Under the pieces are notes generated by a model. The model was not told the DNA's origin and did not search any database. It was given only the letters and a program-made list of their open reading frames with translations. Below are positions 1 to 63,567 of a stretch of 63,567 nt of DNA, piece by piece (within the stretch, counting starts at the first letter, position 1; each line of letters starts with the position of its first letter). Origin of the DNA: Kiritimatiellia bacterium. Its GTDB lineage: Bacteria; Verrucomicrobiota; Kiritimatiellia; CAIQIC01; Lenti-01. The DNA is taken from NCBI GenBank assembly GCA_017540905.1, contig JAFYAC010000094.1:1-63567 (forward strand), in the 5' to 3' direction. The position numbers and the translations under genes were made by a program.

Positions 1-3000
1 GACGCCAGGTTCTCCACGCTCGCGCCGTCCGCGTAGGCAATCGCCCCGTCAGCCGAAATCGCCCAGCCCGCGAACGTGTAGCCCGTCCGCGCGAAGGCGT
101 TGGCCCGCAACGCCGCCGCCGTGTCGTAGGTCATCGGCTGGTCTTCCATCGTCCCCGTCCCGCCGTTCGCGGCGAACTTCACCGTGTACGCGTTCGCCGA
201 CCACACGGCGTACAGCGTCACCGCCGCGTCCTGCTCGGACGCGAGGTTCTCCACGCTCGCGCCGTCCGCGTAGGCAACCGCCCCGCCCGCCGACGTCGCC
301 CATCCCGCGAACGTGTAGCCCGTCCGCGAGAAGGCGTTGGCCCGCAGCGCCGCCGCCGTGTCGTACGTCATCGGCTGGTCTTCCATCGTCCCCGTCCCGC
401 CGTTCGCGTTGAACTTCACCGTGTACGTGTTGGCCGTCCAGTGAGCGTAGAGCGTCAACCCCTCGGGCGGAACGGTGTCCGTCCCGGCCACGCGGCTTCC
501 GCCGTCCGGTTCCGTGAACCAGCCGCCGAAGGCGTAGCCCGTGCGCGACGCCGCGGCCAGCTCCCCGTACGCCCCGTACGCCGTGTACGTCCGCTCCGCC
601 GGATCGGCCGTGCCGCCGTTGCCGTCGAAGGCTACCCGCACGTCCACCGTCCGGACCGCCACCGTCTTCTCGGCCGTTGCCGAGACGCCGTTGGTCTCGA
701 ACACCGCGCGGACCACGGCGTCCCCGCCGGCCGGCGTCCCCGCCGCCACGAGCGTGCCCGGCCCAACGAAGGCCACCAGGCCGCCGCCGGATGCGACGCT
801 CCAGGCGGCCGCATCCGCCACGGCCACGGAACTCCCGTCGTTGAGGACCGCCGTCGCGGAGTACTGCACGGTCGTCCCGGCATCCACCTCGCCGGGCCCG
901 GAGATTTCGAGGGAAACGGGAATTAGCCCGCGCCGCGCCCACACGTGCAGCGCCCCCTCGCTGGTTCCGCCCGAGGACGCGGACTGGATCCAATAATGGT
1001 ACACGTTGCCCGCTTCCGCGCCGGTGTCCCGCCACGACGTCCCCTCCACTTCCGCGGCCGGGGCCGCCGCCGCGCGGTCGTCGCGGTCCGCGCGCGAAAC
1101 CGCGTACGAGGTCGCCCCCCTCGCCGCGCTCCACGACAAATCGATGACTCCCTCCGCGGGATTGTCTTCCGCCGTTCCTTCCGCCGGCGGGGGCGGCACG
1201 TCCACCGACGCCGACGCCCGCAGCGCCAGCTCCCCGAACGCCCCCGCGCCGGCATCCGCGTCCGCGTTCCACACCCCGTGGTGTTCGCCGTTGCCCAGCC
1301 CCGCCGGCCGCCCCGCCTCCCACGTCGCCAGCGGCACCGGCACCGCGTCCCCGCCCTCCCCGCCGTCTTCCGTCCAGTTCCCCTCCAGCGCCACGCTCGC
1401 GAACTCGCCCGCCGGAACCCCGGCCAGCTCGAAGGTCACGTCCACCAGCCCGTTCCACGGGTACCGCTGGCGCGCGAAGAGGCGCTCCACCCGCAGCGCG
1501 TCCCCGTCGATCCAGTGGGCGTGCAGCGCCGTCGTGTCCGCGTCCGCCACGCACGATTCGTCCACGCGCGCCCCGCCTTCCGCCGCCGTGTGCCAGCCGA
1601 GGAACGCCATGCCGTCGCGCTGGGCCGCGGGGAAGCTGCCGTAGGGCGCGCCGATCTCGTAGAGGGCGCTCGTGCGCTCCACGGTCCCGCCCGCCGCGTC
1701 GAACGACACCGTCACGTGCCGGTCGTCGGGCGCCGGCCGGAACCCGGGGACGCCGGCGGAAAAGACCGACGCCTTGTCGCCGGAGGCCGACCGCGCCGCC
1801 TGCAGGAAGTACCAGTTGGTCACGCCCGGCTCCGCTTCCGTGTCCCCGTACGTCAGCCCCTGCCGCCAGTCGCAGAGCATCGTCTTCTCCCCGTCCTCGC
1901 TGTCCGCGCGCCACACCCGGTAGTGCGTCGCGTCCTTCGCCGCCGTCCAGTACAGCACCACCGCGTCCTGCACCGTCCCCTGCGTCGCCGACACCTCGGT
2001 CGGCGGAGCGATCCCGAAGAAGCCGGCCATCGACAGGCGCGCCCCCGTGCGCACCTTGCCCGCCAGCGCCGCCACCGGTTCCGCCGCCGCGTAGAGGCGC
2101 TCCGTGATCCGCCCCGCGTCCTCCTCCGGGTACTCCGCCATCAGCAGCGCCAGCGCGCCCGCGACGTGCGGCGTCGCCATCGAGGTCCCGCTCTTGGCAT
2201 CCATCCCGTACGTTCCCAGCACCGTCGAACGGATGTCCGTCCCGGGCGCCGCGATGTCCACGTTCGCCGCCCCGTAGTAGCTGAAGTTCGCCAACCCGTC
2301 CTCCGGGTCGCTCGCCGCCACCGCCACCAGGTTGTCCACCTGGAAGTTCGCCGGGTAGAACGGGAACACGTCGTTGTCCCGCGGCGGCTGCCCGTTCCGC
2401 GCGTTCCCCGCCGCGCACGCGAACACCGTCCCCGCCTTGCCCATCTTCACCATCTGCGCGAAGAGGTAGTCGTCCCAGTCCGCCGACCCGAAGCTGCAGT
2501 TCACCACCCGCACCCCCTGTTCCGCCGCGTAGCGCAGGCACGTGATCGCGTCGCTCACCGCCCCGCGCCCCTCCCCGTTGAGGAACTTCAGCGACATGAT
2601 CTTCGCCGACCACGCCACCCCCGTCCCGTTCCGCCAGTTGTTCCCGACCGCCCCGATGATGCCCGCGCAGTGCGTCCCGTGCCCGTTGTCGTCCATCGTC
2701 GCCGCCCCCGCGTTACCGCCGATGCAGGCCACCCCGAACACGTCGTCCACGACCCCGTTCCCGTCGTTGTCCACGCCGTCGCCCGGGATTTCGCCCGGAT
2801 TCGTCCACAGGTTCCGGTTCAGGTCGAAGTGGTCGTGGTTGATGCCCGTGTCCAGCACCGCCACCAGGACCGACGACGCGTCCGTCCGCGTCTCCCACGC
2901 CTGCGGGGCCCCGATTTTCTCCAGCCCCCACTGGGCGGCCCAGTCCGGGTCGTTCGGCACCGCCTCCGCCTCGTAGATGTGGTCGGGCGCGACCGTCCCG

Positions 3001-3488
3001 CACATCCCGGTCTCCTCGATGCTCATCGTCATCTGGTCCACCAGGTCGGTCTCCGTGTTTTCGGATTCGACGACGTACACCGGATTCCCGTCGAGGTCCT
3101 CCATCAGCAGCCGGACCACCTTCAGGCCCTTCGCGGCCATGGCCTCCACGAACGACGCGTAGTCCTGCCCGGGCCCGAGCGTCGCCAGCACCCGGTTCGG
3201 CGAGTAGGCGCACATCGAGATTTCCTTCCGGCCGCGGACCGTCCGCTTCACCGCGTACACCGCCCCCGGCACGCGGGACGAGCGCAGCACCCACCGCTCC
3301 ACCTTGTCCCCCGCCGTCGCACGGGCTCCCGCCGGCGCCGCTTCCTCCCGGTATTCCGCGACCTCGCAGTCCTCCCAGCCCGCCGGGGGCGCCGCCGCGG
3401 GCCCCTCCGCCGCGCGCGACGGCAGGGCGCACGCCCCGGCCAAGGCCAACGACAGGCAATATTGGGTCAAACGGTGGATTGCGTTCAT
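1..3488 (-). CDS. Secreted subtilisin-like serine protease (peptidase S8) with C-terminal Listeria-Bacteroides-type repeat modules; 3' end runs off the window
   Basis: Absent from the ORF track because it has no in-window stop. Hand translation of the minus strand from the ATG at 3488 gives MNAIHRLTQYCLSLALAGACALPSRAAEG, a signal peptide. S8 triad motifs follow: VAVLDTGINHDH (Asp), DDNGHGTHCAGIIGA (His) and KSGTSMATPHVAGALALL (Ser). The C-terminal part consists of repeated GYTFAGWA...YTVKF.ANGGTGTMEDQPMTYD modules. Track ORFs 49..2613(-) and 945..3752(+) are off-frame shadows; no listed minus-strand ORF occupies this frame. Confidence 0.9.
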   Translation of the reverse strand, partial: MNAIHRLTQYCLSLALAGACALPSRAAEGPAAAPPAGWEDCEVAEYREEAAPAGARATAGDKVERWVLRSSRVPGAVYAVKRTVRGRKEISMCAYSPNRVLATLGPGQDYASFVEAMAAKGLKVVRLLMEDLDGNPVYVVESENTETDLVDQMTMSIEETGMCGTVAPDHIYEAEAVPNDPDWAAQWGLEKIGAPQAWETRTDASSVLVAVLDTGINHDHFDLNRNLWTNPGEIPGDGVDNDGNGVVDDVFGVACIGGNAGAATMDDNGHGTHCAGIIGAVGNNWRNGTGVAWSAKIMSLKFLNGEGRGAVSDAITCLRYAAEQGVRVVNCSFGSADWDDYLFAQMVKMGKAGTVFACAAGNARNGQPPRDNDVFPFYPANFQVDNLVAVAASDPEDGLANFSYYGAANVDIAAPGTDIRSTVLGTYGMDAKSGTSMATPHVAGALALLMAEYPEEDAGRITERLYAAAEPVAALAGKVRTGARLSMAGFFGIAPPTEVSATQGTVQDAVVLYWTAAKDATHYRVWRADSEDGEKTMLCDWRQGLTYGDTEAEPGVTNWYFLQAARSASGDKASVFSAGVPGFRPAPDDRHVTVSFDAAGGTVERTSALYEIGAPYGSFPAAQRDGMAFLGWHTAAEGGARVDESCVADADTTALHAHWIDGDALRVERLFARQRYPWNGLVDVTFELAGVPAGEFASVALEGNWTEDGGEGGDAVPVPLATWEAGRPAGLGNGEHHGVWNADADAGAGAFGELALRASASVDVPPPPAEGTAEDNPAEGVIDLSWSAARGATSYAVSRADRDDRAAAAPAAEVEGTSWRDTGAEAGNVYHYWIQSASSGGTSEGALHVWARRGLIPVSLEISGPGEVDAGTTVQYSATAVLNDGSSVAVADAAAWSVASGGGLVAFVGPGTLVAAGTPAGGDAVVRAVFETNGVSATAEKTVAVRTVDVRVAFDGNGGTADPAERTYTAYGAYGELAAASRTGYAFGGWFTEPDGGSRVAGTDTVPPEGLTLYAHWTANTYTVKFNANGGTGTMEDQPMTYDTAAALRANAFSRTGYTFAGWATSAGGAVAYADGASVENLASEQDAAVTLYAVWSANAYTVKFAANGGTGTMEDQPMTYDTAAALRANAFARTGYTFAGWAISADGAIAYADGASVENLA
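7..480. repeat. Tandem 237-bp (79-codon) coding repeat inside the S8 protease gene
   Basis: AGGTTCTCCACGCTCGCGCCGTCCGCGTAGGCAA... at position 7 recurs at 244, giving a 237-bp period that is near-identical. A more diverged third unit follows toward about 700. The array continues past the left window edge. Confidence 0.85.
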
Positions 3489-3507
3489 GGTCTTCCTCCT
3501 GGCTGGT

Positions 3508-3747
3508 TCATGCCTGCGGTGCAGCGGGATCCCCGGAGCGCCCCTCCGGGCCGGTTCCGGCCGCCGACGCCGCCAGGTCCGCTTCCAGCCTGTCCAGCTG
3601 GGTGCGGACCGCCAGCAGCGCCGCTTCCGGCACCGTGCAGTGCAACGCGCGGGCCACCGCCTCCAGCCTCTCTTCCAGCGGCGGCGGTATCCGGGCCCAC
3701 GTTTCGGCATGTCCTTCGGCTTTTTTCACGACCATTTTGTAATACAA
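3508..3747 (-). CDS. Small ribbon-helix-helix-like protein (hypothetical), 20 nt upstream of the S8 protease start
   Basis: The 79-aa ORF has strong GC3 bias. The segment ETWARIPPPLEERLEAVARALHCTVPEAALLAVRTQLDRLE fits a strand-helix-helix (CopG/Arc-like) pattern. The start may instead be the internal MVVKK. Confidence 0.5.
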   Translation of the reverse strand: MYYKMVVKKAEGHAETWARIPPPLEERLEAVARALHCTVPEAALLAVRTQLDRLEADLAASAAGTGPEGRSGDPAAPQA

Positions 3748-3829
3748 GGTGATACATCATGGCAAGCCCCGATTTGCGCCACTCCCCGCACCGGTTCGGT
3801 CCCGCCGGACGGCAGGCGGCAACCCCGGG

Positions 3830-3858
3830 CTGGCACGTTGCGGGGATTGTGGTATCTT
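3830..3858 (+). promoter_or_regulatory. Sigma70-like promoter CTGGCA-17-TATCTT preceded by TGTGG; predicts a near-leaderless mRNA for the 3867 gene
   Basis: CTGGCA lies at 3830-3835, followed by a 17-nt spacer ending in TGTGG and TATCTT at 3853-3858. The ATG at 3867 is only 8 nt past the -10 element. Confidence 0.4.
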
Positions 3859-3866
3859 CCCATACC

Positions 3867-4094
3867 ATGCGAAAAGACACTACCATTCCCTTCCGCCTGG
3901 ATGCCGGAACCAAGCAACGGCTCCAGGCCGCCGCCGACAGGATGGGACTTTCCACCTCCGCCCTCATCCGCATCCTGATCGATTCCTTCGTCCGCTCCTT
4001 CGAAGCCTCCGGCGGCCGCACCACCCTCCCCCTCGATTGGCCTCCCCCTCGCCTCCCTGATTTCCCCCCACCCTCTCCCCGCGCCCGCCGTTAG
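3867..4094 (+). CDS. Ribbon-helix-helix (CopG/Arc/MetJ-like) DNA-binding protein
   Basis: MRKDTTIPFRLDAGTKQRLQAAADRMGLSTSALIRILIDSFVRSFE is a typical RHH antitoxin-like fold. The track ORF 3759..4094 has an implausible N-terminal extension; I use the ATG at 3867. Confidence 0.65.
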   Translation: MRKDTTIPFRLDAGTKQRLQAAADRMGLSTSALIRILIDSFVRSFEASGGRTTLPLDWPPPRLPDFPPPSPRARR

Positions 4095-4125
4095 AGCAAA
4101 TTAAGAAAAAGTGTAGTCGCAAGCC

Positions 4126-4197
4126 GGGGAGGGCCCGGCTTCGTCCGGGCCTGGTTTTTCGTCCTTGCACACGGCCGCGACAAAGCGCGGCCCTCCC
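4126..4197 (+). repeat. Interspersed hairpin repeat, family H1 (GGAGGGCCCGGCTTCGTCCGGGCC ... GGCCGCGACAAAGCGCGGCCCTCCC), short variant
   Basis: The same termini occur at 7926-8023, 37797-37894, 25365-25460(-) and 50625-50720(-), with a partial copy at 22923-22952. Confidence 0.8.
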
Positions 4198-4658
4198 GAA
4201 ACGGCTACAGCATTTCTTAAACCGCTCTAGATTCCCCAATCGACTCTTTCCATGAGTCGGTGCCCCGCCGTCATCCATCGGCTTGGAACCTGCACTGCCC
4301 CTGCACGCAAGCCCCCGGCCCTCCGCGGGAGCATTCGCGATACCAAGGAAAAGATGGCCTTTTCCATCGATTTTCCGTATTTCTGCACGGCCCGCCCGCC
4401 CACCCGGGACATGGCGTTGGGCTTGCCGGGAGAGCGCGGGAACTACCATCGCGCAGCGCCTTGTTCGCCTCGTGGTTCTCTCGCCATTTGCAACACTGTT
4501 CTCCCGTTTGATGTGCGGCATCCTGCCCCTCCACTGGGGGCGCGGGCGTCCCGCCCGCGATGGGGGGGCGACTTTCCAGTCACGCCCCTTTTCTTCTTGG
4601 CGCGGCTGAAAGCCGCACCTCCCCAGCGCCACATCCCCGCCATGTTCTCCCGCATTCG

Positions 4659-4700
4659 CTTGCAATTGTCTGCAATTTGCAATAAATTGGCTGCAATCAG
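4659..4700 (+). promoter_or_regulatory. Candidate operator: four (T/C)TGCAAT repeats directly upstream of the DinJ-like gene
   Basis: The sequence is CTTGCAATTGTCTGCAATTTGCAATAAATTGGCTGCAATCAGCAA. An AAAGGAG ribosome-binding site and the ATG at 4724 follow. Confidence 0.4.
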
Positions 4701-4723
4701 CAACCAAAGGAGCCAACCCCGCC

Positions 4724-4984
4724 ATGTCCGCCGCCACTGCCACCATTTCCTTCCGCGTCAAACCCGAAATCAAGCGCCGGGCCGATGCCCTTTTCGCAAG
4801 TCTGGGCCTGACCACCTCCGCCGCCATGAACGTCCTGCTCATGCAGACCCTCGGACACCGCGGCTTCGCCGCCCCCATCGCCCTCCCCACCGGCGAACCC
4901 CGCACCGACGAAGAAGAAGCCGACGAGACCCCCAACGCCGAGACCGCCGCCCCCGCGACCGTCGCCGACCTCTTCGGCGCATAG
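4724..4984 (+). CDS. RelB/DinJ-family antitoxin-like protein (no cognate toxin ORF adjacent)
   Basis: MSAATATISFRVKPEIKRRADALFASLGLTTSAAMNVLLMQTL matches the DinJ-type RHH N-terminus. The C-terminal tail is acidic. The RBS is AAAGGAG. Confidence 0.8.
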   Translation: MSAATATISFRVKPEIKRRADALFASLGLTTSAAMNVLLMQTLGHRGFAAPIALPTGEPRTDEEEADETPNAETAAPATVADLFGA

Positions 4985-5028
4985 GCGCCCCCTGCCCCAT
5001 CCCGCCCCCCCCGAACCTACCGGTCCAT

Positions 5029-5122
5029 GCCTGCGGCGGCAAACACGGAGGGACTGGCGGAAGGAGGCACGGAGGTCTTTTTGCGGGCAGTTTGTTGGAG
5101 GGGCATCCGCGCCCCGAAAACG
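5029..5122 (+). repeat. Half-copy (single arm) of foldback family FB2
   Basis: CCTGCGGCGGCAAACACGGAGGG...GGAAGGAGGCACGGAG...GTTTGTTGGAGG...CCCCGAAAACGC aligns with the left arm of the element at 41625-41925. Confidence 0.7.
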
Positions 5123-5342
5123 CTCACAAACCATTTTTGGGGATATCCAAGATGGGTCACGTCGGGGCTCCCCCTTCCCCTTGGCGTCCGGGGGGAGCAC
5201 TTGCGATACCAAGGAAAAATCGGTCTTTTCCTGCGGTTTTTCCGTATTCTCACAGGTGGAAGTCGCCGACGTGGGGGAGGGAAAACCGCCGCTCCGAGGC
5301 ATGGCGGCGGGCTTGCCATGAGGGGGCGGCGGGGGTAGGGTC

Positions 5343-6593
5343 GTGGGGATGAGGTTCGTCGATTACATAGCGGCGGGGCAGGACCGCGGAAGCCTGGCGG
5401 TGTTCCTGACGCTGATGGCCACGATGCTGGGGGCATCGGCGACACTGGGCGTGGCGGCGAAGGCGGAGGCCATCGGTTTCCCGGCCATCTGGTGGCTGGC
5501 GTCGGGCTCCATCGGCCTGGCGTTGCAAGGGGTGTTGCTGGCGGGGCGGATACGGGAGACGGGGGCGAGGACCCTTCCGGAGCTGGCGGGCAAGGTGGCG
5601 GGGACGCCCGCGCGCCGCCTGGTGGCGGGCGTGATCGCCGTGGCGTGGCCGGGGGTGGTCGGCGCGCAGTTCGCGGCGGCGGGGAGTCTGGTCGGAGCGC
5701 TGGCCGGCGCGGACGCATCGGCGGCTTGGCCGGTCCCCGCGTGCGCGGCGGCCGTCATCCTCTACACGCTGCTCGGCGGGCAACGGGCGGTCGTCCGGAG
5801 CGACGCCATCCAGATGGCGGTCCTTGCGCTGGGGTTCGGCGGCCTCTTCGCGTGGGTGTTCGGCGGCAAGTGCGGCGGCGCGGGGGTGGCGTGGGGGGAG
5901 GTCCGGTGGGTGTCGGACGCCTTCGGCTGGCGGGAAGCCGCGCTGTCGGTGCTGACGGTGGGGGGGGCGTATTTCCTGGGACCGGACATCGCGTCGCGGT
6001 CGCTGCTGGCGCGGGACGGCCGGGCGGCGCGCCGCGCGGTGCTGTGGGCGTCCCCGGCGTTGCTGGCGTTCGCGGTCGGCGTGGTGCTGGCGGGGATGTG
6101 GGCGGGGGCGAACGCGCCGGGTCCGGGGAATCCGCTCCACCGCCTGGCCGCGCTCCTGCCGTGGGGGTTGCGGTGGTGCCTTTCGGCGGGGCTGGTGGCG
6201 GCGCTGCTGTCGTCGGCGGACACGTGCCTGGTGAACGCGGGGGCCATCGCGGCGAACGACCTGCTGGGCCGCGGGAGCGTGGGGGCGGCCCGCGCGGCGG
6301 TGGCGGCGGTGGGGGCCGCGGCGACGGCGCTGGCCATCGCGGGCGGCGACATCATCGGCATCCTCCTGAAAGCCTATTCGGTGTACACGCCGGGCGTGGT
6401 GTGCCCGCTGGCGGTGGCCATCGTGGCGGGGGGCGTCCGCCGCACGGGCCCGTGGCTGGCGGCGGTGGCGGCCGGCGGCGCCTGCGGTCTGGCGGGGACG
6501 CTCTGGCCGCGGCTGGCGTGGCTGCCGGCCGCGGGCATGGGCCTTTCGCTGCTGCTGGCCCTCGCCGCAACCGGCGGGAAAGGGAAAGAATGA
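5343..6593 (+). CDS. Sodium:solute symporter family (SSF) membrane transporter
   Basis: The 416-aa product is polytopic and hydrophobic, with SSF-like segments (LGASATLGVAAKA..., YTLLGGQRAVVRSDAIQ). The start is GTG at 5343 or ATG at 5349. Confidence 0.8.
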   Translation: MGMRFVDYIAAGQDRGSLAVFLTLMATMLGASATLGVAAKAEAIGFPAIWWLASGSIGLALQGVLLAGRIRETGARTLPELAGKVAGTPARRLVAGVIAVAWPGVVGAQFAAAGSLVGALAGADASAAWPVPACAAAVILYTLLGGQRAVVRSDAIQMAVLALGFGGLFAWVFGGKCGGAGVAWGEVRWVSDAFGWREAALSVLTVGGAYFLGPDIASRSLLARDGRAARRAVLWASPALLAFAVGVVLAGMWAGANAPGPGNPLHRLAALLPWGLRWCLSAGLVAALLSSADTCLVNAGAIAANDLLGRGSVGAARAAVAAVGAAATALAIAGGDIIGILLKAYSVYTPGVVCPLAVAIVAGGVRRTGPWLAAVAAGGACGLAGTLWPRLAWLPAAGMGLSLLLALAATGGKGKE

Positions 6594-7480
6594 GCGGGCC
6601 GCCACGTCCGCAGCCCCCCGCCGCCGGTGCCGGCCTGGTGCTCGAAGGCGGCGGCATGCGCGGGCTCTTCACGGCGGGGGTGCTCGACGCGCTGTACGCG
6701 GAAGGCATCCGCTTCCCCGGCATCATCGCCGTGTCGGCGGGCGCGGCGTTCGGCTGCAACTTCAAGTCGGGCCAGCCGGGGCGCGCCCTGCGCTACAACG
6801 TCCGCTACTGCCGCGACGGCCGCTACTGGGGGCTGGCGTCGCTCTTCCGCACCGGCGACCTGTTCAACGCCGACTTCTGCTACCGCGCCATTCCACGCGA
6901 ACTCGATCCGTGGGACGCGGCCGCCTTCGAGGCCGATCCGGCCCGCTTCTGGGTGGTCGCCACCGACGCCGACACCGCGGAACCCGCCTGCACGGAACTC
7001 ATCCGCGCCGACGGCCTGGCCTGCGAGTGGATACGGGCCTCCGCCTCCATGCCGGGCGTGTCGCGGCCCGTCCCCATCGACGGCCGCCGCTGGCTCGACG
7101 GAGGGATCTCGGACGCCATCCCCCTCGCCCGCTTCCAGGCGATGGGCTACCGGCGTTGCGTGGTCGTGCTCACCCGCCCCGCCGGCTACCGCAAGCGGTC
7201 CACCCGGCTCGCGGCCCTCCTCGCCCGCGCGGCGCTCCGGCGTTTTCCAGCGATTGCCGAAGCGATGGTGTCCCGCCCCGCGCGCTACAACCGCGCCCTC
7301 GACCATGTGGCCGCCGAAGAAGCCCGCGGGAACGCCTTCGTCATCCGCCCCCCGCGCGCCCTGCCCGTCGGGCGGACCACCCGTTCGCCGGACGCCCTCC
7401 GCCGCACGCACGCCCTGGGCCTCGAAGCCGCACGGTCCGCCCTCCCCGCCCTGCGCGAGTGGCTCGCCGCCAGCACCTGA
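6590..7480 (+). CDS. Patatin-like phospholipase
   Basis: MSGPPRPQ...GLVLEGGGMRGLFTAGVLDAL carries the GGGxRG oxyanion motif, AVSAGA is the GxSxG-type serine motif, and WLDGGISDAIP is the DG(G/A) Asp motif. Its start overlaps the upstream stop as ATGA. The first two thirds of track ORF 5492..7480 are an off-frame overlap with the transporter. Confidence 0.9.
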   Translation: MSGPPRPQPPAAGAGLVLEGGGMRGLFTAGVLDALYAEGIRFPGIIAVSAGAAFGCNFKSGQPGRALRYNVRYCRDGRYWGLASLFRTGDLFNADFCYRAIPRELDPWDAAAFEADPARFWVVATDADTAEPACTELIRADGLACEWIRASASMPGVSRPVPIDGRRWLDGGISDAIPLARFQAMGYRRCVVVLTRPAGYRKRSTRLAALLARAALRRFPAIAEAMVSRPARYNRALDHVAAEEARGNAFVIRPPRALPVGRTTRSPDALRRTHALGLEAARSALPALREWLAAST

Positions 7481-7520
7481 ACGACCGCAGAATGCCGCCG
7501 ACCTGGCGGTTCACGCACAT

Positions 7521-7875
7521 AGAGCGGTTCAAGAAAAGCGTGACGCAACCCGGGAGGCCGACCTGGGAGGTGCGGCTTTCAGCCGCGCAATGGACTTGGA
7601 CAAGCGGCGCGGCAGGATGCCGCACCCCCGGAAGTGCCGCAAGACCTCCTGAAAAAGCATCGCGCGACTTCCGGAGGTGCGGCTTCCAGCCGCGCCGTTG
7701 GAGGGGAGATTATGGGAAAACACGGGCAATTTCAGCCTGTTTTCCATCTCCATGCGCCCCGCGGGCGGGACGCCCGCGCCCCCAGAAATCACCCGCTTTT
7801 CCATCCGTTTTTCCTCACTGTCCGCATCCGCCAAGGCGCGGCTGAAAGCCGCACCTCCCAGGTCGGTTTCCCAGG
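7521..7875 (+). repeat. Composite interspersed element E, copy 1 (about 355 bp)
   Basis: It is collinear with 25482-25893. Shared blocks are CCTGGGAGGTGCGGCTT(T/C)CAGCCGCGC, GCAGGATGCCGCACCCCCGGAAGTG, GCATCGCGCGACTTCCGGAGGTGCGGCTTCCAGCCGCGCCG.TGGAGGGGAGATTATGG, CGCGGGCGGGACGCCCGCGCCCCCAGA and GGCGCGGCTGAAAGCCGCACCTCCCAGGTCGGTTT. Confidence 0.85.
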
Positions 7876-7925
7876 TTCCGCCACGGTCTTTATTCGGCCG
7901 CGCCCAAAAAGAGCAGCCGCATTCC

Positions 7926-8023
7926 GGGAGGGCCCGGCTTCGTCCGGGCCGCGACCACAGGGCGCTTCAGGGACATGCCTGAAACACCCTGGTCGCGCGG
8001 CCGCGACAAAGCGCGGCCCTCCC
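7926..8023 (+). repeat. Family H1 hairpin repeat, long variant
   Basis: GGGAGGGCCCGGCTTCGTCCGGGCC...CAGGGACATGCCTGAAAC...GGCCGCGACAAAGCGCGGCCCTCCC is close to the reverse complement of 25365-25460. Confidence 0.85.
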
Positions 8024-8128
8024 AAGACGGGCGCATTGTTTCGTGATTCTCTTTGGCGCTTCCCCACCGCGGACGCGCGGACGCGCGTCCCTCCCCGGGG
8101 AGAGCGCTTCCGGGGGCTGCATTGTTTC

Positions 8129-10075
8129 CTATTGCCCGGCGGCGGCGGCGCGCTTGGCGGCGCGGCGTTCCAGGCGGCGCACGTTGAGGCGGGAGACCTC
8201 GCTGGAGGCCTTGTCGGCGATGCATGCGCGGAAGACGGCGAGGGCTTCCTCCTCCCGCCCCATGCGGACCAGCTGGAGCCCGAGCTGCTCGCGGAAAAAG
8301 GTGTGGCGGCACTGGTATTCCGCGGCGCGCCGGCAGTGGGCGAGAGCGGCTTCCGCGTTGCCGGCGGCGTTCTCGGCGCGGGCGAGGGCGTACTCGACCT
8401 CCATGTCGCACGGGTTCAGGCGGGCGGCTTCGGAGAGCGCCTCGATGGCGGCATCGGCCCGTTCGCGGCGTCCGGCCGCCTGCAGGGCGGGATCGGGGGC
8501 GCGGTAGAGGCTCGCCTGCGTCGCCTTGAGGGTCCCCAGCCCCAGCCAGGGCTGCCAGTTGGAGGAATCCCAGCGGATGGCGCGCCGGTAGGCGGCTTCG
8601 GCCGGCCCGTACTCCAGCGAATTGCGGGCGGCCTCGCCCTTGAGCGTCCACACGTACGAAATCCCGCCGGCCAGCGAGAACCACAATCCCGCGCCGCACG
8701 CCGCGGCGGCCAGGACCGACAGGACGGCCCGCGCCGCACGCCCGCCGGGAGCCCAACCGGCCCCTTCCCGCGCGGCGGCCCGCCCGAGGGCCAGGCCGCA
8801 GACCATCACCAGGATGTGGGGGTTGGGAAAAATGTGGAAGTTGAAATCGAAAAGCGAATGGAGGGCGGACGCGGCCAGCGCCCCGGCGGCGGCGGCGGAC
8901 AGGAACGCGGTGCCGGCATCGCGCGAACGGACGGCGCGGACGGCGAAGAGGGCGAACGCCCAGAGATACAGCGTGCCGGCCAGCGCGGCCCCGGCGCCCC
9001 CGTACTCGACCAGCGTCTGGAGCGGATCGTTGTGGAGGTAGTCGTACGTCAGGTTCTGGTCGGTGTGGACGCGGTAGGGCGGGTAGGTCCACACGAAGCT
9101 CCCCCCGCCGTGGCCGCACCACGGGCGGTCGCGGACCATGGCCGGCGTGTCCGCCCACATCTTCGCGCGGATGCCGCCGGCCCTGACGGGGTCCTCGAGG
9201 ACCGCGCCAATCCGCTCGCGCACGGCGGGCAGGCACTTCCACGCGCCGAACCCCAGCGCGGCGAGGGCCAGAGGGATGGCCACCAGCGCGATGCCCAGCC
9301 AGCGGGCGCCGCGCCGCCAGGCCAGCAGCAGGGCGGTGGCGGAGAGGCCGGCCAGCATGCCGCCCCAACCGCTGCGCGACTGCGTCCAGTAGAGCACGGG
9401 CGCGGCCGCGGCCAGGTAGTACACGGCCATCAACCGCAGCGGCGCACCGGCCCCGGGGGCCACCAGCAGCGCGAAGGCGAGCGAAAAGCCCATCGCCAGG
9501 GCGTTCGCCAGGTGGTTCGGGCACAGGTACGTGCCGCTCGCGCGCAATCCGTACTGGTCGGACCGCTGCATCCACAGCACGGCGCGGGAGTGGTCGATCT
9601 GCCTCGACATGGCGTAAAAACACTCCACCGAAAGCGCCAGCAGCAGCAGAAACGCCCAAAATTTCCACGCTTCCCCCCGTCCGGCCACCTGGATCCAGGC
9701 CAGCGCCGCCATGCACAGGCATCCCCACTTGAGGAGGTCCCAGCGGGCCGCGGCCGGCACCGGCGCGCGCGGGCAGACCGCGGCGACGTACAGCGCCAGC
9801 GCGGCGAACGCGCACCACGTCGCCGGGATGCGCCAGGCGAAACCGCCGCGCGGGAACAGGACGGGACGGAGAAAAACCATGCCGCAGCCCGCAAACGCCA
9901 GCACCAGGCCGATGGCCCAGCTCCACACCCGCGTGGAGGCCAGCAGGTACATGCCGCCGCTGGCCGGCCAGAACAGGAGAAGCAGCGCGATCGCGCCCCA
10001 AATCCGGCAAAACCAGCCGTCCTTGCGGCGGTGGCGGGGCTCGTCGTCCCAGAATTCGGCTTCGGGATCGTGCAT
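8129..10075 (-). CDS. O-antigen ligase/polymerase-like (Wzy_C) membrane protein with C-terminal TPR repeats
   Basis: It has many transmembrane helices, Wzy_C-like segments (YWTQSRSGWGGMLAGL, HNDPLQTLVEYGGAG) and a C-terminal TPR-like region (AEAAYRRAIRWDSSNWQPWLGLG...). I chose the ATG at 10075; the track start at 10129 is a GTG. Confidence 0.8.
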   Translation of the reverse strand: MHDPEAEFWDDEPRHRRKDGWFCRIWGAIALLLLFWPASGGMYLLASTRVWSWAIGLVLAFAGCGMVFLRPVLFPRGGFAWRIPATWCAFAALALYVAAVCPRAPVPAAARWDLLKWGCLCMAALAWIQVAGRGEAWKFWAFLLLLALSVECFYAMSRQIDHSRAVLWMQRSDQYGLRASGTYLCPNHLANALAMGFSLAFALLVAPGAGAPLRLMAVYYLAAAAPVLYWTQSRSGWGGMLAGLSATALLLAWRRGARWLGIALVAIPLALAALGFGAWKCLPAVRERIGAVLEDPVRAGGIRAKMWADTPAMVRDRPWCGHGGGSFVWTYPPYRVHTDQNLTYDYLHNDPLQTLVEYGGAGAALAGTLYLWAFALFAVRAVRSRDAGTAFLSAAAAGALAASALHSLFDFNFHIFPNPHILVMVCGLALGRAAAREGAGWAPGGRAARAVLSVLAAAACGAGLWFSLAGGISYVWTLKGEAARNSLEYGPAEAAYRRAIRWDSSNWQPWLGLGTLKATQASLYRAPDPALQAAGRRERADAAIEALSEAARLNPCDMEVEYALARAENAAGNAEAALAHCRRAAEYQCRHTFFREQLGLQLVRMGREEEALAVFRACIADKASSEVSRLNVRRLERRAAKRAAAAGQ

Positions 10076-10151
10076 GGCTCGGACTCGGGGCGAAGGCGGG
10101 CGGGCGGCGGGGAACGGAGGGATTGGCACCCGCGCTTTCCGCCGGGGAGGC

Positions 10152-11291
10152 TCAGAAGTAGCTGCGGACCGCCTCGATGATGTCGTTCGGCTCGATGAGG
10201 ATGTCGTCCTCGGGCGTGCGGTCGAGCTTCCGGGCGTTGCGGACCGTCTTGAAGATGACGCCGTTGCGGCGGATGAGGACCTTGCCGCTCGCGAAATCGG
10301 TGAAGTAGCCCGACGCCGCGATGGCCTGCGAGAGCGTGATCGCCGAGACCAGCTGGAACTTGCCCTGGCTCTTGAACTCGCCCTGCGTGTAGTAGTAGCG
10401 GGTCGGAATCAGGACGGTGACGTTGATGTTCTTGTAGATGCCGCGGTCGAGGTAGATTTGCCGGATCGTCTTCTGCAACTCGGCGGCGGAAAGGCCCTCG
10501 GCCCGGACGTCGTTGATGAGCGGCAGCGGGATCATGCCGTATTCGTCCACCTGGCACTCGATTTTCTCGGGCTGGGGAATGCCCCGCAGCGTGATGGCCA
10601 CGCCGTCGCCGACGCGGAGGGCGTACGCGGCCAGTTCGGCGCCGTCGGAATGCAGCGGTTGTTCGTGGGCCGCGGGGGCCGGCACGGGCTCGGGCTCCAC
10701 CACTTCCACGGGGGCGGGCGGGGGAGGAGGCGGTGCGGGCAGTTCTTCCGGTTCTTCCCGGGTTTCGGCGGGCGCGGCCGACTCTTCGGGGATGTCTTCC
10801 GGAACGGCCTCGGCGACGGGTTCCGGCTCGGGCGCGGGGAGGATGTCGACCGGCGGCCAATCTTCTTCGGTGGCCTCGGGAATGCTCTCGATGTCCAGCT
10901 CGGGCTCCGGCTCGGCAATCGGCTCCGGCTCCGGCTCGGGAGCGGGTGCCGGTGCGGGTGCGGGCGCGGGTGCGGGCGCGGGTGCGGGTTCCGGCGCGGC
11001 AACCGGTTGGCGCTTCGCGGGGGCGGGGGACGGCTTGGCCGCCGCGGGTTTCGCGGCCGGCTTGGACGCCGCCCTGGCGGCGGGGGCCTTTTCCGGCTCC
11101 GCGGCGGGGGAGGCCGCCACGGCCGCCTGGCGGGCCTGCTGTTGCTGGCGGCGCTCCTGCATCAACGCCGCGTAGCGGTCGTACACGCGCTGGTTGGGCA
11201 CCTGCCCCGTGCTGCACCCGGCCAGCAGCGCGGCGGCCAGCACGGCGCCCCACACGCAATCCATCCACTTGTTCGCTTTCGTCCTGTCCAC
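10152..11291 (-). CDS. Polysaccharide export lipoprotein (Wza-like, Poly_export + SLBB) with a roughly 190-aa Pro/Ala/Glu-rich linker
   Basis: The lipobox is LLAGC. The linker contains (AP)n and (EP)n runs. The C-terminal part, YALRVGDGVAITLRG...LSAAELQKTIRQIYLDRGIYKNINVTV...GEFKSQGKFQL...ITLSQAIAASGG, is typical of the Wza/GfcE family. The start is GTG at 11291 or alternatively ATG at 11264. Confidence 0.85.
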   Translation of the reverse strand: MDRTKANKWMDCVWGAVLAAALLAGCSTGQVPNQRVYDRYAALMQERRQQQQARQAAVAASPAAEPEKAPAARAASKPAAKPAAAKPSPAPAKRQPVAAPEPAPAPAPAPAPAPAPAPEPEPEPIAEPEPELDIESIPEATEEDWPPVDILPAPEPEPVAEAVPEDIPEESAAPAETREEPEELPAPPPPPPAPVEVVEPEPVPAPAAHEQPLHSDGAELAAYALRVGDGVAITLRGIPQPEKIECQVDEYGMIPLPLINDVRAEGLSAAELQKTIRQIYLDRGIYKNINVTVLIPTRYYYTQGEFKSQGKFQLVSAITLSQAIAASGYFTDFASGKVLIRRNGVIFKTVRNARKLDRTPEDDILIEPNDIIEAVRSYF

Positions 11292-11301
11292 GGTCGGCCC
11301 C

Positions 11302-13422
11302 TTACGCTTCTTCGGCTTCGTCGTCCTTGTCGTGGCGACTGCTGCCGTAATATTTCTTCGTCGTGTAGTGGTAGTAGTAATAGTAGTCGTCGCGCATGAT
11401 GTTGATGTTGTTGAGGACCGCGCCGAGCAGGTGCCCGCCGGCGTTCTCGACCATGCGCTTCGCGCGCAGCGAAATGATCTTCGGGTACTTGCGGTACTGC
11501 ACCACCAGCAGCACGCCGTCCACTTCGCCCGCCAGGATCGACGCGTCGGTCACGCCCAGGATCGGCGGGGAGTCGAAGAAGATGTAGTCGTACTGGTCGC
11601 GGATCTCGTCGATCACATTCCGCAGGCGCTGGTTGTTCAGGATGCCGATGACGCCGCGGCGCAGGCGGCCGGACGGGACCATCCAGAGGTTCGGGACGCC
11701 GGTCTCGACCGTGTAGTCGGAAATCTTGCCCTCGCCGACGAGGACGTTGACCAGGCCCTTGCGGTTGGAGATGCCCACCATCTTGTGCTGCACCGGGCGG
11801 CGCAGGTCGCTGTCGATGACCATCACCCGGCTGCCCTGCTCGGCGCAGACGTAGGCGAGGTTGAAGAGGGTCGTGGACTTGCCTTCGCCCACGCCGCCGG
11901 AGATGACCGCGAAGACCTTCTTGCCGCCTTCCTTGGCCAGCATGTCCAGGCTCGTGCGCAGCCCGCGGTAGGCTTCGCCCTGGCCGCTGGACTGCCCGGC
12001 CTCGGTCAGCGGCCGCGACTGCTGCGGGATGACCGCCACCACGGAGAGGCCGAGGTACTTTTCGACTTCGTCCACCGTCTTCAGCGACACGTCGAGGTAT
12101 TCGACGAAGAACGCCAGGCCGATGCCCGCGAGGATGCCGAGGATCACGCTCAGCACGATGTTCAGCACCACGAGCGGGCTCGACGGCCGGTTCGGCGGCT
12201 CCGCCTCTTCGACCACGTTCACCAGCGTCTGCGGCACCTCCACCTCGATCCCGGCCTGCGCGATGCGGGCGCGGAGCGCGCCCAGGATGGTGCGCTGGAT
12301 GTCCACGTTGCGCTCCGCGCGGCTGAAGGGCAGGTAGTCGGTCCCTTCGCTGGCGATTTCCTCTTCCTTGATCGTGTTGAGTTCCTGCTCGAGCGATTCG
12401 AATTTCTTGCGCGCCACCTCGTATTCCGTGCGCAACCCGGCCTTGAGGCCTTCCAGCGCGCCGTCGCGTTGGCGCGTCAGTTCGGCGACCGCCGCCTTCA
12501 GGCGCAGGATTTCGGGGTGGTTTTCGCCCAGGACGCCTTCGTCCAGCGCGTTCTGCAGGAGGACCTGGCTCTTGACCAGTTCCTGCCGCAGGTTCATCAG
12601 CATGGAGTCGGGGACGAGGTAGGCGGCCGCTTCCATCAGCTTGTCGCCCTCCAGGTTCTCCAGGGCGTCGAGGCGGGTCTTGCGGACGATCATGTCCACG
12701 CGCGCGACGCTCAGCTCGCTCTGGAGGGAATTGAGTCGGGTGGTGTCGATGTTGACGCTGTTGTCGCCGTGGCCGACGCGCGTGATGCCCTTCTCCTGGC
12801 GGATGCGCTCGAGTTCGTTTTCGGCCTCTTCGACCTTGTCCTGCTGCTTGCGGACTTCGTTGCCGATCGCGTCGATGGCCCGCTGCATCTCGCGGCGCTT
12901 GTTCTGGAGGCGGCGGGCGCGGTAGACGCCGGCGATTTCGTTGGCGATCTCGGCGGAGAGGGTGCGGTCCTTGGTGGTCGCCGAGATGTTCATCAGGGTG
13001 GTGTCGCGGTCCTGCTCCACGCGGATGCTCCGCTGGAGGAGCTGGAGCGTCGTGTCCGCGTCCAGCGGCGCCTTGTCGTCGTTGAGTTCCGCGCCCCAGA
13101 CCTGCTGGAGGCGGAGGTTGCGGATGACTTCCTGGAGGACGGGTCGGGACGTCATGACCTTTTCCTGCGTCAGCAGGAAGAACGGGTCGTACCCGCCCAC
13201 GCGGCCGCGGTTCTGCTCGTAGTAGAAGGGGTCGACGTCGAGCCGGTCCTGGCGCACTTCGAGCTGGGTGGTGGCGGTGTACCGCTTCGGCATCATCAGG
13301 GTGTACGACGTGCCGGCCACGATGGTCATCAGGGCGACGGCGAGGATGACTTCCTTGCGGTCGCGGATCACGCGCCAGTAGTCGAGGAATTGCAGTGCCG
13401 AATTCGAAGTGTCTTCTGCCAT
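11302..13422 (-). CDS. Polysaccharide co-polymerase / tyrosine autokinase (Wzc/GumC/EpsG-like)
   Basis: It has an N-terminal Wzz chain-length domain, a long coiled coil, a second transmembrane helix, the P-loop ISGGVGEGKSTT, and a Tyr-rich tail (DDYYYYYHYTTKKYY). Confidence 0.9.
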   Translation of the reverse strand: MAEDTSNSALQFLDYWRVIRDRKEVILAVALMTIVAGTSYTLMMPKRYTATTQLEVRQDRLDVDPFYYEQNRGRVGGYDPFFLLTQEKVMTSRPVLQEVIRNLRLQQVWGAELNDDKAPLDADTTLQLLQRSIRVEQDRDTTLMNISATTKDRTLSAEIANEIAGVYRARRLQNKRREMQRAIDAIGNEVRKQQDKVEEAENELERIRQEKGITRVGHGDNSVNIDTTRLNSLQSELSVARVDMIVRKTRLDALENLEGDKLMEAAAYLVPDSMLMNLRQELVKSQVLLQNALDEGVLGENHPEILRLKAAVAELTRQRDGALEGLKAGLRTEYEVARKKFESLEQELNTIKEEEIASEGTDYLPFSRAERNVDIQRTILGALRARIAQAGIEVEVPQTLVNVVEEAEPPNRPSSPLVVLNIVLSVILGILAGIGLAFFVEYLDVSLKTVDEVEKYLGLSVVAVIPQQSRPLTEAGQSSGQGEAYRGLRTSLDMLAKEGGKKVFAVISGGVGEGKSTTLFNLAYVCAEQGSRVMVIDSDLRRPVQHKMVGISNRKGLVNVLVGEGKISDYTVETGVPNLWMVPSGRLRRGVIGILNNQRLRNVIDEIRDQYDYIFFDSPPILGVTDASILAGEVDGVLLVVQYRKYPKIISLRAKRMVENAGGHLLGAVLNNINIMRDDYYYYYHYTTKKYYGSSRHDKDDEAEEA

Positions 13423-13535
13423 GGGTCAATCCATCCGGGGGAGTGGGGGTGGGTGGGGGTGGGCGGTGGGGGAATCGGAGGCTTTCCGTCTATCCAAAGG
13501 CGGGGGAGGCGGTTTTCCGCGCTCCCCCGCATACA

Positions 13536-13562
13536 GGAAAAAGGCGGCCCGTGAGCCGCCTG
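13536..13562 (-). terminator. Rho-independent terminator after the outer-membrane barrel gene
   Basis: The minus strand reads GGCGGCTCACGGGCCGCC followed by TTTTT. Confidence 0.6.
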
Positions 13563-13581
13563 TTTCCCGGATGCGCGCCGG

Positions 13582-14766
13582 TCAGAAGAGCTGGATCTTC
13601 CAGCCGAGGTCCACGCGGTTGCGGTCGTAGTCCGCCTGGCCCAGCACGTCGCTGTCCATCTTGGTGAAGGTGTAGCCGAGCTCGAGCCAGTTGATGCGGT
13701 GGATCCGGTACGAGAGGCGGGCGCTGGCCAGGTAGCTGGTCTCGTCGTCGTCGCCGTATTCCGCCTCGTTGAACGAGTAGTCGCCTTCGAACTTGCTGAA
13801 GGCCACCGAGCCGTTCGCGTACAGCGTCAGCTTGTCCGTGAAGTCGTGCGCCAGGTTCAGCGCGAGCGTGCCGCGGTTCTCGCTGGCGTAGGCGCCCACG
13901 TCGGACTCCGAGACGCTGTAGCCGCCGGACAGGGTCAGGCGGGTGTCCGGGGTCGGCATGATGGTGAACGATCCGTCCACGTAGGGCTTGGTGTTGTCGT
14001 CGAACCGGTCCAGATCGTACTCGCGGTGCTGCACGCCGCCGCGGATCATGGCGACCAGCTTGTCGCTGAGGGTCTGCTCGAGGCCGACGCCGCCGTAGAA
14101 GGAATCGGCGTCGCGCTTGAGCTCGCTCTTCGCGTCGGGATAGCGCAGGGCCTGGTAGCGGAAATCGGCGAACACCGTGGTGTAGCTCGCCAGCTGCTGG
14201 CGCAGGCTCGCGCCGCCGGCCGCCTGCCAGTAGTTGTCCGCTTCGCGCTCGTCCTCGTTGTACTCCAGGAACGAATAGCGGCCGCTCAGGTCAATCCGCG
14301 TCTGCGGCAGCACGTTGTACGCCAACGTCGCCACCGCGCTGTTGTTGTAGTTGTCGTCGTCGGCGCGGACGCGGTAGCCGTCGCTCTCCAGCTCGGGCAG
14401 CTGGCTCGCGCGGAGGGTGTCCTTGAAGGAGAACGTCAGCTGCGGGGTCAGGTTGTAGCTCAGGCTCGCGGTCAGGTCGTGCAGGAAGTCCGTCTCGTCG
14501 CTCTCGCGCTCCGGCTCCCACAGCAGGGAGGGACGGTAGTCGATGCCGACGTACAGGCGCTCGAGGGCGAGGTTCAGCTTGACCTCGATCTCTTCCACCA
14601 GGCGGAAGCTCTTCTGCTTGTCGTCTTCCGAGCTGTAGATGTTGTCGTCATAGCCGACGCGCAGGCGGTTGTACAGGTGGAAAGGCTGCGATTGCGTCTG
14701 CGCGAAACCCGTCATGGCAAACGCCGCCAGCAGGGCGGCAACCGAGATACCTTGCAATGTTTTCAT
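13582..14766 (-). CDS. Outer-membrane beta-barrel protein, probably EPS-export associated
   Basis: The signal peptide is MKTLQGISVAALLAAFAMTGFAQ. The sequence shows alternating amphipathic strands rich in Y/D/N and ends in a C-terminal aromatic residue (IQLF). It is co-oriented with wzc and wza. Confidence 0.7.
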   Translation of the reverse strand: MKTLQGISVAALLAAFAMTGFAQTQSQPFHLYNRLRVGYDDNIYSSEDDKQKSFRLVEEIEVKLNLALERLYVGIDYRPSLLWEPERESDETDFLHDLTASLSYNLTPQLTFSFKDTLRASQLPELESDGYRVRADDDNYNNSAVATLAYNVLPQTRIDLSGRYSFLEYNEDEREADNYWQAAGGASLRQQLASYTTVFADFRYQALRYPDAKSELKRDADSFYGGVGLEQTLSDKLVAMIRGGVQHREYDLDRFDDNTKPYVDGSFTIMPTPDTRLTLSGGYSVSESDVGAYASENRGTLALNLAHDFTDKLTLYANGSVAFSKFEGDYSFNEAEYGDDDETSYLASARLSYRIHRINWLELGYTFTKMDSDVLGQADYDRNRVDLGWKIQLF

Positions 14767-14805
14767 TCGTTTTGCTCCTTAGGGATGGGACTGGATTCGG
14801 GGAAA

Positions 14806-15384
14806 TCAGTGGGGGGTCGGAGGGGTGGGCTTCGAGCGCCGGCGGTCCGAGGACTCGACCTGGCTCAGCACCGTCTTGACCGTGTCGGCCGGGATGATTT
14901 CATGGATGGAATGGCTGCCGGTGCGGAGGTCCGCAATCAGCGGGTCCGTGCTCGTGAAGCCGAGGTTCGACGCCACGACTTCGGGCAGCGCGTCCACCGA
15001 ACCGAGGGCTTCGCTCGCCGCGCTCAGGTTGATTCCCATCGCGCTCAGCGCGTCCACCCAGGACTGCGGGTCTTCGGGATTCTCCACCTCGTCCTCGCTC
15101 TGGAGCGACTGCACCAGAACGCGGGCCAAATCGCCTTTTGTGACGGGCGTTTCCGCGTCCATCGTCCAGCCTTCCGCCGGGGCGATGCCGTTCTGCATCA
15201 GGATGTTGAACTGCTGCTGGACCGTGGCACCCGCGGGCAGGTATTCGGCCAAACCGAGCGCTTTCACCAGAAGGTCGGCCAATTGCGAATACGTCAGCGC
15301 CTGCCCCCTCGTGGGCGTGCCCTGCGCAAACGCGACGGAAGCGGTCATCAAGCCCGCCAACACAATCATCAGCATTTTTTTCAT
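14806..15384 (-). CDS. Secreted hypothetical protein (SLH-like N-terminal motif)
   Basis: I start at MKKMLMIVLAGLMTASVAFAQG (ATG at 15384), which is a signal peptide. ALTYSQLADLLVKALGL resembles an SLH motif. The track start at 15483 adds an unlikely extension. Confidence 0.65.
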   Translation of the reverse strand: MKKMLMIVLAGLMTASVAFAQGTPTRGQALTYSQLADLLVKALGLAEYLPAGATVQQQFNILMQNGIAPAEGWTMDAETPVTKGDLARVLVQSLQSEDEVENPEDPQSWVDALSAMGINLSAASEALGSVDALPEVVASNLGFTSTDPLIADLRTGSHSIHEIIPADTVKTVLSQVESSDRRRSKPTPPTPH

Positions 15385-15559
15385 TCTTTTTCTCCCTGGT
15401 CCAGTTGCGGCCACGCCATCCTCCGCAGACGGTTTCCGCATTTCTTTGGCACGCATAGTGCCCGATTCCCCTTCCACCGTCAACTGTTATTTTCCCGGAC
15501 GGACGCTCACGGCGCCCCCCCCCCTTCCGCCCCGCCGCACCCCGCCCGCGCGGCATGTC

Positions 15560-15588
15560 TGGACAAGCCGCCGCGCTTGTTGTAAAAA
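15560..15588 (+). promoter_or_regulatory. Sigma70-like promoter TGGACA-17-TAAAAA upstream of the usp gene
   Basis: TGGACA is at 15560-15565 and TAAAAA at 15583-15588, with a 17-nt spacer. The GAAGGAGG ribosome-binding site is at 15614-15621. Confidence 0.4.
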
Positions 15589-15626
15589 ACCGCAGAACAG
15601 CGTGCGCGCACGCGAAGGAGGCAGCC

Positions 15627-16469
15627 ATGATCAAAAACATCATGTTCGGCAGCGACGGGTCCCCCTACGGGGACGTGGCCGGGAACTACGCGTTCGATTT
15701 GGCCGACCGGCTCGATGCCCGCCTGGAGGCGGTGCACGTCGTGGATTCCCGCCGCCTGGAGACCGCCCTTCCCGCCCACGCGGCCGGTTGCCTCGCCTGG
15801 ACCCCGCCCGGCATCTCCGAACAGCTCCGGCAGATGCTCGAGGCGCGCGGGCGGTCCATCCTCGAAGGCATCGCGGCCGAGGGCGAAAAGCGCGGGATCC
15901 CGGTCGTGACGACCCTGGAATTCGGCGTCCCGCCGCTGGTCTTCGAGCAAATCCAGGTCCGCACGGAGCTGGTCGTCCTCGGGCGGCGCGGGGAACACGC
16001 CTCGTTCGGCGGGGATTATTCCGGTTCGACGATGGACCGCTTCGTGCGGCGCGCCTCGCGGTGCTGCCTGGTCACGCCGGACAAGTTCGCGCCGGTGGAC
16101 AAGATCCTCGTCGCCGTCGACGGCTCCATCAGCGCCTCCCGCGCCCTCCACGAGGCCGCCGAGCTCGCCAACGCCCTCCGCGCCCCGCTCGTCATCCTGT
16201 CGGTGGCCGACCGCGAACCGGACATGCCCGACGCCCGCGTCGCCGCCGAAAACGCCCACAGCCTCGTCCGCGCCCACGACTGCGCGGCCGTGGCCGTCAC
16301 CGCCTCCGGCGCGCCCGCCCTGCGCATCCTCGAGACCGCCGCCGCCACCGGCTGCAACCTGCTCGCGATGGGCATGCACGGCCACGGCCGCATCTACGAC
16401 CGCCTCATCGGCTCCGTCGCCGCCCACGTCCTCGCCCACGCGGACACCCCCGTCCTCCTGGTCCGCTGA
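15627..16469 (+). CDS. Universal stress protein, tandem UspA domains
   Basis: MIKNIMFGSDGSPYGD...LEAVHVVD is the first Usp domain and KILVAVDGSISASRALHEAAELA...LLAMGMHGHGRIYDRLIGSVAAHVLAHADTPVLLV is the second. A strong RBS precedes the ATG at 15627. Confidence 0.9.
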   Translation: MIKNIMFGSDGSPYGDVAGNYAFDLADRLDARLEAVHVVDSRRLETALPAHAAGCLAWTPPGISEQLRQMLEARGRSILEGIAAEGEKRGIPVVTTLEFGVPPLVFEQIQVRTELVVLGRRGEHASFGGDYSGSTMDRFVRRASRCCLVTPDKFAPVDKILVAVDGSISASRALHEAAELANALRAPLVILSVADREPDMPDARVAAENAHSLVRAHDCAAVAVTASGAPALRILETAAATGCNLLAMGMHGHGRIYDRLIGSVAAHVLAHADTPVLLVR

Positions 16470-16499
16470 CCGCCCCCCCCGCCGCCCCCGCCGCATCCG

Positions 16500-17120
16500 C
16501 TACCGCGAGGCCCGCTCCAGTTCCGCAAGGCCGATCGGCCCCTCGCGCAACACGTCCATCCGCCCCGCGGCGTCCACGCGCACCACCGTGCTCCCCCGCC
16601 CCATCCGCGCCGCCCCCCCGTCCAGCGCGAGGGCGACGTGCGGGCGCAGCGCCTCCCAGGCGCCCCGCGCGTCCACGGCGGCCGGCTCGCCGCTGCGGTT
16701 CGCGCTGGTCACCGCCGGCACCACGCCGCCAAGCGCGCGCAACCAGGCCAGCGCCACCGGATGGTCCGGAACGCGGTAGCCCACAAACACCCCGTCGGCC
16801 CCTTGCAGGACCAGGGTCAGCGGCCCGGGCCAGAAGCGCTCCGCCAGCCGCAGGGCCGCGCGCGGAACGGCCGCGCCGCCAAGCGCCGCCGCCAAATCCC
16901 CGGCCCCGGCGAGCATCCGGGCGACCGGCTTGTCCGGCCGCCGTCCCTTCGCCGCATAGAGCTTCGCCATCGCTTCCTCCGAATCCGCGCGCGCGGCCAC
17001 CCCGTACACCGTCTCCGTGGGAACGACCGCGAGCCCCCCCGCCCGGACGGTTTCCGCCGCCAGCCGGACGTTCTCGTCCGTCGGCGGCACCACGCCCCAG
17101 GCGGCCTCAGCGCCACTCAT
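16500..17120 (-). CDS. tsaC: L-threonylcarbamoyladenylate synthase (TsaC/YrdC/Sua5 family)
   Basis: VVPTETVYGVAARADSEEAMAKLYAAKGRRPDKP, FWPGPLTLVL and PAVTSANRSGEP are family hallmarks. I use the ATG at 17120, which overlaps the end of the upstream peptidase gene. Confidence 0.85.
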   Translation of the reverse strand: MSGAEAAWGVVPPTDENVRLAAETVRAGGLAVVPTETVYGVAARADSEEAMAKLYAAKGRRPDKPVARMLAGAGDLAAALGGAAVPRAALRLAERFWPGPLTLVLQGADGVFVGYRVPDHPVALAWLRALGGVVPAVTSANRSGEPAAVDARGAWEALRPHVALALDGGAARMGRGSTVVRVDAAGRMDVLREGPIGLAELERASR

Positions 17121-18432
17121 GGCCAAGTGCCTGCAAGCCCAGCAGCACGTCCGTGGCCCGGCGCAGGTAGGGGTCGTGCCGGGTGCGGTCCCGCAACGCG
17201 CGGTCCTCCTTCTCCTCCTCGGAGAGGGACTTGCCCTTGCGGAGCACCGGCTCTTCCGGCTCGTACACGGTCTCGGCGAGCGCCTGCCCGCCGATCTCCA
17301 GCGCCGGCGCAAGTCCCGCCCGCCCGTCGTGGCGATGGCCCGACGCATCCGTCACCGCGTGGACCGCGAGCAGCGCTTTCCGCCCATCCCCGAGCTCCAC
17401 CACCTCGCGCACCAGCGGATTCCCCGACGTTTCCCGCCCGACCACCAGCACGCCTTCCCCGGCGCCGCCCAGCGCAATGGCCAGCAGCTCCGCCGCCCCC
17501 GACGTCCCTTCGTCCACCAGCACCACCAGCGGCTTGCGGACGCGCTCTCCCGGGAACGCCCCGACCGCCACCGTCCGCGCCGCCGCCGTCCCCTCGTCCA
17601 CCCGGTACAGGATCTTCCCAGGAAGCGCGAACCTCCCCGCGATGCCCACGACCTCCCCCTCCGCCGCCGCGTCACCGTCCGCCCCGCGCAAATCCAGTAC
17701 CATCCCCGCCGGAACCTGCCCCTCCTCCTCCCACGCCGCCAGAGCCTGCACGACTTCCTCCGCCGCGCCGGCCTCGATCCGCTCCAGGCGCAGATATCCG
17801 ATGCCGGTCGGCAGCCGCTCCACCCCCGCCAGCCCCGGCACCTCGTCCTTCCGGCCCCTTTCCAGCACCACCTCCCGCACCTCCCCGCCATCCCCCGGCA
17901 ACACCTTCACCGGGATTTCCGCCTCCTCCCCGCCCGCCAACGCCGCCCGCACTTCCGAAAGATCCGGCCCATCGGCCACGGTCGCTCCGCCCACCTCGTC
18001 AATCCAGTCCCCCGCCTTGATCCCCGCCCCGTCCGCCGCCGATCCCGGGGCCACCCACGCCACCCGCGGCAAGCCCTCCGTGCCCACCAGCACCATCCCG
18101 TACGTCCAATTCCCCGCTTGCGGCACCTCGAACCCGACACCCGGGTCCCCCGCCCGGAGCACCGCCTCCAGCACGGCAAGCTCGATTGCCTCCGCCGACA
18201 GCCCATCCCGGGCAAAACCGCCCAGCGCCGCCAGCGCCTTCCGCGCGCCCCGGGCCGCAGCCTCTTCCAGCGGATCGCCGGCGACCTCCTCCACGGCGGG
18301 CGCGGGCGCCTCCTCCACGGCGGGAACCGCCTCCGGTACAACCGCAACCTTGTCCTGCCCCCACGCCACGCCGGCGGCCAGCAGCACGCCGGCCAGCACC
18401 GGCTTCGCCATCCAAAAACCATTCGTCGTCAT
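17107..18432 (-). CDS. S41-family C-terminal processing peptidase with PDZ domain
   Basis: MTTNGFWMAKPVLAGVLLAAGVAWG is the signal peptide. The PDZ-like segment is GSAADGAGIKAGDWIDEVGG. LVVLVDEGTSGAAELLA is the S41 serine motif. I use the ATG at 18432. Confidence 0.8.
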   Translation of the reverse strand: MTTNGFWMAKPVLAGVLLAAGVAWGQDKVAVVPEAVPAVEEAPAPAVEEVAGDPLEEAAARGARKALAALGGFARDGLSAEAIELAVLEAVLRAGDPGVGFEVPQAGNWTYGMVLVGTEGLPRVAWVAPGSAADGAGIKAGDWIDEVGGATVADGPDLSEVRAALAGGEEAEIPVKVLPGDGGEVREVVLERGRKDEVPGLAGVERLPTGIGYLRLERIEAGAAEEVVQALAAWEEEGQVPAGMVLDLRGADGDAAAEGEVVGIAGRFALPGKILYRVDEGTAAARTVAVGAFPGERVRKPLVVLVDEGTSGAAELLAIALGGAGEGVLVVGRETSGNPLVREVVELGDGRKALLAVHAVTDASGHRHDGRAGLAPALEIGGQALAETVYEPEEPVLRKGKSLSEEEKEDRALRDRTRHDPYLRRATDVLLGLQALGHEWR

Positions 18433-18806
18433 CGGATACCCTTTCTGCAACATGTCTTTCCACTCTACCACACCCCCTGCCCCCCGCGCTCCACAAATTT
18501 GCCTCTTCTGGGTTTTTCCCCGAAGCGCCCCCACACCCCGCCCCCGCCTTCCAAACATCTCCCACCCCCTCCTCCTCCACATCAATGAGATTACAGAAAA
18601 TACAGTAATTGTTTTCTATTTTTCATCCTTCTTCCCACCATGAAAACTATTCCCCCATCCCCTCCCCCTCCCGTTTCCATCATTGCCGACCGCGTTGCCC
18701 GTGGGCACGGCTACTGCCTCTTCACCTTTTTCCCCCGGAAACTGCACGAATCGCCCCCGCTTTCCTTGTTCCCCCTAATCCCCCCTCTAATCAATTTCCC
18801 CCCTGA

Positions 18807-19742
18807 TCAGTGCGCAACCGTGCCGCCGCGCCCGACCGTGGCGAGCCAGTGCCGGATCCTGTTCTGCAAATGCAGCGCCCGCCCCGAAAGATTCCCCGCC
18901 GCCAGCAACCGCCCCATCGCCGCCTTCGTCGCCTCCACCCGCTCCGGCGCCGCATTGACGACCCGGTCTTTTGAGATTACAGAAAAGCTGCGGTTTTTCC
19001 ATTTTTTCTCGCCACCGTTCCGCCGCCGTCCGTGGGCTTTCCGGACCGTGACCAACCGGACAATCCCCAACTTTTTCTCGGCATACAGCGAGAGCGCCTT
19101 GAACGTGCGGTTCTCCCGCAGGATGGCCCCCAACCGCCGGCGCGCACTCTGGAATTCTTCCTGCAATCCACTCTGCAACGATTGCCCTTCGGGAAGGCCG
19201 TCGACGAGCCACTCGAGGGGTAGCCTCTCGTCCAGTTGCAAGACCGAACGCAGGCGCTGGACCAGCTTCTTGTAGCGCATGACCGTGGAATACGGGACGG
19301 CCACGCGGCGGTCTTCGAGCCAGCCTTTCACTCCGCCCTTGCGGGAACGGAACACCGTCTTGCCACTGGGGAGGGTCCTGCGCGAGATGGCATGGTCGAG
19401 CGTGGGGTCGAGGTCGGCCAGGCGCGATCCGATGCACAGCCGGATGCGCAACGTGCGCGGTTCGGCGTCCCAGGGGCCGGCTATGTCCGCGGGTTTCGGC
19501 GTGCCGCGCAGCGACGGCGATGCGGGCCGTTTCTCGCGGATGCGGATTTGCCGGCCGATTTCGTCGATTGCCCAGGCCCCGATTTCGGAGAGGGCGAAAG
19601 CGGCGACGATGGGCGGCGTGAGGGCCGCCAGGAGCATCCAGTCGTTGTTGTGGAAGGCCGGACCGGCCTCGCGGGTTGCGCGGTGGAGGGAATTGAGGAC
19701 CTTGCCGGTGCCGCCGGCGATGCGGGCGATGGATTCTTTCAT
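18807..19742 (-). CDS. Hypothetical protein (311 aa, one N-terminal TM helix), no recognisable family
   Basis: The ORF has strong GC3 bias throughout and an ATG start. A possible HTH is VPYSTVMRYKKLVQRL. The gene is bracketed by inverted GAGATTAC boxes and carries one box pair in-frame at 18973-19010. Confidence 0.7.
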   Translation of the reverse strand: MKESIARIAGGTGKVLNSLHRATREAGPAFHNNDWMLLAALTPPIVAAFALSEIGAWAIDEIGRQIRIREKRPASPSLRGTPKPADIAGPWDAEPRTLRIRLCIGSRLADLDPTLDHAISRRTLPSGKTVFRSRKGGVKGWLEDRRVAVPYSTVMRYKKLVQRLRSVLQLDERLPLEWLVDGLPEGQSLQSGLQEEFQSARRRLGAILRENRTFKALSLYAEKKLGIVRLVTVRKAHGRRRNGGEKKWKNRSFSVISKDRVVNAAPERVEATKAAMGRLLAAGNLSGRALHLQNRIRHWLATVGRGGTVAH

Positions 19743-19831
19743 GGGGGAATGATTTCAGAAATTGCTGGAATGTCAATGATTTTCAGTAATCTCATTTGTG
19801 GTTTCCCGCGGGAACCAAGAGGGGCGGGGAA

Positions 19832-21316
19832 TCAGGGTTGGGGAGAGGAGAGGGAGCGGCAGAGGGCGAGGTTGGCGGAGGCGGCGGGGTTGCCGGGGGA
19901 GATTTCGAGGGCGGTGAGGAGGAGGCGTTCGGCTTCCGCGAGGTTGCCGCGGCGGCCTTCCAGGACACCCCAGTCGATCCAGGCGTGGACGGAACGGGGG
20001 TTGGCTTCGGTGGCGGCCTTGTAGAAGGTCGCCGCGGCGTCGGGGTCGCCCCGCTCCTCCGCGAGCAGGCCGAGCCAGGTGGCGGCGGTGGCGGACTTGG
20101 GATTCTGGAAATACGCGGCGGACCACAGGGCCTCCGGCGAACGCCACTGCCAGACGCGGGCGACCAGCAGCACCGCGTACAGCAGCGCGACGGCCCCCGC
20201 CCCGGCGCGCCGCGCGCCCGCCGGCTGCTGCTCGAACAGCCACGCCGCCATCAGCGCGAACCCGGGCACGACCGGATAGAGGTAGCGGTCCGCGACCGGA
20301 TGGTAGAGCGGCCACAGGTTCGACACCGGCAGGAACCAGACCGCCATCCAGCACAGCCCGAAGGCGAGTGTCGGCAGCCGCCGCCGGGCCTTCCAGGCGC
20401 CCACCGCGCAGACAGCGATCCAGAAGAGTCCCAACCAGAACCGCCCGTCCGCGGGCGATGCCACGGCGTCGAAGCGCGGCGTGACGTTCAGCGGCCACGG
20501 CACCAGCGCCAGACGCAGCGTGCGGGTCCACAGCGCCGGCACCGACCAGAGGTTCTCCGGCGGGCGGAGCGACTCCCCGTTCCAGCCGCCGGCGGCCGCC
20601 TGCATGTCCGCGGGCAACGCCGCCCACAGCGCGAAGAACCCGGCCGCCAGCAGCGCGGCCGACACTGCGAGCCCCCACGCGGCGCGCGGCCGCGCGAAAG
20701 TCCGCGGATACAGCCAGAGCACGGCCCCCGCCGCCAGCGGCCAAGCAAGGGCGGTCTCCTTGGAGAGCAGGGCCAGCGCCAGGGCCGCGAGCATGGCGCC
20801 CCCCCGGAGCGCGGCCCCCGCCCGCCTGCCGCGGGAGGAGTCCGCGGCCCAGAACCACGCATGGAAGGCCGCCAGCGACCAGAACAGGCAGAGCACGTCC
20901 GCGCGGAATCCGGGCGCATGGACCGCCTCCACCAGCGCCGGATGCAGCGCGAACAGCAACGCCGCCAGCCGCGCCGGCGTCCCCCGCCCCGTCAGCCGCC
21001 GGACCAGCGCCGCCAGCAGCAGCGCGTTGGCCAGGTGCAGCGCGAGGTTCGTCGCGCGCCAGCCCGCCGGGCGCAGCCCGTGCAGGGCGCGGTCGGCGAA
21101 GTAGGACGCGAGCACGGCGGGGCGCCGTCCGTTGAGCACCTTCGGATCGGCGAGCGTTCGGCCCGTGAGCACGAGCGCAACGTTTCCGCCGTCGGCGAGG
21201 AACTCGTTCTCCTCGATCATCCCGACGTCGTCGTACAGGAACGGGAACCGCAACCCGTACAGCCACGGCGCGGCCATTGCGGCCGCGAGCAGGCACCACT
21301 TGATCCACTTCTTCAT
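19832..21316 (-). CDS. Polytopic membrane protein with C-terminal TPR repeats (PMT_2 / GT39-like architecture)
   Basis: MKKWIKWCLLAAAMAAPWLYGLRFPFLYDDVGMI... is followed by about 10 transmembrane helices and a C-terminal TPR region (AATFYKAATEANPRSVHAWIDWGVLEGRRGNLAEAERLL). I use the ATG at 21316. The remainder of track ORF 19832..22630 is antisense to the radical SAM gene. Confidence 0.8.
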   Translation of the reverse strand: MKKWIKWCLLAAAMAAPWLYGLRFPFLYDDVGMIEENEFLADGGNVALVLTGRTLADPKVLNGRRPAVLASYFADRALHGLRPAGWRATNLALHLANALLLAALVRRLTGRGTPARLAALLFALHPALVEAVHAPGFRADVLCLFWSLAAFHAWFWAADSSRGRRAGAALRGGAMLAALALALLSKETALAWPLAAGAVLWLYPRTFARPRAAWGLAVSAALLAAGFFALWAALPADMQAAAGGWNGESLRPPENLWSVPALWTRTLRLALVPWPLNVTPRFDAVASPADGRFWLGLFWIAVCAVGAWKARRRLPTLAFGLCWMAVWFLPVSNLWPLYHPVADRYLYPVVPGFALMAAWLFEQQPAGARRAGAGAVALLYAVLLVARVWQWRSPEALWSAAYFQNPKSATAATWLGLLAEERGDPDAAATFYKAATEANPRSVHAWIDWGVLEGRRGNLAEAERLLLTALEISPGNPAASANLALCRSLSSPQP

Positions 21317-21427
21317 GCCCCCATTCAACGCGAAACCCATCCGCGATGCCAGCCGAATTTCGCGCCTTCCGGCGGGATGGCGGTTTTGGGGTTCCGGCAA
21401 CGCCCTTCCGGCGCTATGATGGGGCGC

Positions 21428-22462
21428 ATGGAAAACGGATGCGAAGCGGGATATTGGACGACGGAGGGAACGGGCGGGGACGTGCGCTGCGGACTGTGTC
21501 CGCACGCCTGCCTCGTCGCGCCGGGCCGCCGGGGCCGCTGCGGGGTGCGGGCCAACGCCGGCGGCGCCATGCGGAGCCTGTCCTGGGGGCGCCCGGTTGC
21601 GGTGGCGGTCGATCCGGTGGAAAAGAAGCCCCTCTACCACTTCCTCCCCGGACGCGACGTCCTGTCCCTCGGCACGCTGGGCTGCAACCTCTCCTGCCGT
21701 TTCTGCCAGAACGACACCCTGAGCCGCCCCGCGCCGGAGGACGTCGCGGCTCTGGCGCGGGAGCGTGCGCTTTCCCCGGAGGAGGTGGCGGCAGCGGCGC
21801 AGGAGCGGGGGGTCCCGATGGTGGCCTTCACCTACAACGAACCGGCGGTCTGGGCGGAATGGGCCGTGGAATGCGCGGCGGCCTGCCGGGAGGTTGGCGT
21901 GCGGACCGTCGCGGTGACCAACGGCTACATCGCGGGGGCGGCGCGGCGGGATTTCTTCGGCGCGATGGACGCGGCGAACGTGGACCTGAAATCGTTCGGC
22001 GACGCCTTCTACCGGCGCCAGTGCGGCGCGCGCCTCGCCCCGGTGCTGGAGACGCTGGAATGGATACGGCGGGAAACGCGCTGCTGGCTCGAAGTGACGA
22101 CCCTGCTGGTACCGGGCCTGAACGACTCCGAAGCGGAGATCTCCGCCCTCGCCGGATGGGTCGCGGAGCGCCTGGGCGCGGACACGCCCCTGCATTTCAG
22201 CGCCTTCCACGGCGCCTGCGAGATGGCGGACGCGGCCCCGACTCCGCCGGAGACGCTGCTGCGCGCCCGACGCACCGCGAAGGCCTGCGGCCTGCGCCAC
22301 GTCTACCTGGGCAACGTCCGCCTGCCGGGCGGCGGCGACACGCACTGCCCGCGGTGCGGCGACCTGCTGGTGAAACGCAACGGCTACGCGGTCCGCTCCC
22401 GCTGGCAGGCCCCGGGCATTTGCCCCTCGTGCACCGCCCCCTGCCCCGGCGTGTGGACATGA
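21428..22462 (+). CDS. AmmeMemoRadiSam-system radical SAM enzyme (AmrS-like)
   Basis: MENGCEAGYWTTEGTGGDVRCGLCPHACLVAPGRRGRCGVR is the N-terminal Cys cluster and GCNLSCRFCQN is the CxxxCxxC motif. FTYNEPAVWAEW and a C-terminal CPRCG...CPSC are also present. An alternative ATG lies at 21416. Confidence 0.85.
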   Translation: MENGCEAGYWTTEGTGGDVRCGLCPHACLVAPGRRGRCGVRANAGGAMRSLSWGRPVAVAVDPVEKKPLYHFLPGRDVLSLGTLGCNLSCRFCQNDTLSRPAPEDVAALARERALSPEEVAAAAQERGVPMVAFTYNEPAVWAEWAVECAAACREVGVRTVAVTNGYIAGAARRDFFGAMDAANVDLKSFGDAFYRRQCGARLAPVLETLEWIRRETRCWLEVTTLLVPGLNDSEAEISALAGWVAERLGADTPLHFSAFHGACEMADAAPTPPETLLRARRTAKACGLRHVYLGNVRLPGGGDTHCPRCGDLLVKRNGYAVRSRWQAPGICPSCTAPCPGVWT

Positions 22463-22662
22463 CTCCCCGAAATCCGGCAGGAGAAGTATCCTCCGCCGGA
22501 GATAGCGCGGGCAAGCTGGTTGAGCTGCTTGGGGTTCAGGGAGGCCTTCGGGAAGGTGCGGGGGCCACGGGATTTTCCTGGATGGTGTCTTCGCAACGCC
22601 GGTATATGTCTGGGTTGGGTTCTTGGTCAACCTTCACGGCTCACACGGTTCCGGAACGGCTA

Positions 22663-22866
22663 TTATTCTACCGTGACCCCGGGAATGCCCCGCAACCATG
22701 GGAAGTCCAAGCAGGCGGTCAGCTCCAGCAGGCGCAGCGTCCCGCCTTCCGCCACGAAGGTTCCGTGGCCGGCCTTCCATGCGGAGTTCATGAACTGTGG
22801 CATGGCCAGCTCGACACACCGTTCGTCCGCAACGGGAGATTCCGGCTCCGTCAGGGACGTGACCAT
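22663..22866 (-). CDS. Small hypothetical ORF (67 aa); possibly a gene remnant
   Basis: The product is MVTSLTEPESPVADERCVELAMPQFMNSAWKAGHGTFVAEGGTLRLLELTACLDFPWLRGIPGVTVE. GC3 is high but I recognise no family. The start lies in a 17-bp tandem duplication. Confidence 0.3.
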   Translation of the reverse strand: MVTSLTEPESPVADERCVELAMPQFMNSAWKAGHGTFVAEGGTLRLLELTACLDFPWLRGIPGVTVE

Positions 22867-23061
22867 GGGAGGTACGTGACCATGGGAGGTCGCAGGAACA
22901 TGACAGGCCCCATCATTCGCCCGGCCGCGACGAAGCGCGGCCCTCCCGAAACGGCATCCGGCAGCGAATGCCGGACGCCCTACAATTCGCCCCCCCCCGT
23001 TGCAGGGGAACAGGACAAGGAGTATCCTGCGCGCCAAGATGCGAATTCAGGAGAAAGCAGG

Positions 23062-23946
23062 ATGAAAAGAAGTCTCAAGGAACGGTTTGCCGTATTATTC
23101 GTGGCAGGGGTGTTGGTGTGCAGCGGATCGGCGGCGGGAGCGTCGGAGTCCAGTTCGGTCGGACCGGACGATTTGGCGGCCAGCCCCATCGCCCGCCTCG
23201 CCCAGGCCATCGAGGACGGCGATGCCGCGACCGTCGCGGCGTACGTCCGCTATCCCCTCGAACGGGAAGCGCCGATTCCCGCCATCGGCAACGAGGAAGA
23301 GTTCGTCGCCCATTTCCCCGTTCTCTTCGACGAGCCCTTCCGCCAGGGGATGAGGGAAGGGCGGTTCCCTCGCGACTGGGAAGAGGTGGGATGCCGCGGC
23401 GTCATGTACGCGAGGGGGGCCCTGTGGGTGGACGGCACGTTGGCGGACGGCGGCAAAATCATCAGCGTGAACTACCAGTCCCCCGGTGAAAAGCGCCTCC
23501 GCGCGGAACTCATCGAAGAGGAACGCTCGACTCTGGCGCCCGGCCTTGCCAGGCACTGCGACCCCGTTTTCTGTTTCGAGACGGACGACAGGGAGATTGC
23601 GGGGCGGGTGGACAAGGAGGAGAACGGCGACTTCCGGATTCTGCTCTATGACGGACCGGCACGGACCGGACGGGGCATCCCGTGGAAGAGCAATCCGGCT
23701 GCGTATTTTCAAGCCACGGCAGTCTACGAAGGCTCCGGCGGCAACCACACCTATCTGGACCGTTTCGGCCGGTATGCCTTGGACGTCACGATCGTCGGCC
23801 ATCCCGACGCCCCCGAACTCGAACTGTACGAGAGGGAGTCGTGGATGGATGCCGTCGGCGAAGGACGTCCCTCACATTATGCCTCCTGGTTCGATTTGCT
23901 CGAATCTCCTGACACGGCCACATCCGATGGAAGTTCGGCAAAATGA
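23062..23946 (+). CDS. Secreted hypothetical protein
   Basis: MKRSLKERFAVLFVAGVLVCSGSAAGA is a signal peptide and the GC3 bias is good. I recognise no domain. It forms only the last third of track ORF 21346..23946. Confidence 0.7.
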   Translation: MKRSLKERFAVLFVAGVLVCSGSAAGASESSSVGPDDLAASPIARLAQAIEDGDAATVAAYVRYPLEREAPIPAIGNEEEFVAHFPVLFDEPFRQGMREGRFPRDWEEVGCRGVMYARGALWVDGTLADGGKIISVNYQSPGEKRLRAELIEEERSTLAPGLARHCDPVFCFETDDREIAGRVDKEENGDFRILLYDGPARTGRGIPWKSNPAAYFQATAVYEGSGGNHTYLDRFGRYALDVTIVGHPDAPELELYERESWMDAVGEGRPSHYASWFDLLESPDTATSDGSSAK

Positions 23947-24158
23947 GCTGGAGGGAACCTTGGGGCGGATAGTTGCTTGATTTGGCATGCCGAGGCGGCG
24001 CAGGAGGAGGGGGCGGAAACGGGGCGTCGTCCCTCTCGGGGGGGCAACATGGTGTTTTTGGGGGCAAACGGATTCTGTCCCCCCAGTTTGTCCCCCTTTC
24101 GGAGGCCGAAAACGCCCAAAATCGGGCAAATGCCCCATAAAATTCCATTATCAAAACA

Positions 24159-24184
24159 ATAAAAAAGCCTCCGAAAACGGAGAC
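24159..24184 (-). terminator. Rho-independent terminator downstream of tRNA-Pro
   Basis: The minus strand reads CTCCGTTTTCGGAG followed by GCTTTTTTATTG. Confidence 0.6.
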
Positions 24185-24193
24185 AAAAAGGAG

Positions 24194-24267
24194 TCGGGGC
24201 GACTGGATTTGAACCAGCGACTTCTTGGTCCCGAACCAAGCGCTCTACCAGGCTGAGCCACGCCCCG
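24194..24267 (-). tRNA. tRNA-Pro (anticodon CGG)
   Basis: The reverse complement is CGGGGCGTGGCTCAGCCTGGTAGAGCGCTTGGTTCGGGACCAAGAAGTCGCTGGTTCAAATCCAGTCGCCCCGA. It folds as a cloverleaf with anticodon loop TTCGGGA and is 74 nt long. CCA is not encoded. Confidence 0.95.
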
Positions 24268-24281
24268 ATGGAATTGCGGGA

Positions 24282-24310
24282 ACTATAGCGGGATGGCGGC
24301 GGGATGCAAG
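24282..24310 (-). promoter_or_regulatory. Sigma70-like promoter CTTGCA-17-TATAGT for tRNA-Pro
   Basis: The minus strand reads CTTGCA TCCCGCCGCCATCCCGC TATAGT. The -10 element ends 14 nt before the tRNA 5' end. Confidence 0.55.
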
Positions 24311-24418
24311 CGTTATTTGAGGGTGGGCCGGCGGCCGCAGAATCGAATCGACTCCGGGGCCGCGTCCGTGCATGATGGGTTCCGGCAACCCATCCCGCCA
24401 TCCCGAAAGGAACCCACC

Positions 24419-25294
24419 ATGAGCGAACTGAACGAAACCATCCAAAGCGCCGACTGGAAGGCCGAAAAGCACGCGCCCTCCATCAGCGCCCCCGAAGAAG
24501 CCTTCGCCGGGCGGCCCGTGACCGTCACGGCCTCCATCGGCGCGGCCCTCGCCCACCCCAACACGCCCCAGCACCACATCGCCTGGATGAGCCTCTACTT
24601 CCTGCCCGACGGAGCCAAGCTCCCCATCCAGCTGGCCCATGCCGAGTTCACGGCCCATGCGGAATCCATGACCGGCGAACCCGGGCCCGCCCTGACCCAG
24701 CCCCGCATGGCGGCGGAGGTGCAGCTGTCCAAGGGGGGCACCTTGATGGCGATGGCCTACTGCAACCTGCACGGCCTCTGGCAGTCGTCGAAGGCCATCC
24801 GGGTCGCGGCCGCGGCGCCGGACGCGGATCCCGCGTCGGTGCGGGTCGCCGGACCGGAGTTCCTGGACGCGCTTTGCGGCGAGGCGGCGTCCTCGCCGCG
24901 CCTGCGCAAGAACGCGAACCTGCACGCGGGCAACGACTATCCCTGCCACCGCCTGTTCAACGCGCTGCAGCCGGGGACGTACGTGCGGCCCCACCGCCAC
25001 CTGGAGCCCTCGAAGGACGAGACGCTGCTGCTGGTGCGCGGCTCGATGGGGGCGTGCTTCTTCGACGGCGCCGGCAACGTGGTGCGCACGGAAAAGCTCT
25101 CCCCCGGCATGGCCGTGGACGTTCCCCACGGCGTATGGCACACGTTCGTCTGCCTGGAACCCGACACCGTGTTTTTCGAGGCCAAGGCCGGGCCGTACGT
25201 CCCCATGACGCCCGAAGAGGCCGCCCCCTTCGCCCCGCCCGAGAACGACCCCGCCGCACCGGACTTCCTCGCCGCGCTCGCCAAGCGCTTCTGA
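24419..25294 (+). CDS. Fusion protein: superoxide reductase (neelaredoxin / desulfoferrodoxin Fe-domain) + WbuC-family cupin
   Basis: The N-terminal half carries DWKAEKHAPSI, HPNTPQHHIAWMSLYF and AYCNLHGLWQS, which are the SOR His/Cys iron ligand motifs. The C-terminal half carries NALQPGTYVRPHRH...ETLLLVRG...VPHGVWHT, which is WbuC-type cupin. I use the ATG at 24419. Confidence 0.8.
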   Translation: MSELNETIQSADWKAEKHAPSISAPEEAFAGRPVTVTASIGAALAHPNTPQHHIAWMSLYFLPDGAKLPIQLAHAEFTAHAESMTGEPGPALTQPRMAAEVQLSKGGTLMAMAYCNLHGLWQSSKAIRVAAAAPDADPASVRVAGPEFLDALCGEAASSPRLRKNANLHAGNDYPCHRLFNALQPGTYVRPHRHLEPSKDETLLLVRGSMGACFFDGAGNVVRTEKLSPGMAVDVPHGVWHTFVCLEPDTVFFEAKAGPYVPMTPEEAAPFAPPENDPAAPDFLAALAKRF

Positions 25295-25364
25295 GGCGCT
25301 TTCCGGGAGTTTCCCAAGCGCTTGCGGTCGCGCGGAAGCGCGACCCTCCCGGTGCCCTTCCAAG

Positions 25365-25460
25365 GGGAGGGCCGCGCTTTGTCGCGGCCGCGCGAACGGG
25401 GGGGCAGGCATGTCCCTGAAGCGCCCTGTGGAGACGGCCCGGACGAAGCCGGGCCCTCCC
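25365..25460 (-). repeat. Family H1 hairpin repeat (inverted orientation)
   Basis: GGGGAGGGCCGCGCTTTGTCGCGGCC...GGCATGTCCCTGAAGCGCCCTGTGG...GGCCCGGACGAAGCCGGGCCCTCCC. Confidence 0.85.
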
Positions 25461-25481
25461 TGCGGCCCATTGTTTGCTCTC

Positions 25482-25893
25482 GAGCGGCTGAAGAAACACC
25501 AGGGCTGAACCTGGGATACGGTCCTGGGAGGTGCGGCTTCCAGCCGCGCCATCGACTTGGACATGCGGCGCCGCAGGATGCCGCACCCCCGGAAGTGACG
25601 CAAGACCTTTTGAGCAAGCATCGCGCGACTTCCGGAGGTGCGGCTTCCAGCCGCGCCGCTGGAGGGGAGATTATGGAAGACATGGACATTTTCGGCAGGA
25701 TTGCCATCTCCATGCAACCCGCGGGCGGGACGCCCGCGCCCCCAGAATCCACCCGCTTTCCCAGCCGCCGCCCGGCTGGGGCGGGGCGCCTTGAAAGAGT
25801 TGTCCCGAGTTGTCCAGGTTGTTTCTTTTCCTCCCGCGCTCCATCCGTCGGGGCGCGGCTGAAAGCCGCACCTCCCAGGTCGGTTTTCCGGGG
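25482..25893 (+). repeat. Composite interspersed element E, copy 2 (about 412 bp)
   Basis: See 7521-7875: the block order and orientation are the same. Both copies lie between convergent gene 3' ends. Confidence 0.85.
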
Positions 25894-25952
25894 GCAGCCA
25901 TGGTTTTTCTTAAGGCGCCCTATATGGCCTGAGCCCTCGCGCGTGCGCCCCG

Positions 25953-27365
25953 TCAGCGCCGCTTGGAGATCGGCACGTAGGGCTGCTGGGCGGGCCCCAC
26001 GTAGTGCTGGCGCGGGCGCATGATGCGCTGCGAGGCGTCGGCGCGCATTTCCTGCCAGTGCGCGATCCAGCCGGGAAGGCGCCCCAGGGCGAAGAGAACC
26101 GTGAACATTTCCTTCGGGAACCCCAGCGCCCGGTAGATCAGCCCCGTGTAGAAATCCACGTTCGGGTAGAGGTGCCGCTCCTGGAAGTAGGGGTCCGCCA
26201 GCGCGGCCGCCTCCAGCTCCATCGCGACTTCCCCCAGCGGGCCGGTGATGCGCCGCTTGCGGAAGAGCTTCGTGCAGATCTCCCGGGCGATGCGCGCGCG
26301 CGGGTCGTACGTCCTGTAGATGCGGTGGCCGAAGCCCATGAGCCGGAACCCGTCCGTCTTGTCCTTCGCGCGCCGCAGCACCTCGGCGACGGGGATTTTC
26401 TCGCGCACGATCCGCTCGAGCATCTCGATGACCGCCTGGTTCGCGCCGCCGTGAAGCGGCCCCCACAGCGCGCACACGCCGGCGGAGATGCACGCGTAGA
26501 GGTTGGCGCCGGTGCTGCCGACCATGCGCACCGCGGTGGTGGAGGCGTTCTGCTCGTGGTCCGCGTGCAGGATGAGCAGCTTGTTGAGGATGGCGACATC
26601 CTCGGCCGACGCGGCGTACTTCGACACCGGCGAGCGGAACATCATGTTGAGGAAATTCTCGCAGTAGGTGTACTTGTGGCTCGGGTCGATGAACGGCTCC
26701 CCAATCGACTTCTTGTAGGAGAACGCCGCGATCGTCCGCAGCTTCGAGAGCAGCCGCGTGACCGTGATGTCGATTTCCTCCTGCGTGCTGTCGAGCTTGA
26801 TTTCCGGGTAGAAGCTCGAGAGGGAGACGACCATCGCGGAGAGGACCGCCATCGGGTGCGCGCCTTCGGGGTAGTTGCCGAAGAAGTTGCGCATGTTCTC
26901 GTGGAGCATCGAGTGCAGGTTGAGCAGGTCCGAGAAGCGCTGCCGCTGCTCCAGGGTCGGCAGCGACCCGTGCACGAGCAGGTAGGCCACCTCCACGAAC
27001 GTCGCGTGCGCCGCGAGCTCCTCGATGGGGTATCCCCGCAGCAGCAGCCGCCCCCGCGCCCCGTCCACGTACGTGATGGCGCTCTGGCAGACGGCCGTCG
27101 ACGCGAGCGCCGGGTCGAACGCCGCCACCCCGAGCTCCTTGCGGAGCTTCCCGATGTCGACCACCCGCTCGCCCTGCGTCCCGGTCAGCACTTCCAGATC
27201 CAGCTTCCGCCCCTCCAGCTCCAGGTGCGCCAGCTGCGGCGCGGGGGGGGCTGGAGGCGCCGCCTTCTTCGCGGCGGCGGGGGCCTTCGCGCCCGCGGCG
27301 GCCTTGCCCTTGGGGGCCCGCCCGGCGGACGGGCCGGATGTTCCGGCGGAAGACGGCTTCTTCAT
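25953..27365 (-). CDS. gltA: Citrate synthase with a roughly 45-aa Lys/Ala/Pro-rich N-terminal extension
   Basis: LLLRGYPIEELA, ILHADHEQNASTTAVRMVGSTGANLYACISAGVCALWGPLHGGANQAV, MGFGHRIYRTYDPRA and VDFYTGLIY are citrate synthase signatures. The N-terminus is MKKPSSAGTSGPSAGRAPKGKAAAGAKAPAAAKKAAPPAPPAP. Confidence 0.95.
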   Translation of the reverse strand: MKKPSSAGTSGPSAGRAPKGKAAAGAKAPAAAKKAAPPAPPAPQLAHLELEGRKLDLEVLTGTQGERVVDIGKLRKELGVAAFDPALASTAVCQSAITYVDGARGRLLLRGYPIEELAAHATFVEVAYLLVHGSLPTLEQRQRFSDLLNLHSMLHENMRNFFGNYPEGAHPMAVLSAMVVSLSSFYPEIKLDSTQEEIDITVTRLLSKLRTIAAFSYKKSIGEPFIDPSHKYTYCENFLNMMFRSPVSKYAASAEDVAILNKLLILHADHEQNASTTAVRMVGSTGANLYACISAGVCALWGPLHGGANQAVIEMLERIVREKIPVAEVLRRAKDKTDGFRLMGFGHRIYRTYDPRARIAREICTKLFRKRRITGPLGEVAMELEAAALADPYFQERHLYPNVDFYTGLIYRALGFPKEMFTVLFALGRLPGWIAHWQEMRADASQRIMRPRQHYVGPAQQPYVPISKRR

Positions 27366-27491
27366 CGGCTACTCCTCGTTATCCTTGCGGTCGAACCATA
27401 CAAAACGGCCCCGGCACCATCGGTGACGGGGCAACCGCGCCGGTCCGCGCGGAATCCCGCCCGCGGGCCGGCACCTTGCGCACGGCGCGTC

Positions 27492-27722
27492 TCAGCCCTT
27501 GGTGACCTTGCCGGCCTTGATGCAGGAGGTGCACACCGTCATCGTCTTGACCCCGCCGCCGGGCTGGAGGGCGCGGACCTTCTGGAGGTTGGGCTTGACG
27601 GTACGCTTGGTGACGGCGGTGGTGTGAAGGCCGATGCCGCCCTTTTTCTTGCAAAGACCGTGACGAACGATGCGCGCGCCGGTTGCCTTGTGCTTGCCGC
27701 AGATTTCGCAGATTGTAGCCAT
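27492..27722 (-). CDS. rpmB: 50S ribosomal protein L28
   Basis: MATICEICGKHKATGARIVRHG...TKRTVKPNLQKVRAL...GVKTMTVCTSCIKAGKVTKG. This is the last 76 aa of track ORF 27492..28823; the rest of that ORF is antisense to thiM. Confidence 0.85.
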   Translation of the reverse strand: MATICEICGKHKATGARIVRHGLCKKKGGIGLHTTAVTKRTVKPNLQKVRALQPGGGVKTMTVCTSCIKAGKVTKG

Positions 27723-27874
27723 GACTGAACTCCTGATGTATACAAAAACGCAGGGACTATATCCCTTTCCGCCCCCCCGCGCAAGCAAAAACCTGCAAAC
27801 CTGCACGCCGCGCGGCCCGCGGGGCGCGTTTCGCGGTTGACAACGCCCGCTCCGCTTCGTAGCGTTGGGGGCGA

Positions 27875-27975
27875 ATCGGTCGCTAGGGGTGTCCTTGAGG
27901 AAAGGGCTGAGAGCTCCCGTGCGGGAGCAACCCTCGGAACCTGTCGGGATCATGCCTGCGTAGGGAAAGCGGACT
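27875..27975 (+). promoter_or_regulatory. TPP (THI-box) riboswitch
   Basis: CTAGGGGTGTCC...GGGCTGAGAG...ACCCTCGGAACCTGTCGGGATCATGCCTGCGTAGGGAAAGCGG matches the conserved THI-element core (CUGAGA, ACCCU..GAACCUG, AUGCC.GCGUAGGGAA). It lies about 65 nt upstream of thiM. Confidence 0.9.
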
Positions 27976-28040
27976 TCGCCTCTCCCCCACCCCGTCTTCC
28001 CGGCCGCTCCCGCCCGCGGCGGCCGCACGGAGAACCGTCC

Positions 28041-28883
28041 ATGTCCCATCCGACCGAATCCGCCCCCGCCGCCGCCCGCGCGGCCGCCCTGGCCGCCCGC
28101 CTGCGCGCCGAATCGCCCCTCGTCGTCAACATCACCAACTACGTCGCGATGAACTTCGCCGCCAACGTGCTGCTGGCCGCCGGCGCCTCCCCCGTCATGG
28201 CCCACGCCCCCGAGGAAATCGGCGAAATGGCCGCCATCGCCGGCACCCTGAGCATCAACTTCGGCACCCTCGACGCGGCCTGGGTCAAGGCGATGGTCCA
28301 GGCCGGCCTCGCGGCGCAACGCGCGGGCAAGCCCGTCGTGTTCGACCCCGTCGGCGCCGGCGCGACCACCTACCGCACCGGTACCGCGCACGCCTTCCTG
28401 GAAACCTTCCCCGTGGCCGTCCTCCGTGCCAATTCCTCCGAAATCCTGGCCCTGTCCGACGCCCCCGCCGCCGCCGCGACCAAGGGCGTGGACGCCACCG
28501 ACCCCGTCGATGCCGCCATCCCCGCCGCCGCCGCCCTCGCCCGGAAGCACCGTTGCGCCGTGGCCGTGTCCGGCGCCGTCGACGCCGTCACCGACGGCAC
28601 CCGCCTGCTCCGCGTCGCCGGCGGCTCGCCGCTCATGCCGCGCATCACGGCCACCGGCTGCTCGCTGACCGCGCTCACGGGCGCCTGCTGCGCGCTCGCC
28701 CCCGGCGACCCGCTGCTCGCCGCCGCCACCGCCATGGCCATCTTCAAGGTGGCCGCCGAAACCGCCGCGCCGGCCGCCCGCGGTCCCGGCTCCATGGCCG
28801 TCGCGTTCCTCGACGCCCTCCACTCGCTCGACCCCGCCGGCGTCGCCACATCCGGCCGCATCCGCGAAGAGGCCCTCCCGTGA
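28041..28883 (+). CDS. thiM: Hydroxyethylthiazole kinase
   Basis: PLVVNITNYVAMNFAANVLLAAGASPVMAH, VFDPVGAGAT, LRANSSEI and RITATGCSLTALTGA are ThiM signatures. I use the ATG at 28041. Confidence 0.9.
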   Translation: MSHPTESAPAAARAAALAARLRAESPLVVNITNYVAMNFAANVLLAAGASPVMAHAPEEIGEMAAIAGTLSINFGTLDAAWVKAMVQAGLAAQRAGKPVVFDPVGAGATTYRTGTAHAFLETFPVAVLRANSSEILALSDAPAAAATKGVDATDPVDAAIPAAAALARKHRCAVAVSGAVDAVTDGTRLLRVAGGSPLMPRITATGCSLTALTGACCALAPGDPLLAAATAMAIFKVAAETAAPAARGPGSMAVAFLDALHSLDPAGVATSGRIREEALP

Positions 28884-29542
28884 ACCCCCATCCCTACGCC
28901 CTGTACCTCGTCACCGACCGCGGCCTCTCGCTCGGCCGCCCCCTCGCCGGCATCGTGCGCGAAGCCGCCGCGGGCGGCGCGACTTGCGTCCAGCTCCGCG
29001 AAAAAGACGCCTCCACGCGCGAAATGCTGTCGCTGGCGCGGGAGCTGCTCGCCGTCCTGCGCCCGCTCGGCATCCCGCTCATCGTCAACGACCGGCTCGA
29101 CATCGCCCTCGCGGCCGGCGCCCAGGGCGTCCATCTCGGCCAGCACGACATGCCGCTCGCCGACGCGCGCCGCCTGGTGCCGCCGGACTTCATCGTCGGC
29201 ATCTCCGCCGAATCGGTGGACGACGCCGTCGCCGCGGCGGCGGGCGGCGCCTCCTACGTCGCGGCCAGCCCCGTCTTCGCGACGCCGACCAAGACCGATA
29301 CCGCCCCCGCACTGGGGCTGGACGGCGTAGCCGCGCTCCGCGCCGCCCTGCCCGCGGCGTGCCCGCTGGTGGCGATCGGCGGCATCCACGTGGACAACGC
29401 GGCTTCGGTCGTCGCCGCCGGCGCCGACGGCTTGGCGGTCGTCTCGGGCATCATGTCGGCCCCCTCCCCCCGCGATGCCGCCGCCGCCTTCCGCCGCGCC
29501 GCCGCCTCCCCCGCCGCGGCGCGTGCCCGTCCGCCGGCCTGA
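28880..29542 (+). CDS. thiE: Thiamine-phosphate synthase
   Basis: YLVTDRGLS, VQLREKDAS, LIVNDRLDIALAAGAQGVHLGQHD, SPVFATPTK and VAIGGI are ThiE signatures. The GTG start overlaps the thiM stop as GTGA. Confidence 0.9.
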   Translation: MNPHPYALYLVTDRGLSLGRPLAGIVREAAAGGATCVQLREKDASTREMLSLARELLAVLRPLGIPLIVNDRLDIALAAGAQGVHLGQHDMPLADARRLVPPDFIVGISAESVDDAVAAAAGGASYVAASPVFATPTKTDTAPALGLDGVAALRAALPAACPLVAIGGIHVDNAASVVAAGADGLAVVSGIMSAPSPRDAAAAFRRAAASPAAARARPPA

Positions 29543-29572
29543 CCCGGCCGCAGCCCCGGACGGGAAATCCCC

Positions 29573-30166
29573 TCAGCCGTCCTTGACCTTGGCCTTGCCG
29601 GTGATGGGATCGACCGTGACCGACCGGCGGCGTCCTTCGCCGTCGGAGAGAACCACGGTGTAGCCTTCGCAGCGGCCGCTCGGGTAGTAGCTGACGTAAA
29701 ACAGCTCGTCGATTTCCTTGCCGCCCTGGAACGACTCGAACGACACCGTGTCCTCCAGCTTGCGCAGCGCGAAGGACGAGACGGCCTCTCTGTCGCCGCC
29801 GCCATCGCCGCCGCCGTCACCCGAGAAGTCCGAGCCGGACATGACCGACCCCATTCCGCCGCCGCTCCCGCCGATTTCGCCGAAGAAGGAATCCTGCATC
29901 TTCCGCGGCCCCGACTGCTCCACCAGCTCCACGGTTCCTTTGCGAACGTCGAAGAGCAGCGCCGTGTACTCCTGTCCCAGGACCGCCTTCGACTGCGCGT
30001 TGCGGTGCATGGCCAAGACCATGCGGGTCGAGGTGCGGATCTTCGCGCCACGGAAGGATTTGGCGAACGTCGGCAACGCCACCGCCGACGCGATGCCGAT
30101 GATGACCACCACCAGCATCACCTCCACCAGCGTGAAGCCGGTGCGGCGGCGGCCGGCGCGGGTCAC
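29573..30166 (-). CDS. Prepilin-type N-terminal cleavage/methylation protein, GspH/FimT-like minor pseudopilin
   Basis: (V)TRAGRRRTGFTLVEVMLVVVIIGIASAVALPTF. The GTG start at 30166 overlaps the gspG stop as GTGA. Confidence 0.8.
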   Translation of the reverse strand: MTRAGRRRTGFTLVEVMLVVVIIGIASAVALPTFAKSFRGAKIRTSTRMVLAMHRNAQSKAVLGQEYTALLFDVRKGTVELVEQSGPRKMQDSFFGEIGGSGGGMGSVMSGSDFSGDGGGDGGGDREAVSSFALRKLEDTVSFESFQGGKEIDELFYVSYYPSGRCEGYTVVLSDGEGRRRSVTVDPITGKAKVKDG

Positions 30167-30561
30167 TTCACGTCGTCCTCGCCGCCGACGGTGCCGTCCG
30201 CGCCGCCGGAGACGATCTTGTACTGGTTGCCGGTCTTGGTGTAGTGGAAATCGTTGCCCCACGGGTCCTTGAGGCCCTCCTCCTTGCGGATGTAGGGGCC
30301 TTCCCAGCCCTTCGCGCTGCTGCTGATCAGCTCGCGGAGGCTGTCGGGGAGCTTGCCGACATCCATTTCGTAGCGGTCCACGGCCGACTCCAGCTGCCGG
30401 ATGCCCTGCGCCGCGGCGTTCTTGCGCGCCTTCTCCTGGGCGCCGGTGAGGTTCGGGATGGCCACCGCCGCGAGGATGCCGATGATGACCACCACCAGCA
30501 GGATTTCCACCAGCGTGAAGCCGGCATCCCGCCTTGATTCTTCCCGATTCCATTCTTTCAT
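30163..30561 (-). CDS. gspG: Type II secretion major pseudopilin GspG-like
   Basis: MKEWNREESRRDAGFTLVEILLVVVIIGILAAVAIPNL...LESAVDRYEMDVGKLPDSL...GWEGPYI...KDPWGNDFHY. I use the ATG at 30561. Confidence 0.85.
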   Translation of the reverse strand: MKEWNREESRRDAGFTLVEILLVVVIIGILAAVAIPNLTGAQEKARKNAAAQGIRQLESAVDRYEMDVGKLPDSLRELISSSAKGWEGPYIRKEEGLKDPWGNDFHYTKTGNQYKIVSGGADGTVGGEDDVK

Positions 30562-30616
30562 CGCAAAACCTCGTCTGTTTCCGGTGCGGCCCATTGCCGT
30601 CCCTTTCATTCTCCGC

Positions 30617-30645
30617 ATCCTACCACACCCCCCGCCCCCCCGCAA
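30617..30645 (-). promoter_or_regulatory. Candidate promoter TTGCGG-17-TAGGAT with a TGTGG extended -10, upstream of gspG
   Basis: The minus strand reads TTGCGG GGGGGCGGGGGGTGTGG TAGGAT. The same GGGGGTGTGGTAG motif occurs upstream of the genes starting at 18432 and 38799. Confidence 0.4.
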
Positions 30646-30687
30646 TCCCCGCACCGCCCCGCATGCGGAAATTCCGGTCCCCCACCC

Positions 30688-30762
30688 CATGGCCGCGCGG
30701 AAGCGCGCCCCGATGCGCTCTCCACGGGGACGCGCTTCCGCGCGTCCGCAGTGGAAAAGGTG
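30688..30762 (-). repeat. Family C repeat (inverted), interrupted at AAAAGGTG by the FB1 element
   Basis: ...GCGCTCTCCACGGGGACGCGCTTCCGCGCGTCCGCAGTGGAAAAGGTG. The sequence resumes as AAAAGGTGGCGAC at 31205. Confidence 0.75.
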
Positions 30763-31204
30763 GGTTCTTCGGGAATTATAGTGGACGGGGCGGATGGCCG
30801 AGAGATCGTGGAGAGATATTTGGAGAATGGAAAGCGCGCCAGCATTCGTCCCCCCCTCCGAGAGGGGGGTGCCGCCCGAAGGAAGATGGCTCATGGATGC
30901 AAGTGCGGAGCGGAAGGAAAGGGCGGCGGGGGGAGTACTGCGGGGAGCCGTCGATGCAGGCTTTCTCATGGTCCATCTGCGGAGGGATTGATTCTTTGGG
31001 TGCGGGATGAAGTCGTGCTTGCCGCGACGGCCGACCGCAGTACTCCCCCCGTCGCGGCCCCTGCCGCTTGTCTTTTGCCATGCATCCGCCTTCCATTCAT
31101 GGCCGCGCCACCCCCCTCTCGGAAGGGGGAGTGTCCTGTCACCCTCCTTGCGCCTTGCATTCGTGGGATTCCGGAGGTGGTTCCACTATAATCCCCGAAG
31201 AACC
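30763..31204. mobile_element. Foldback MITE-like element FB1 copy a (442 bp) with 22/23-nt terminal inverted repeats and an 8-bp target-site duplication
   Basis: The left end is GGTTCTTCGGGAATTATAGTGGA. The reverse complement of the right end is GGTTCTTCGGGGATTATAGTGGA. AAAAGGTG flanks the element at 30755-30762 and 31205-31212. The internal arms each carry CCCCCCTCCGAGAGGGGGGTG and GGGGGGAGTACTGCGG in inverted orientation. Confidence 0.75.
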
Positions 31205-31550
31205 AAAAGGTGGCGACGCCCCCCGCCGTCGTCCGCGAAAGAGAGCCCTCCTCCATGTATATCGTGAGATTAAAGAAAATACACGGAAAACACTCATTTC
31301 TCATGCATCCATCCCTTCTTGAAAACACACACCGCCGGCGCAGAGGCGTCGCCACATTGCTTGGCCCCACCCAAGCCAATATACCGTGCTGGCCATGAAT
31401 CATCGCACGACCAACGCAAAGCCGCGGCGGCCGGGGACGGCCGACCTCCGGGCGGCCCGTCATGGGCAATCCTTTTGCACGGCCCGCCCGGAGGTCGGGC
31501 CCTACCAGAAGAAGCACCCGACAAGAAATCGCAAGGTTTGCAGCAGACAA

Positions 31551-31650
31551 ATCCATTGTCCCGCCACCTTTTCCACCATGGACGCGCAGAAGCGCGTCCC
31601 TCCCCGTGGAGAGCGCGCGGGAGGGGCACGCTTCCGCGCGACCTTGTGGG
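31551..31650 (+). repeat. Family C repeat (partial)
   Basis: ATCCATTGTCCCGCCACCTTTTCCACCATGGACGCGCAGAAGCGCGTCCCTCCCCGTGGAGAGCGC...GGGGCACGCTTCCGCGCGACC. Confidence 0.75.
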
Positions 31651-31803
31651 AAGGAAATGTCAGGGAAGCTACAGAAAAACAGAAACCGCTCCAGCCATTG
31701 GGAAGCGATTTGCCTTCATGCCGCTGCCATTTCGCACGGCGGGCAGGGGACTGCCCGCCCTACCCGCGGCCGGCAAACACGAATGTTTTGGCTGAACGCT
31801 GCA

Positions 31804-32745
31804 CTACCCCTTCGTGGGGGCGGGGGGCCAGGGGCGGACTTCGGGGACGAGGGAGATGCCGAAGCGGTCGAGGACGGCGGAGGAAAGTCGGTCGGCCAGG
31901 GCGTGGACGTCGGCGGCGGTGGCGGTGGCGGGGTCGGTGACGAAGATGTTGGCGTGCTTGGGGAAGACGTAGGCGCCGCCGACGCGCATGGACTTGGCGC
32001 CGATGGCGTCGAGGAGCGCGCCGGCGGGTTGGCGGCGGCCGCCGGGTTCGGCGGGCGGGAGGTTCTTGAAGTAGCTGCCCGCGGTGCCGACTTGGGCGGT
32101 GTCCGGATGCTTGGCTGCACGCAGGGCCAGGATTTCTGCCCGGCGCGCAAGGAGGGGCGCGGGACCGCCGGGGGACGGGACCAGGGCCAGGTGGACTCGG
32201 AGGACGGCGCAAGGGAACAGGGGCGGGCGCTGGAGGGCGGAGGAGCGGTAGGCGTAACCGAGGGCGGCGGCGGGGAGGGTGTGGAGGCCGCGGGCGGGGG
32301 TCCAAAGGTCCACGGCGGCCACGACGTCGGACAGGGAGTGGCCGAAGGCGCCGGCGTTGCCGCAGGCGGCGCCGCCGAGGGTGCCGGGGATGCCGGAAAA
32401 GTCTTCCAGGCCGGCCAGTCCGGCGGCGCAGGCGGCTGCGGCCAGGGCGTCGAGGGAGGTCCCGGCCCAGAAGGGGTGGGAGGCGGGGCTGCCCCCCTCG
32501 CCGTCCGGGTGTTCGGGAAACGCGAGGGGGAGTGGGGATGGAGCGAGGTGGAGGATGGAGTGCCCGGGGAGGCCTTCGTCGTCCACGAGGAGATTGGAGC
32601 CGCCGCCCAGGGGAAGCCAAGGGCGGCCGGTGGCGGTCCAGCGTTCGAGGATGCGGACGGCGGCGTCGGTGCTGCGAACGGTACGCAGCTCGCGGCAGGG
32701 CCCGCCGAGGCGGAAGGTGGTGTGGTCTTTGAGGAGGGTGCTCAT
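31804..32745 (-). CDS. murB: UDP-N-acetylenolpyruvoylglucosamine reductase
   Basis: MSTLLKDHTTFRLGGPCRELRTV, LPLGGGSNLLV, GIPGTLGGAACGNAGAFG, AGSYFKN and VFPKHANIFV are MurB signatures. I use the ATG at 32745. Confidence 0.9.
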   Translation of the reverse strand: MSTLLKDHTTFRLGGPCRELRTVRSTDAAVRILERWTATGRPWLPLGGGSNLLVDDEGLPGHSILHLAPSPLPLAFPEHPDGEGGSPASHPFWAGTSLDALAAAACAAGLAGLEDFSGIPGTLGGAACGNAGAFGHSLSDVVAAVDLWTPARGLHTLPAAALGYAYRSSALQRPPLFPCAVLRVHLALVPSPGGPAPLLARRAEILALRAAKHPDTAQVGTAGSYFKNLPPAEPGGRRQPAGALLDAIGAKSMRVGGAYVFPKHANIFVTDPATATAADVHALADRLSSAVLDRFGISLVPEVRPWPPAPTKG

Positions 32746-32764
32746 GGGGAAAACGGGGAAGGCG

Positions 32765-32845
32765 TGCCCGGGGCGGGGGTCGAACCCGCATGCCTTGCGG
32801 CGACGGATTTTAAGTCCGTTGCGTCTGCCATTTCGCCACCCGGGC
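32765..32845 (-). tRNA. tRNA-Leu (anticodon TAA)
   Basis: The reverse complement is GCCCGGGTGGCGAAATGGCAGACGCAACGGACTTAAAATCCGTCGCCGCAAGGCATGCGGGTTCGACCCCCGCCCCGGGCA. It has a long variable arm and the anticodon loop CTTAAAA. Confidence 0.9.
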
Positions 32846-32860
32846 GGCGGACGGGACTGG

Positions 32861-32889
32861 AGTGTGCCACAGGCGGGGAGGAGTTGCAA
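32861..32889 (-). promoter_or_regulatory. Candidate promoter TTGCAA-17-CACACT (TGTGG immediately before the -10) for tRNA-Leu
   Basis: The minus strand reads TTGCAA CTCCTCCCCGCCTGTGG CACACT. The -10 element ends 15 nt before the tRNA 5' end. Confidence 0.4.
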
Positions 32890-32923
32890 GGGAAGGGAAC
32901 GCCCCCTTGCCCGCGCCCATTCT

Positions 32924-33757
32924 TCACGCCGCGCGCAGGGCCCATGCCAGATAGGCGTCCAGGAGCTCCGGGCCGCACAGCATCCACAGGATGGCGGCCA
33001 GCGACAGGTGCGGGCCGTACGGGATGCGGCTCTGCAATTCCTTCTTGCCCGCCAGGATGAACGTGAAGCCCACCACCGTGCCCGTCAGCGACGACACCAG
33101 CACCGTGAACAGCACCGCCTTCCAGCCCAGGCACGCGCCGATGGCCCCCAGCAGCTTCCAGTCGCCCATGCCCATCGCTTCGCGCTTGAGCGCGGCTTTG
33201 CCCAGCACCGCCACCAGCCACAACAGGCCGTAGCCCAGCGCCAGGCCGATCAGCGAACTCTCCAGCGCCGCCAGCCGCGCGGCCTCGCCCTGCGCCGGCG
33301 GCCACGCGGCGGAGAGCGCCACGCCGGCGACCATCCCGCCCAGGGTGATGCGGTCGGGCAAAATCAGGTGTTCGATGTCGATGAACGCCCCCGCCACCAG
33401 CGCGCAGGCGTAGAAGGTGAAGATTGGCGTGGTCCACGTGCATCCCCGCACCCACCACAGAAGGAAGAACAGCGTACCCGTCAGCAACTCGACGAGGAAG
33501 TAGCGCGGCGTGATCGGCGCCTCGCAGTAGCGGCATTTGCCCCGCAGGCACAGCCACGACAGCAACGGGATGTTGTCCAGCACCCCCAGCGGGTGCCCGC
33601 ACTTGGGGCAGTGCGACCCCGGCCACGCGATTGACTCGCCGCGCGGAATCCGCCAGATGCAGACGTTCAGGAAGCTCCCGATGCACAGGCCCGCCAGGAA
33701 GACGAACGCGGAGAGCACCGCCCAAGCCGTCCCGGTCAGTTCGAGAGGTGCGCCCAT
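32924..33757 (-). CDS. Prepilin peptidase (A24 family, PilD/GspO-like)
   Basis: GSFLNVCIWRIP, CPKCGHPL...RGKCRYC (zinc motif), AFIDIEHLILPD and MGMGDWKLLGAIG are family hallmarks. Confidence 0.9.
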   Translation of the reverse strand: MGAPLELTGTAWAVLSAFVFLAGLCIGSFLNVCIWRIPRGESIAWPGSHCPKCGHPLGVLDNIPLLSWLCLRGKCRYCEAPITPRYFLVELLTGTLFFLLWWVRGCTWTTPIFTFYACALVAGAFIDIEHLILPDRITLGGMVAGVALSAAWPPAQGEAARLAALESSLIGLALGYGLLWLVAVLGKAALKREAMGMGDWKLLGAIGACLGWKAVLFTVLVSSLTGTVVGFTFILAGKKELQSRIPYGPHLSLAAILWMLCGPELLDAYLAWALRAA

Positions 33758-33871
33758 GGGGTGGTGGTCTGGTGGGCTTTTTTGGGGGGCTTCCGGGGCC
33801 TGGATATCTAGGTTCCTAGGTATCTAGGGCGTTGCAGGTGCCGTGGTCTCCGGGGCTCCCCGCCTTTCGCC

Positions 33872-36800
33872 TCACCAGCCGATTTCCAGCGAGGTGGGGG
33901 CGTCGGTTTCGCCCTCGGGGCCGCCGAACTGGGTGGCGACCTCCCAGCCGTTGCCGGAGGTGGCGAGGGTGACGGAGCCGTCGATGTCGGTGGCGAGGAT
34001 GTCGGCCTCCGGAAGCGCCTCTTCGGCGGCGCGCTTGGCGGCGCCATGGAGCTTGACGGCGGTCTTGTACTTGTCCTGCGTAACCGGGCGCGGGTTGCCG
34101 AACTCGAACACGACCGTTTCGGCACCCGTCTTCTTCAGCAGGCCGCCCGTGATTCCGGCCAGCCGCCCGTCGTAGTCGGAGGGCATCCCGACGGTGGTTT
34201 CTTCGAGCCCGGCGGTGCCGTGCGCGGGGGCGATGGCGACGGCGGCCGCGAGTTTGTCCGCGGGGGTGCGTTCCAGCAGGGCCTTCTGTTCGTCGAAGTC
34301 CAGGTCGCCGCAGACCAGCATGGCGTCGTCGCCGAAGGAGACGCGCAGGGTCAGCGGCGTCTCCGTGTCGCCGGCGACGGGGCCGAGAACCTCGATGGCG
34401 AAGGGCTTGCCTTCGACTTCGCACTCGAAGAGGCGGTCGCCGGCGCGCAGCACGCGCTTTTCGATGCCGGTCCCGCTGAAGCGGTGCCGCAGGCCCTGCC
34501 GCTTGGCGAGGATGGACGCGACTTCGGGCTCCTCGAGCGCTTTCGCCGCGGAAGCCGGGTACATCAGGCTGTCCACGTCGAGGTATTCGAGGATGGTCGG
34601 CGCCCCGGCGGTGTGTTCGGGCTCCGCGCTCGTCAGGATCAGCGCGTCCAGCCGCTTGACCTGCCGCGAGCACAGGTACGGCATGATGGTCCGCTCGGCG
34701 TCGTTGCGCCGCCCGCGGTCGCTCTGGACGAACGCGGTGTCCACGAGGATGGTCCGCCCGTCGGGCGTGCCGATGCAGATGGCGGAGCCGTAGCCGACGG
34801 AGAGGACGGCGACGTCGAGCTCGCCGTTGCGGCGCATCGCGGCCTTCTGGGCGCCCAGCCCGCAGCCGACCAGCACGACGGCGGCCAGCGCGGCGGCAAC
34901 GGCGAAGAGCCGCGCCGAAGGCGCCGCCCGGCGCCACCACGGCCGCGCGTGGCGGTACCACAGCGGCCGCCACCACACGAACAGCGCGCAGCACGCGTAG
35001 TAGGCGAACAGCCACGCCAGCGTCGGCTTCGTCACGAACGGGTACACGAACCACTTCGAGAAGTAGCGCCCGATCAGCAGGAAGCCCGTCGAGAAAATCC
35101 AGTTCGCCGCGTTCAGGAACAGCGCGATGTAGATGCCCACGCCCGGGATCAGCCCGATCAGCCCCGCCAGCATGCTCAGCTGCAGCACCACGCCCACCAG
35201 CGGGATCGCCAGCAGGTTCGCGTAGGCCCCCGCCACCGGCCAGCGGTAGAAATAGTACGCGCTCAGCGGGACCATCATCCCGATCTGCATCCCGAACTGC
35301 GCCGCGATGAACCCCGACACCGCCACCGGGATGTCCGCGAAACCGTAGTTGCCGATCGGCTCGAAGCCCGCCTTCTTCAGCGCCCGCGACAGCGCGAACA
35401 GCACCGCCGCCAGCACCGCGAACAGCACCCAGAACCGCACCGTCGTCGCCAGCAGCCAGTGCGCCGCGAACACCCACGTCAGCACCGCCACCAGGATGCA
35501 CAGCGCGATGAAGTCGTTGCCCTGCGCCTTCTTGAACAGGTCGAAGAACGGCTGCGTCAGCAGCGCCAGCGACAAAATCGCTCCGAACGACAGCGTGAAC
35601 GACGGGTCCACCGCCATCGCCGGGTTCTGCACCAGGATGATGAACGCCGCCACCGGCACGCCCAGCAGCGCGGAGGACCGCACCCCCTGGCCCATGTAGC
35701 CCCACGTCAGCAGGAACAGCGAGTTCATGATCACCGCGCGCAGCGTGCTCGGCCGCGCCCCCGTGATGATCGCGAACACCGTCAGCGCGAAGATCACGAA
35801 CGGCACGTACACCTTCTTCGAAATCTTCAGCAACGTGAAAATCCCCATGAACATCACCGTGATGATCGTCACGTGCAGCCCCGACACCGCCAGCACGTGG
35901 TTGATGCCCGACGCCTTGAACTCGTCCGCGATCAGCTCGTCGCTGTCGTCGCCGAAGTCCATCAGCGGCGGCACCACCGCCCCGTCGTAGTCGCCCGACG
36001 CGATCGACCGCGTGTTCTGCATCCCGTACCGCAGCCCCAGCGTCAGCGCGCCAAGGAATGCGCTGTTCGGCTGCGGCATCGTCTGCTTGATCACCCGCAC
36101 GATCTCGTCGCGCAGGTACAGCGAAAACTCGACCAGCCCGTTCCCCTTGCGCGGCTCCTCCGCCCCCTGCGGCACCACCACCTCCAGCCGGTCGCTCCCG
36201 CCGCCCTTCAGGCTCATCTGGCCGCCGATGTTGTAGTTGCGCAGGTACTTCGCCTGGTCGAACGACCCCTTCGTCGCGGCCCCCGACGGCGCGATCAGCT
36301 GCCCCCGCAGCGCCACGTCCCACCCGTACGCCGCGCTGCGCGCGATCTCCCCGTAGCCCGGCATCGCCGGGTCCACCGTCACCCGCACCGTCTGCCGGTC
36401 GATCGGGAAGTACGGCCCCTCCGGCTGGTACTGGATGAACTGCGGCGACACGCTCAGCACCGTCTTGAACGAATACACCCACGGGTCCGCCGCGATCCGC
36501 CCCAGCACCGCAACCGGCACCACGTTCCGCCCCCGGCGCGCGAACAGCGACACCGTGTTCACCGGCTTGACCACGTCGAACCGCGCCTTCGCCGGCGACG
36601 ACACCACCTCCACCGTCCCCAGCCGCGAATACGGCTGGTCCACCACCACCACCGTCCCCGCCGGCGACCCTTCCGGGATCACCACCTCGTTGCCCGGCTG
36701 CGGCAGCGTCGTCTTCGTGAACTGCCAGCGGCCCTCCGCGTCCATCGACGGAATCCCCCTGCCGTCCTTCACCGGCACCAGCGCGTCCGCCTCCCCGTGC

Positions 36801-37231
36801 AGCTTCAGCCGGATATCCCCCTCCGCCTTCTCCGCCAGCCGGATCGCCAGGAACCCCGTCCCGCCCAGCTCCCGCGGCTCCTCCGCCGAAACCTTCCCGC
36901 CCGACACCGTCACCCGCGCCACCAGCCGGTCCGGCGACTGGATCATCGCCAGGTACCGCGTGTAGCCGAACACGAGCGCCGCCGCCAGCACCAGCACCCA
37001 CACCCCCGCCTGGAGGCCGTCGAACCGGAACGGCGCGTCGTACACGCTCTCGCTCTCCACCGGCGGACGCCACTTCCGCAGCAGCACCAGCCCCGCCGCC
37101 GCCAACGCCCCCAGCAGGACCGTCAGCGTCCAGAGCGGCGCCAGCGCGCCCCCTCCCGCGGGGAACGCCATCGCCAGCGCGATGCCGATGATGAACAGAT
37201 AGCAGAAACCGACGAGCTTGTTCTGGGTCAT
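33872..37231 (-). CDS. comEC: ComEC/Rec2-family DNA internalisation protein with C-terminal metallo-beta-lactamase domain (1119 aa)
   Basis: FLGALTLGLRYGM...FKASGINHVLAVSGLHVTII is the competence domain. It has many transmembrane helices. The C-terminal LDVAVLSVGYGSAICIGTPDGRTILVDT...LILTSAEPEHTAG is the MBL domain. Confidence 0.9.
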   Translation of the reverse strand: MTQNKLVGFCYLFIIGIALAMAFPAGGGALAPLWTLTVLLGALAAAGLVLLRKWRPPVESESVYDAPFRFDGLQAGVWVLVLAAALVFGYTRYLAMIQSPDRLVARVTVSGGKVSAEEPRELGGTGFLAIRLAEKAEGDIRLKLHGEADALVPVKDGRGIPSMDAEGRWQFTKTTLPQPGNEVVIPEGSPAGTVVVVDQPYSRLGTVEVVSSPAKARFDVVKPVNTVSLFARRGRNVVPVAVLGRIAADPWVYSFKTVLSVSPQFIQYQPEGPYFPIDRQTVRVTVDPAMPGYGEIARSAAYGWDVALRGQLIAPSGAATKGSFDQAKYLRNYNIGGQMSLKGGGSDRLEVVVPQGAEEPRKGNGLVEFSLYLRDEIVRVIKQTMPQPNSAFLGALTLGLRYGMQNTRSIASGDYDGAVVPPLMDFGDDSDELIADEFKASGINHVLAVSGLHVTIITVMFMGIFTLLKISKKVYVPFVIFALTVFAIITGARPSTLRAVIMNSLFLLTWGYMGQGVRSSALLGVPVAAFIILVQNPAMAVDPSFTLSFGAILSLALLTQPFFDLFKKAQGNDFIALCILVAVLTWVFAAHWLLATTVRFWVLFAVLAAVLFALSRALKKAGFEPIGNYGFADIPVAVSGFIAAQFGMQIGMMVPLSAYYFYRWPVAGAYANLLAIPLVGVVLQLSMLAGLIGLIPGVGIYIALFLNAANWIFSTGFLLIGRYFSKWFVYPFVTKPTLAWLFAYYACCALFVWWRPLWYRHARPWWRRAAPSARLFAVAAALAAVVLVGCGLGAQKAAMRRNGELDVAVLSVGYGSAICIGTPDGRTILVDTAFVQSDRGRRNDAERTIMPYLCSRQVKRLDALILTSAEPEHTAGAPTILEYLDVDSLMYPASAAKALEEPEVASILAKRQGLRHRFSGTGIEKRVLRAGDRLFECEVEGKPFAIEVLGPVAGDTETPLTLRVSFGDDAMLVCGDLDFDEQKALLERTPADKLAAAVAIAPAHGTAGLEETTVGMPSDYDGRLAGITGGLLKKTGAETVVFEFGNPRPVTQDKYKTAVKLHGAAKRAAEEALPEADILATDIDGSVTLATSGNGWEVATQFGGPEGETDAPTSLEIGW

Positions 37232-37298
37232 GGGAAGCCTTTCCGTTGCAGGCGCAAACTAAACAACCATTCCGTAAAACACGAAAACCGCGGGAAAA

Positions 37299-37538
37299 TC
37301 AGATGGCCGGGGCCGTTTCGGCGGACGTTTCGGCCGCCGGGGAGGCCGCCGGCGCGTCGGGGAGGGACACGTCGGGATAATAATCCTTGTTGGCCTTCCA
37401 GATCGGCGATTCCGCGGGCTGGCCCTTCGCGATGGAGACCAACGCCTTGCGGTACGCCGGATGGACCCCCACCACCACCGCCCCCAGCAGCAGCGCCACG
37501 CACAAAATCACCAGCAACGACCTCGACCCTTGCTCCAT
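37299..37538 (-). CDS. Small single-pass membrane protein (hypothetical), immediately upstream of comEC
   Basis: MEQGSRSLLVILCVALLLGAVVVGV... I use the ATG at 37538; the track start at 37586 is a TTG. Confidence 0.5.
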   Translation of the reverse strand: MEQGSRSLLVILCVALLLGAVVVGVHPAYRKALVSIAKGQPAESPIWKANKDYYPDVSLPDAPAASPAAETSAETAPAI

Positions 37539-37796
37539 GCCTGACCTCTTCCTTTTCCGTCGGCCCGCACCGCGCGGACCCTTCAAATCTCGTTTGTTGA
37601 CGGTTCGACTCTACCCCATCCCCCCCCCCAATGCAACGCCCCACCCCCGCCCCCCGGTAAACCGTTTTCCCTCCCCTCCCGCCATGCCGTGAGATTACAG
37701 AAAATGCGAGCATTTCCCTCCCATCGCGCCAACGTTGTCCGCCTGAACATTTTGCGGGCCGCCCAAGGCAAAGCGTCATGCCGTCCGGGGGGAATG

Positions 37797-37894
37797 GAGG
37801 GCCCGGCTTCGTCCGGGCCGTGCCCATTGGGCGCCACGGGAACACGGCAGAGACGGGCTTCCCCGCACGGCCGCGACAAAGCGCGCCCCTCCCC
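37797..37894 (+). repeat. Family H1 hairpin repeat
   Basis: GGAGGGCCCGGCTTCGTCCGGGCC...GGCCGCGACAAAGCGCGCCCCTCCCC. Confidence 0.8.
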
Positions 37895-38013
37895 ATGGAG
37901 ATTCCACAGGGAGGGGCGCGCTTCCGGGCGACCTTGCGGCGGGGAGTCGGGCCGGAACGGCAACGAACCGGCATTCAGCCCCGTTTTTCCCCCGTTGCCG
38001 TCCCCCCTCTTTG

Positions 38014-38799
38014 TCAGTCCAGCAACCCCGGGAACGCCTTGCGGACGCGGTCCGCGAGATCCTTGGCGTCGCCCTTGCCGCTGACGGCTTCCAGCAGGGC
38101 CAGGACGTCCGCGCCCGAGACGTTGTACATCGTGGTGCTGCTCTTCTTGAGCTTCGCGCTCGCGCTGCGGTACGTCAGCACCTTGCCGGCCCGCTTGCTG
38201 CCGTTGCGGATGCCGTCCAGCTCCGCTTCCAGGACCTCGCGCTCCTTGCCAGGCTCCGCGGCCATGACCGCCTTGCAGACGGACTTCGCCTTCGCCCAGC
38301 TGATGTCCCCGCGTTCCAGCATCGACCGGATCCGCGAGTCCATGCCGGGCGCGTACTTGAGGATGTCCTCGATCCACGCCTCGCTCTTGTCGAGGAACCG
38401 CGCGATCCGCGCCGTGTCCCAGTTGGCGTTCGCCATGAAGATCACCGCGTCGAAGTAGTCCGTGATCCGCGCGTCGAGCCGGTCGGCGTTGAGCTTGAGG
38501 TTGAGCGCCTGGATTTCGTCGAGGTCGCCGTGCACCACGCGCACGTCGATGCGGTCGAAGAAGCCCGGACGCGTCTCGCGGATGCGCCGGATGGCGTTGT
38601 AGCGGTGGAACCCGCCCACCAGGTAGAACTCGCCCGGATTGCGTTCCCAGACCACGAGCGGCTCCAGCAGCCCGTTGCGCGCGATGTCTTCCGCGTAGTG
38701 CGCCACCTTCGTCTCGTTGAGCGGACGGTGGTTCGCCACCGAGGGATGCAGGTGGATCTGGTCGATTCCCACGTAGTCGAAGCGTTTGGTTGTCAACAT
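38014..38799 (-). CDS. ParB/Srx N-terminal-domain (ParB-like nuclease/partition fold) protein with central HTH; stand-alone
   Basis: LEPLVVWERNPGEFYLVGGFHRYNAIRRI is the ParB-N GxxHR-type motif. TARIARFLDKSEAWIEDILKY is HTH-like. I recognise no ParA/Soj-like gene in the window. Confidence 0.8.
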   Translation of the reverse strand: MLTTKRFDYVGIDQIHLHPSVANHRPLNETKVAHYAEDIARNGLLEPLVVWERNPGEFYLVGGFHRYNAIRRIRETRPGFFDRIDVRVVHGDLDEIQALNLKLNADRLDARITDYFDAVIFMANANWDTARIARFLDKSEAWIEDILKYAPGMDSRIRSMLERGDISWAKAKSVCKAVMAAEPGKEREVLEAELDGIRNGSKRAGKVLTYRSASAKLKKSSTTMYNVSGADVLALLEAVSGKGDAKDLADRVRKAFPGLLD

Positions 38800-38832
38800 G
38801 GCCGATTCCTTTCGTTGTCAAAATTCGCGCCC

Positions 38833-38861
38833 ACCCTACCACACCCCCGCCAAAAAGTAAA
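38833..38861 (-). promoter_or_regulatory. Candidate promoter TTTACT-17-TAGGGT with TGTGG extended -10, upstream of the ParB-like gene
   Basis: The minus strand reads TTTACT TTTTGGCGGGGGTGTGG TAGGGT. The -10 element lies about 34 nt before the ATG at 38799. Confidence 0.4.
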
Positions 38862-39058
38862 ACGTTTTAGCACGGACGGCGCCACGGACCGGCAATCCGC
38901 CCGGAATCGCGCAAAACGCCTTGTTTTTCCGTAATCTCATCGCTCCGTCCCCGGCCAGCCCTCCGTTCACTTCACCCAATTTCCACCCCCGTGCCCCCGG
39001 CCATCCCCTCCCCATCATCCCATCCCCTGTACGCCCGCGCAGCGGGCGCACCGCCCTC

Positions 39059-39093
39059 TCGTCACTCGTCTCTCGTCACTCGTCACTCGTCAC
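39059..39093. repeat. Heptanucleotide microsatellite (TCGTCAC)x5, one variant unit
   Basis: TCGTCAC TCGTCTC TCGTCAC TCGTCAC TCGTCAC abuts the stop codon (39094-39096) of the GH172 gene. Confidence 0.9.
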
Positions 39094-41337
39094 TCAGGGG
39101 AACACGACCCTGGCCCGGTACACGGCCGTCCCTTCCGCCGGCTTGTCGCCGGTCGGCCGCACCCCCACCGCGCGCGACTGCATCCCGATCCACGGGTCCA
39201 CCGCCACCTGCACGTACGGCTCCTCCGGCGGCCCCTTCACCCCGGTTCCCTGCATCGCCGCCCAGCCCGAGTCGTCGAAGTCCGCCTCCACGGCCTCCCC
39301 GGGCGGATCGATGGCGAACTTCCAGTCCGCCTCCGTCCCGGCGAACCAGTCCCCCTTGCGCATCGCGAGGAGCACCCAGTCCGGATACGCCTGCAGCGCC
39401 GTGCGGATGGCCACCAAATGCTCCCCCGCCGGCGGCTTGACCGCCGCGACCGCCGCCTCCGCAGGATCCCCGGCCCGCAGCACGCACTCCCCGTCGATGA
39501 AGAGCTCCGCCGGCATGTTCGCCCAGAGCAGCGCCGTGACGCTCTCCCCGGCCCGTTCCGACCGCAGCACCTCCGCCGCCTCCCGCACCTTCGGGTCGGC
39601 GTCCTCCAGGAACGGCGCCAGCGTCCCGGCCTCCCGCGACCCGGCGATTGCCTCGCCGTAGAGCGCCAGCCGCAGCTCCGCCATCCGCCGCGCGCCGGGC
39701 GTCCAGCCCGGGCCCTCGGTGGCGAGCCGCCGCGCGAACTCGTCGCGCGCCCCCGTCCAGTCGCCGAAGCGCTCCGCGTTCCAGGCGGCGGCCATGGCGT
39801 TGAAGGGATCCAGGCGCGGGTCGGTCGGCGTCTTCCGGTATCCCGGCGCGAGCCGGGCCGAGTCCGCCCGCGCCGGCTCCTTCAGGTAGTACCACGCCGT
39901 GCTCTCGAAATACGCGTGCGAAACATTGTCCGGCCCCCGCTCGAACTCCATGTCCAGCGACTGCGCGAACACCGACGGGTCGGCCGCGTGCACCCGGTAC
40001 TGCACCGTGCGGAACGGCTCCTTGGCGAGCAGCCCGTGCGTCGGCGCGGCCATCACGTTCTGGTAGTACCAGCCGCCGTTGAAGTAATCCTCCAGCCCCG
40101 TCCCCCGCCAGCCCGGCGCCGTTTCCGCGTCCTTGCGGATCGTCTCGTCGCCCTCCAGCGCCCAGTACGACCCGTCGAGCGTGCACACCGCGAGCAGGCA
40201 CCCCACGTACTTCCCTTCCCCCCGCGCGTGCAGGACCGGGTGCGGCGACCCGACCTCCTTGAGCCCGCTCCGCTTCCAGGCCGCGTGGAAGCGGCCCAGC
40301 CCCTTGAGCTCGCGCCGCCCGACCGCCTCCCGCACCGCGCGCACGCGCACCGGGACCTTCCCGTACTTCCCGGAATCCAGCCGCACCTCCATCCCGTCCG
40401 CGAACGGCATCGGGAACGCGCAGAACAGCTCCTCCCCCTCCATCCCGAAGTACAGCGACTTCGCCCGCACCCTCCGCCACGGCATCCCGCACAAATCCCC
40501 GAGCGGCGCCCACACGCTCTCCTCCTGCGCGCCGCCGTACCGGACGCCCACCCGCATCTCGCGGAGCAGCGCATCCCGTTCCCCTTCCGGCACCAACCCC
40601 CACTCCGGCTCGAACCCCAGCCGCCGCACCACCCCGCGCCCCTCCAACTCCATCACCGGCGATTCCGCCGACAGCACCGCCTCCACCGTCTCCGTCCCCG
40701 CGCCCGCGGGAAAACCCTCCGACCAGACCTCCCGCAGCCGTGCGAGCGCCGCCCGGTCCCGGTCCGGCAACGGCCACGCGAAGGATTCCACCTCCGTCCC
40801 CGGCGGCAGCTTCGTTTCCGAGAGCTGGAAATACGGCTTGGCGCCCTCGGGCCCGGCCTCGCATTCCACGCGCAGGCTCTTCGCGTAGGGCATCGGCACG
40901 AACGAATGCCAGCAGTAGTTCGCGTACTCCGCCAGCGGCGCCGCGAACGGCTCCATCCCGCCCCCGCACCACTCCTTCACATCGCCCCCGAACCTCGCCT
41001 CCGCCTCCCCGTCGAAGAAGAACCGGAACCGGAACGGCAACCCGTCCTTCGCGCCCGTGAACCAGAACCGCGTCAGGACCCCGGGCCCCTGGAGGTCGGC
41101 GACGACCTTCCACCCCGGCTCCGCCGAATCCCGGAGGAACGTCCCCCAGTCGTCGTTCCCGCCCGTGCGGTCCCAAGACGAATGCATCACCGTGTCCCGC
41201 CCGTCCATGCGCGCGATGGACAGCGGATCCGCCAACCGTTCCGCCTCCGTCGCCACCGACACCGGCGCCCGGCCGCACCCCGCCGCGAACGCCATCCCCC
41301 CGGCCACCACCAACAACTCGAACAACAACTTCTTCAT
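39094..41337 (-). CDS. DUF2961 / glycoside hydrolase family 172-like lipoprotein with extra C-terminal domains
   Basis: The lipobox is MAFAAGC. HSSWDRTGGNDDWGTF, GPGVLTRFWFTG, YWALEGDE and FNGGWYYQ are DUF2961 hallmarks. Confidence 0.8.
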   Translation of the reverse strand: MKKLLFELLVVAGGMAFAAGCGRAPVSVATEAERLADPLSIARMDGRDTVMHSSWDRTGGNDDWGTFLRDSAEPGWKVVADLQGPGVLTRFWFTGAKDGLPFRFRFFFDGEAEARFGGDVKEWCGGGMEPFAAPLAEYANYCWHSFVPMPYAKSLRVECEAGPEGAKPYFQLSETKLPPGTEVESFAWPLPDRDRAALARLREVWSEGFPAGAGTETVEAVLSAESPVMELEGRGVVRRLGFEPEWGLVPEGERDALLREMRVGVRYGGAQEESVWAPLGDLCGMPWRRVRAKSLYFGMEGEELFCAFPMPFADGMEVRLDSGKYGKVPVRVRAVREAVGRRELKGLGRFHAAWKRSGLKEVGSPHPVLHARGEGKYVGCLLAVCTLDGSYWALEGDETIRKDAETAPGWRGTGLEDYFNGGWYYQNVMAAPTHGLLAKEPFRTVQYRVHAADPSVFAQSLDMEFERGPDNVSHAYFESTAWYYLKEPARADSARLAPGYRKTPTDPRLDPFNAMAAAWNAERFGDWTGARDEFARRLATEGPGWTPGARRMAELRLALYGEAIAGSREAGTLAPFLEDADPKVREAAEVLRSERAGESVTALLWANMPAELFIDGECVLRAGDPAEAAVAAVKPPAGEHLVAIRTALQAYPDWVLLAMRKGDWFAGTEADWKFAIDPPGEAVEADFDDSGWAAMQGTGVKGPPEEPYVQVAVDPWIGMQSRAVGVRPTGDKPAEGTAVYRARVVFP

Positions 41338-41412
41338 GCCCCCCTTCTATCCCCCCACCCCCTCCCCGCGCAACCCAATTCGCCCGGACCGCCCCCGATC
41401 CGCCGCCCCCGG

Positions 41413-41506
41413 TTTTTCCAACCATTGGAAAAAAGTTTTCCAACCATTGGAAAAATCCCCGCAGTTTTTCCAACCATTGGAAACTTTTTTTCCAATCATT
41501 GGAAAA
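41413..41506. promoter_or_regulatory. Array of four 19-bp palindromes TTTTCCAA-CCA-TTGGAAAA (candidate operator array) upstream of the GH172 gene
   Basis: The copies are at 41413-41434, 41436-41455, 41465-41483 and 41485-41506; the fourth reads CCAATCATTGG. Core-to-core spacing is 22, 30 and 22 bp. The array lies 76-169 nt upstream of the ATG at 41337. Confidence 0.6.
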
Positions 41507-41590
41507 CCTCTTCCGCCCCCCATCAATCCATGCCATGAGATTACAGAAAAATCAATATTTTCCAACGGCATTCCAACACGTTCACCACCA

Positions 41591-41618
41591 TGAAAAAAGC
41601 CGCGCGAACCGCGCGGCC
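41591..41618 (-). terminator. Rho-independent terminator (minus strand)
   Basis: The minus strand reads GCCGCGCGGTTCGCGCGGC followed by TTTTTT. It abuts the left target-site duplication of the FB2 element. Confidence 0.55.
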
Positions 41619-41624
41619 CATCCC

Positions 41625-41925
41625 GAATGCTGATCAGATAAGGTTTTTCCCTTGAGGGAGGGGCCTGCGGTGCCAAACACGGAGGGGAAGGAGGCACGGA
41701 GACACGGAGAGTTTTTGGATGGAGCGTTTGTTGGAGGAGACTTCGCTCCCGGAAAACGCCGGCCAAACGCGTGGGAGGGACGTTTTTGGAAGTGCGAAGC
41801 TCCTCCCTGGAAAATCTCCGTGTCTCCTTCCTCCGCGCGCTCCGTGTTTTGCGCCGCAGGCAGAGGAAAAAGGAGAGCGGGCGGGGTTGTTCCATGGGTG
41901 GGCGGAGCTTGTCTGATCAGCATTC
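41625..41925. mobile_element. Foldback MITE-like element FB2 (301 bp) with perfect 14-nt termini and an 11-bp target-site duplication
   Basis: It starts GAATGCTGATCAGA and ends TCTGATCAGCATTC. CGGCCCATCCC flanks it at 41614-41624 and 41926-41936. The internal arms are homologous in inverted orientation (CAAACACGGAGG / GGAAGGAGGCACGGAG). Confidence 0.8.
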
Positions 41926-42177
41926 CGGCCCATCCCCCCCCGCCCCCCTTTGGCCCGTCAGGTTTCCAGCCGCCGATGCCGAAGGCGCGGCAGACCTCGC
42001 CGATCGCCGTGCGAAAGGGGACGCACCACGATGCCAAGACGGAAACTGGGCGCGGCTGAAAGCCGCACCTCCCAAAAAGCGGATACGCCATTTCTTGAAC
42101 CGCTGGAAATCGCCGGAAAACCCCGTTTTTTCCATAATCTCACGCGGCCCTGGGACGTGGGTTCCTGACGCGCCGGA

Positions 42178-42495
42178 TCAGCGGGAGGGGGTGTCGAAGA
42201 AGGCTTCTCCGGCGTCCAGAAGGGCGTGGCCGGCGAGCGTGGTGAAGTACCAGAGGCGGGGGATGGCGTCCGCGGCGACGGCGGAAGGGGGGAGCGGGAC
42301 GAAGGTGCCGCCGCGGAATTCGTGGGCGGCCAGGTGGCCGGCGCGGACGAGGCGCAGGAGGGCGGCTCCGAGGTCGGCGGGGGCGACGGGGGCGCCTTGC
42401 GGGGCGGATTGGACGTCGTCGCGGATGGAGGCGGCGTTCTCCCAGTCGTCGCAGGCGGCATTCAGCACCAGCAGGTCCAGGTTGTGCGGGTCCAT
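42178..42495 (-). CDS. Hypothetical protein (105 aa)
   Basis: The product begins [28 protein letters not shown] and ends [28 protein letters not shown]3 bias is good and I recognise no family. It is the C-terminal end of shadow track ORF 42178..43302. Confidence 0.55.
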
Positions 42496-42516
42496 GGAGG
42501 TCCTTTCTCCGGACAC

Positions 42517-42548
42517 GGAAAAGGCCGCCGGGGGTGCCGGCGGCCTCG
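42517..42548 (-). terminator. Rho-independent terminator after pnp
   Basis: The minus strand reads GGCCGCCGGCACCCCCGGCGGCC followed by TTTTCC. Confidence 0.6.
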
Positions 42549-42569
42549 TGGCAGGGGCTGGCTGCGGGA

Positions 42570-44678
42570 TCAGGCCTTGAGGCCCTTGTCGTGCATGGCG
42601 GCCTTGCGGGAGAGGCGGACTTTGCCGTTGTCTTCGACGCTCAGGCACTTGACCCAGATCTCTTCGCCCATCTTGACGACGTCTTCGGTGCGGTTGACGC
42701 GGAAGTCCGCCAGCTCGCTGATGTGGACGAGGCCTTCCTGCCCGGGCAGGAATTCGACGAAGCAGCCGAAGTCCTTCACGCCCGTGACCTTGCCGCGGTA
42801 GATCTTGTTGACCTCGGGCTCGGCGGTGAGGGCCTGGACTTCGCGCAGGGCGGCGTCGAGGTTGACCTTGTTGTTCGAGAAGATGGAAACCTTGCCGTCG
42901 TCCTCGATGTCGATCTGGGTGCCGGTGGTCTCGGTGATGTGGCGGATGTTCTTGCCGCCGGGGCCGATCAGGGCGCCGATCTTTTCGGGGTTGATGTTGA
43001 CGACGACGATCCGCGGGGCGTACGGGGAGAGGTCCGCGCGCGGGGCCGGGATGGTGGCTTCGATCTTGTCGAGGATCTTCAGGCGGGCCTGGTAGGCGCG
43101 GTCGAAGGCGCCGGCGACGAGGTCCCACGCGAGGCCGCGGATCTTCAGGTCCACCTGGAAGCCGGTGATGCCCTTGCGGGTGCCGGCGACCTTGAAGTCC
43201 ATGTCGCCGCAGTGGTCTTCGGCGCCGATGATGTCGGTCAGCAGGACGGGGTCCTTGCCTTCGCCGGTGACCAGGCCGATGGAGATGCCCGCGACGGGGC
43301 ACTTGATCGGCACGCCGGCGTCCATCAGCGCGAGGGTGCCCACGCAGATGGAGGCCATGGAGGAGGAGCCGTTGGAGCCCATGATCTCGGAGACGAGGCG
43401 GATGGAGTACGGGTAGTCCTCGGGGACGACCTGCCGGATGGAGCGCTCGGCAAGGGCGCCGTGGCCGATTTCGCGGCGGTTGAGGCCGCCCAGGCGCTTG
43501 ACTTCGCCCGTGGAGTACGGCGGGAAGTTGTAGTGCAGGGTGAAGCGCTTCTTGATGGGGCCGCCGGTGAGGCCGTCCATTTCCTGCTCGTCCTGGCCGG
43601 TGCCGAGGGTGCAGATGCCCATGGCCTGGGTTTCGCCGCGGGAGAAGAGGGCGCTGCCGTGCACGCGCGGGAGGATGGAGACTTCGGCGCTGAGCGGGCG
43701 GAGTTCGTCGGTGGCGCGGCCGTCCATGCGTTTGTGCTTTTCGAGGACGCCGTTGCGGACGAGCTCGATCTCGATGCAGTCGAAGAGCTTCTTGAAGAGG
43801 TTCTCGGTCATGACTTCTTCGCCGTAGGCTTCGACCATCTTGGGGAAGGCGGCGTCGAAGACGGCGGCCATCTTCTGCTGGCGTTCCTGCTTCTTGACGG
43901 TGAAGAGGGCGGCTTCGAGGTCGGCGGCGCAGATTTCGCGCAGCTTGGCGAGCTGGCCTTCGTCGGGGAGGGTCTCGGTGAAGACTTTCTTGGGCAGGCC
44001 CATCTTGGCGCGCAGTTCGTCCTGCGCTTCGCAGATCTTCTCGACGGCTTCGTGGCCGAACTTCATGGCGGCGACCATGTCGGCGTTGGAGATTTCCTTG
44101 GCGGAGCCTTCGATCATCATGGGCAGGTCGTGGCGGCCGACGTAGACGAGGTCGAGGTCGCTGTCCTTCATCTGCGACTGGTCGGGGTTGAGCACGAACT
44201 GGCCGTTGATGCGGCCGACGCGGACGGCGCCGATCGGGCCGAGGAAGGGCAGTTCGCTGAGCTGGAGGGCGCAGCTGGCGGCGTTGATGGAGAGGATGTC
44301 GCTCTCGTTCTGGCCGTCGGCGGTGATCAGCATGTTGTTGATTTGGACGTCGTTGAAGAAGCCTTCCGCGAAGAGCGGGCGGATGGGGCGGTCGGTGACG
44401 CGGGCGGTGAGGATTTCCTTTTCGGTGGGGCGGCCTTCGCGCTTGAAGTAGCCGCCGGGGAAGCGGCCGGCCGCGTAGAAACGCTCGCGGTACTCGACCT
44501 GGAGCGGGAAGAAATCGATGCCCTCGCGGGGCTTGCTGGTGTTGGTGACGGCCGAGAAGACGATGGTCTCGCCCAGCTGGCAGGTGGCCTGCCCGGCGGC
44601 CTGGCGGGCGAGGAGCCCGGTCTCGAACGTCATGGTCTTGCTCCCGAGGGGGATGCTGACGGATGTGGTGTTTCTCAT
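42570..44678 (-). CDS. pnp: Polyribonucleotide nucleotidyltransferase (PNPase)
   Basis: [74 protein letters not shown] and the KH and S1 domains ([15 protein letters not shown]) are PNPase signatures. I use the ATG at 44678. Confidence 0.95.
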
Positions 44679-44903
44679 TTCTCTTTCCTTCTTCTTGCTT
44701 GCTTTCTTGCTACTGCTTCTGACTTGCGGAAATGGTGATCGAAAACGCGTTGCCACCCGGACACGGCGGAACCACGCGGCGCGTCGCGGCGCGTGGATGG
44801 GAAAAGCTTTTTGCGAAACTCCGCCCGTCAACAGCCGCGGCAGGGGCCGCCAGCGTGCCGGGGGCGGGGCGGGCGCGGGGTGCGCCGGCCCCGTTGGGGC
44901 GCA

Positions 44904-45167
44904 CTAGCGGCGGAGGCCGAGGCTGGCGATGAGCTTCTGGTAGCGGGCGGTGTCGCTGCCCTTGAGGTAATCGAGGAGGCGGCGGCGCTTGCTGACCATC
45001 ACGATGAGGCCGCGGCGGGAGTTGTGGTCGCCCTTGTGCGACTGCAGGTGGGCGGTGAGGTCCTTGATGCGCCGGGTGAGGAGGGCGACCTGGACCTCGA
45101 CGGACCCGGTGTCGTTCTCGTGCTGCTGGTATTCCTGGCGGATGGCGGCTTTGACTGTGCTGTCCAT
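44904..45167 (-). CDS. rpsO: 30S ribosomal protein S15
   Basis: The product is [69 protein letters not shown]. Confidence 0.95.
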
Positions 45168-45219
45168 AATGTCTTTCTACTGTATCGACTTGCTTGCTGT
45201 TTTGATTGATTGGGGCAAC

Positions 45220-45248
45220 ACTTTACGCTTCCGCCGCCCCCGTTGCAA
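45220..45248 (-). promoter_or_regulatory. Sigma70-like promoter TTGCAA-17-TAAAGT for rpsO-pnp
   Basis: The minus strand reads TTGCAA CGGGGGCGGCGGAAGCG TAAAGT. The leader to the rpsO ATG is about 45 nt. Confidence 0.55.
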
Positions 45249-45588
45249 GCATTTTCCCCGGCCCGGCGGACGATTGGGCGCATCTCCGGTTTGTGCACGG
45301 GGCGGACCAAAACCACGCTTGCATATTCCCGCGCGGGGCGCATGGTGGGGCGAGGCGTCCCCGCCGAGCCGTTCTTGCCGGTTTTCCAGACCTTCTGCCC
45401 CCTTCCACACCGGCTCGCCGGGGACGGCTCGCCCCACCAAGAGCCTTGCCATCCAATCAAGGGGCACCAAAAGTCGAGGCGGAAGGGAGGAGGGGGCCCA
45501 AACCGGAGATGCGCTCCTCCCCCCGGGACGCGGCACTCCCCCCGCCGCACGACTTTCGGGCTTCCGGCTTCCGCGTCCAACCGCTATC

Positions 45589-46794
45589 ATGCCGCCCATG
45601 ACCCAAGCTCCCCTTCCAGACATCCCGCCCGCACCCGCCGGAACTTCCGGCGGCGCCTTGGTCGTCTCCTGGTACACCGTGCAGGACGAATCCAGCGGCG
45701 GGCGCCGCCGCATCGCCGAACTCCTCCGCGCCCTGGCCCCGGGGGTGCGCCTCCTCCAGCCCGCCCCGGCCCATCCCGGATTTCCCGGCGCCGGGTTCCC
45801 CCGCGACTTCGGCCGCCGCAAGATCGGCATCAACTGGGGGATGTTCAATTTCCGCTGGCCCGCCAACCGCCGCCTGGCCCGCCGCCTCGCCGCCGAATGG
45901 CGCCCCTCCGTCATCGTGTCCACCTCCATCTGGTGCCATGCCGCGTTCGAAGGGCTCGGCATCCCGCGCATCCTCGACGCGCAGAACGTCGACGCCGAAA
46001 CCATCGCCGAGCGCTTCGGCCTCCGGCATCCCTTCACCCGCCTCGTGGCCCGCGCCGAGCGCCGCGCCCTCGCAGAATCGGAACTCGTGTTCTGCTGCTC
46101 CGCCATCGACGCGGACCGCTTCCGCGGCGCCTACGGCGTGCCGGCGGAAAAGCTCCTGGTCGTGCCCAACGGCGTCACCATACCCGGCACCCCGCCCGAG
46201 CCCTCGCCCGAGGCCCTGGCCATGAAAGCGCGCGACGCCGGCAAGACCATCCTCTACTTCATGGGCAAGACCGACTACGCCCCCAACGCCGAAGCCATGC
46301 GCTGGATCGCCTCCACCCTGCTCCCCGAACTCGACCGCCGCGCCCCCGGGCGCTTCGCCTGCTGGATCAGCGGCACGGGCCCCGGCCTTCCGCCCGGGGC
46401 GGACCACCCTTCCGTGCGCTGGCTCGGGCGGGTGCCGTCGGTCCCCCCCTGGCTGGCGGCGGCCGACATCGCGATCGCGCCCGTGGAGAGCGGCGGCGGC
46501 ACCCGCCTCAAGATCCTCGAGTTCCTGGGCGCCGGCAAAGCCCTCGTGGCCACCCCGAAGGCCGCCGAAGGCATCGACCTCCAACCCGGCACCGACGCCG
46601 TCCTCGCGCCCCTCGCCGGGTTCGCCGACGCCGTCCTCGCGCTCGCCGCCGATCCGGACCGCGCGGCGGCGCTGGCCCGTTCCGGCCGCGCCAGGATGCT
46701 TTCCTCCTACACGTGGGAATCGGTCCACGCCCGCTGGCGCGCCGCCCTGGCCCCCTACCTCCGGGCCACTTCGCCGGGGAGCCCCGCGCCATGA
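45589..46794 (+). CDS. Glycosyltransferase, GT4/GT1 (GT-B fold) family
   Basis: The C-terminal half carries YFMGKTDYAPNAEAM...AADIAIAPVESGGGTRLKILEFLGAGKALVATPKAAEG, an EX7E-like motif. The start is ATG at 45589 or 45598. Confidence 0.8.
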   Translation: MPPMTQAPLPDIPPAPAGTSGGALVVSWYTVQDESSGGRRRIAELLRALAPGVRLLQPAPAHPGFPGAGFPRDFGRRKIGINWGMFNFRWPANRRLARRLAAEWRPSVIVSTSIWCHAAFEGLGIPRILDAQNVDAETIAERFGLRHPFTRLVARAERRALAESELVFCCSAIDADRFRGAYGVPAEKLLVVPNGVTIPGTPPEPSPEALAMKARDAGKTILYFMGKTDYAPNAEAMRWIASTLLPELDRRAPGRFACWISGTGPGLPPGADHPSVRWLGRVPSVPPWLAAADIAIAPVESGGGTRLKILEFLGAGKALVATPKAAEGIDLQPGTDAVLAPLAGFADAVLALAADPDRAAALARSGRARMLSSYTWESVHARWRAALAPYLRATSPGSPAP

Positions 46795-47375
46795 AATTCG
46801 CCGGACGGGCCGCTTTGCGCTTCCTCGGCGTGCGCGGGGAGCCGGACGACGCCCTGCGCGGATGCCTAGCGGATGCCGCGGAGCGCGTCCTCGCGGCGGC
46901 CTCGCCGAACTGGACGGCTCGGCTCTTCCCGCTGCAAATCGACGGCGAAGCGCTGGACTTCGGCGGCGGTACGCTCGCTTTCCGCAGCCGGGACCTCGCG
47001 CGCAACCTGCGCGGATGCGACCGGGCGTTCCTTTTCGCGGCGACGCTCGGCGCGGGGGTGGACCGCCTCGTGCGGGGGCGGGAGGCCGTCGGCGAGATGG
47101 CCGACGCGGCGCTGCTGCAGGCCGTCGCGGGCGAGCTCGCGGACTCGCTGTGCGAGGATGTCGTGGCGGAGCTCGCGCGCAATCCGGCCGTCGCGGGCCG
47201 CCCCCTGCGCCACCGCTACTCCCCCGGCTACGGCGACTGTTCCCTCTCCATCCAGCCCGCCTTCCTCGCCGCGCTCGACGCCACGCGCCGCGTCGGAATT
47301 GCCCTGACTGGCGCCAACCTCATGGTCCCGACGAAAAGCGTGACGGCTTTCGTCGGGGTGGAAAAACCGGATTGA
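46791..47375 (+). CDS. Stand-alone methionine synthase reactivation (AdoMet-binding, Met_synt_B12) domain protein
   Basis: RHRYSPGYGDCSLSIQPAFLAALDATRRVGIALTGANLMVPTKSVTAFVGV is the RxxSPGYGD signature of short activation-domain proteins. Its ATG overlaps the GT4 stop as ATGA. Confidence 0.8.
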   Translation: MKFAGRAALRFLGVRGEPDDALRGCLADAAERVLAAASPNWTARLFPLQIDGEALDFGGGTLAFRSRDLARNLRGCDRAFLFAATLGAGVDRLVRGREAVGEMADAALLQAVAGELADSLCEDVVAELARNPAVAGRPLRHRYSPGYGDCSLSIQPAFLAALDATRRVGIALTGANLMVPTKSVTAFVGVEKPD

Positions 47376-47381
47376 AACGCC

Positions 47382-47668
47382 ACGAATGCAAAGCGCATGG
47401 AAAGTACCAGTATTCTCCCCCCTCCGAGAGGGGGGTGGCGCGGCCATGACCGGGATGCCCATGCATCGCGAAAGACAAGTGACAGAGGCCGCGACGGGGG
47501 GAGTACTGCGGTCGGCCGTTGCGGCAAGCGAGCCTTTGCAGCAGCAACAAGCAAAACAAACCTTTTTCGGTTGGAGCGTGCGGAAGATTGCGTCAACGGC
47601 ATCCCGCAATACTCCCCCCGCCGCTGAAGCGGCACCCCCCTCTCGGAGGGGGGGAGTGCTGGCGCACG
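47382..47668. mobile_element. Foldback element FB1 copy b (about 287 bp; ends not precisely defined)
   Basis: The left arm is CACGAATGCAAAGCGC...CCCCCCTCCGAGAGGGGGGTGGCGCGGCCATG...GACGGGGGGAGTACTGCGGTCGGCCGT. The right arm carries CCGCAATACTCCCCCC...CACCCCCCTCTCGGAGGGGGGG in inverted orientation. Confidence 0.65.
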
Positions 47669-47761
47669 GTCCATTCACCGTATACAAGCTCACCGACAAC
47701 ATCTCGGATTTCCCTTTCCTATCGTCATTGTGAAGAATCAAAACAAAACTGAATCCATAGC

Positions 47762-50218
<2,457 letters not shown>

Positions 50219-50530
50219 GCGGGGAAAAAACCATACCGCCTTTTTGGGCGAACACGATGGACAACCGGCAAAATTGTCCATGTTTCCCCATAGTCACCCA
50301 TCCATCGGCGCGGCTGTAAACCGCACATCCCAAAATGCGGATGCACGAGTACATCGTAAAGTCAAAACATTCGTATTGGCCGATTGCGGGTAGGGCGGGC
50401 AGTGCTCTGCCCGCCGTGCGAAAGGGGTGTGGCATGAATGCAAATCCATGCGCAAGACAGGCACACGGCGGCGAAGGGACTCGCCGCCCTACCCCGAAAA
50501 CATGCGAAAGAATGAACTTTACGCTGTACT

Positions 50531-50720
50531 GGAGCGGTTTCAGAAACAGTGTGGCCGCCGTCCATTGTGTCGCCACCTTTTCGTTCGCGGACGCGCAGAA
50601 GCGCGTCCCTCCCTGTGGAGAGCGCACGGCCGCGCTTCGTCGCGGCCGCGCGAACGGGGTGTTTCCGGCATGTTCTTGGAGCGCCCTTTGGCGACGGTCA
50701 GGACGGAGCCGGGCCCTCCC
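50531..50720. repeat. Family C (+) followed directly by family H1 (-) repeats
   Basis: GGAGCGGTTTCAGAAACAGTGTGGCCGCCGTCCATTGTGTCGCCACCTTTTCGTTCGCGGACGCGCAGAAGCGCGTCCCTCCCTGTGGAGAGCGC is followed by ...GGCCGCGCTTCGTCGCGGCC...GGACGGAGCCGGGCCCTCCC. Confidence 0.8.
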
Positions 50721-50842
50721 ATGGATACGGCTGCCCTTTTCATTGTTTGCCCTGGATCGGTTCAAGGACCGGCGCCTTCCTTCGCCATGACTGGCTCCGG
50801 CGGGCCGGGGCGACCCGCCTCCCCCATCCCCTCCGTTGCCCG

Positions 50843-51469
50843 TCACTTGTTCGCCAATGCCATGAGGCGGATGACGACATCCAGGAGCCCAGCGCCCAGT
50901 GCGGCCGCGGCAATCCAGAAGCACGTCTTCGCCGGACCGAGCGCCGACTTGGCCCCCTCGACGTCGTGATCCGCCAGGCGGCCCCTCACCACCGCGCGGC
51001 AACACATCGCGGCGATGCCGAAAACCAAGGCAATACCCAGAAACCACCAGAGTTCGTGCCAGAAGAAGCAGGCAATCATCAGAGGGAGGCCGCCGAAAAC
51101 CGGATCGATCAGACACCCGGAAAAATTGGCCCAATCGACAGCCTGTCCTTCGATCTCCTGGCCCATCCGCACCGCTTCGTCGTATTTGCGGGCGTCCGCC
51201 GTGCGCCCCGCCGCCCGCACGGGCGGCGGCCCCGCCTTCCTTCCGTCTACCGGCATCCCGCATTCGGGACAGAACTTCTGCCCCGCCTCCAGCTTGCCGC
51301 CGCAGGCCGCGCAGAACTGCACTCCCGTTGCGGGATTGTCCGCCTCCTTCTCCCCATCCTGCCGCTTCTGCTCTGACTTCTTCACCCACTTGAGCAACAC
51401 TCCGCACTGCGGACACTGCGAATCCTCCCGCGTGATTTCCTGCCCGCATTTCGGGCATTTCGTGCTCAT
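50843..51469 (-). CDS. Double zinc-ribbon membrane protein (hypothetical)
   Basis: MSTKCPKCGQEI..CPQCG and FCAACGGKL...CPECG form two CxxC...CxxC ribbons. Transmembrane helices follow. Confidence 0.7.
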   Translation of the reverse strand: MSTKCPKCGQEITREDSQCPQCGVLLKWVKKSEQKRQDGEKEADNPATGVQFCAACGGKLEAGQKFCPECGMPVDGRKAGPPPVRAAGRTADARKYDEAVRMGQEIEGQAVDWANFSGCLIDPVFGGLPLMIACFFWHELWWFLGIALVFGIAAMCCRAVVRGRLADHDVEGAKSALGPAKTCFWIAAAALGAGLLDVVIRLMALANK

Positions 51470-51607
51470 TCCTTGCCTCGCTTTCGTTTTATTTCAAGAC
51501 CTTGTTCACCTTCCGGGATGTCTGCGTCCTGATGTCCGCGGGCTTGTCCACCCACCCCGGACGACAGGAGCATTTTGGCGCTTCCCGGGAACAGTCCGGA
51601 CAGGCCC

Positions 51608-52621
51608 TCATTCCAGGTTCCGGACCACGCAGTCGTGGAACTTGAGTTCGTGGAGCATCGCATCGCCGATCCGTCCCTCAGCCGTGATGGTCTGGCCGAC
51701 ACGGAACCGCTTGCCCTCGGATTCGGCCATGTTCGGGAAGTTCAGCCACACGCCGGCCCCGTAGAGGTCGATTTTGATTTTGACGCCGCCGAGCAGCTTG
51801 CTGTCGATCTTCAGGATCTTGGCCCGGACCACGACCCGTTTCCCGCGGAAGCGGGCGTGCTGCCTGGCGTTCTCTTCGTCGTCCACGATGCCGTTCCCGG
51901 TGTTCTGGTAGTAGTTCATGGCCCGGCTGATTTCCCGGTAGGCGGCGCTCGTCAGCGGCAGGCCGTTGGCGATGCAGTAGTCCGCGGACTCCATCTTCCT
52001 CTGTTCGGCGGCCTTCCGCGCCGCTTCCTCCTCGCGCGCCTTGCGTTCCTCCTCCTGCCGGGCCATCTCCGCGCGGCGCTGTTCCTCGCGGGCCTTGCGT
52101 TCCGCCTCCTGCCGGGCCATCTCCGCACGCCGCTGTTCTTCGGCGAGACGCTGCCTTTCCGCCGCCGCCGCGCGTTCGGTGGCGAGGCGGTGCTCGACCG
52201 CCTTGATGGAAACCTCGAATTTGGCGAGGGACTCCTTCATGCCCGGAACGGGATGCCCGTTCGATTCCGCCTGGAGGGCGGCGAAGGAAAGCCTCTCCAC
52301 GGCCGCGCGGGCGTCTTGGAGCCACTTCTCGTTGTGCTCGCCCCCGTTGAGGAAGAGCGGGGCGGTCTCGCGGTTGAGAATCAGCGAGGCCAGGCGGCCG
52401 TACGCCTCGCCGTTGCCCAGCGCGCACGCCTCCTTGTAAAGCTGTTCGGCCTTCCCGAACTCGCCCTTGGCCTCGCAGCGGACGCCGTCGCGCAACTTGG
52501 CCGCATCGGGCGGCACCCGTTCGCAACCCGCGGCCGCGGCAAGCGCCAAGGCCAGGGCCAGCGCCGCCCGGCGCGAAAGGATGGACTGGAAAAATCCCGC
52601 ATCTGTCGATTTCTTGTTCAT
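51608..52621 (-). CDS. Lipoprotein with Sel1-like repeat, duplicated coiled coil and a C-terminal beta-rich domain (hypothetical)
   Basis: MNKKSTDAGFFQSILSRRAALALALALAAAAGC carries the lipobox. GEFGKAEQLYKEACALGNGEAYGRLA is Sel1-like. EQRRAEMARQE(A/E)ERKARE occurs twice. I use the ATG at 52621. Confidence 0.7.
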   Translation of the reverse strand: MNKKSTDAGFFQSILSRRAALALALALAAAAGCERVPPDAAKLRDGVRCEAKGEFGKAEQLYKEACALGNGEAYGRLASLILNRETAPLFLNGGEHNEKWLQDARAAVERLSFAALQAESNGHPVPGMKESLAKFEVSIKAVEHRLATERAAAAERQRLAEEQRRAEMARQEAERKAREEQRRAEMARQEEERKAREEEAARKAAEQRKMESADYCIANGLPLTSAAYREISRAMNYYQNTGNGIVDDEENARQHARFRGKRVVVRAKILKIDSKLLGGVKIKIDLYGAGVWLNFPNMAESEGKRFRVGQTITAEGRIGDAMLHELKFHDCVVRNLE

Positions 52622-52665
52622 TGTTTTCCTCTTTCTGTCTCTTTTTGAAATGTACGTTCCCGGCA

Positions 52666-53631
<966 letters not shown>

Positions 53632-53674
53632 GTTTCTCTCCTCGGGAACAACCCCGTCCTTTGCGTTCCGGCTT

Positions 53675-56095
53675 TCATTCGCCCGGTGAATTCCACGATT
53701 CCATCCCCCTCCGGGACCCATCGATGAAACCCTCGCCGAACGATTCCAGCCAGCTGCCGGAATTGGCTTCCCCGGAATCCTCCCATTCCGGGAATGCATC
53801 CTGTATCTCCTGGGGGGAAGCGCCACCCAGCGCGGCCTGGAACTTCAACACGGCTTCCAATGTCTGGATGTCCTCCTTCGAGCTCCCGGTGGCCATCAGG
53901 GCCTGGCGCACGAGCCTTGCCGCATCGGCTTCCGCGGACCGGTTCAAGGTGTTGCGCACCATCTTCCGGGCGTCTTCCGGCAGCTTCCGGATGGCGGCCT
54001 CCCGCACCTCGGACTCCTCGGCGGACAACGCGACTTCGCGCAGGAGGGCCTCGTCATCGAGTTGGCGGATTGCCGCTTTCCGGGTTTCGGGGTCGGGGTC
54101 CGTCTTTGCAATCTGCGCCAGGAAGCCCTGGTCGACCACGCGGCCCAGGGCCGCCCGCCGGACAGAGGCATCCGTTTCGCCCAACACGATTCCGCGCAGG
54201 GCGGTTTCGTCGTCGAGCCGCTCGACGGCCCACTTCCGGTTTTCGGCGGAGGTGTCGGCCTTCGCGATTTCCGCCAGGATGGACTGGTCGTCCACGCGGG
54301 CCAGGGCCGAACGCCGGACGGAGGCGTCGGCATCCTGTTGCGCGATGGTTGTCAGAAAGACCGGATCGCCGATTTTCGCAACCGCGGCCGCCCGGACTTC
54401 CGCCGATTGGTCGTTGGTTGCCGCCTGTTGCAGGACATCGGCGGCTTGAAGGCGCTGGACGGCGAGAAGGCGGACCTCCGATGCCGGGTCGTTCCGCGCG
54501 ATCCTGGACAGGATGGACTGGTCGCCCGTCTTTGCGACTGCCGCGCGCCGGACGCCGGCGCTGGCATCGGATTGGGCGATTTCGCCGATTGCGGCGGCAT
54601 CCGACAGCTTGCCGACGGCCGCTTCGCGCACCGCCGGACTGGAATCCGTTTGCGTCGCCCGCCGGAACACGTCCTGGTCCGCCGATTGGCCCACGGCGGC
54701 CAGACGGACGGCCTCGTCGGCATCGCTGGCCACGACCTCTTTCAGGACGGCGGGGTCGGTGATTTTGCGGACGGTCCGCAACCGGACCTCCGCATCGCCG
54801 GATTTCCGCACGATGGCCTCGAGCGCCTTCGGGTGCTTGATCCGGTCAAGGGCGGCGAGCCTGTTTTCCTGCTCGGGGTCTTTCGCGACCGAGGCAACAA
54901 GGAAGGCAGGGTTGTCGATTTTCCCGACAGCGGCCTTCCTGGCGTCCGCATCGGGCGCATGGGCGGCGATGTCCGCCAAGACGGCTTCCGTCCCGATCCG
55001 GCCGACGGCAAGCTGCTTGAGGGAGGGGTGCACGACCGGAGATTTCGCGATGCCGGCCAGAACGGACTCCTGCCTGATTTTCCCGATGGCCGCCGATTTG
55101 ATTTCCGGCAAGGAGGAGCGGGTTTGCACGACTTGGCTCAGCGGAGCGTCGCCGGAAACGCGGTCCAGGAATCTTGCCGCGACATCCAGATCGCCGGATT
55201 CGGAGGCCAATGCGGCGTACCGCTGTTCGGGCAGGCCGGAGACTCGGTCCGCGGCCGTTTGGCGGATTTCCGGGACGGAGGAATGGATGGCGATGTCGGC
55301 GAGGGTTTCGGGGTCGTCGATCCGGGCGAGGGCGGAAAGACCGCTGTTTTTGGTCGCCGGATGTTTGGCCCTGGCCACGAGGATGTCGAGGGAAGTGTCG
55401 TCCTCAAGCAACCGCTCTTCGGACCCCGAAAGGCGCTTTCCGCCCAGGAGTCGTTGTTTGGCCTTCAATCTCATGGCCGAGACGGCCTTGTCATAACGCG
55501 CTTGGGTGAGGGAATCGAAAATGGCCTTTGCCATGGACTCCGACCACGGAGGGGAGCCACTGCCCGGGCCTTCCGAAGAGAAGAGGTCTCGGAGTCCGAG
55601 GGGCAGCAAGAACCAGCTGGCGATGTCCGTGGTGCTCCGCTCGCCACGGAATTCGGTTTTTTCCCCGGGGAGGGTGGTCGATATTTCCCATTTGTGGGTG
55701 CTGGTGTCCCAATGGGGGAACACAAAGCACGAGCCCAGGAACAACAGCCCCGTCAGCATCTTCGTGCCGTCCGAAGTCTCCTCGAGGCCGAGGTAACGGA
55801 GGTCGACGCTGTACGGGACTGGGGGCAGGGATGGGTTCTGCCCCTTTTCGAGCTTTTGCAGTTCCGCCTTGAGGGCGTTTTCGAATTCCCGGTCGTGCTC
55901 GTCGTCCGAAACGGCCTGCACCCGGAAGTTGGTTGCGGAGCCGGAGGAGGCGGGTTTGTGCTTCACGTCGAACGAAGTCGAATGGAATCGCGTGACGCAC
56001 CCGTCGCAGAACAGGGCAACGGACAATGCCAAACCGATGCAGGCAAGGAAGCGGGGGGTGATTCCCGCCGCAGCCAACATTCTTCCGTTTTTCAT
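53675..56095 (-). CDS. Lipoprotein with about 15 PBS-lyase/HEAT-like repeats
   Basis: MKNGRMLAAAGITPRFLACIGLALSVALFCDGC carries the lipobox. Iterated ...VR.AAV.K..D...L..IA... units follow (for example SAGVRRAAVAKTGDQSILSRIARNDPASEVRLLAV). I use the ATG at 56095. Confidence 0.8.
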   Translation of the reverse strand: MKNGRMLAAAGITPRFLACIGLALSVALFCDGCVTRFHSTSFDVKHKPASSGSATNFRVQAVSDDEHDREFENALKAELQKLEKGQNPSLPPVPYSVDLRYLGLEETSDGTKMLTGLLFLGSCFVFPHWDTSTHKWEISTTLPGEKTEFRGERSTTDIASWFLLPLGLRDLFSSEGPGSGSPPWSESMAKAIFDSLTQARYDKAVSAMRLKAKQRLLGGKRLSGSEERLLEDDTSLDILVARAKHPATKNSGLSALARIDDPETLADIAIHSSVPEIRQTAADRVSGLPEQRYAALASESGDLDVAARFLDRVSGDAPLSQVVQTRSSLPEIKSAAIGKIRQESVLAGIAKSPVVHPSLKQLAVGRIGTEAVLADIAAHAPDADARKAAVGKIDNPAFLVASVAKDPEQENRLAALDRIKHPKALEAIVRKSGDAEVRLRTVRKITDPAVLKEVVASDADEAVRLAAVGQSADQDVFRRATQTDSSPAVREAAVGKLSDAAAIGEIAQSDASAGVRRAAVAKTGDQSILSRIARNDPASEVRLLAVQRLQAADVLQQAATNDQSAEVRAAAVAKIGDPVFLTTIAQQDADASVRRSALARVDDQSILAEIAKADTSAENRKWAVERLDDETALRGIVLGETDASVRRAALGRVVDQGFLAQIAKTDPDPETRKAAIRQLDDEALLREVALSAEESEVREAAIRKLPEDARKMVRNTLNRSAEADAARLVRQALMATGSSKEDIQTLEAVLKFQAALGGASPQEIQDAFPEWEDSGEANSGSWLESFGEGFIDGSRRGMESWNSPGE

Positions 56096-56634
56096 CGCTC
56101 GTCTCCTCCGGCCCAGGGTTGCTCCGGCGGAAGGGCGCCCAGACCGGAAAAAGGGCGCGCTTCCGTTCGTGCGCAACTGGGGCCCTGAGAATGCCGGTAA
56201 AGACACGGAGGAAACGCGCCCGCAAGGGACGCGCCTCTCTCCGCAAACGGCCGTCGTTCACTCGAATTTCTCAGGTTCCAGTTGCACGGCACATCTTGCG
56301 AAAGATGCGGAAAACAGAATGTCCGACGCGGGCGACCGGCTGGGTGCCGGCCATCCATCGTCGCTTTCAGCTTATCCGCCTCCTCCGTGTCCGTCAAATG
56401 CATAATCCTTCCGTGTCGGTTCCGCGCCGGCGGCCGATTCCGCCGGGGGTTCCATATCCATACTCACCGGCCCGGGCGGAATCTGACGGAGTTTTTCCCG
56501 ATTGTGCAAAACGGGCCTGCGGAGCGGAGGCGCGGAAGTCCACATGGATCGCAAGCGGCGCTGGAGCGGTTCAAGTCATTCTGTGGCTTCCCTGCCGTTT
56601 CCCAACCACAAGGTCGCGCTTCCGCGCGACCGTT

Positions 56635-57180
56635 GCGCTCTCCACGGGGAGGGACGCGCTTCTGCGCGTCCGCGAAAGAAAAGGTGGCAACACAATGGAT
56701 GGCGGCCACACTATTTCTGAAAACGCTCTAGTGGAACCGTCTCCCGAATTCAGCAAATTCATGGACCAAGGAAGGCGCCAGGACCCGCCCCCCTCCGAGA
56801 GGGGGGTGGCGCGGCCATGGATGGAAGGCGGATGCATGGCAAAAGACAAGCGGCAAGGGCCGCGACGGGGGGAGTACTGCGGTCGGCCGTAGCGGCAAGC
56901 GCGACTCCGCACCGGCAACGAACGAATCAAGACTTTTGCGGATGGAGCAAGTGGACGCCTGCATCGACGGCCTCCCGCAGTACTCCCCCCGCCGCCCTTT
57001 CCTTCCGCTCCGCATTTGCAAGCCATAAGCCATCTTCCTCCGGGCGGCACCCCCCTCTCGGAGGGGGGCGAATGCTCGCGCACACCCCATTCCCTGAATA
57101 CGGCCCCCATCGTCCCAACCCCATCGTCGCAATCCACTATGGCGGGTTCAGAAATAGTGTTGCCTCAACCTTTTGTCCCG
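56635..57180. repeat. Composite palindrome: family C (-), FB1 copy c, family C-like (+)
   Basis: GCGCTCTCCACGGGGAGGGACGCGCTTCTGCGCGTCCGCGAAAGAAAAGGTGGCAACACAATGG...CTATTTCTGAAAACGCTCTAGTGGAACC is followed by the FB1 arms in the opposite order to copy a. The region ends in ...TCCACTATGGCGGGTTCAGAAATAGTGTTGCC. Confidence 0.75.
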
Positions 57181-57184
57181 TCCA

Positions 57185-57288
57185 GGCGTTTGTCCGGCGT
57201 TTTCCGGGTGCGAAGGCTTCTCCGACAAACGCCCCTTCCAAAACTCCTCCGTGCCTCCTTCCTCCGTTCCCTCCGTGTTTCGCGCCGC
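57185..57288 (-). repeat. Half-copy (single arm) of foldback family FB2
   Basis: GGCGTTTGTCCGGCGTTTTCCGGG...CTCCGTGCCTCCTTCC...CTCCGTGTTTCGCGCCGC is the reverse complement of the FB2 left arm. Confidence 0.7.
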
Positions 57289-57370
57289 GGGCCCGTTTCC
57301 CTGCGGCAACGCCTTGTCTGGTCGGCATTCCGGCGAGTCCCCCCGCCGCTGGGCGGATGGCGGGTTCCCC

Positions 57371-58216
57371 CTACTCGGCGGAGGGGGTGAGGCAGACGCG
57401 GAAGCCGACGTTGTTGTAGCGGCTGGCGGGGGGGAGGGAGAGGCGGTCGTTCTGGCGGCGGATGTCGAACCAGTCGTCGCCGCACCAGCATCCGCCGCAC
57501 ACCACGCGCTCGGTGCCGGTGGCGGGACCCGCGTAGTTCGTCGCCGAGGCTTCGGGCCAGGCGCCGGACCAGTCCGAACACCATTCGCAGACGTTGCCTG
57601 CCATGTCGTACAGCCCGGTGGTGCCCGCGGCCGACCGCCCGACGGGGTGGGTCCGGTTTTCGCTGTTCCGGGCCGTCCAGCTCCACGGGGTGCCGGCGTA
57701 TTCCCGGACGACGGCGCGGGCCACGAGCCACTCCATTTCCGTCGGGAGGCGCAATCCCGTCCGGCGGCAGAACTCCATGCAGTCTTCCCAGGATACGCTT
57801 TCCACCGGCAGCTCCGCCCGCTTCGAGGCCACCGGGAACTCCTCGCCGCGGAAATACGACGGGTTGGTCCCCATCACGCTTTCCCACTGCTTCTGTGTCA
57901 CCTCGCAGACGCCGATCCAGAAGCCGTCCACCGTCATCCAGACGGGTTCCTTCGGCGGAGCACCGGATTTTTCGAACAATTTCGGGACCATCGCCCGCAG
58001 GGCCGCCTCCTTGGCCGCCTCCCCGATGCCCATCTTGCAGTCTTCGATCCACGCCAGGGTCAACTCCGCGCCGCCGGGCAGGGTGACGGTCCGTTTTTCG
58101 AAATTCTCCTCTCCCGGCGGAAGGATGCACCGTCCGTCCGGCGGGGCGGCGGGGGCCGCCGCCGCCGCGGAGAGCAGCGCCAGCGCCGCGACGATCCGTT
58201 TCCAGGCGTGTTTCAT
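57371..58216 (-). CDS. Secreted FGE-sulfatase fold protein
   Basis: MKHAWKRIVAALALLSAAAAAPA is the signal peptide. FWIGVCEVTQKQW, LRLPTEMEW, YDMAGNVCEWC and NNVGFRV are fold hallmarks. Its ATG overlaps the kinase stop as ATGA. Confidence 0.85.
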   Translation of the reverse strand: MKHAWKRIVAALALLSAAAAAPAAPPDGRCILPPGEENFEKRTVTLPGGAELTLAWIEDCKMGIGEAAKEAALRAMVPKLFEKSGAPPKEPVWMTVDGFWIGVCEVTQKQWESVMGTNPSYFRGEEFPVASKRAELPVESVSWEDCMEFCRRTGLRLPTEMEWLVARAVVREYAGTPWSWTARNSENRTHPVGRSAAGTTGLYDMAGNVCEWCSDWSGAWPEASATNYAGPATGTERVVCGGCWCGDDWFDIRRQNDRLSLPPASRYNNVGFRVCLTPSAE

Positions 58217-60099
58217 CGGATTTCGAACCCCCAGTCATCTTGCCCGTCCTCTTCATCCTCTTCTTCCGAATCGGACTCGAAGGGGGCGCGCCGTTCCGCC
58301 CACAGGCGGAATCCGATTTCACCGGGCGCGGGACAGCGGGCGAAGGGGTAGTCGCTGGGGACGGTGTCCGCGCTCTTCAGGAGGTCCCAGTAGCGCATGA
58401 AGCGCGGTTGCTCCAGCAACGCCTCCGGAAGGGTTTCCCCCGCGGCCCGGTCCGCCCAGCTTCCGCCCATGCAGCGGAAACCGGCCTTGCCGTCCGCTTC
58501 GCCCCAAGATCTCGTCAGTTCCCGGACGTTCCCGTACAGGTCGGAGCAAGAGGCGCCATCCGCCTTTTCGCCGATGGGATGCGTCCGTCCCCCGGCGTTC
58601 TCCGCGAACCATCCGGCCTCCAGGCGGGCCTCCGGGGTGTCGGCCGGATGGAGAGAAGCCAGTTGCCGCCACTCCGGCGCATCCGGCAGACGGAAAGTCC
58701 AGTCTTCCTCCCTGGCGATGGAAGTCGAATTGAGGCGTTGGAGAAACTCCAGGCAGGCGCCCAGGGTCAGGGAATCCACGGGCCTGTCGTCGCCCTGGAA
58801 GCGGGAAGGGTTGTCGTCCATCAGGGCCATCCATTCCTTTTGGGTGACCTCGTGGAGGCCGCCCCAGGTGGAAACCCAAGCGTTTCTCTCCAACCTGGTG
58901 CCGAATGGCTTCATGTCATCCACCAGCGCGAGGATGGTTTCCTTTTTTTCTTCGTCCGCCTCGAAACGGGCCAGCGCCGCGGCGCGCACGGCACGGACGC
59001 CCGGCGCTGCCGGCACCTCCGGCGCGGCCACCGGTTCGGGGGAGGGCGGCGCTGCCGGACTCGCTGGGACCTCCGTAACGGCAGGGGAGGGAGTGGCTGG
59101 GGTGTCGGCGGGTGCCGGGGAAGCGGGAGGCGCGGGGGACAGCGCGGGAGCGGGGGCAGGAACAGGGGGCTGCACGGGAGCGGGGGGCGGACCTTCTGGC
59201 GACGGTTCCAGACGTCGCGCAAGCGGCACCGCAATGGGCACCGCCACCAGCAGACCCAGCACCGCCGCGGCCGCGGCGGTGCGCCGCCAGTGGCGGCGGC
59301 GGATGGCGCGCGAGAAGGCCGCGGCGTCCGGGTAGCGCTGGCGGGGGAGGCTGGCGGTGGCCTTGCGGATGATCCGTTCCCAGGCGCGGGGCGGGTTGCC
59401 TCCGAAGCATTCGTCGGCGAGGATGCCCAGCGCGTGGACGTCGGTCGCCGGGGTCGGCGCGCCGCCCGCGAACTGCTCCGGGGCCGCGTAGCCGGGCGTG
59501 CCCACCCCCACCTCGGCGCCGTCCACCACCGACGGCGAGACGCGCCCCGCCGCCGTCTCGCCCGCGACCGTCTCGCCCGCCCGCTTGAGCAGGCCGAAAT
59601 CGACCAGCACCGCATGGCCGTCCGCGCGGCGGAGGATGTTGCGGGGCTTGAGGTCGCGGTGGACCCAGCCGCGCCGGTGCAGTTCCGCGACGCCGCGCGC
59701 GACGTCGAGGAGGTAGGCCGCCACGGCCGCGTCCCTGTGCGGCAGCGGGTACTCCTCCAGCAGCTCCATCGCAATCCACGGGCGCCCCTCCTCCACCCCC
59801 GCGCCGAAGAAGGCCGGGAACGCAGGTCCCGGCGCCTCCATCAAAAAGCGCGTCTCCCGGTCGAAGCGCTCGCGCGGCCCGTCGCCGTCGCGCCAGAGGA
59901 CCTTCAGGACCGCCGGCGTCCCCAACCGCCGGTGGCGCGCGCAATAGACTTCCGCGCTGCCGCCGCGCCCGACGTAGCCCGCCACCATCCACTCGCCGAT
60001 CTCCCGCCCCTCGCGCCAGAGGTGGGTCGCCCCCTCGGCCACCGACGCGCCCGCTTGGGCCAGCCAGTTCTCCAGCCTGTCGCCGCCATCAGGGCCCAT
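58213..60099 (-). CDS. Hanks-type Ser/Thr protein kinase with one TM helix, a Pro-rich linker and an extracytoplasmic FGE-sulfatase-fold domain
   Basis: GRGGSAEVY..AVLKV is the G-loop with the VAIK-like Lys. HRDLKPRNIL, DFGL and GTPGYAAPE are kinase motifs. The transmembrane helix is AAAAAVLGLLVAVPIAVPL. The C-terminal part carries HEVTQKEWMALM...FRLPDAPEW...DLYGNVRE. Confidence 0.9.
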   Translation of the reverse strand: MGPDGGDRLENWLAQAGASVAEGATHLWREGREIGEWMVAGYVGRGGSAEVYCARHRRLGTPAVLKVLWRDGDGPRERFDRETRFLMEAPGPAFPAFFGAGVEEGRPWIAMELLEEYPLPHRDAAVAAYLLDVARGVAELHRRGWVHRDLKPRNILRRADGHAVLVDFGLLKRAGETVAGETAAGRVSPSVVDGAEVGVGTPGYAAPEQFAGGAPTPATDVHALGILADECFGGNPPRAWERIIRKATASLPRQRYPDAAAFSRAIRRRHWRRTAAAAAVLGLLVAVPIAVPLARRLEPSPEGPPPAPVQPPVPAPAPALSPAPPASPAPADTPATPSPAVTEVPASPAAPPSPEPVAAPEVPAAPGVRAVRAAALARFEADEEKKETILALVDDMKPFGTRLERNAWVSTWGGLHEVTQKEWMALMDDNPSRFQGDDRPVDSLTLGACLEFLQRLNSTSIAREEDWTFRLPDAPEWRQLASLHPADTPEARLEAGWFAENAGGRTHPIGEKADGASCSDLYGNVRELTRSWGEADGKAGFRCMGGSWADRAAGETLPEALLEQPRFMRYWDLLKSADTVPSDYPFARCPAPGEIGFRLWAERRAPFESDSEEEDEEDGQDDWGFEIR

Positions 60100-60649
60100 C
60101 GACGCGCTCCATCCGTTCCACCAGTTCGCGGAGGCGCGCCGTCATGCGCTTCTTCGCCTGGTCCACCACGTCGCGCGTCGCCAGCAGCGAGGCCGCCACG
60201 TCCGCGGGCTTCTCCCCGCGCAACGCCGTGCGCACGAACATCTGCTTGTGGCGGGCGTTGACCGACGGGTCGGCCAGCAGCTGCTCCAGCGCCGCCGCGT
60301 AGACCGCCTCCCGCCATGACGCCTCCTCAGCGTCCGCCGCGGCACCGTCCGCCGCGTCGGCGGCCAGGCGGTTCTCCATGCGCTTGCGGCGGCCTTCGGA
60401 GCGGAGGGCGTTGAGCGCCTTGTGGCGGAGCACGCCGGTGAGGTAGTTGTGGAAGGCCCCCTGCCCGGACGGCACCGCCACGTAGCCCGGCAGGGCGTCC
60501 ATCAGGGCCAGCAGCGTCTCCTGGATCAGGTCGTCCGCCTCCAGCCCCGGGAAGCGCTCCTGCATGTACGCCTCCATCATCGGCCGGTACGCCGCGACGA
60601 ACTCCGTCCAGCGCGGATGCTCCGCCGCCCCGGCGATCTGCTTGAGCAT
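60089..60649 (-). CDS. ECF-type RNA polymerase sigma factor
   Basis: Region 2 is DDLIQETLLALMDAL...FHNYLTGVLRHKALNALR. Region 4 is RHKQMFVRTALRGEKPADVAASLLATRDVVDQAKKRMTARLRELV. The 3' end overlaps the kinase start by 11 nt. I use the ATG at 60649, although the true start could be further upstream. Confidence 0.8.
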   Translation of the reverse strand: MLKQIAGAAEHPRWTEFVAAYRPMMEAYMQERFPGLEADDLIQETLLALMDALPGYVAVPSGQGAFHNYLTGVLRHKALNALRSEGRRKRMENRLAADAADGAAADAEEASWREAVYAAALEQLLADPSVNARHKQMFVRTALRGEKPADVAASLLATRDVVDQAKKRMTARLRELVERMERVDGP

Positions 60650-61022
60650 CGTCGTGGAGGTGGTCGGCACCAGCGACCCCGCCGCGCCCTTCGGCGCGGG
60701 GGGCGGGATGGATGGCGGATGGGGTTTCACGTCGGGGTTCCCGCGGTCTCCCGCGAGTAAACCACACCCCGCACCGGGCCGCAATGCAAACTCCGGGAGG
60801 CGGACGGGGGCGGGTGTGGGACGAAATAGGGAATAGAAACTGCACCCAAGGCATTTTTGCAATTACGGGAAACCATTGACATTCCGGCGGTTTTTCACCA
60901 TCCTCCACCCCATGGACACCATCCGGAAATGCCACGGAGCAACCGCCTCCGTCCCCCGCCCCGCCGCCGCGGATTCCACCCGCGGCACGGCCTTGCGCCA
61001 CGGGGGGCGGCCGTGAAACTGA

Positions 61023-62308
61023 TCCATACGGCGGACTGGCATCTGGGGGCGAAGCTGTGCGACCGGGACCGGCTCCCGGAACAGGCGCGCTTCCTCGAAT
61101 GGTTCGCGGGGCTGCTGCGGGAGGAGCGTCCGGACTTGCTCGTCGTCGCCGGGGACGTGTTCGACACGCACCAGCCCTCCCCCGCCGCCCAGAAGCTCTA
61201 TTACGATTTGCTCGCCGCCATCGTGAGGGACCGCCTGTGCCGGTGCGTCGCCATCCTCGGCGGCAACCACGACTCGGCCCAGCTGCTGGCGGTCCCGGAG
61301 CGCCTGCTCTCGCCGCTCGGCATACGGATCGTCGCCCGCCGCGCGGAGGCGCCGGCCGACGAAGCCATCCTGGTGCCGTCGGCGGACGGCGGTCCGGGGC
61401 TGGCGCTGGCGGCGGTGCCGTTCCTGTCGAAGGCGGACCTGGCGAACTCGGCCCCGCCGGAGGAGGGGGAAGGGGCGGGGCCGGAGCGTCCGGACCGCGC
61501 GGACCGCGCCGCGCGCCTGCGCTCCGGCTTCGCCGCCCACTACCGCGCCGTCGCGGCGGCCGCGCGCGCCGCGGCCCCCGGCGCGCCGCTGGTGGTGGCG
61601 GGCCACGGGGTGTTGGAGGGGTGCCTGGCGCGCGACATCCGTCCCGGGCGGCTGCGGCCGGTCGGCGGCGTGGACGCCTACCCGGCGGAGACCCTGCCCC
61701 CGGCGGATTACGTGGCGTTCGGGCACCTGCACCTGCCGCAGTCGGTCGGCGGCAATCCGTGCGTGCGCTACAGCGGGGCGCCGCTGCCGATGAGTTTCTT
61801 CGAGGCCGGAACGCCCAAGAGCGTCGTGCGCGCCGAGTTCGGCGCGCCGGGGGAGCCGCCGCGCATCGAGGAGGTGCCGGTGCCGGCGTTCCGGCGGTTG
61901 GCGGCGCTGAAGGGGACGCCGGAGGAGCTGCGCGCGGCGGTGGAGGGGCTGGTGGCGGAACGCGCGGAGTGCTGGGTCTCGCTCGCGGCGACGGAGGGGG
62001 CGGCGGACGGCGACATGGCGTCGTTCTGGGCGGACCTCGACCGCGCGGCGTCCGGCAGCGGCGTGGAGCTGCTCGTGCGGGAGGAGCCGCCGCCGCCGGA
62101 AGCCGCCGCCGGCACCGGCCGCGCCGCGCTCGCCGCCGCGTCCACGGCCGACGGCCTCCGCGCCGCCTCTCCGCTGGAGGTCGGCCTCATGCGCCTGCGC
62201 GAAGCGGCGGCCTCCCCCGCCGAATTCGAAATCTACGCCGCCATGCTCCGCGAGGCCGTCGAAGCCGCCGAAGCCGGGGCCGCCCCCGGGGAAGGAGCCG
62301 CGCCGTGA
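61023..62308 (+). CDS. sbcD: Exonuclease SbcD (Mre11-like)
   Basis: (V)KLIHTADWHLGAKL, LLVVAGDVFD, ILGGNHD and VAFGHLH are phosphoesterase motifs. I use the GTG at 61023. Confidence 0.9.
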
Positions 62309-63567
62309 AGCTCCTCCGCCTCGCCTTCAAGAACATCAACTCCCTCGCCGGCGAATGGAGCATCGACTTCACGCGGCCGGAGTACCGCGACGGAATCTTC
62401 CTGATCGTCGGCGACACCGGCAGCGGCAAGACCTCCGTGCTCGACGCCCTCTCCCTCGCCCTCTACGGGCGGACCGCCCGCCAGGAAAAGTTCTCCGACA
62501 AGGTCAACGAAGTGATGACGCGCGGCACCGGCGAATGCTGGGCCGAGGCCACCTTCTCGTGCGAAAGCGGCGTCTACACCTCGCGCTGGAGCCAGCACCG
62601 CGCCCACAACCGGCAGGGCGGCTCCCTCCAGGACATCGAAATCACCCTCACCGCCGCCGACGGCACCGAGCTGGCCGACCACCGCGGGCGGGACGCCAAG
62701 AGCCGCATCGCGGGCCTGCTCGGACTGGACTTCGACCAATTCCAGCGAACGGTGATGCTCTCGCAGGGGCAGTTCGACCGCTTCCTGACGGCCAAGCCGA
62801 ACGAGCGCTCCGCCATCCTCGAACAGGCGACCGGAACCGAAATCTACGCGCGGGCGGGGTGCGTCATCCACGAACGCTGGAAGCGGGCCAAGGCCGCCGC
62901 CCAGCTCGCACTGGAGTGCCGCAACGCCCTCGCCGCGCTTTCCGGCGACGACCGCGCGGCCCTGCAAACCGACCTCGATTCCGCGCTCGCCGCCATACCC
63001 GCCGCCCAAGCCGGCCTCGCCGCCGCGCAAGCCGAATGCCAGTGGCACGCGCGCGCCGCCGAACTCGCCGACCGCGAAACCTCCCTCGCCGCCGAAGCTG
63101 CCGCGCTCGCCGCCCGCGACGCCGACCTCGCGGAGCCGCGCCGCATCCTCGCCGCCGCCCGTACCGCCCGCGCCCTCGACTCGCTCCACGCCGCATTGGA
63201 AACCGCGCGCCGCACCGCCGAAGCCGCGTCCGCCGAGGCCGCGCGCCGCGCCGAAGCCGCCGCCGCCGCCGCGAAAAAACGCGACACCGCCGCCGCCGCC
63301 CTCCGGCGCGCCGCCGAAGCCCAGGCCGCCGCCGCCGCGACCCTCGAACGCCGCCTCCCCGACATCGCGCGCGCCCGCCAACTCGATTCCGAACTCGCCC
63401 TCGCCACCGCAACCCTCGCCACCGCCGCCAAGGACCTGCGCGCCGCCGAGACCGCCCGCGCCGAAGCCGCCGCCCGCCGCGCCAACCTCGAAACCGCCAT
63501 CGCCGCCTCCCGCGCCCTCGCCGGATGGCTCGGCGCCGTACTCTCCCCCGACGCCCCCGGCACCACC
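62305..63567 (+). CDS. sbcC: Exonuclease SbcC (Rad50-like ATPase), N-terminal part; runs off the right edge
   Basis: Absent from the ORF track because it has no in-window stop. (V)KLLRLAFKNINSLAGEWSIDFT...FLIVGDTGSGKTSVLDALSLALYG carries the Walker A motif. QFQRTVMLSQGQFDRFL and an Ala-rich coiled coil follow. The GTG start overlaps the sbcD stop as GTGA. Confidence 0.9.
   Translation, partial: MKLLRLAFKNINSLAGEWSIDFTRPEYRDGIFLIVGDTGSGKTSVLDALSLALYGRTARQEKFSDKVNEVMTRGTGECWAEATFSCESGVYTSRWSQHRAHNRQGGSLQDIEITLTAADGTELADHRGRDAKSRIAGLLGLDFDQFQRTVMLSQGQFDRFLTAKPNERSAILEQATGTEIYARAGCVIHERWKRAKAAAQLALECRNALAALSGDDRAALQTDLDSALAAIPAAQAGLAAAQAECQWHARAAELADRETSLAAEAAALAARDADLAEPRRILAAARTARALDSLHAALETARRTAEAASAEAARRAEAAAAAAKKRDTAAAALRRAAEAQAAAAATLERRLPDIARARQLDSELALATATLATAAKDLRAAETARAEAAARRANLETAIAASRALAGWLGAVLSPDAPGTT

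Follow-up and report, generated by a model that had tools for sequence, protein, structure and literature searches.

Copies of the box in the window

The window (the whole stretch of DNA analysed here, 63,567 nt) is chromosomal DNA of a rumen Kiritimatiellae metagenome-assembled genome, with a GC content of 69%. A 14-nt box, GAGATTACRGAAAA in its exact form, recurs in it at 13 sites in both orientations, around a 311-aa protein gene (h311), a ParB-like gene and several other genes and repeats, as listed below.

4371-4387, minus strand: degenerate copy, sibling to that at 5238; its box contains an indel
5238-5251, minus strand: one-mismatch box
7706-7719, plus strand: degenerate box, central in a 357-nt element between convergent genes (repeats D3, D20, I14)
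18587-18642, plus strand: solo full module (box, T-tracts, CATCCT, ATG at +39)
18807-19742, minus strand: 311-aa protein gene (h311), Kiritimatiellae-specific multi-copy family
18973-18986, plus strand: inverted box inside the 311-aa ORF (codons 253-257, F-S-V-I-S)
19740-19793, minus strand: box (19780-19793) and promoter-like module before the 311-aa gene
25667-25680, plus strand: box that is sibling to the 7706 copy and likewise between convergent genes, in repeat 25484-25918 (D3, D20, I11)
31266-31279, plus strand: one-mismatch box GAGATTAAAGAAAA, non-coding, adjoining a 178-nt repeat family
37691-37704, plus strand: box between the 3' end of the ParB-like gene and the 79-aa/ComEC operon
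38925-38938, minus strand: box aimed towards the ParB-like gene, from 125 nt upstream
41537-41592, plus strand: solo full module, ATG at +39
42128-42141, minus strand: box 37 nt past the stop of a 105-aa ORF
60859-60914, plus strand: degenerate box GCAATTACGGGAAA and full module (TTGACA, CATCCT, ATG at +39)

Every coordinate given for these 13 sites in a preliminary description is correct, and the box is strongly enriched. There are five exact matches to GAGATTACRGAAAA in the window (18587+, 18973+, 37691+, 38925-, 41537+) and none in 100 rounds of shuffled sequence, while allowing up to two mismatches yields 11 matches compared with 0.14 expected, the additional ones being 5238-, 7706+, 19780-, 25667+, 31266+ and 42128-. 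The copies set down as degenerate are indeed weaker; that at 60859-60872 (+), with three mismatches, is a true member because the full downstream module is present, and that at 4371-4387 would not be recognisable but for its kinship with the 5238 copy. The box had been described as almost always non-coding, and we observe a clear excess over coding DNA, with 12 of the 13 listed copies being non-coding versus 17.7% of the window (binomial P ~1e-8) and the 18973 copy, in the 311-aa ORF, being the only one within a called gene.

The box forms the invariant core of an element of ~40 bp, which reads T-GAGATTAC-R-GAAAA, 8 nt, TTTCC, ~5 nt, ATTTTC. A position profile of 25 copies places T-tracts at +22 to +26 and +31 to +36 from the box start, which substantiates the GGAAAA-N-TTTTCC dyad noticed earlier, and the element as a whole is a rough dyad with A/T tracts spaced one helical turn. 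Two thirds of copies continue with a C-rich stretch and ATGAA, exactly 39 nt past the box. The box is a DNA word that is real, enriched and composite in architecture.

Several copies are embedded in further repeats or modules. The 7706 and 25667 copies do lie between convergent genes, and both belong to a longer repeat (260-357 nt), with the 357-nt element around the former having 60-nt inverted arms (7534-7593 and 7831-7890). The 4371 and 5238 copies have ~60 nt downstream in common, and after the 5238 box come GGAAAA/TTTTCC repeats and a sigma54-like TGGTATCGCAAGTGCT, with an SSF symporter gene 97 nt away on its other flank. The 18587 module aims into the 3' end of the 311-aa gene and has the ATG of an S41 peptidase gene 28 nt away on the other side; an HMM search found no h311 remnant downstream of it. 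In the case of the 41537 module, the ORF from its ATG has 21 codons only. Four TTTTCCAAnnnTTGGAAAA palindromes lie directly upstream of this module. The 60859 module, located in the divergent region between an ECF sigma gene and sbcD, shares CATTGACATTCC after the box with the 19780 copy, as had been reported. The detail given for sbcD was wrong: this gene starts at 61013 (MKLIHTADWHLG), 100 nt past the module's ATG.

With respect to related genomes, the 37691 box is kept in the sister genome L219 with unchanged orientation; the two sequences are 94% identical over 3.8 kb, and homology stops at the last base of the 37691-37704 box. A canonical promoter (TTGCAT-17-TAGAGT) lies between this box and the 79-aa gene in both. 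The 37691 and 38925 boxes form a facing pair 1.25 kb apart, and in genome L231 the boxes upstream of the ParB-like orthologue are oppositely oriented and found on one side only. The 41537 and 42128 copies also face each other. In other strains, the 42128 box and the ~58 nt preceding it make up one unit of a ~208-nt tandem repeat, and the similarity that strains L223 and L226 show to the window, 98% through pnp, dies away 7-13 nt beyond this box. The census covers ~300 kb of DNA; box density is about one per 5 kb, with strong differences between related genomes. The box was not found at the pnp loci of 79 other Kiritimatiellae, Verrucomicrobia and Lentisphaerae, and is therefore lineage-specific, like h311.

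The h311 family and its two boxes

The 311-aa gene had been taken for an orphan, which it is not, since there are more than 220 close Kiritimatiellae homologues, several per genome, as well as 351 remote relatives found by profile search. Depth over the conserved core of h311 is ~13 times single copy, indicating a multi-copy gene, and many homologues sit on contigs that barely exceed the gene in length. The protein is very basic and its family is uncharacterised and Kiritimatiellae-specific. It has no match in Pfam, NCBIfam, PHROGs or PADLOC, none of 10 remote relatives tested contains a Pfam domain, and the AF2 model (pLDDT 75, mostly helical) has no fold match in PDB or BFVD. No recognisable DNA-binding, recombinase or transposase domain or fold was found.

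Both an upstream and an inverted internal box are present in all nine h311 genes with readable DNA (window, L213, L215 with two, L217, L219, L221, L222 and L231). The internal box occupies the same codon position, around codon 250, in nine of nine genes, ~0.8 kb from the upstream box. It is written in rare codons (TTT 6%, TCT and TCA together 2%, GTA 1%, AAA 13%, usage in window genes), with a joint probability of ~1e-5 per gene, and in the window the sense strand ahead of it holds two phased A-tracts built of AAA lysine codons. Internal copies keep the box and the T-tracts and do not keep the -35, the -10 or the ATG; similarity between the two arms extends over ~37 nt. In L221, a GATTTC variant of the box is common to upstream, internal and dispersed copies and alters the protein from valine to glutamate (FSEIS), and the 21 kb of L222 hold no boxes besides the two at the h311 gene. 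The link between box and h311 is obligate, and the box is under selection at the DNA level.

Three inverted pairs (18587-19793, 37691-38938 and 41537-42141) had been pointed out earlier; their coordinates are right, but across the gene family it is 18973/19780, rather than 18587/19780, that is conserved as a pair. For the closest pair of h311 paralogues (85% nucleotide identity), homology runs from the first base of the box to near the stop codon. None of the other eight h311 genes read has a box after its stop codon. These results tie one particular protein family, itself uncharacterised, to a DNA word that is dispersed and high in information, with an unusually clean signature of one promoter copy and one in-frame copy per gene, the latter costing rare codons and even an amino-acid change.

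Promoter-like module and start codons

Before the window's h311 gene, the module at 19740-19793 runs in the order box, 3 nt, TTGACA, 16 nt, AATCAT, 6 nt and ATG (19742). This layout is repeated before nine of nine h311 genes read, with the upstream box 37-41 nt before the ATG and beside a TTGACA-like -35. Counted from the box start, a TTGACA -35-like hexamer lies at +17 to +22, followed by a 17-nt spacer, a cATcCT -10-like hexamer at +40 to +45 and the ATG at +53. Promoter scoring of eight upstream h311 copies (L231 was read later and is not included) gave the best mean score for this same arrangement, with the -10 at +40, TTGACA/TTGCAT at +17 and the ATG at +53; the -10 position is not outstanding in the 23 other copies scored.

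An ATG is present at +37 to +41 in 20 of ~30 non-internal boxes, compared with ~4-6% by chance (P < 1e-9), and is fixed at +39 in 12 of 22 non-h311 copies. In three non-h311 genes (a histidine kinase in L219, an 840-aa ORF in L209 and a 190-aa ORF in L226), the called start is the module's ATG. Contigs assembled from RNA runs cover pnp and rpsO alone. Orientation is random relative to genes: with respect to the flanking genes, dispersed boxes are forward-only in 6 cases, reverse-only in 7, both in 6 and neither in 5, a split of ~1:2:1 that equals the random expectation, and 5 of 24 dispersed copies lie between convergent gene ends. The earlier remark that the box is not simply a promoter is in line with these counts.

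The box as a candidate protein-recognition site

The main rival reading, possible if doubtful, is that the box is a promoter element, either a site of the upstream activator or UP-like kind or a component of an alternative-sigma promoter, that would give leaderless transcripts. Its targets would be the h311 genes, a conserved antisense RNA inside each of them, a handful of other genes and numerous small transcripts that are not annotated, with h311 merely being the biggest set of target genes. The -35/-10 geometry fits such a role, the ATG at +53 sits at the expected start site, h311 genes have no Shine-Dalgarno sequence and the three non-h311 genes named above start at the module's ATG; indeed, promoter function accounts more directly for the sigma70-like geometry and for the constant +39 position of the ATG. 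Like UP elements and class I activator sites, the box is AT-rich, lies at about -40 to -55, abuts the -35 and has an A-tract beside it. On the other hand, housekeeping promoters are canonical here (TTGCAA-17-TAAAGT, TTGCGC-17-TATAGT and TTGCAT-17-TAGAGT), whereas the module's -10 (cATcCT) is far from the local TAnAGT and conservation of its -35 is limited to h311 genes. Orientation is random, convergent gene ends are among the locations, and the internal copies lack conserved promoter hexamers. Unlike UP and class I sites, the box is much higher in information, has G and C positions that do not vary, turns up where one would not expect a promoter, is conserved within an ORF and changes between sister species, the last being unusual for a contact of sigma or the alpha subunit.

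That the box is the 14-bp terminal inverted repeat of a classical transposon or MITE, with or without cargo, at 18587-19793, 37691-38938 and 41537-42141, is improbable. The three facing pairs are 0.6-1.25 kb apart compared with 2.6-18.7 kb for divergent neighbours, synteny with a 94%-identical genome stops at the box (37704) and h311 is multi-copy, but there is no target-site duplication around any pair, the conserved partner at h311 is internal with no box past the other eight stops, the L231 boxes at the ParB-like gene are reversed and on a single side, no empty or excised forms occur among the contigs and no transposase domain was detected. We give even less credit to the idea of sites for site-specific inversion (phase variation) at the h311 and ParB-like genes. 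Here, inverted repeats 0.6-1.25 kb apart enclose a promoter and most of a gene, with arms similar over ~37 nt; however, contigs from metagenomes X1, X2, X3, X6 and X11 (DNA, 20-50x), which can miss rare variants, run straight through every box with no strand-switch or excision junction, no recombinase was recognised, and inversion would detach the 56 conserved codons at the C-terminal end of h311 from the remainder of the gene. A DNA uptake signal, over-represented since competence machinery prefers box-bearing DNA, has a slim chance, slightly below that of the transposon ends. As in the uptake sequences of Pasteurellaceae and Neisseriaceae, there is a core followed by two helically phased AT-rich tracts (resembling the Haemophilus USS), both orientations occur independently of genes and species-specific variants or 'dialects' exist; such a drive could also yield rare codons within an ORF, and the window encodes ComEC, a prepilin peptidase and pseudopilins. 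Yet it leaves unexplained the obligate pair at every h311 gene, even in the otherwise box-free L222, the fixed ATG at +39 and the paralogue homology that begins at the box, while coding copies are confined to h311 and ~1 box per 5 kb is below the density of known uptake sequences. The least credible reading puts the function in RNA, as a terminator or as an element that is structured or bound by protein: a small hairpin could arise from the short GGAAAA/TTTTCC complement, but fold energies are the same as those of shuffles on both strands (z -1.6 to +1.1), Rfam has no match at the boxes (a TPP riboswitch and two tRNAs being the window's only matches above threshold), and boxes are found both with and against the direction of transcription, some of them ahead of the likely start and others antisense within an ORF.

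The explanation that we tentatively prefer, by analogy with REP/RAYT, is that the box is a DNA site for a lineage-specific protein, probably h311 itself. As it is always found with one gene family, upstream and inverted inside, it looks like a repeat-plus-partner-protein system, and a new one, rather than an ordinary promoter or RNA. Both orientations, retention in an ORF at the cost of rare codons and the lack of an RNA structure signal favour a DNA-level recognition site. Among the three options left open in the preliminary description, a DNA-binding site is thus favoured and an RNA motif disfavoured, while the end of a mobile unit has partial support, with paralogue homology starting exactly at the box and no matching right end or target-site duplication being found for an h311 unit. 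The upstream box, at about -53 to -40, would abut the -35 of h311's own, probably leaderless, promoter. We infer that a sequence-specific protein reads the boxes, for which the very basic 311-aa protein is the likeliest candidate and our best lead, the ParB-like protein being a weaker one. The putative binder may bridge the two inverted copies, looping the DNA between them, and in this way control, perhaps propagate, its own gene. The remaining window copies would be solo or paired derivatives scattered in intergenic DNA irrespective of neighbouring genes, some standing alone and others built into larger repeat families, with a few donating a promoter and start codon to other genes. No h311 remnants were found beside solo modules by HMM search.

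REP/REPIN-RAYT systems consist of short lineage-specific intergenic repeats in either orientation, with inverted copies always accompanying the RAYT gene; repeat variants differ between related genomes, and repeats join other motifs into mosaics. The box and h311 are similar in intergenic dispersal, inverted copies at a gene family, variants and larger mosaic repeats. Unlike REP, the box has no clear hairpin palindrome, only a 5-6 bp GGAAA/TTTCC dyad with weak outer complement, and unlike RAYT genes, which are found in one to three copies and are flanked by their repeats, h311 has many diverged paralogues, one of its two boxes is internal, and the protein shows no HUH/Y1 (IS200/IS605-like) transposase signature or known fold. 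The Correia elements of Neisseria, with 26-bp terminal inverted repeats and TA duplications, and mobile promoters can drive or disturb neighbouring genes and mark rearrangement sites. The module resembles them as a small dispersed intergenic repeat with promoter elements and a protein-binding site, both putative here, and differs from Correia elements in that a single module has neither terminal repeats around it nor duplications, and in supplying a start codon at a fixed distance. Compared with uptake sequences, the box is tied to one gene family, has a fixed ATG distance, is absent from other coding DNA and is sparser.

Kiritimatiellae are abundant gut and rumen bacteria whose genetics is almost unknown, and h311 and the box offer a candidate protein-site pair that is directly testable. 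The module may serve as a portable promoter in an uncultured phylum, and the box may mark places in these genomes that are prone to rearrangement. Should h311 move or copy DNA, we would have a new family of mobile-element enzymes; should it act as a regulator, a new DNA-binding protein family with a defined operator. A bolder proposal, which we regard as unlikely, is that proteins of the h311 superfamily act on DNA in a sequence-specific manner and form a new class, recognising the box, copying the box-to-stop unit and seeding solo boxes. This would represent a new selfish or domesticated mobile system in which the unit is copied to new intergenic sites, its ends doubling as portable leaderless promoters and genome-rearrangement breakpoints in Kiritimatiellae.

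A centromere site of the ParB/parS type was also considered and rejected, as the box is not palindromic and the boxes at the L231 orthologue are oppositely oriented. The ParB-like gene has a conserved 12-nt palindrome of its own, TAAAACGTTTTA, at 38858-38869.

Box census and the module around the box

The window is chromosomal DNA (G+C, ~69%) of an uncultured rumen Kiritimatiellae bacterium, with a PNPase gene identical to that of the sheep rumen MAG RGIG6649, and is also present in many ruminant gut metagenomes. Its genes are automatic calls taken from metagenome contigs with identical proteins and cover ~82% of the sequence, 17.7% being non-coding. The box word GAGATTACRGAAAA has 5 exact matches in the window against 0 in shuffles, and 11 matches at ≤2 mismatches against 0.14, showing that the recurrence reported in the preliminary description is real; the mostly non-coding placement claimed there also holds, with 12 of the 13 boxes in the non-coding 17.7% (P ~ 1e-8). 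Two copies called degenerate are acceptable by context, the one at 60859 having the whole downstream module in common and the one at 4371 being a sibling of 5238.

With the census covering ~300 kb (the window and related contigs), we observe a box density of ~1 per 5 kb in the window lineage. L222, a related stretch of 21 kb, holds no box besides the two at its gene for h311, the family of the 311-aa protein encoded at 18807-19742 (minus strand). In 80 pnp loci from GTDB species, synteny with the window is limited to rpsO-pnp and no box was found, the 79 loci from other Kiritimatiellae, Verrucomicrobia and Lentisphaerae all being without it; this indicates that the box is lineage-specific and shows nothing more. 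Among the matches listed in a 15-mer scan across metagenomes, those in the related stretches L134, L209 and L210 were informative, the others being chance matches in unrelated AT-rich DNA. A literature search gave nothing relevant to the motif or to promoters of Kiritimatiellota.

A box-anchored alignment of 25 non-internal copies, found in the window or on related contigs, gave a profile in which T is favoured directly 5' of the 14-nt core and T-tracts follow at +22 to +26 (WTTCC) and +31 to +36 (ATTTTC), spaced by one helical turn. WTTCC is the complement of GGAAA, which bears out the GGAAAA-N-TTTTCC dyad noted earlier. Further on come a C-rich stretch and, at +53, ATG(A/G)A. In 20 of ~30 non-internal copies an ATG is located 37 to 41 nt past the box (chance expectation, ~4 to 6%); these include 12 of 22 copies outside h311 genes (P < 1e-9). 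In addition, CATG is found ~5 nt 5' of the box in about half of the copies.

Paired boxes at h311 genes

The 311-aa protein had been described as an orphan, which is not borne out: it has >220 homologues of 300 to 330 aa, those with a source name coming from Kiritimatiellae MAGs and the remainder from metagenome assemblies. Several paralogues occur within one MAG, and the conserved core of the gene reaches ~13 times single-copy depth in metagenomes. No match to h311 was found in Pfam, NCBIfam, PHROGs, PADLOC or PDB sequences, and two fold searches with its AlphaFold model (pLDDT 75, mostly helical) returned no fold match in PDB and BFVD. A profile search recovered 351 more distant relatives with a common core of ~120 residues; none of the 10 tested carries a Pfam domain, and no h311 relatives were found on viral contigs. 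Many of the remote relatives (~450 aa; P0166, P0175 and others) lie on contigs that scarcely exceed the gene, as is typical when a multi-copy gene breaks assemblies.

DNA could be read for nine h311 genes, which represent five or more genome backgrounds (window, L213, two in L215, L217, L219, L221, L222 and L231), and all nine carry both an upstream and an internal box. The upstream box lies 37 to 41 nt 5' of an ATG that has no Shine-Dalgarno sequence, and is followed by 3 nt, TTGACA or TTGCAT, a spacer of 16 to 18 nt, a weak -10 (AATCAT, CATCCT) and, after 6 to 8 nt, the ATG. Read from the hexamers, this resembles sigma70-type promoter geometry, with a predicted transcript start at the start codon, which would place the box at about -53 to -40.

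The internal box is inverted and lies within the ORF at codon ~250, reading TTT TCn GTA ATC TC (F-S-V-I-S) on the sense strand, with two AAA Lys codons 5' of it that recreate phased A-tracts. TTT, TCT+TCA, GTA and AAA make up 6%, 2%, 1% and 13% of their codon families in window genes, so that codon usage makes the combination only ~1e-5 likely, and the codons are kept across paralogues whose remaining silent sites have mostly diverged. Furthermore, the local box variant of L221, GAGATTTCAGAAAA, occurs in its upstream copy, its internal copy and two dispersed copies, and turns the internal protein motif into FSEIS. Judged by these codons and by the L221 variant, the internal box is evidently under selection at the DNA sequence level, not the protein level.

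In the window the internal box is 18973-18986. The idea of an inverted pair at this gene therefore stands for 18973/19780, which is the family-wide pair, and not for 18587/19780 as originally named; a box 3' of the stop codon was found in none of the other eight h311 genes. Between the closest paralogues, L215b and L217 (85% nucleotide identity), homology runs from the first base of the box to ~20 nt before the stop codon, and the flanks are unrelated.

Dispersed copies, larger repeats and breakpoints

With respect to the copies away from h311 genes, orientation was scored against called neighbouring genes for 24 boxes: 6 face a gene start only forward, 7 only in reverse, 6 in both directions and 5, lying between convergent gene ends, in neither. 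This 1:2:1 split is that of random intergenic placement and is unlike that of promoters or operators of adjoining genes, in line with the earlier remark that the box is not simply a promoter. The module ATG coincides with a called start in three cases: the 840-aa ORF of L209, the histidine kinase gene of L219 and the 190-aa ORF of L226. No h311 pseudogene remnants were found beside solo modules.

Several boxes are embedded in larger repeats.

Repeat and repeat-associated features
4330-4345 and 5196-5211, minus strand: sigma54-like -24/-12, TGGTATCGC(G/A)A(A/G)TGCT (GG-N10-GC), 25 nt past both degenerate boxes
7534-7890 and 25484-25918: MITE-like element, 60-nt inverted arms, degenerate box at centre, both between convergent genes
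41414-41507: array of four palindromes TTTTCCAAnnnTTGGAAAA in tandem, in the interval from the GH172 gene to box 41537
42128-42200 (also L223 13130-13480 and L224 12700-13330): ~208-nt tandem repeat; unit, last 25 nt of the 105-aa ORF, next 37 nt and box

Boxes 7706 and 25667 lie within the MITE-like element, of 260 to 357 nt, and boxes 4371 and 5238 are part of a unit running on into the sigma54-like TGGTATCGCnAnTGCT, downstream of which no obvious target gene was seen. Box 42128 and the last 58 nt before it form one unit of the ~208-nt repeat, which has two or three units in other strains; the 105-aa ORF is missing entirely from one strain type. Facing boxes 41537/42128 enclose 600 bp that consist of repeats at 15 to 100 times single-copy depth, and 41408-42075 is multi-copy throughout (depth, 500 to 3800). 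A REP-like hairpin GGCGCGGCTGAAAGCCGCACCTCCC lies in this interval, with further copies at 4596, 7832, 25849 and 50304. Metagenome depth at 41414-41507 is ~3500 against ~35 for single-copy DNA, marking TTTTCCAAnnnTTGGAAAA as a very high-copy palindrome family; its arrays also occur 3' of h311 paralogues in L213 and L215 and 5' of a box in L219. A separate 160- to 180-nt family (31011-31188, 47380-47536 and 56729-56906; 84 to 88% identity, both orientations) is also present in L134 and L229.

Some boxes coincide with the limits of homology between strains. The window and L219 are 94% identical over PilD-ComEC-79aa up to the last base of box 37691-37704, past which the ParB-like gene follows in the window and xdhC in L219; strains 98% identical through rpsO-pnp-105aa lose homology 7 to 13 nt past box 42128. 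The DNA around these breakpoints is rich in repeats, so they could equally have arisen by ordinary recombination between repeats.

A predicted binding site and its alternatives

We tentatively read the box with its two phased T-tracts as the predicted site of a sequence-specific DNA-binding protein confined to this lineage; the most probable candidate is h311, itself a very basic protein. Every h311 gene would then have a site at its promoter plus a second, inverted one 0.8 kb further downstream, allowing autoregulation by bridging and possibly also serving to copy the unit, while the remaining boxes would be derivatives spread across intergenic DNA, some of them acting as portable leaderless promoters. 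The box would relate to h311 as REP sequences do to RAYT genes. Those systems are defined by a hairpin repeat and an HUH transposase; we looked for both and found neither, so box and h311 may work like such a system without belonging to it. The chief alternative, somewhat less likely and compatible with a binding site, makes the box an activator element, a UP-like element or a component of an alternative-sigma promoter for leaderless transcripts including an antisense RNA inside h311; the 1:2:1 orientation speaks against this promoter role. Should the module be an alternative-sigma promoter, the ECF sigma factor encoded beside box 60859 would be a candidate.

A classical inverted-repeat transposon and an uptake sequence both appear improbable, to much the same degree. 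We give very little weight to an invertible switch, as no inversion or deletion junction was found at boxes or box pairs in five DNA metagenomes, whose contigs continue unbroken across each box. The RNA motif entertained in the preliminary description has next to no likelihood: no box has an Rfam match, fold energies cannot be told apart from those of shuffles on either strand, and the element is used on both strands relative to transcription.

Promoters and neighbouring features
27760-27790: canonical sigma70 promoter, rpmB, TTGCGC-17-TATAGT
27875-27984: TPP riboswitch (67.8 bits), upstream of thiM-thiE
37605-37638, minus strand: canonical sigma70 promoter, 79-aa/ComEC operon, TTGCAT-17-TAGAGT, kept in L219
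45217-45245: canonical sigma70 promoter, rpsO, TTGCAA-17-TAAAGT
57371-60730, minus strand: operon of ECF sigma factor, Ser/Thr kinase and FGE-sulfatase-domain protein, adjoining degenerate box 60859

The module was rejected as a housekeeping promoter, since rpsO, rpmB and 79-aa/ComEC have canonical promoters instead. A reverse-strand TAATCT was attractive as a -10 for def and the S41 peptidase gene, whose ATGs are 28 to 29 nt off; as a general -10 it was dismissed, because it has no -35, its distances to genes range from 18 to ~700 nt, and a canonical promoter of the 79-aa/ComEC operon lies between box and gene. An ECF-sigma promoter (GGAAAA-N14-CGnTTT) misfits the usual AAC/CGT pattern in spacing and motifs, and an IHF site misfits the consensus when compared by eye. 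Rumen metatranscriptome coverage of the window is confined to pnp and rpsO; apparent expression peaks, at 39056-39095 and at 41409-41508, come from multi-copy or low-complexity sequence and do not represent transcripts. In the former, the GH172 gene ends 3' in a low-complexity CTCGTCA repeat that draws many unrelated metagenome and metatranscriptome contigs.

A parS site was rejected because the box is non-palindromic and a separate, conserved palindrome accompanies the ParB-like gene. This perfect 12-nt palindrome, TAAAACGTTTTA, at 38858-38869, ~60 nt upstream of the gene, is also kept upstream of the ParB-like orthologue in L231, and is a better candidate than the box for the site of the ParB-like protein.

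Follow-up and report, generated by a model that had tools for sequence, protein, structure and literature searches.

Bacterial MITEs such as MITEAba12 of Acinetobacter (PMC6382973) and those of Coxiella (PMC5896051) are short, non-coding, hairpin-forming elements that are bounded by terminal inverted repeats (TIRs), are flanked by a target duplication of fixed length, and occupy intergenic regions in many dispersed copies that are polymorphic in close relatives. The element described here, FB1, is like them in these respects and differs in that, with 442 bp, it ranks among the longer bacterial MITEs, its hosts are uncultured Kiritimatiellia, and an imperfect palindrome with near-invariant internal GC-rich blocks takes up nearly all of it. 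It was found in the window, i.e. the whole 63,567-nt stretch of Kiritimatiellia DNA that was analysed (69% G+C). Its short non-coding sequence of 442 bp, its TIRs, a fixed 8-bp duplication, the dispersed copies and an intact empty site are those of a bacterial MITE, and FB1 is very probably such an element: a non-autonomous DNA transposon without a gene of its own, inserted in an older repeat that we call family C. The FB1 family is previously undescribed and belongs to this known kind. Literature searches on ISL3-type MITEs and on insertion sequences and repeats of Kiritimatiellia returned no relevant paper, and no MITE described in the class.

Two other groups of elements invite comparison. 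The initial annotation had called FB1 a foldback element, a name that holds for its hairpin shape but not for kinship: the eukaryotic Foldback (FB) elements resemble it only in folding back on themselves, whereas they carry long terminal repeats made of tandem subrepeats and belong to another domain of life, and no kinship is implied. Tn3-derived miniature elements (TIMEs) have a 5-bp duplication and ends of ~38 bp of the type GGGG... With a duplication of 8 bp and ends of ~23 nt that start with GGTT, FB1 is not a TIME.

FB1 occupies positions 30763-31204 of the window and, as a long imperfect palindrome, is assigned to neither strand. Its left TIR, GGTTCTTCGGGAATTATAGTGGA (30763-30785, plus strand), has a tip that is kept in 20/20 aligned copies; its right TIR (31182-31204, minus strand) reads GGTTCTTCGGGGATTATAGTGGA on the minus strand and TCCACTATAATCCCCGAAGAACC on the plus strand. 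An inverted-pair search of the window gives 22/23 complementary positions between them, and the tip motif is present at two sites only in the 63.6-kb window, with 0 expected from 100 shuffles. Immediately outside the TIRs, the target-site duplication AAAAGGTG can be read directly on the left (30755-30762) and on the right (31205-31212), both copies being unstranded. The base that follows AAAAGGTG is a G on both sides, so that the window copy alone would allow a duplication of 8 or 9 bp. The boundaries, the TIR complementarity and the flanking 8-bp direct repeat given in the initial annotation all agree with this re-reading. Within the element, the palindromic motif CCCCCCTCCGAGAGGGGGG (30851-30875, no strand) pairs with 31105-31129; in the 20-copy alignment it and its partner match columns ~91-111 and ~362-383, which are almost invariant. 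Further inward, the arm GCGGCGGGGGGAGTACTGCGG... (30923-30961, no strand) pairs with 31017-31055 and is the most conserved block in the family (column identity 0.99).

The insertion lies 201 bp upstream of the start codon of a gspG-like pseudopilin gene (30163-30561, minus strand; 132 aa), which is recognized by Pfam T2SSG (E = 2.4e-22) and N_methyl (E = 4.9e-8). Upstream of gspG on the same strand is murB (31804-32745, minus strand), with the Pfam domains MurB_C and FAD_binding_4 and with homologues named UDP-N-acetylmuramate dehydrogenase in Kiritimatiellia, by which the organism is assigned to this class. The spacer between these Pfam-backed genes, previously put at 1.24 kb, measures 1242 bp (30562-31803) and contains FB1. 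The same spacer of 1242 bp recurs, 99.9-100% identical, in five independent metagenome assemblies (L001, L002, L004, L005 and L007), and the insertion is thus no assembly artefact. An outward-facing TATAAT is located 11 nt from each tip of FB1; since a scan of the murB-gspG spacer for sigma-70 promoters gave no full promoter match, we count this as an observation only.

The initial annotation had proposed a search for an intact orthologous family C site in relatives, and such a site is present, without the element, in the JGI contig L049. The MurB homologue of L049 (P0001) is 95% identical to that of the window, and the gene order comEC-prepilin peptidase (pppA)-murB-gspG is the same, with a murB-gspG spacer of 758 bp vs 1242 bp in the window. 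Window positions 30454-30763 align to L049 positions 6850-6536 with 95.9% identity, and 31205-31900 to 6544-5855 with 95.3% identity; the two alignments share the nine bases AAAAGGTGG, which occur once in L049, as does the duplicated target AAAAGGTG. The L049 sequence at this site, ...GGGACGCGCTTCCGCGCGTCCGCAGTGGAAAAGGTGGCGACGCCCCC..., contains exactly the junction GCGCGTCCGCAGTGGAAAAGGTGGCGAC that is reconstructed by removing FB1 together with one copy of the duplication, and it does so within an unbroken family C copy. L008 and L009, at 98.4-98.7% identity to the window, already have the left end of FB1 at the murB-gspG site. Because FB1 is absent at ~95% identity and present at 98.4-98.7%, its insertion can be placed between both divergence levels, and would be later than the split from the ~95-96% relative and earlier than the divergence of the 98.4-98.7% strains. 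Recent mobility, as proposed in the initial annotation, is supported by these levels; the same proposal allowed for ongoing mobility, for which no transposase was found.

The presence/absence difference could also have been generated in the opposite direction, if the insertion predated the L049 split and the site in L049 had been emptied by a precise excision that included one copy of the duplication, e.g. through replication slippage across the hairpin. Long palindromes between direct repeats, the configuration of FB1, are prone to precise deletion. Moreover, L006, L050, L056 and L057 have different neighbours, leaving no nearer synteny-keeping outgroup to polarise the event; among them, the 92% relative L006 was ruled out as an empty site because its upstream gene differs, and at the more distant MurB loci (P0002-P0005) the gspG synteny is lost, which makes them uninformative on filled vs empty sites. 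Such an excision is nevertheless very unlikely. In the window the duplication is perfect and the TIRs are complementary at 22/23 positions, and the 96.8% identity of this copy to that of L035 fits a young insertion. One insertion is more parsimonious, and an insertion into family C is needed regardless, as all paralogs carry the target once. We therefore infer that insertion into the lineage of the window, and not later excision in the L049 lineage, explains the difference.

The interrupted repeat, family C copy a, can be followed on both sides of FB1. Its 5' part (30685-30762, plus strand) consists of two GC-rich 21-nt palindromes and then an A-rich tail, and is homologous to 56595-56687, 50573-50647 (minus strand) and 31565-31649 (minus strand). 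Its 3' remainder, AAAAGGTGGCGAC (31205-31217, plus strand), corresponds to AAAAGGTGGCGAC of copy c and to AAAAGGTGGCAAC of copy d, and adjoins the 5' part directly in L049. Since copy a is intact in L049, it is older than the arrival of FB1, in agreement with the original proposal that the element landed in a pre-existing family C repeat. Three other long copies, besides fragments, are found in the window: copy b (31551-31695, minus strand), inverted with respect to copy a and 78.6% identical over 145 nt to 56560-56700; copy c (50528-50635, minus strand), an uninterrupted paralog with 91.7% identity to copy d; and copy d itself (56560-56735, plus strand), likewise uninterrupted and the basis of the reconstruction. 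The junction GCGCGTCCGCAGTGGAAAAGGTGGCGAC matches 56664-56691 at 23/28 positions and the reverse complement of 50570-50597 at 24/28, so that the paralogs and L049 both agree with it. The match reported earlier thus holds, but the paralog coordinates given with it were off by ~3 nt.

Family C has 35 matches in the window and metagenome DNA (369 kb together), and their best-covered core is the palindrome pair: two GC-rich palindromes of 21 nt with 90% complementarity, separated by 15 nt, after which comes the A-rich tail. With its GC-rich extragenic imperfect palindromes, many copies and inverted doublets, family C looks like a repeat of the REP/REPIN type. The genes of the window with a Pfam annotation include no RAYT gene.

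FB1 is likewise a multi-copy family. A scan of metagenome contigs located its tip at 37 loci with differing flanks. About 20 of these hold a full-length copy of 439-446 bp, which shares 78-97% identity with that of the window, and they are unrelated loci on contigs of 59-73% G+C; this census covers metagenome contigs. An alignment of 20 copies has a mean column identity of 88%, and the near-invariant parts are the tips, several internal GC-rich blocks and the right ~60 nt, the latter among the best-conserved parts of the family. In a genome collection that does not include the source genome, the tip has 1 match only, in a Planctomycetaceae MAG, and it has none in viral contigs or plasmid records.

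The consistency of the 8-bp duplication, on which the initial annotation had let the transposon reading depend, was assessed on the metagenome copies and borne out. Among 21 two-ended copies, the 8-bp flanks are perfect duplicates in 4 and identical at 7/8 positions in 5; a match of at least 7/8 is thus observed in 9/21 copies, against 1.7% under random flank pairing (binomial P = 6e-10). The L027 copy (AAACCTAC) settles the length of the duplication as 8 bp instead of 9, and that of L036 duplicates TTCTTTTT, the same 8-mer as in the published ISL3 element CLJ-ISL3. About 40% of the metagenome copies have no duplication on their own contig. There are, however, 10 further perfect 8-mer flank pairs across different contigs, representing ~five distinct targets; for example, the left flank of L017 pairs with L024, L040 and L043 on GGTTTTCA, and the left flank of L025 with L018, L034 and L038 on GAAAGTTT. 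These perfect partners lead us to attribute the missing duplications to chimeric assembly: most copies without a duplication appear to lie on contigs in which two loci were fused at the repeat, a pattern that recombination between copies would also give. A 251-bp relative of FB1 on a contig of 49% G+C (L014) has a perfect 8-bp duplication, CGGGAATT, and combines one FB1-type tip with a different one, GGGTATTCGGGGAATTT, which links the two end types.

The nine perfect duplications of the family have a mean G+C content of 24%, in genomes of 65-70% G+C; FB1 therefore favours AT-rich 8-mers with runs of A or T. Such 8-mers are rare in a genome of 69% G+C, and the tail of family C contains one, GAAAGAAAAGGTGG; this preference accounts for the position of FB1 in the A-rich tail and not in the GC-rich palindromes. 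The nesting of FB1 in family C therefore probably reflects the choice of an AT-rich target, not repeats that seek each other. The initial annotation was right about the nested insertion, but its wider statement that repeat families invade each other is overstated. A mobile element within an intergenic GC-rich palindromic repeat has precedents: IS1397, ISKpn1 and ISPpu9/10 insert in REP/BIME palindromes. These insertion sequences recognise the palindrome itself, whereas FB1 sits in the adjoining AT-rich tail and its other targets are plain AT-rich 8-mers. The association of FB1 with a palindrome thus seems to be a side effect of the composition of its targets.

FB1 has no conserved coding capacity. 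Each copy contains a near-full-length stop-free frame, but the frame differs from copy to copy, and we consider these frames an artefact of the high G+C content: stop codons are spread over all frames at positions that differ per copy, no frame is open throughout 20 copies, and the longest ORF has no Pfam match. The initial annotation had suggested predicting the fold of the 442-nt transcript, and a single strand of FB1 does form one long imperfect hairpin, with a minimum free energy of -116 kcal/mol (DNA parameters) and z = -6.7. Could FB1 then be immobile, a conserved structured RNA gene or a regulatory hairpin that resembles a transposon? The strength of this fold, the near-invariance of the internal blocks among copies and the outward TATAAT at each tip would be compatible with such a function. 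The distribution of FB1 is not: it is polymorphic for presence and absence with an exact target duplication, the empty site of L049 contradicting an immobile element, and dozens of copies, each flanked by an 8-bp duplication of its own, are spread over unrelated loci. No Rfam family was matched above threshold, and the microRNA-hairpin models that came up scored far under their cut-offs and were dismissed as generic hairpin matches. Covariation is almost lacking, with compensatory changes in 9/123 consensus pairs, so that selection on the hairpin is not demonstrated, and the spacer gave no full match to a sigma-70-type promoter. An immobile RNA or hairpin is thus extremely improbable, and FB1 is better described as a mobile element than as a conserved regulatory hairpin, as the initial annotation had concluded.

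The question of which transposase moves FB1 was approached through its ends. In the ISL3 family, ISArsp7 has the end GGCTCTTCGCGGTTGGTGGTGAAT and an 8-bp repeat (PMC6305408), and CLJ-ISL3 / ISPst2 has the end GGGTATCCGGAATTTCTGGTTGAT and the AT-rich 8-bp repeat TTCTTTTT (PMC7643977). The FB1 tip has an ungapped identity of 15/23 to each of the ISArsp7 and CLJ-ISL3 ends (P ~5e-4 in both cases), a comparison with two published ends and not with a family profile. The FB1 ends (GGTTCTTCGGG...) resemble the ISL3 inverted repeats GGCTCTTCG... and GGGTATCCGGAATTT..., its 8-bp repeats have the length published for ISL3, and the left tip of the L014 element, GGGTATTCGGGGAATTT, is nearer to the CLJ-ISL3 end than the FB1 tip is. 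ISL3 insertion sequences share with FB1 the 8-bp duplication, the AT-rich targets and ends that start GG(C/T)TCTTCG... or GGGTAT.CGG.AATT, but FB1 has no transposase gene, and end sequence and duplication length are what links the two. On the strength of the tip sequence and the AT-rich 8-bp duplication, we favour an ISL3-family DDE transposase, which would probably be the enzyme that moves FB1.

A search for an autonomous partner, defined as GG[CT]T[CA]TT[CT]G tip pairs 0.7-3.5 kb apart, revealed no transposase gene between FB1-type tips in the 369 kb of fetched DNA. There is none among the called genes of the window either, and plasmid records and viral contigs contain no autonomous element of the FB1 type. 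The sole tip-pair match, in L024, is not an insertion sequence but a PIN-domain cassette with a MITE copy on either side, and the insertion sequence beside murB in L050, of the DDE_Tnp_1 type, was rejected as a partner since its ends are unrelated.

FB1 might also be a MITE that is moved by a transposase of another family. Elements of the IS6, IS1595, IS256 and IS1 families can combine GG tips with 8-9-bp duplications; no cognate autonomous element was found in the 369 kb or in plasmid records, the window copy taken alone allows a 9-bp duplication, and the first six bases of FB1, GGTTCT, would also match the IS257 end. The duplication is, however, fixed at 8 bp and not 9 by copies of the L027 type, and identity to the ends of IS26 and IS257 is 11/23, compared with 15/23 to the published ISL3 ends. 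The AT-rich target TTCTTTTT, duplicated in L036, is also the one reported for an ISL3 element (PMC7643977). For IS6 in particular, the family and its rare MITEs are like FB1 in their GG tips and 8-bp duplication, but the 15-20-bp IS6 ends require conserved cTGTt and caaa motifs (PMC7986276), and both motifs are absent from the FB1 end GGTTCTTCGGGAATTATAGTGGA. We regard a non-ISL3 transposase as possible, though distinctly less likely than one of the ISL3 family.

The inner part of FB1 is found elsewhere with other ends. A second copy of the core (56729-57100, minus strand) is 85% identical to FB1 positions 55-426 and has different termini, and a third (47380-47685, minus strand) is truncated and has no TIRs. 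This ~370-bp FB core is therefore associated with two kinds of terminus, either FB1-type GGTTCTTCGGG... tips or a 25-nt 'T module', with which copies of family C end as well (window 56701-57164). Together with the two FB1 copies that bracket the PIN-domain toxin cassette in L024 and the outward TATAAT at the tips, these two terminus kinds point to a core that might be a reusable cargo or scaffold and not a simple decayed insertion sequence, a reading that we consider doubtful. If these features were functional, Kiritimatiellia would possess a modular set of MITEs able to exchange their ends from one transposase to another, to carry small gene cassettes along and to bring in portable promoters, and one of these promoters would lie 200 bp upstream of the pseudopilin operon of gspG.

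Based on the above data, we propose that FB1 was moved in trans by a transposase that would recognise its ~23-27-nt terminal inverted repeats. Two cuts with an 8-bp stagger would have opened the AT-rich target AAAAGGTG, located in the A-rich tail of the family C copy that separates murB from gspG, and repair of the gaps would have copied its 8 bp on both sides of the element. This event would have taken place in the lineage of the window after the split from L049 and before the 98.4-98.7% strains diverged. No new mechanism is involved, as nested repeats and AT-rich targeting are expected for MITE-type elements, and the general interest of the case is modest. It has practical consequences for metagenomics: FB1 and the neighbouring GC-rich hairpin repeats break and scramble short-read metagenome assemblies of these bacteria, many contigs ending in FB1 or being chimeric across it, and the FB1 consensus could be used to flag misassemblies and serve as a strain marker. 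For the locus itself, the 1.24-kb murB-gspG spacer is to be read as accumulated repeats and not as a hidden gene or RNA. FB1 and L049 together provide a clean, verifiable case of a MITE insertion, empty site included, from Kiritimatiellia, an uncultured lineage of the PVC group with high G+C content, whose mobile elements are essentially undescribed.

Each tip of FB1, the 442-bp non-coding MITE at 30763-31204, carries, 11-12 nt in from its end, a perfect outward-facing TATAAT hexamer, which lies on the minus strand at the left tip (30769-30774) and on the plus strand at the right tip (31187-31192). The left-tip hexamer is oriented toward the gspG operon at a distance of 200 bp. A search for a matching -35 hexamer or a full sigma-70 pattern found none. 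Across the aligned full-length family copies, column identity is 0.93-0.97 over the right-hand ~60 nt, as opposed to 0.82-0.86 in the left subterminal 20-80 nt, where at least two sequence subfamilies are present.

L049, the relative whose murB-gspG site is empty, holds an FB copy of its own at 3488-3927, diverged (76% identical) and with a degenerate left tip, in the spacer between comEC and the prepilin peptidase gene. The corresponding 107-bp spacer of the window (33763-33869) is unrelated to it, which makes FB elements polymorphic in both directions between the two genomes; this locus offers no clean empty site.

Two further FB cores, copies of the inner part of FB1, lie in the window. The second, at 56701-57164, shares 85% identity with positions 55-426 of FB1, and in it a 25-nt "T module" (GGC[CA]ACACTATTTCTGAA..CGC..) symmetrically takes the place of the outer ~16 nt in each of the two FB1-type tips. 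The same module terminates copies c and d of family C, the GC-rich palindromic intergenic repeat, and recurs in contigs L021, L033, L046 and L047; its presence on the second core may reflect an end swap between repeat families. The third core (47380-47685) is truncated, lacks terminal repeats and sits in a 386-bp gap separating a separate Met_synt_B12 (activation-domain) gene from the main metH gene. More short GC-rich hairpin repeat families, exemplified by GCGCGGCTGAAAGCCGCACCTCCC and GGCCGCGACAAAGCGCGGCCCTCCC, are spread over the intergenic regions, in many cases grouped together with family C, and occur at 4596, 7832, 25849, 42046 and 50304 and at 4167, 7993, 22917 and 37863. The window opens (1-465) with repeats of a 228-nt unit that are spaced 237 nt apart and 90% identical; this family, D1, probably represents tandem repeat domains inside the gene, seen in L053, for a large S8-peptidase/Flg_new protein.

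In L006, a contig from a relative at ~92% identity (6000-6531 against 30123-30654) whose GspG protein is identical, the gene upstream of gspG differs from that of the window and belongs to the YdjY family. Homology ends at 30654, ~30 nt ahead of the start of family C copy a, and a rearrangement may have had its breakpoint here, at the cluster of repeats. Among the metagenome contigs L012-L048, several have one FB1 flank in common and the other different: the right flank is common to L024, L040 and L043, the left to L043 and L048. Perfect 8-mer partners of FB1 flanks are found on other contigs, and across the FB1 repeat the short-read assemblies are apparently chimeric. In L024, the interval 3448-5312 holds a pair of FB1 copies with a two-gene cassette between them, and no 8-bp flank is common to the two ends of the composite; an 87-aa ORF without a Pfam match (4051-4314) is followed by a gene for a PIN-domain protein (4318-4725; E = 1.4e-11), and the cassette looks like a vapBC-type toxin-antitoxin pair.

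The 22-nt FB1 tip is also found in contigs of lower G+C content (49-55%), at L011 336-358, L013 707-729 and L014 1724-1974; in L014 the tip belongs to a complete MITE of 251 bp whose 8-bp duplication, CGGGAATT, is perfect. One of these lower-G+C contigs comes from a Planctomycetaceae MAG. This kind of terminus therefore extends far outside Kiritimatiellia.

Follow-up and report, generated by a model that had tools for sequence, protein, structure and literature searches.

Several kinds of small dispersed DNA elements have been described that invite comparison with the locus studied here. MIC231 cassettes are non-autonomous derivatives of IS231, a member of the IS4 family; they are bounded by ends of this family and are presumably mobilised in trans. 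The IS4 subgroup itself is characterized by ends of the form -AATR--------WTW----, by direct repeats of 10-13 bp, and by a first nucleotide that is only loosely conserved (PMC2266710, Table 1 and text); the MIC231 cassettes of Bacillus cereus are among the references of the same paper. Classical miniature transposons (MITEs) often cluster and nest within one another (PMC10969869), and a term search of this MITE review found no IS4, Verrucomicrobia or Kiritimatiellae, just as a literature search combining Kiritimatiellae and MITE returned nothing relevant. Well-known examples, among them the Correia elements (CREE) of Neisseria, RUP and BOX of pneumococcus, and ERIC, are small, multi-copy, intergenic elements with terminal inverted repeats (TIRs) that form hairpins once transcribed and also occur nested. 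Finally, REPINs are inverted doublets of a conserved unit accompanied by decayed singlets; they are built of hairpin REP units, leave no target duplication and have a RAYT partner.

The window analysed here (the whole stretch of DNA, 63,567 nucleotides of contig JAFYAC010000094.1, with a GC content of about 69%) contains a foldback insert of 301 bp which is a real miniature transposon of uncultured rumen Kiritimatiellae (Table 1). It resembles the MIC231 cassettes in being non-autonomous and in having IS4-family ends, but these cassettes belong to the IS231 subgroup, have CAT ends, usually carry passenger genes, are not foldbacks and come from another phylum. With Correia, RUP, BOX and ERIC it shares small size, multiple copies, an intergenic location, a TIR hairpin and nesting; however, Correia and RUP duplicate TA, pointing to other transposase families, whereas the element described here duplicates 11 bp.

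Table 1. Positions of the MITE, its parts and associated features in the window
Feature	Position	Strand	Remark
Full-length 301-bp foldback MITE	41625..41925	.	A end left, B end right
A-end terminal inverted repeat GAATGCTGATCAGATAAGG	41625..41643	+	IS4-subgroup end signature present
B-end terminal inverted repeat GAATGCTGATCAGACAAGC	41907..41925	-	From full-length copy alignment
A-arm conserved core GCCTGCGGTGCCAAACACGGAG...GGAGGCACGGAGACACGGAG, three CACGGAG heptads	41663..41711	+	Most conserved internal columns
B-arm conserved core GCCTGCGGCGCAAAACACGGAGCGCGCGGAGGAAGGAGACACGGAG	41816..41861	-	Most conserved internal columns
Left copy of 11-bp target-site duplication CGGCCCATCCC	41614..41624	.	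First bases part of terminator stem
Right copy of 11-bp target-site duplication CGGCCCATCCC	41926..41936	.	
Intrinsic-terminator-like hairpin GGGCCGCGCGGTTCGCGCGGCTT, then T run	41597..41619	-	Element at its upstream shoulder
105-aa ORF downstream of pnp, upstream of element on minus strand	42178..42495	-	
Half copy, A end, model positions 1-156, terminus GAATGCCGACCAGA kept	57175..57330	-	blastn, nhmmer
Internal A-arm fragment, model positions 35-149, without terminus	5025..5137	+	blastn, nhmmer
REP-like family	4107-4151, 7534-7593, 7831-8107, 22907-22947, 25326-25460		
REP-like family	31551-31695, 37796-37854, 50528-50740, 56560-56700		

The element begins with GAATGCTGATCAGA (41625-41638) and ends with the exact reverse complement of this 14-mer (41912-41925), so that its inverted termini are perfect, as claimed in a first-pass annotation of this DNA. 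When up to two mismatches were allowed, GAATGCTGATCAGA matched three times in the window against 0.13 matches expected, the third match being the terminus of a half copy (57317-57330). The interior is an imperfect palindrome made of two homologous arms in inverted orientation, again in agreement with the earlier description: the segments 41663-41694 and 41830-41861 are 81% complementary, and the segments 41698-41714 and 41811-41827 are 94% complementary. The whole element folds as one long hairpin (z = -9.5 for the DNA; z = -6.2 for the RNA including its flanks), and its size lies below the limit of about 500 bp that is applied to MITEs. The ORFs that overlap it, on both strands, are high-GC artefacts.

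The two copies of the 11-mer CGGCCCATCCC touch both termini of the element, exactly where a duplication had first been noticed. A third exact copy of CGGCCCATCCC occurs at 45767, meaning that this GC-rich 11-mer is compositionally ordinary; the weight of the observation comes from the position of the repeat at both ends, and not from its rarity.

The element belongs to a family. A 16-mer of its core, searched against all species genomes, proved unspecific (at least 96 matches, mostly due to chance), but among the matches was one inverted pair in the MAG RGIG6649, which opened the family search. Alignment of this pair with the arms in the window revealed a core of about 46 nt common to all arms. 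A scan of 185,579 species genomes with the core motif matched only three rumen Kiritimatiellae MAGs, and the same scan of rumen metagenome contigs matched more than 120 stretches, which is a lower bound; the family was found only in a few rumen Kiritimatiellae MAGs and rumen metagenomes. A pattern of two termini spaced by 255-285 nt was of no use, as it gave only two chance matches (in a betaproteobacterium and in a Mycobacteriales MAG), and in viral contigs the terminus pattern matched only a phage coding region.

Among the matches listed, amounting to 0.88 Mb of loci, the full-length instances numbered 24, spread over about 18 distinct sites and 250-367 bp long (mostly 299-301 bp), besides many truncated arms; 91 ends in these loci had both terminus and core. 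In a global alignment of 13 full-length copies the mean pairwise identity was 76% (range 61-94%), and conservation ended exactly at GAATGC...GCATTC. The 13-nt tip was about 90% conserved among full-length copies, and the best-conserved parts of the alignment were the termini and the two cores. The A and B arms show a fixed difference, in that the distance between terminus and core is 42 nt in the former and 68 nt in the latter; the spacer of the B-arm core is CGCGC. An nhmmer profile built on the 13 copies matched the element of the window over model positions 1-300 (E = 4e-99) and recognized exactly three family members in the window, i.e., the full element, the half copy and the internal fragment.

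At 14 of the roughly 18 sites, direct repeats of 10-11 bp border the element, a duplication being counted when at least 9 of 11 flank positions matched or when a perfect 10-bp repeat was present. Four of the 18 sites showed no recognisable duplication, and at four others the duplication was perfect over 11 positions: in the window (CGGCCCATCCC), in L199 (GACTTTGCCCA), in L231 (CGGGCAGTCCC) and in L304 (GGGACAAGCCC). In cross-paired controls, where the left flank of one copy was compared with the right flank of another, only 6 of 182 pairs reached 9/11. The duplicated targets loosely fit the pattern sGG-N5/6-yCCC. The other copies do have flanking repeats of the same length, the absence of which the first-pass annotation had named as a refutation, and the initial reading of the insert as a non-autonomous TIR element with a target-site duplication is supported. 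These data already refute the explanation of a chance palindrome with coincidental flanking 11-mers, the probability of which is virtually nil: even though the 11-mer is rich in GC and recurs in the window, dozens of copies end at the same points and are flanked by repeats of equal length, and the number of termini observed in the window was attained by no shuffle of the window.

Three copies (L212, L231 and L241) are nested inside members of other repeat families. When these sites were rebuilt with a single copy of the direct repeat, they aligned across the junction with uninterrupted paralogous repeats, and for L212 and L231 the alignment was free of gaps. This is related-empty-site evidence of precise insertion. 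Empty sites of this related form were found for three copies of the family; for the site in the window itself, no empty allele was present among the identical contigs, the variants of the neighboring GH172 protein or the variants of the small protein encoded by the 105-aa ORF.

The target duplications also contradict another explanation, according to which the element would be a REPIN-like doublet of REP units moved by a RAYT (IS200/IS605-type) enzyme. The architecture is reminiscent of REPINs, in that a conserved unit is doubled in inverted orientation and also occurs as singlets, and the genome is full of REP-like hairpin repeats. However, the family makes 11-bp duplications while REPINs make none, the conserved core unit is not self-complementary and hence not itself a hairpin, the termini match IS4, and no RAYT gene was found among the 20 ORFs scanned; we regard a REPIN-like origin as extremely improbable.

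The REP-like family just mentioned is abundant in the window (Table 1) and consists of GGGAGGG plus a GC-rich hairpin with a TTCG or TTCC loop, whose stems vary between copies. The MITE copies of L212 and L241 are inserted within members of this family.

Comparison of the termini with those of insertion sequences pointed to IS4. The A-end repeat GAATGCTGATCAGATAAGG fits the subgroup signature, positions 2-5 reading AATG and positions 14-16 ATA, and the MITE agrees with all three hallmarks of the IS4 subgroup, namely the end signature, the 10-13 bp repeat and the relaxed first base. In some copies, 20 of the 21 terminal bases are those of the left end of E. coli IS4. The family members L099 and L205 end in GAATGCCGATCAGTTAAGGAT, and the 20-mer AATGCCGATCAGTTAAGGAT, located at the ends of both, is present in 3192 of 5426 complete E. 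coli genomes; in the two E. coli loci that we inspected, it marked one end of an element whose annotation reads IS4 family transposase, and the intact copy was flanked by the 11-bp duplication CAGCTAGACTG. As for the window, its terminus shares the 18 consecutive bases AATGCTGATCAGATAAGG with the left end of an IS4-like insertion sequence (L320/L321) assigned to a Phycisphaerae MAG. This insertion sequence is one of a set of IS4-like elements, with transposases 58-61% identical to E. coli InsG, that end in CAATGCTGATCAG(T/A)TAAGG. The five IS4-like proteins inspected from metagenomes all had CAATGC termini, in hosts of 46-60% GC.

The likeness to E. coli IS4 and its close relatives (which combine the domains Nterm_IS4 and DDE_Tnp_1) therefore comprises 18-20 identical bases at the left end, the end signature and the 11-bp duplication. 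It extends to the choice of target: for both kinds of element, insertions are frequent inside or next to GC-rich hairpins that are bordered by runs of A or T. Several IS4 copies among those inspected lie within hairpins of this kind, and similar targets were seen for the MITE in the window and in L198, L224 and L231. On the other hand, the MITE has no transposase gene, measures 301 bp compared to about 1.4 kb, and starts with G in all copies, where each of the nine IS4-like elements inspected has C. At either end it resembles the left end of IS4 (GATCAG) and not the right end (GTTCA), and its interior, a foldback with a conserved core, is unrelated to IS4, no homology between the element and the IS4 ends being found beyond about 20 nt. 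A possible homology of the core with IS4 subterminal DNA (CTGCGGC at a similar distance from the tip) was considered and judged unconvincing. Given that the two arms are mutually homologous and that both ends are of the left-end type, the element may have arisen when one IS end, together with the DNA next to it, was duplicated in inverted orientation.

We searched for a transposase by several routes. No IS4 transposase was detected by tblastn with E. coli InsG or by a profile of 111 IS4 transposases, the latter run against the six-frame translation of 1.15 Mb of related loci; the window was negative as well, and no transposase of any kind was found among the 20 larger ORFs of the window that were scanned or among the annotated genes of overlapping contigs. 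A few short stretches of the window outside the Pfam scan were covered by tblastn with the IS4 transposase and by the IS4 transposase profile, both with negative results. Likewise, the longer autonomous copy with the same termini, for which the first-pass annotation had proposed a search, did not emerge, as the window and the 1.15 Mb of related loci contained no autonomous IS4-like element with GAATGC termini (GAATGCYGATCAG). In the absence of an encoded DDE/YREK transposase (Nterm_IS4 plus DDE_Tnp_1), the element is not IS4 itself, but a candidate substrate of such an enzyme.

An IS630-family insertion sequence adjacent to a terminus in L205 was considered as a partner and discarded, because it has inverted repeats and a TA duplication of its own and is merely nested in the MITE arm. 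It occupies positions 11866-12998 of L205, at a duplicated TA, and is bounded by repeats TTGTKCTGGMCATAGATAAT; its ORF (11893-12978) encodes a DDE transposase of 361 aa.

Considering the end signature, the 11-bp duplication and the identity of 18-20 nt with IS4 left ends, we infer that the MITE is probably mobilised in trans by a DDE transposase of the IS4 subgroup, through an 11-bp staggered cut of the target. The first-pass annotation had left the mobilising enzyme unnamed; while its partner element indeed escaped our searches, the sequence evidence narrows the candidates to this subgroup. A different possibility is that the element is a genuine MITE, duplication included, but that its transposase lies outside the IS4 subgroup, in another or as yet undescribed family, and that the match to IS4 ends is convergent or a relic. 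Consistent with this, no IS4-type transposase occurred near any copy in the 1.15 Mb of loci, the first position distinguishes all copies from the IS4 elements inspected, and the interiors are unrelated. Still, we deem it unlikely, as it would have to account for 18-20 consecutive bases identical to genuine IS4 left ends and for a duplication of 11 bp, typical of the IS4 subgroup, whereas a variable first base is explicitly permitted by the published consensus (PMC2266710).

If an IS4-subgroup enzyme is indeed responsible, insertion would have proceeded as follows. The transposase, supplied in trans, would recognise the terminal repeats of about 19 bp, (G)AATGCYGATCAGNYAAGG, and would insert the element into target DNA whose two strands had been cleaved 11 bp apart; repair of these staggered ends would generate the duplication of CGGCCCATCCC. 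The chemistry might be of the cut-and-paste type, the analogy being Tn5 and Tn10, which belong to the same family. The target in the window was the upstream shoulder of the GC-rich terminator hairpin behind the 42178-42495 ORF, and the 3' UTR of any transcript of this ORF would now include a hairpin of 301 nt.

The minus strand of the window shows, in this order, rpsO, pnp (42570-44831), the 105-aa ORF, a spacer of 241 nt and the element; beyond the latter come the terminator-like hairpin with its T run, an array of palindromes and a gene of the GH172 family (39094-41337). The insertion thus lies between a small gene and a terminator, as originally proposed. The 11-bp duplication overlaps the terminator stem and regenerated it, leaving the terminator intact. 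Provided that ORF and terminator are functional, a transcript of 42178-42495 would cross the MITE before reaching the terminator. The 105-aa ORF had no Pfam match; it was called on 21 contigs, and a second cluster of ORFs at 90% identity, with 19 members, occupies the same post-pnp position in related strains.

The palindrome array upstream of the GH172 gene (41416-41504) comprises four 15-nt palindromes TTCCAAYCATTGGAA with a spacing of 22/30/22. It is the sole such site in the window (0.01 expected), and similar arrays recur in many related loci (L001, L097, L098, L100, L221, L233, L272 and L331-333); it may represent an operator array or another small repeat family. In addition, an intergenic motif TGAGATTACAGAAAA(T) occurs at 41536-41563 and, inverted, at 42115-42142, as well as near 18590, 31270 and 37695. 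The copy behind the small ORF is conserved in relatives, and the motif could be a promoter or some other regulatory signal.

Beside its mode of spreading, the element poses the question of its internal core, which is about as conserved as the termini. In both arms the core has the form GCCTGCGGCG-CAAACACGGAG-N5-GGAGGAAGGAGGCACGGAG; it contains the CACGGAG heptad two or three times and also GGAAGGAGG, which resembles a Shine-Dalgarno sequence. Part of this apparent conservation reflects ascertainment, since the scan pattern lay inside the core. Even so, such strong conservation is not explained by plain mobilisation in trans; transposases of the IS4 family are not known to need more than their ends of about 20 bp. 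Quite tentatively, and with the odds clearly against it, the core of about 46 nt might be a functional module, made either of subterminal sites for an unusual IS4-type transposase or of a host-exapted element, acting as RNA or binding protein, that the MITEs deliver into 3' UTRs beside terminators; in the latter case the family would constitute a dispersed regulatory system of rumen Kiritimatiellae.

A rival explanation would see the whole element as primarily a structure selected by the host, such as an mRNA-stabilising or processing hairpin in 3' UTRs or a protein-binding CACGGAG/GGAAGGAGG module, whose copies are kept or spread mainly for their function. The core is at least 90% conserved among subfamilies whose mean divergence is otherwise about 24%, the hairpin fold has a very high stability, and the copies are intergenic and located beside terminators. 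Against this, the sharp termini, the duplications and the nesting in other repeats show spread by transposition, and the many truncated or interrupted copies argue against strong selection on each copy; the ascertainment noted above further lowers the weight of the core. Moreover, the element matched no Rfam family: Rfam 15 returned only models of eukaryotic miRNA hairpins, at 18-31 bits versus thresholds of 45-137. Maintenance by the host as the main driver is therefore highly unlikely, and transposition by an IS4-type enzyme remains the reading that we favor.

Single-arm relatives had previously been placed at 5029-5122 (+) and 57185-57288 (-); both are real, although their extents differ slightly (Table 1). 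The half copy adjoins, inward of 57175, an unrelated repeat of about 400 bp. We conclude that single arms are decay products of full-length elements, generated by deletion or interruption, and not a separate, simpler form. How they arise is shown by the related strain L322, whose flanks are 93-97% identical to those of the window and which bears the same insertion with the B half deleted. L322 retains the A half and the repeat on the terminator side; a deletion of 271 nt has removed the B half, the second copy of the repeat and 72 nt of flank (L322 2700-2830 compared with window 41736-42007). In the remaining A arm of L322, CGCGCG stands in place of the GGGGAA of the window; such clustered changes suggest conversion between the arms.

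The repeat of about 400 bp next to the half copy contains CCCCCCTCCGAGAGGGGGG palindromes and is found in the window at 56726-57139, 30752-31208 and 47380-47624. It interrupts MITE arms at the metagenome loci L194, L210, L254 and L269, and looks like another mobile element landing in or next to the MITE.

Other sequences related to the locus were also compared. Ten contigs that encode the identical small protein, drawn from several samples, match the window at 99-100% identity and carry the same insertion, each of them either including the element or ending inside it. Variants of the GH172 protein led to L322 and to contigs too short to include the site. Variants of the small protein led to more distant relatives, in which pnp and the small ORF are retained and the sequence diverges 60 nt beyond the ORF. 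The DNA of the pnp region is 98.7% identical to a contig of the sheep-rumen MAG RGIG6649 (labelled Kiritimatiellae bacterium); this MAG lacks the 105-aa ORF, and its contig ends before the insertion site. Given the identity of 98.7% across pnp, the window belongs to the species of this MAG, and presence or absence of the ORF is a strain-level difference within one species. When window 42121-42509 was compared with L111 2898-3110, a REP-like repeat was seen to replace the ORF in RGIG6649, and only a downstream segment of 73 nt was common to both.

Some further features of the window were noted in passing. A dispersed repeat of about 370 nt is present in two copies (7547-7901 and 25508-25918), which are 78-91% identical in blocks, and positions 1-465 form a tandem repeat with two copies of a unit of about 237 nt, 90% identical. 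A TPP riboswitch (67.8 bits) was found at 27875-27984, at the 5' end of a long ORF (27837-28883) with a hydroxyethylthiazole kinase domain; the true start codon of this gene is probably downstream of the riboswitch.

Taken for what it is, the family is a new one of a well-known kind of mobile DNA, found in a little-studied uncultured lineage and with a parent family that can be inferred. The sequence of its ends and the length of its duplication link the MITE to the IS4 subgroup and turn this link into a testable prediction about an enzyme and its substrate; since some copies share 20 of 21 terminal bases with it, the E. coli IS4 transposase could even be tried. For annotation purposes, the element should be masked as a repeat, and where contigs break or strains differ at this locus, repeat dynamics are the appropriate reading. 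In these genomes, nested repeats make up a mosaic in the intergenic DNA, consistent with the MAGs being fragmented at such places. With the present results, the uncultured rumen lineage comprising the species of MAG RGIG6649 gains its first characterised family of mobile elements.
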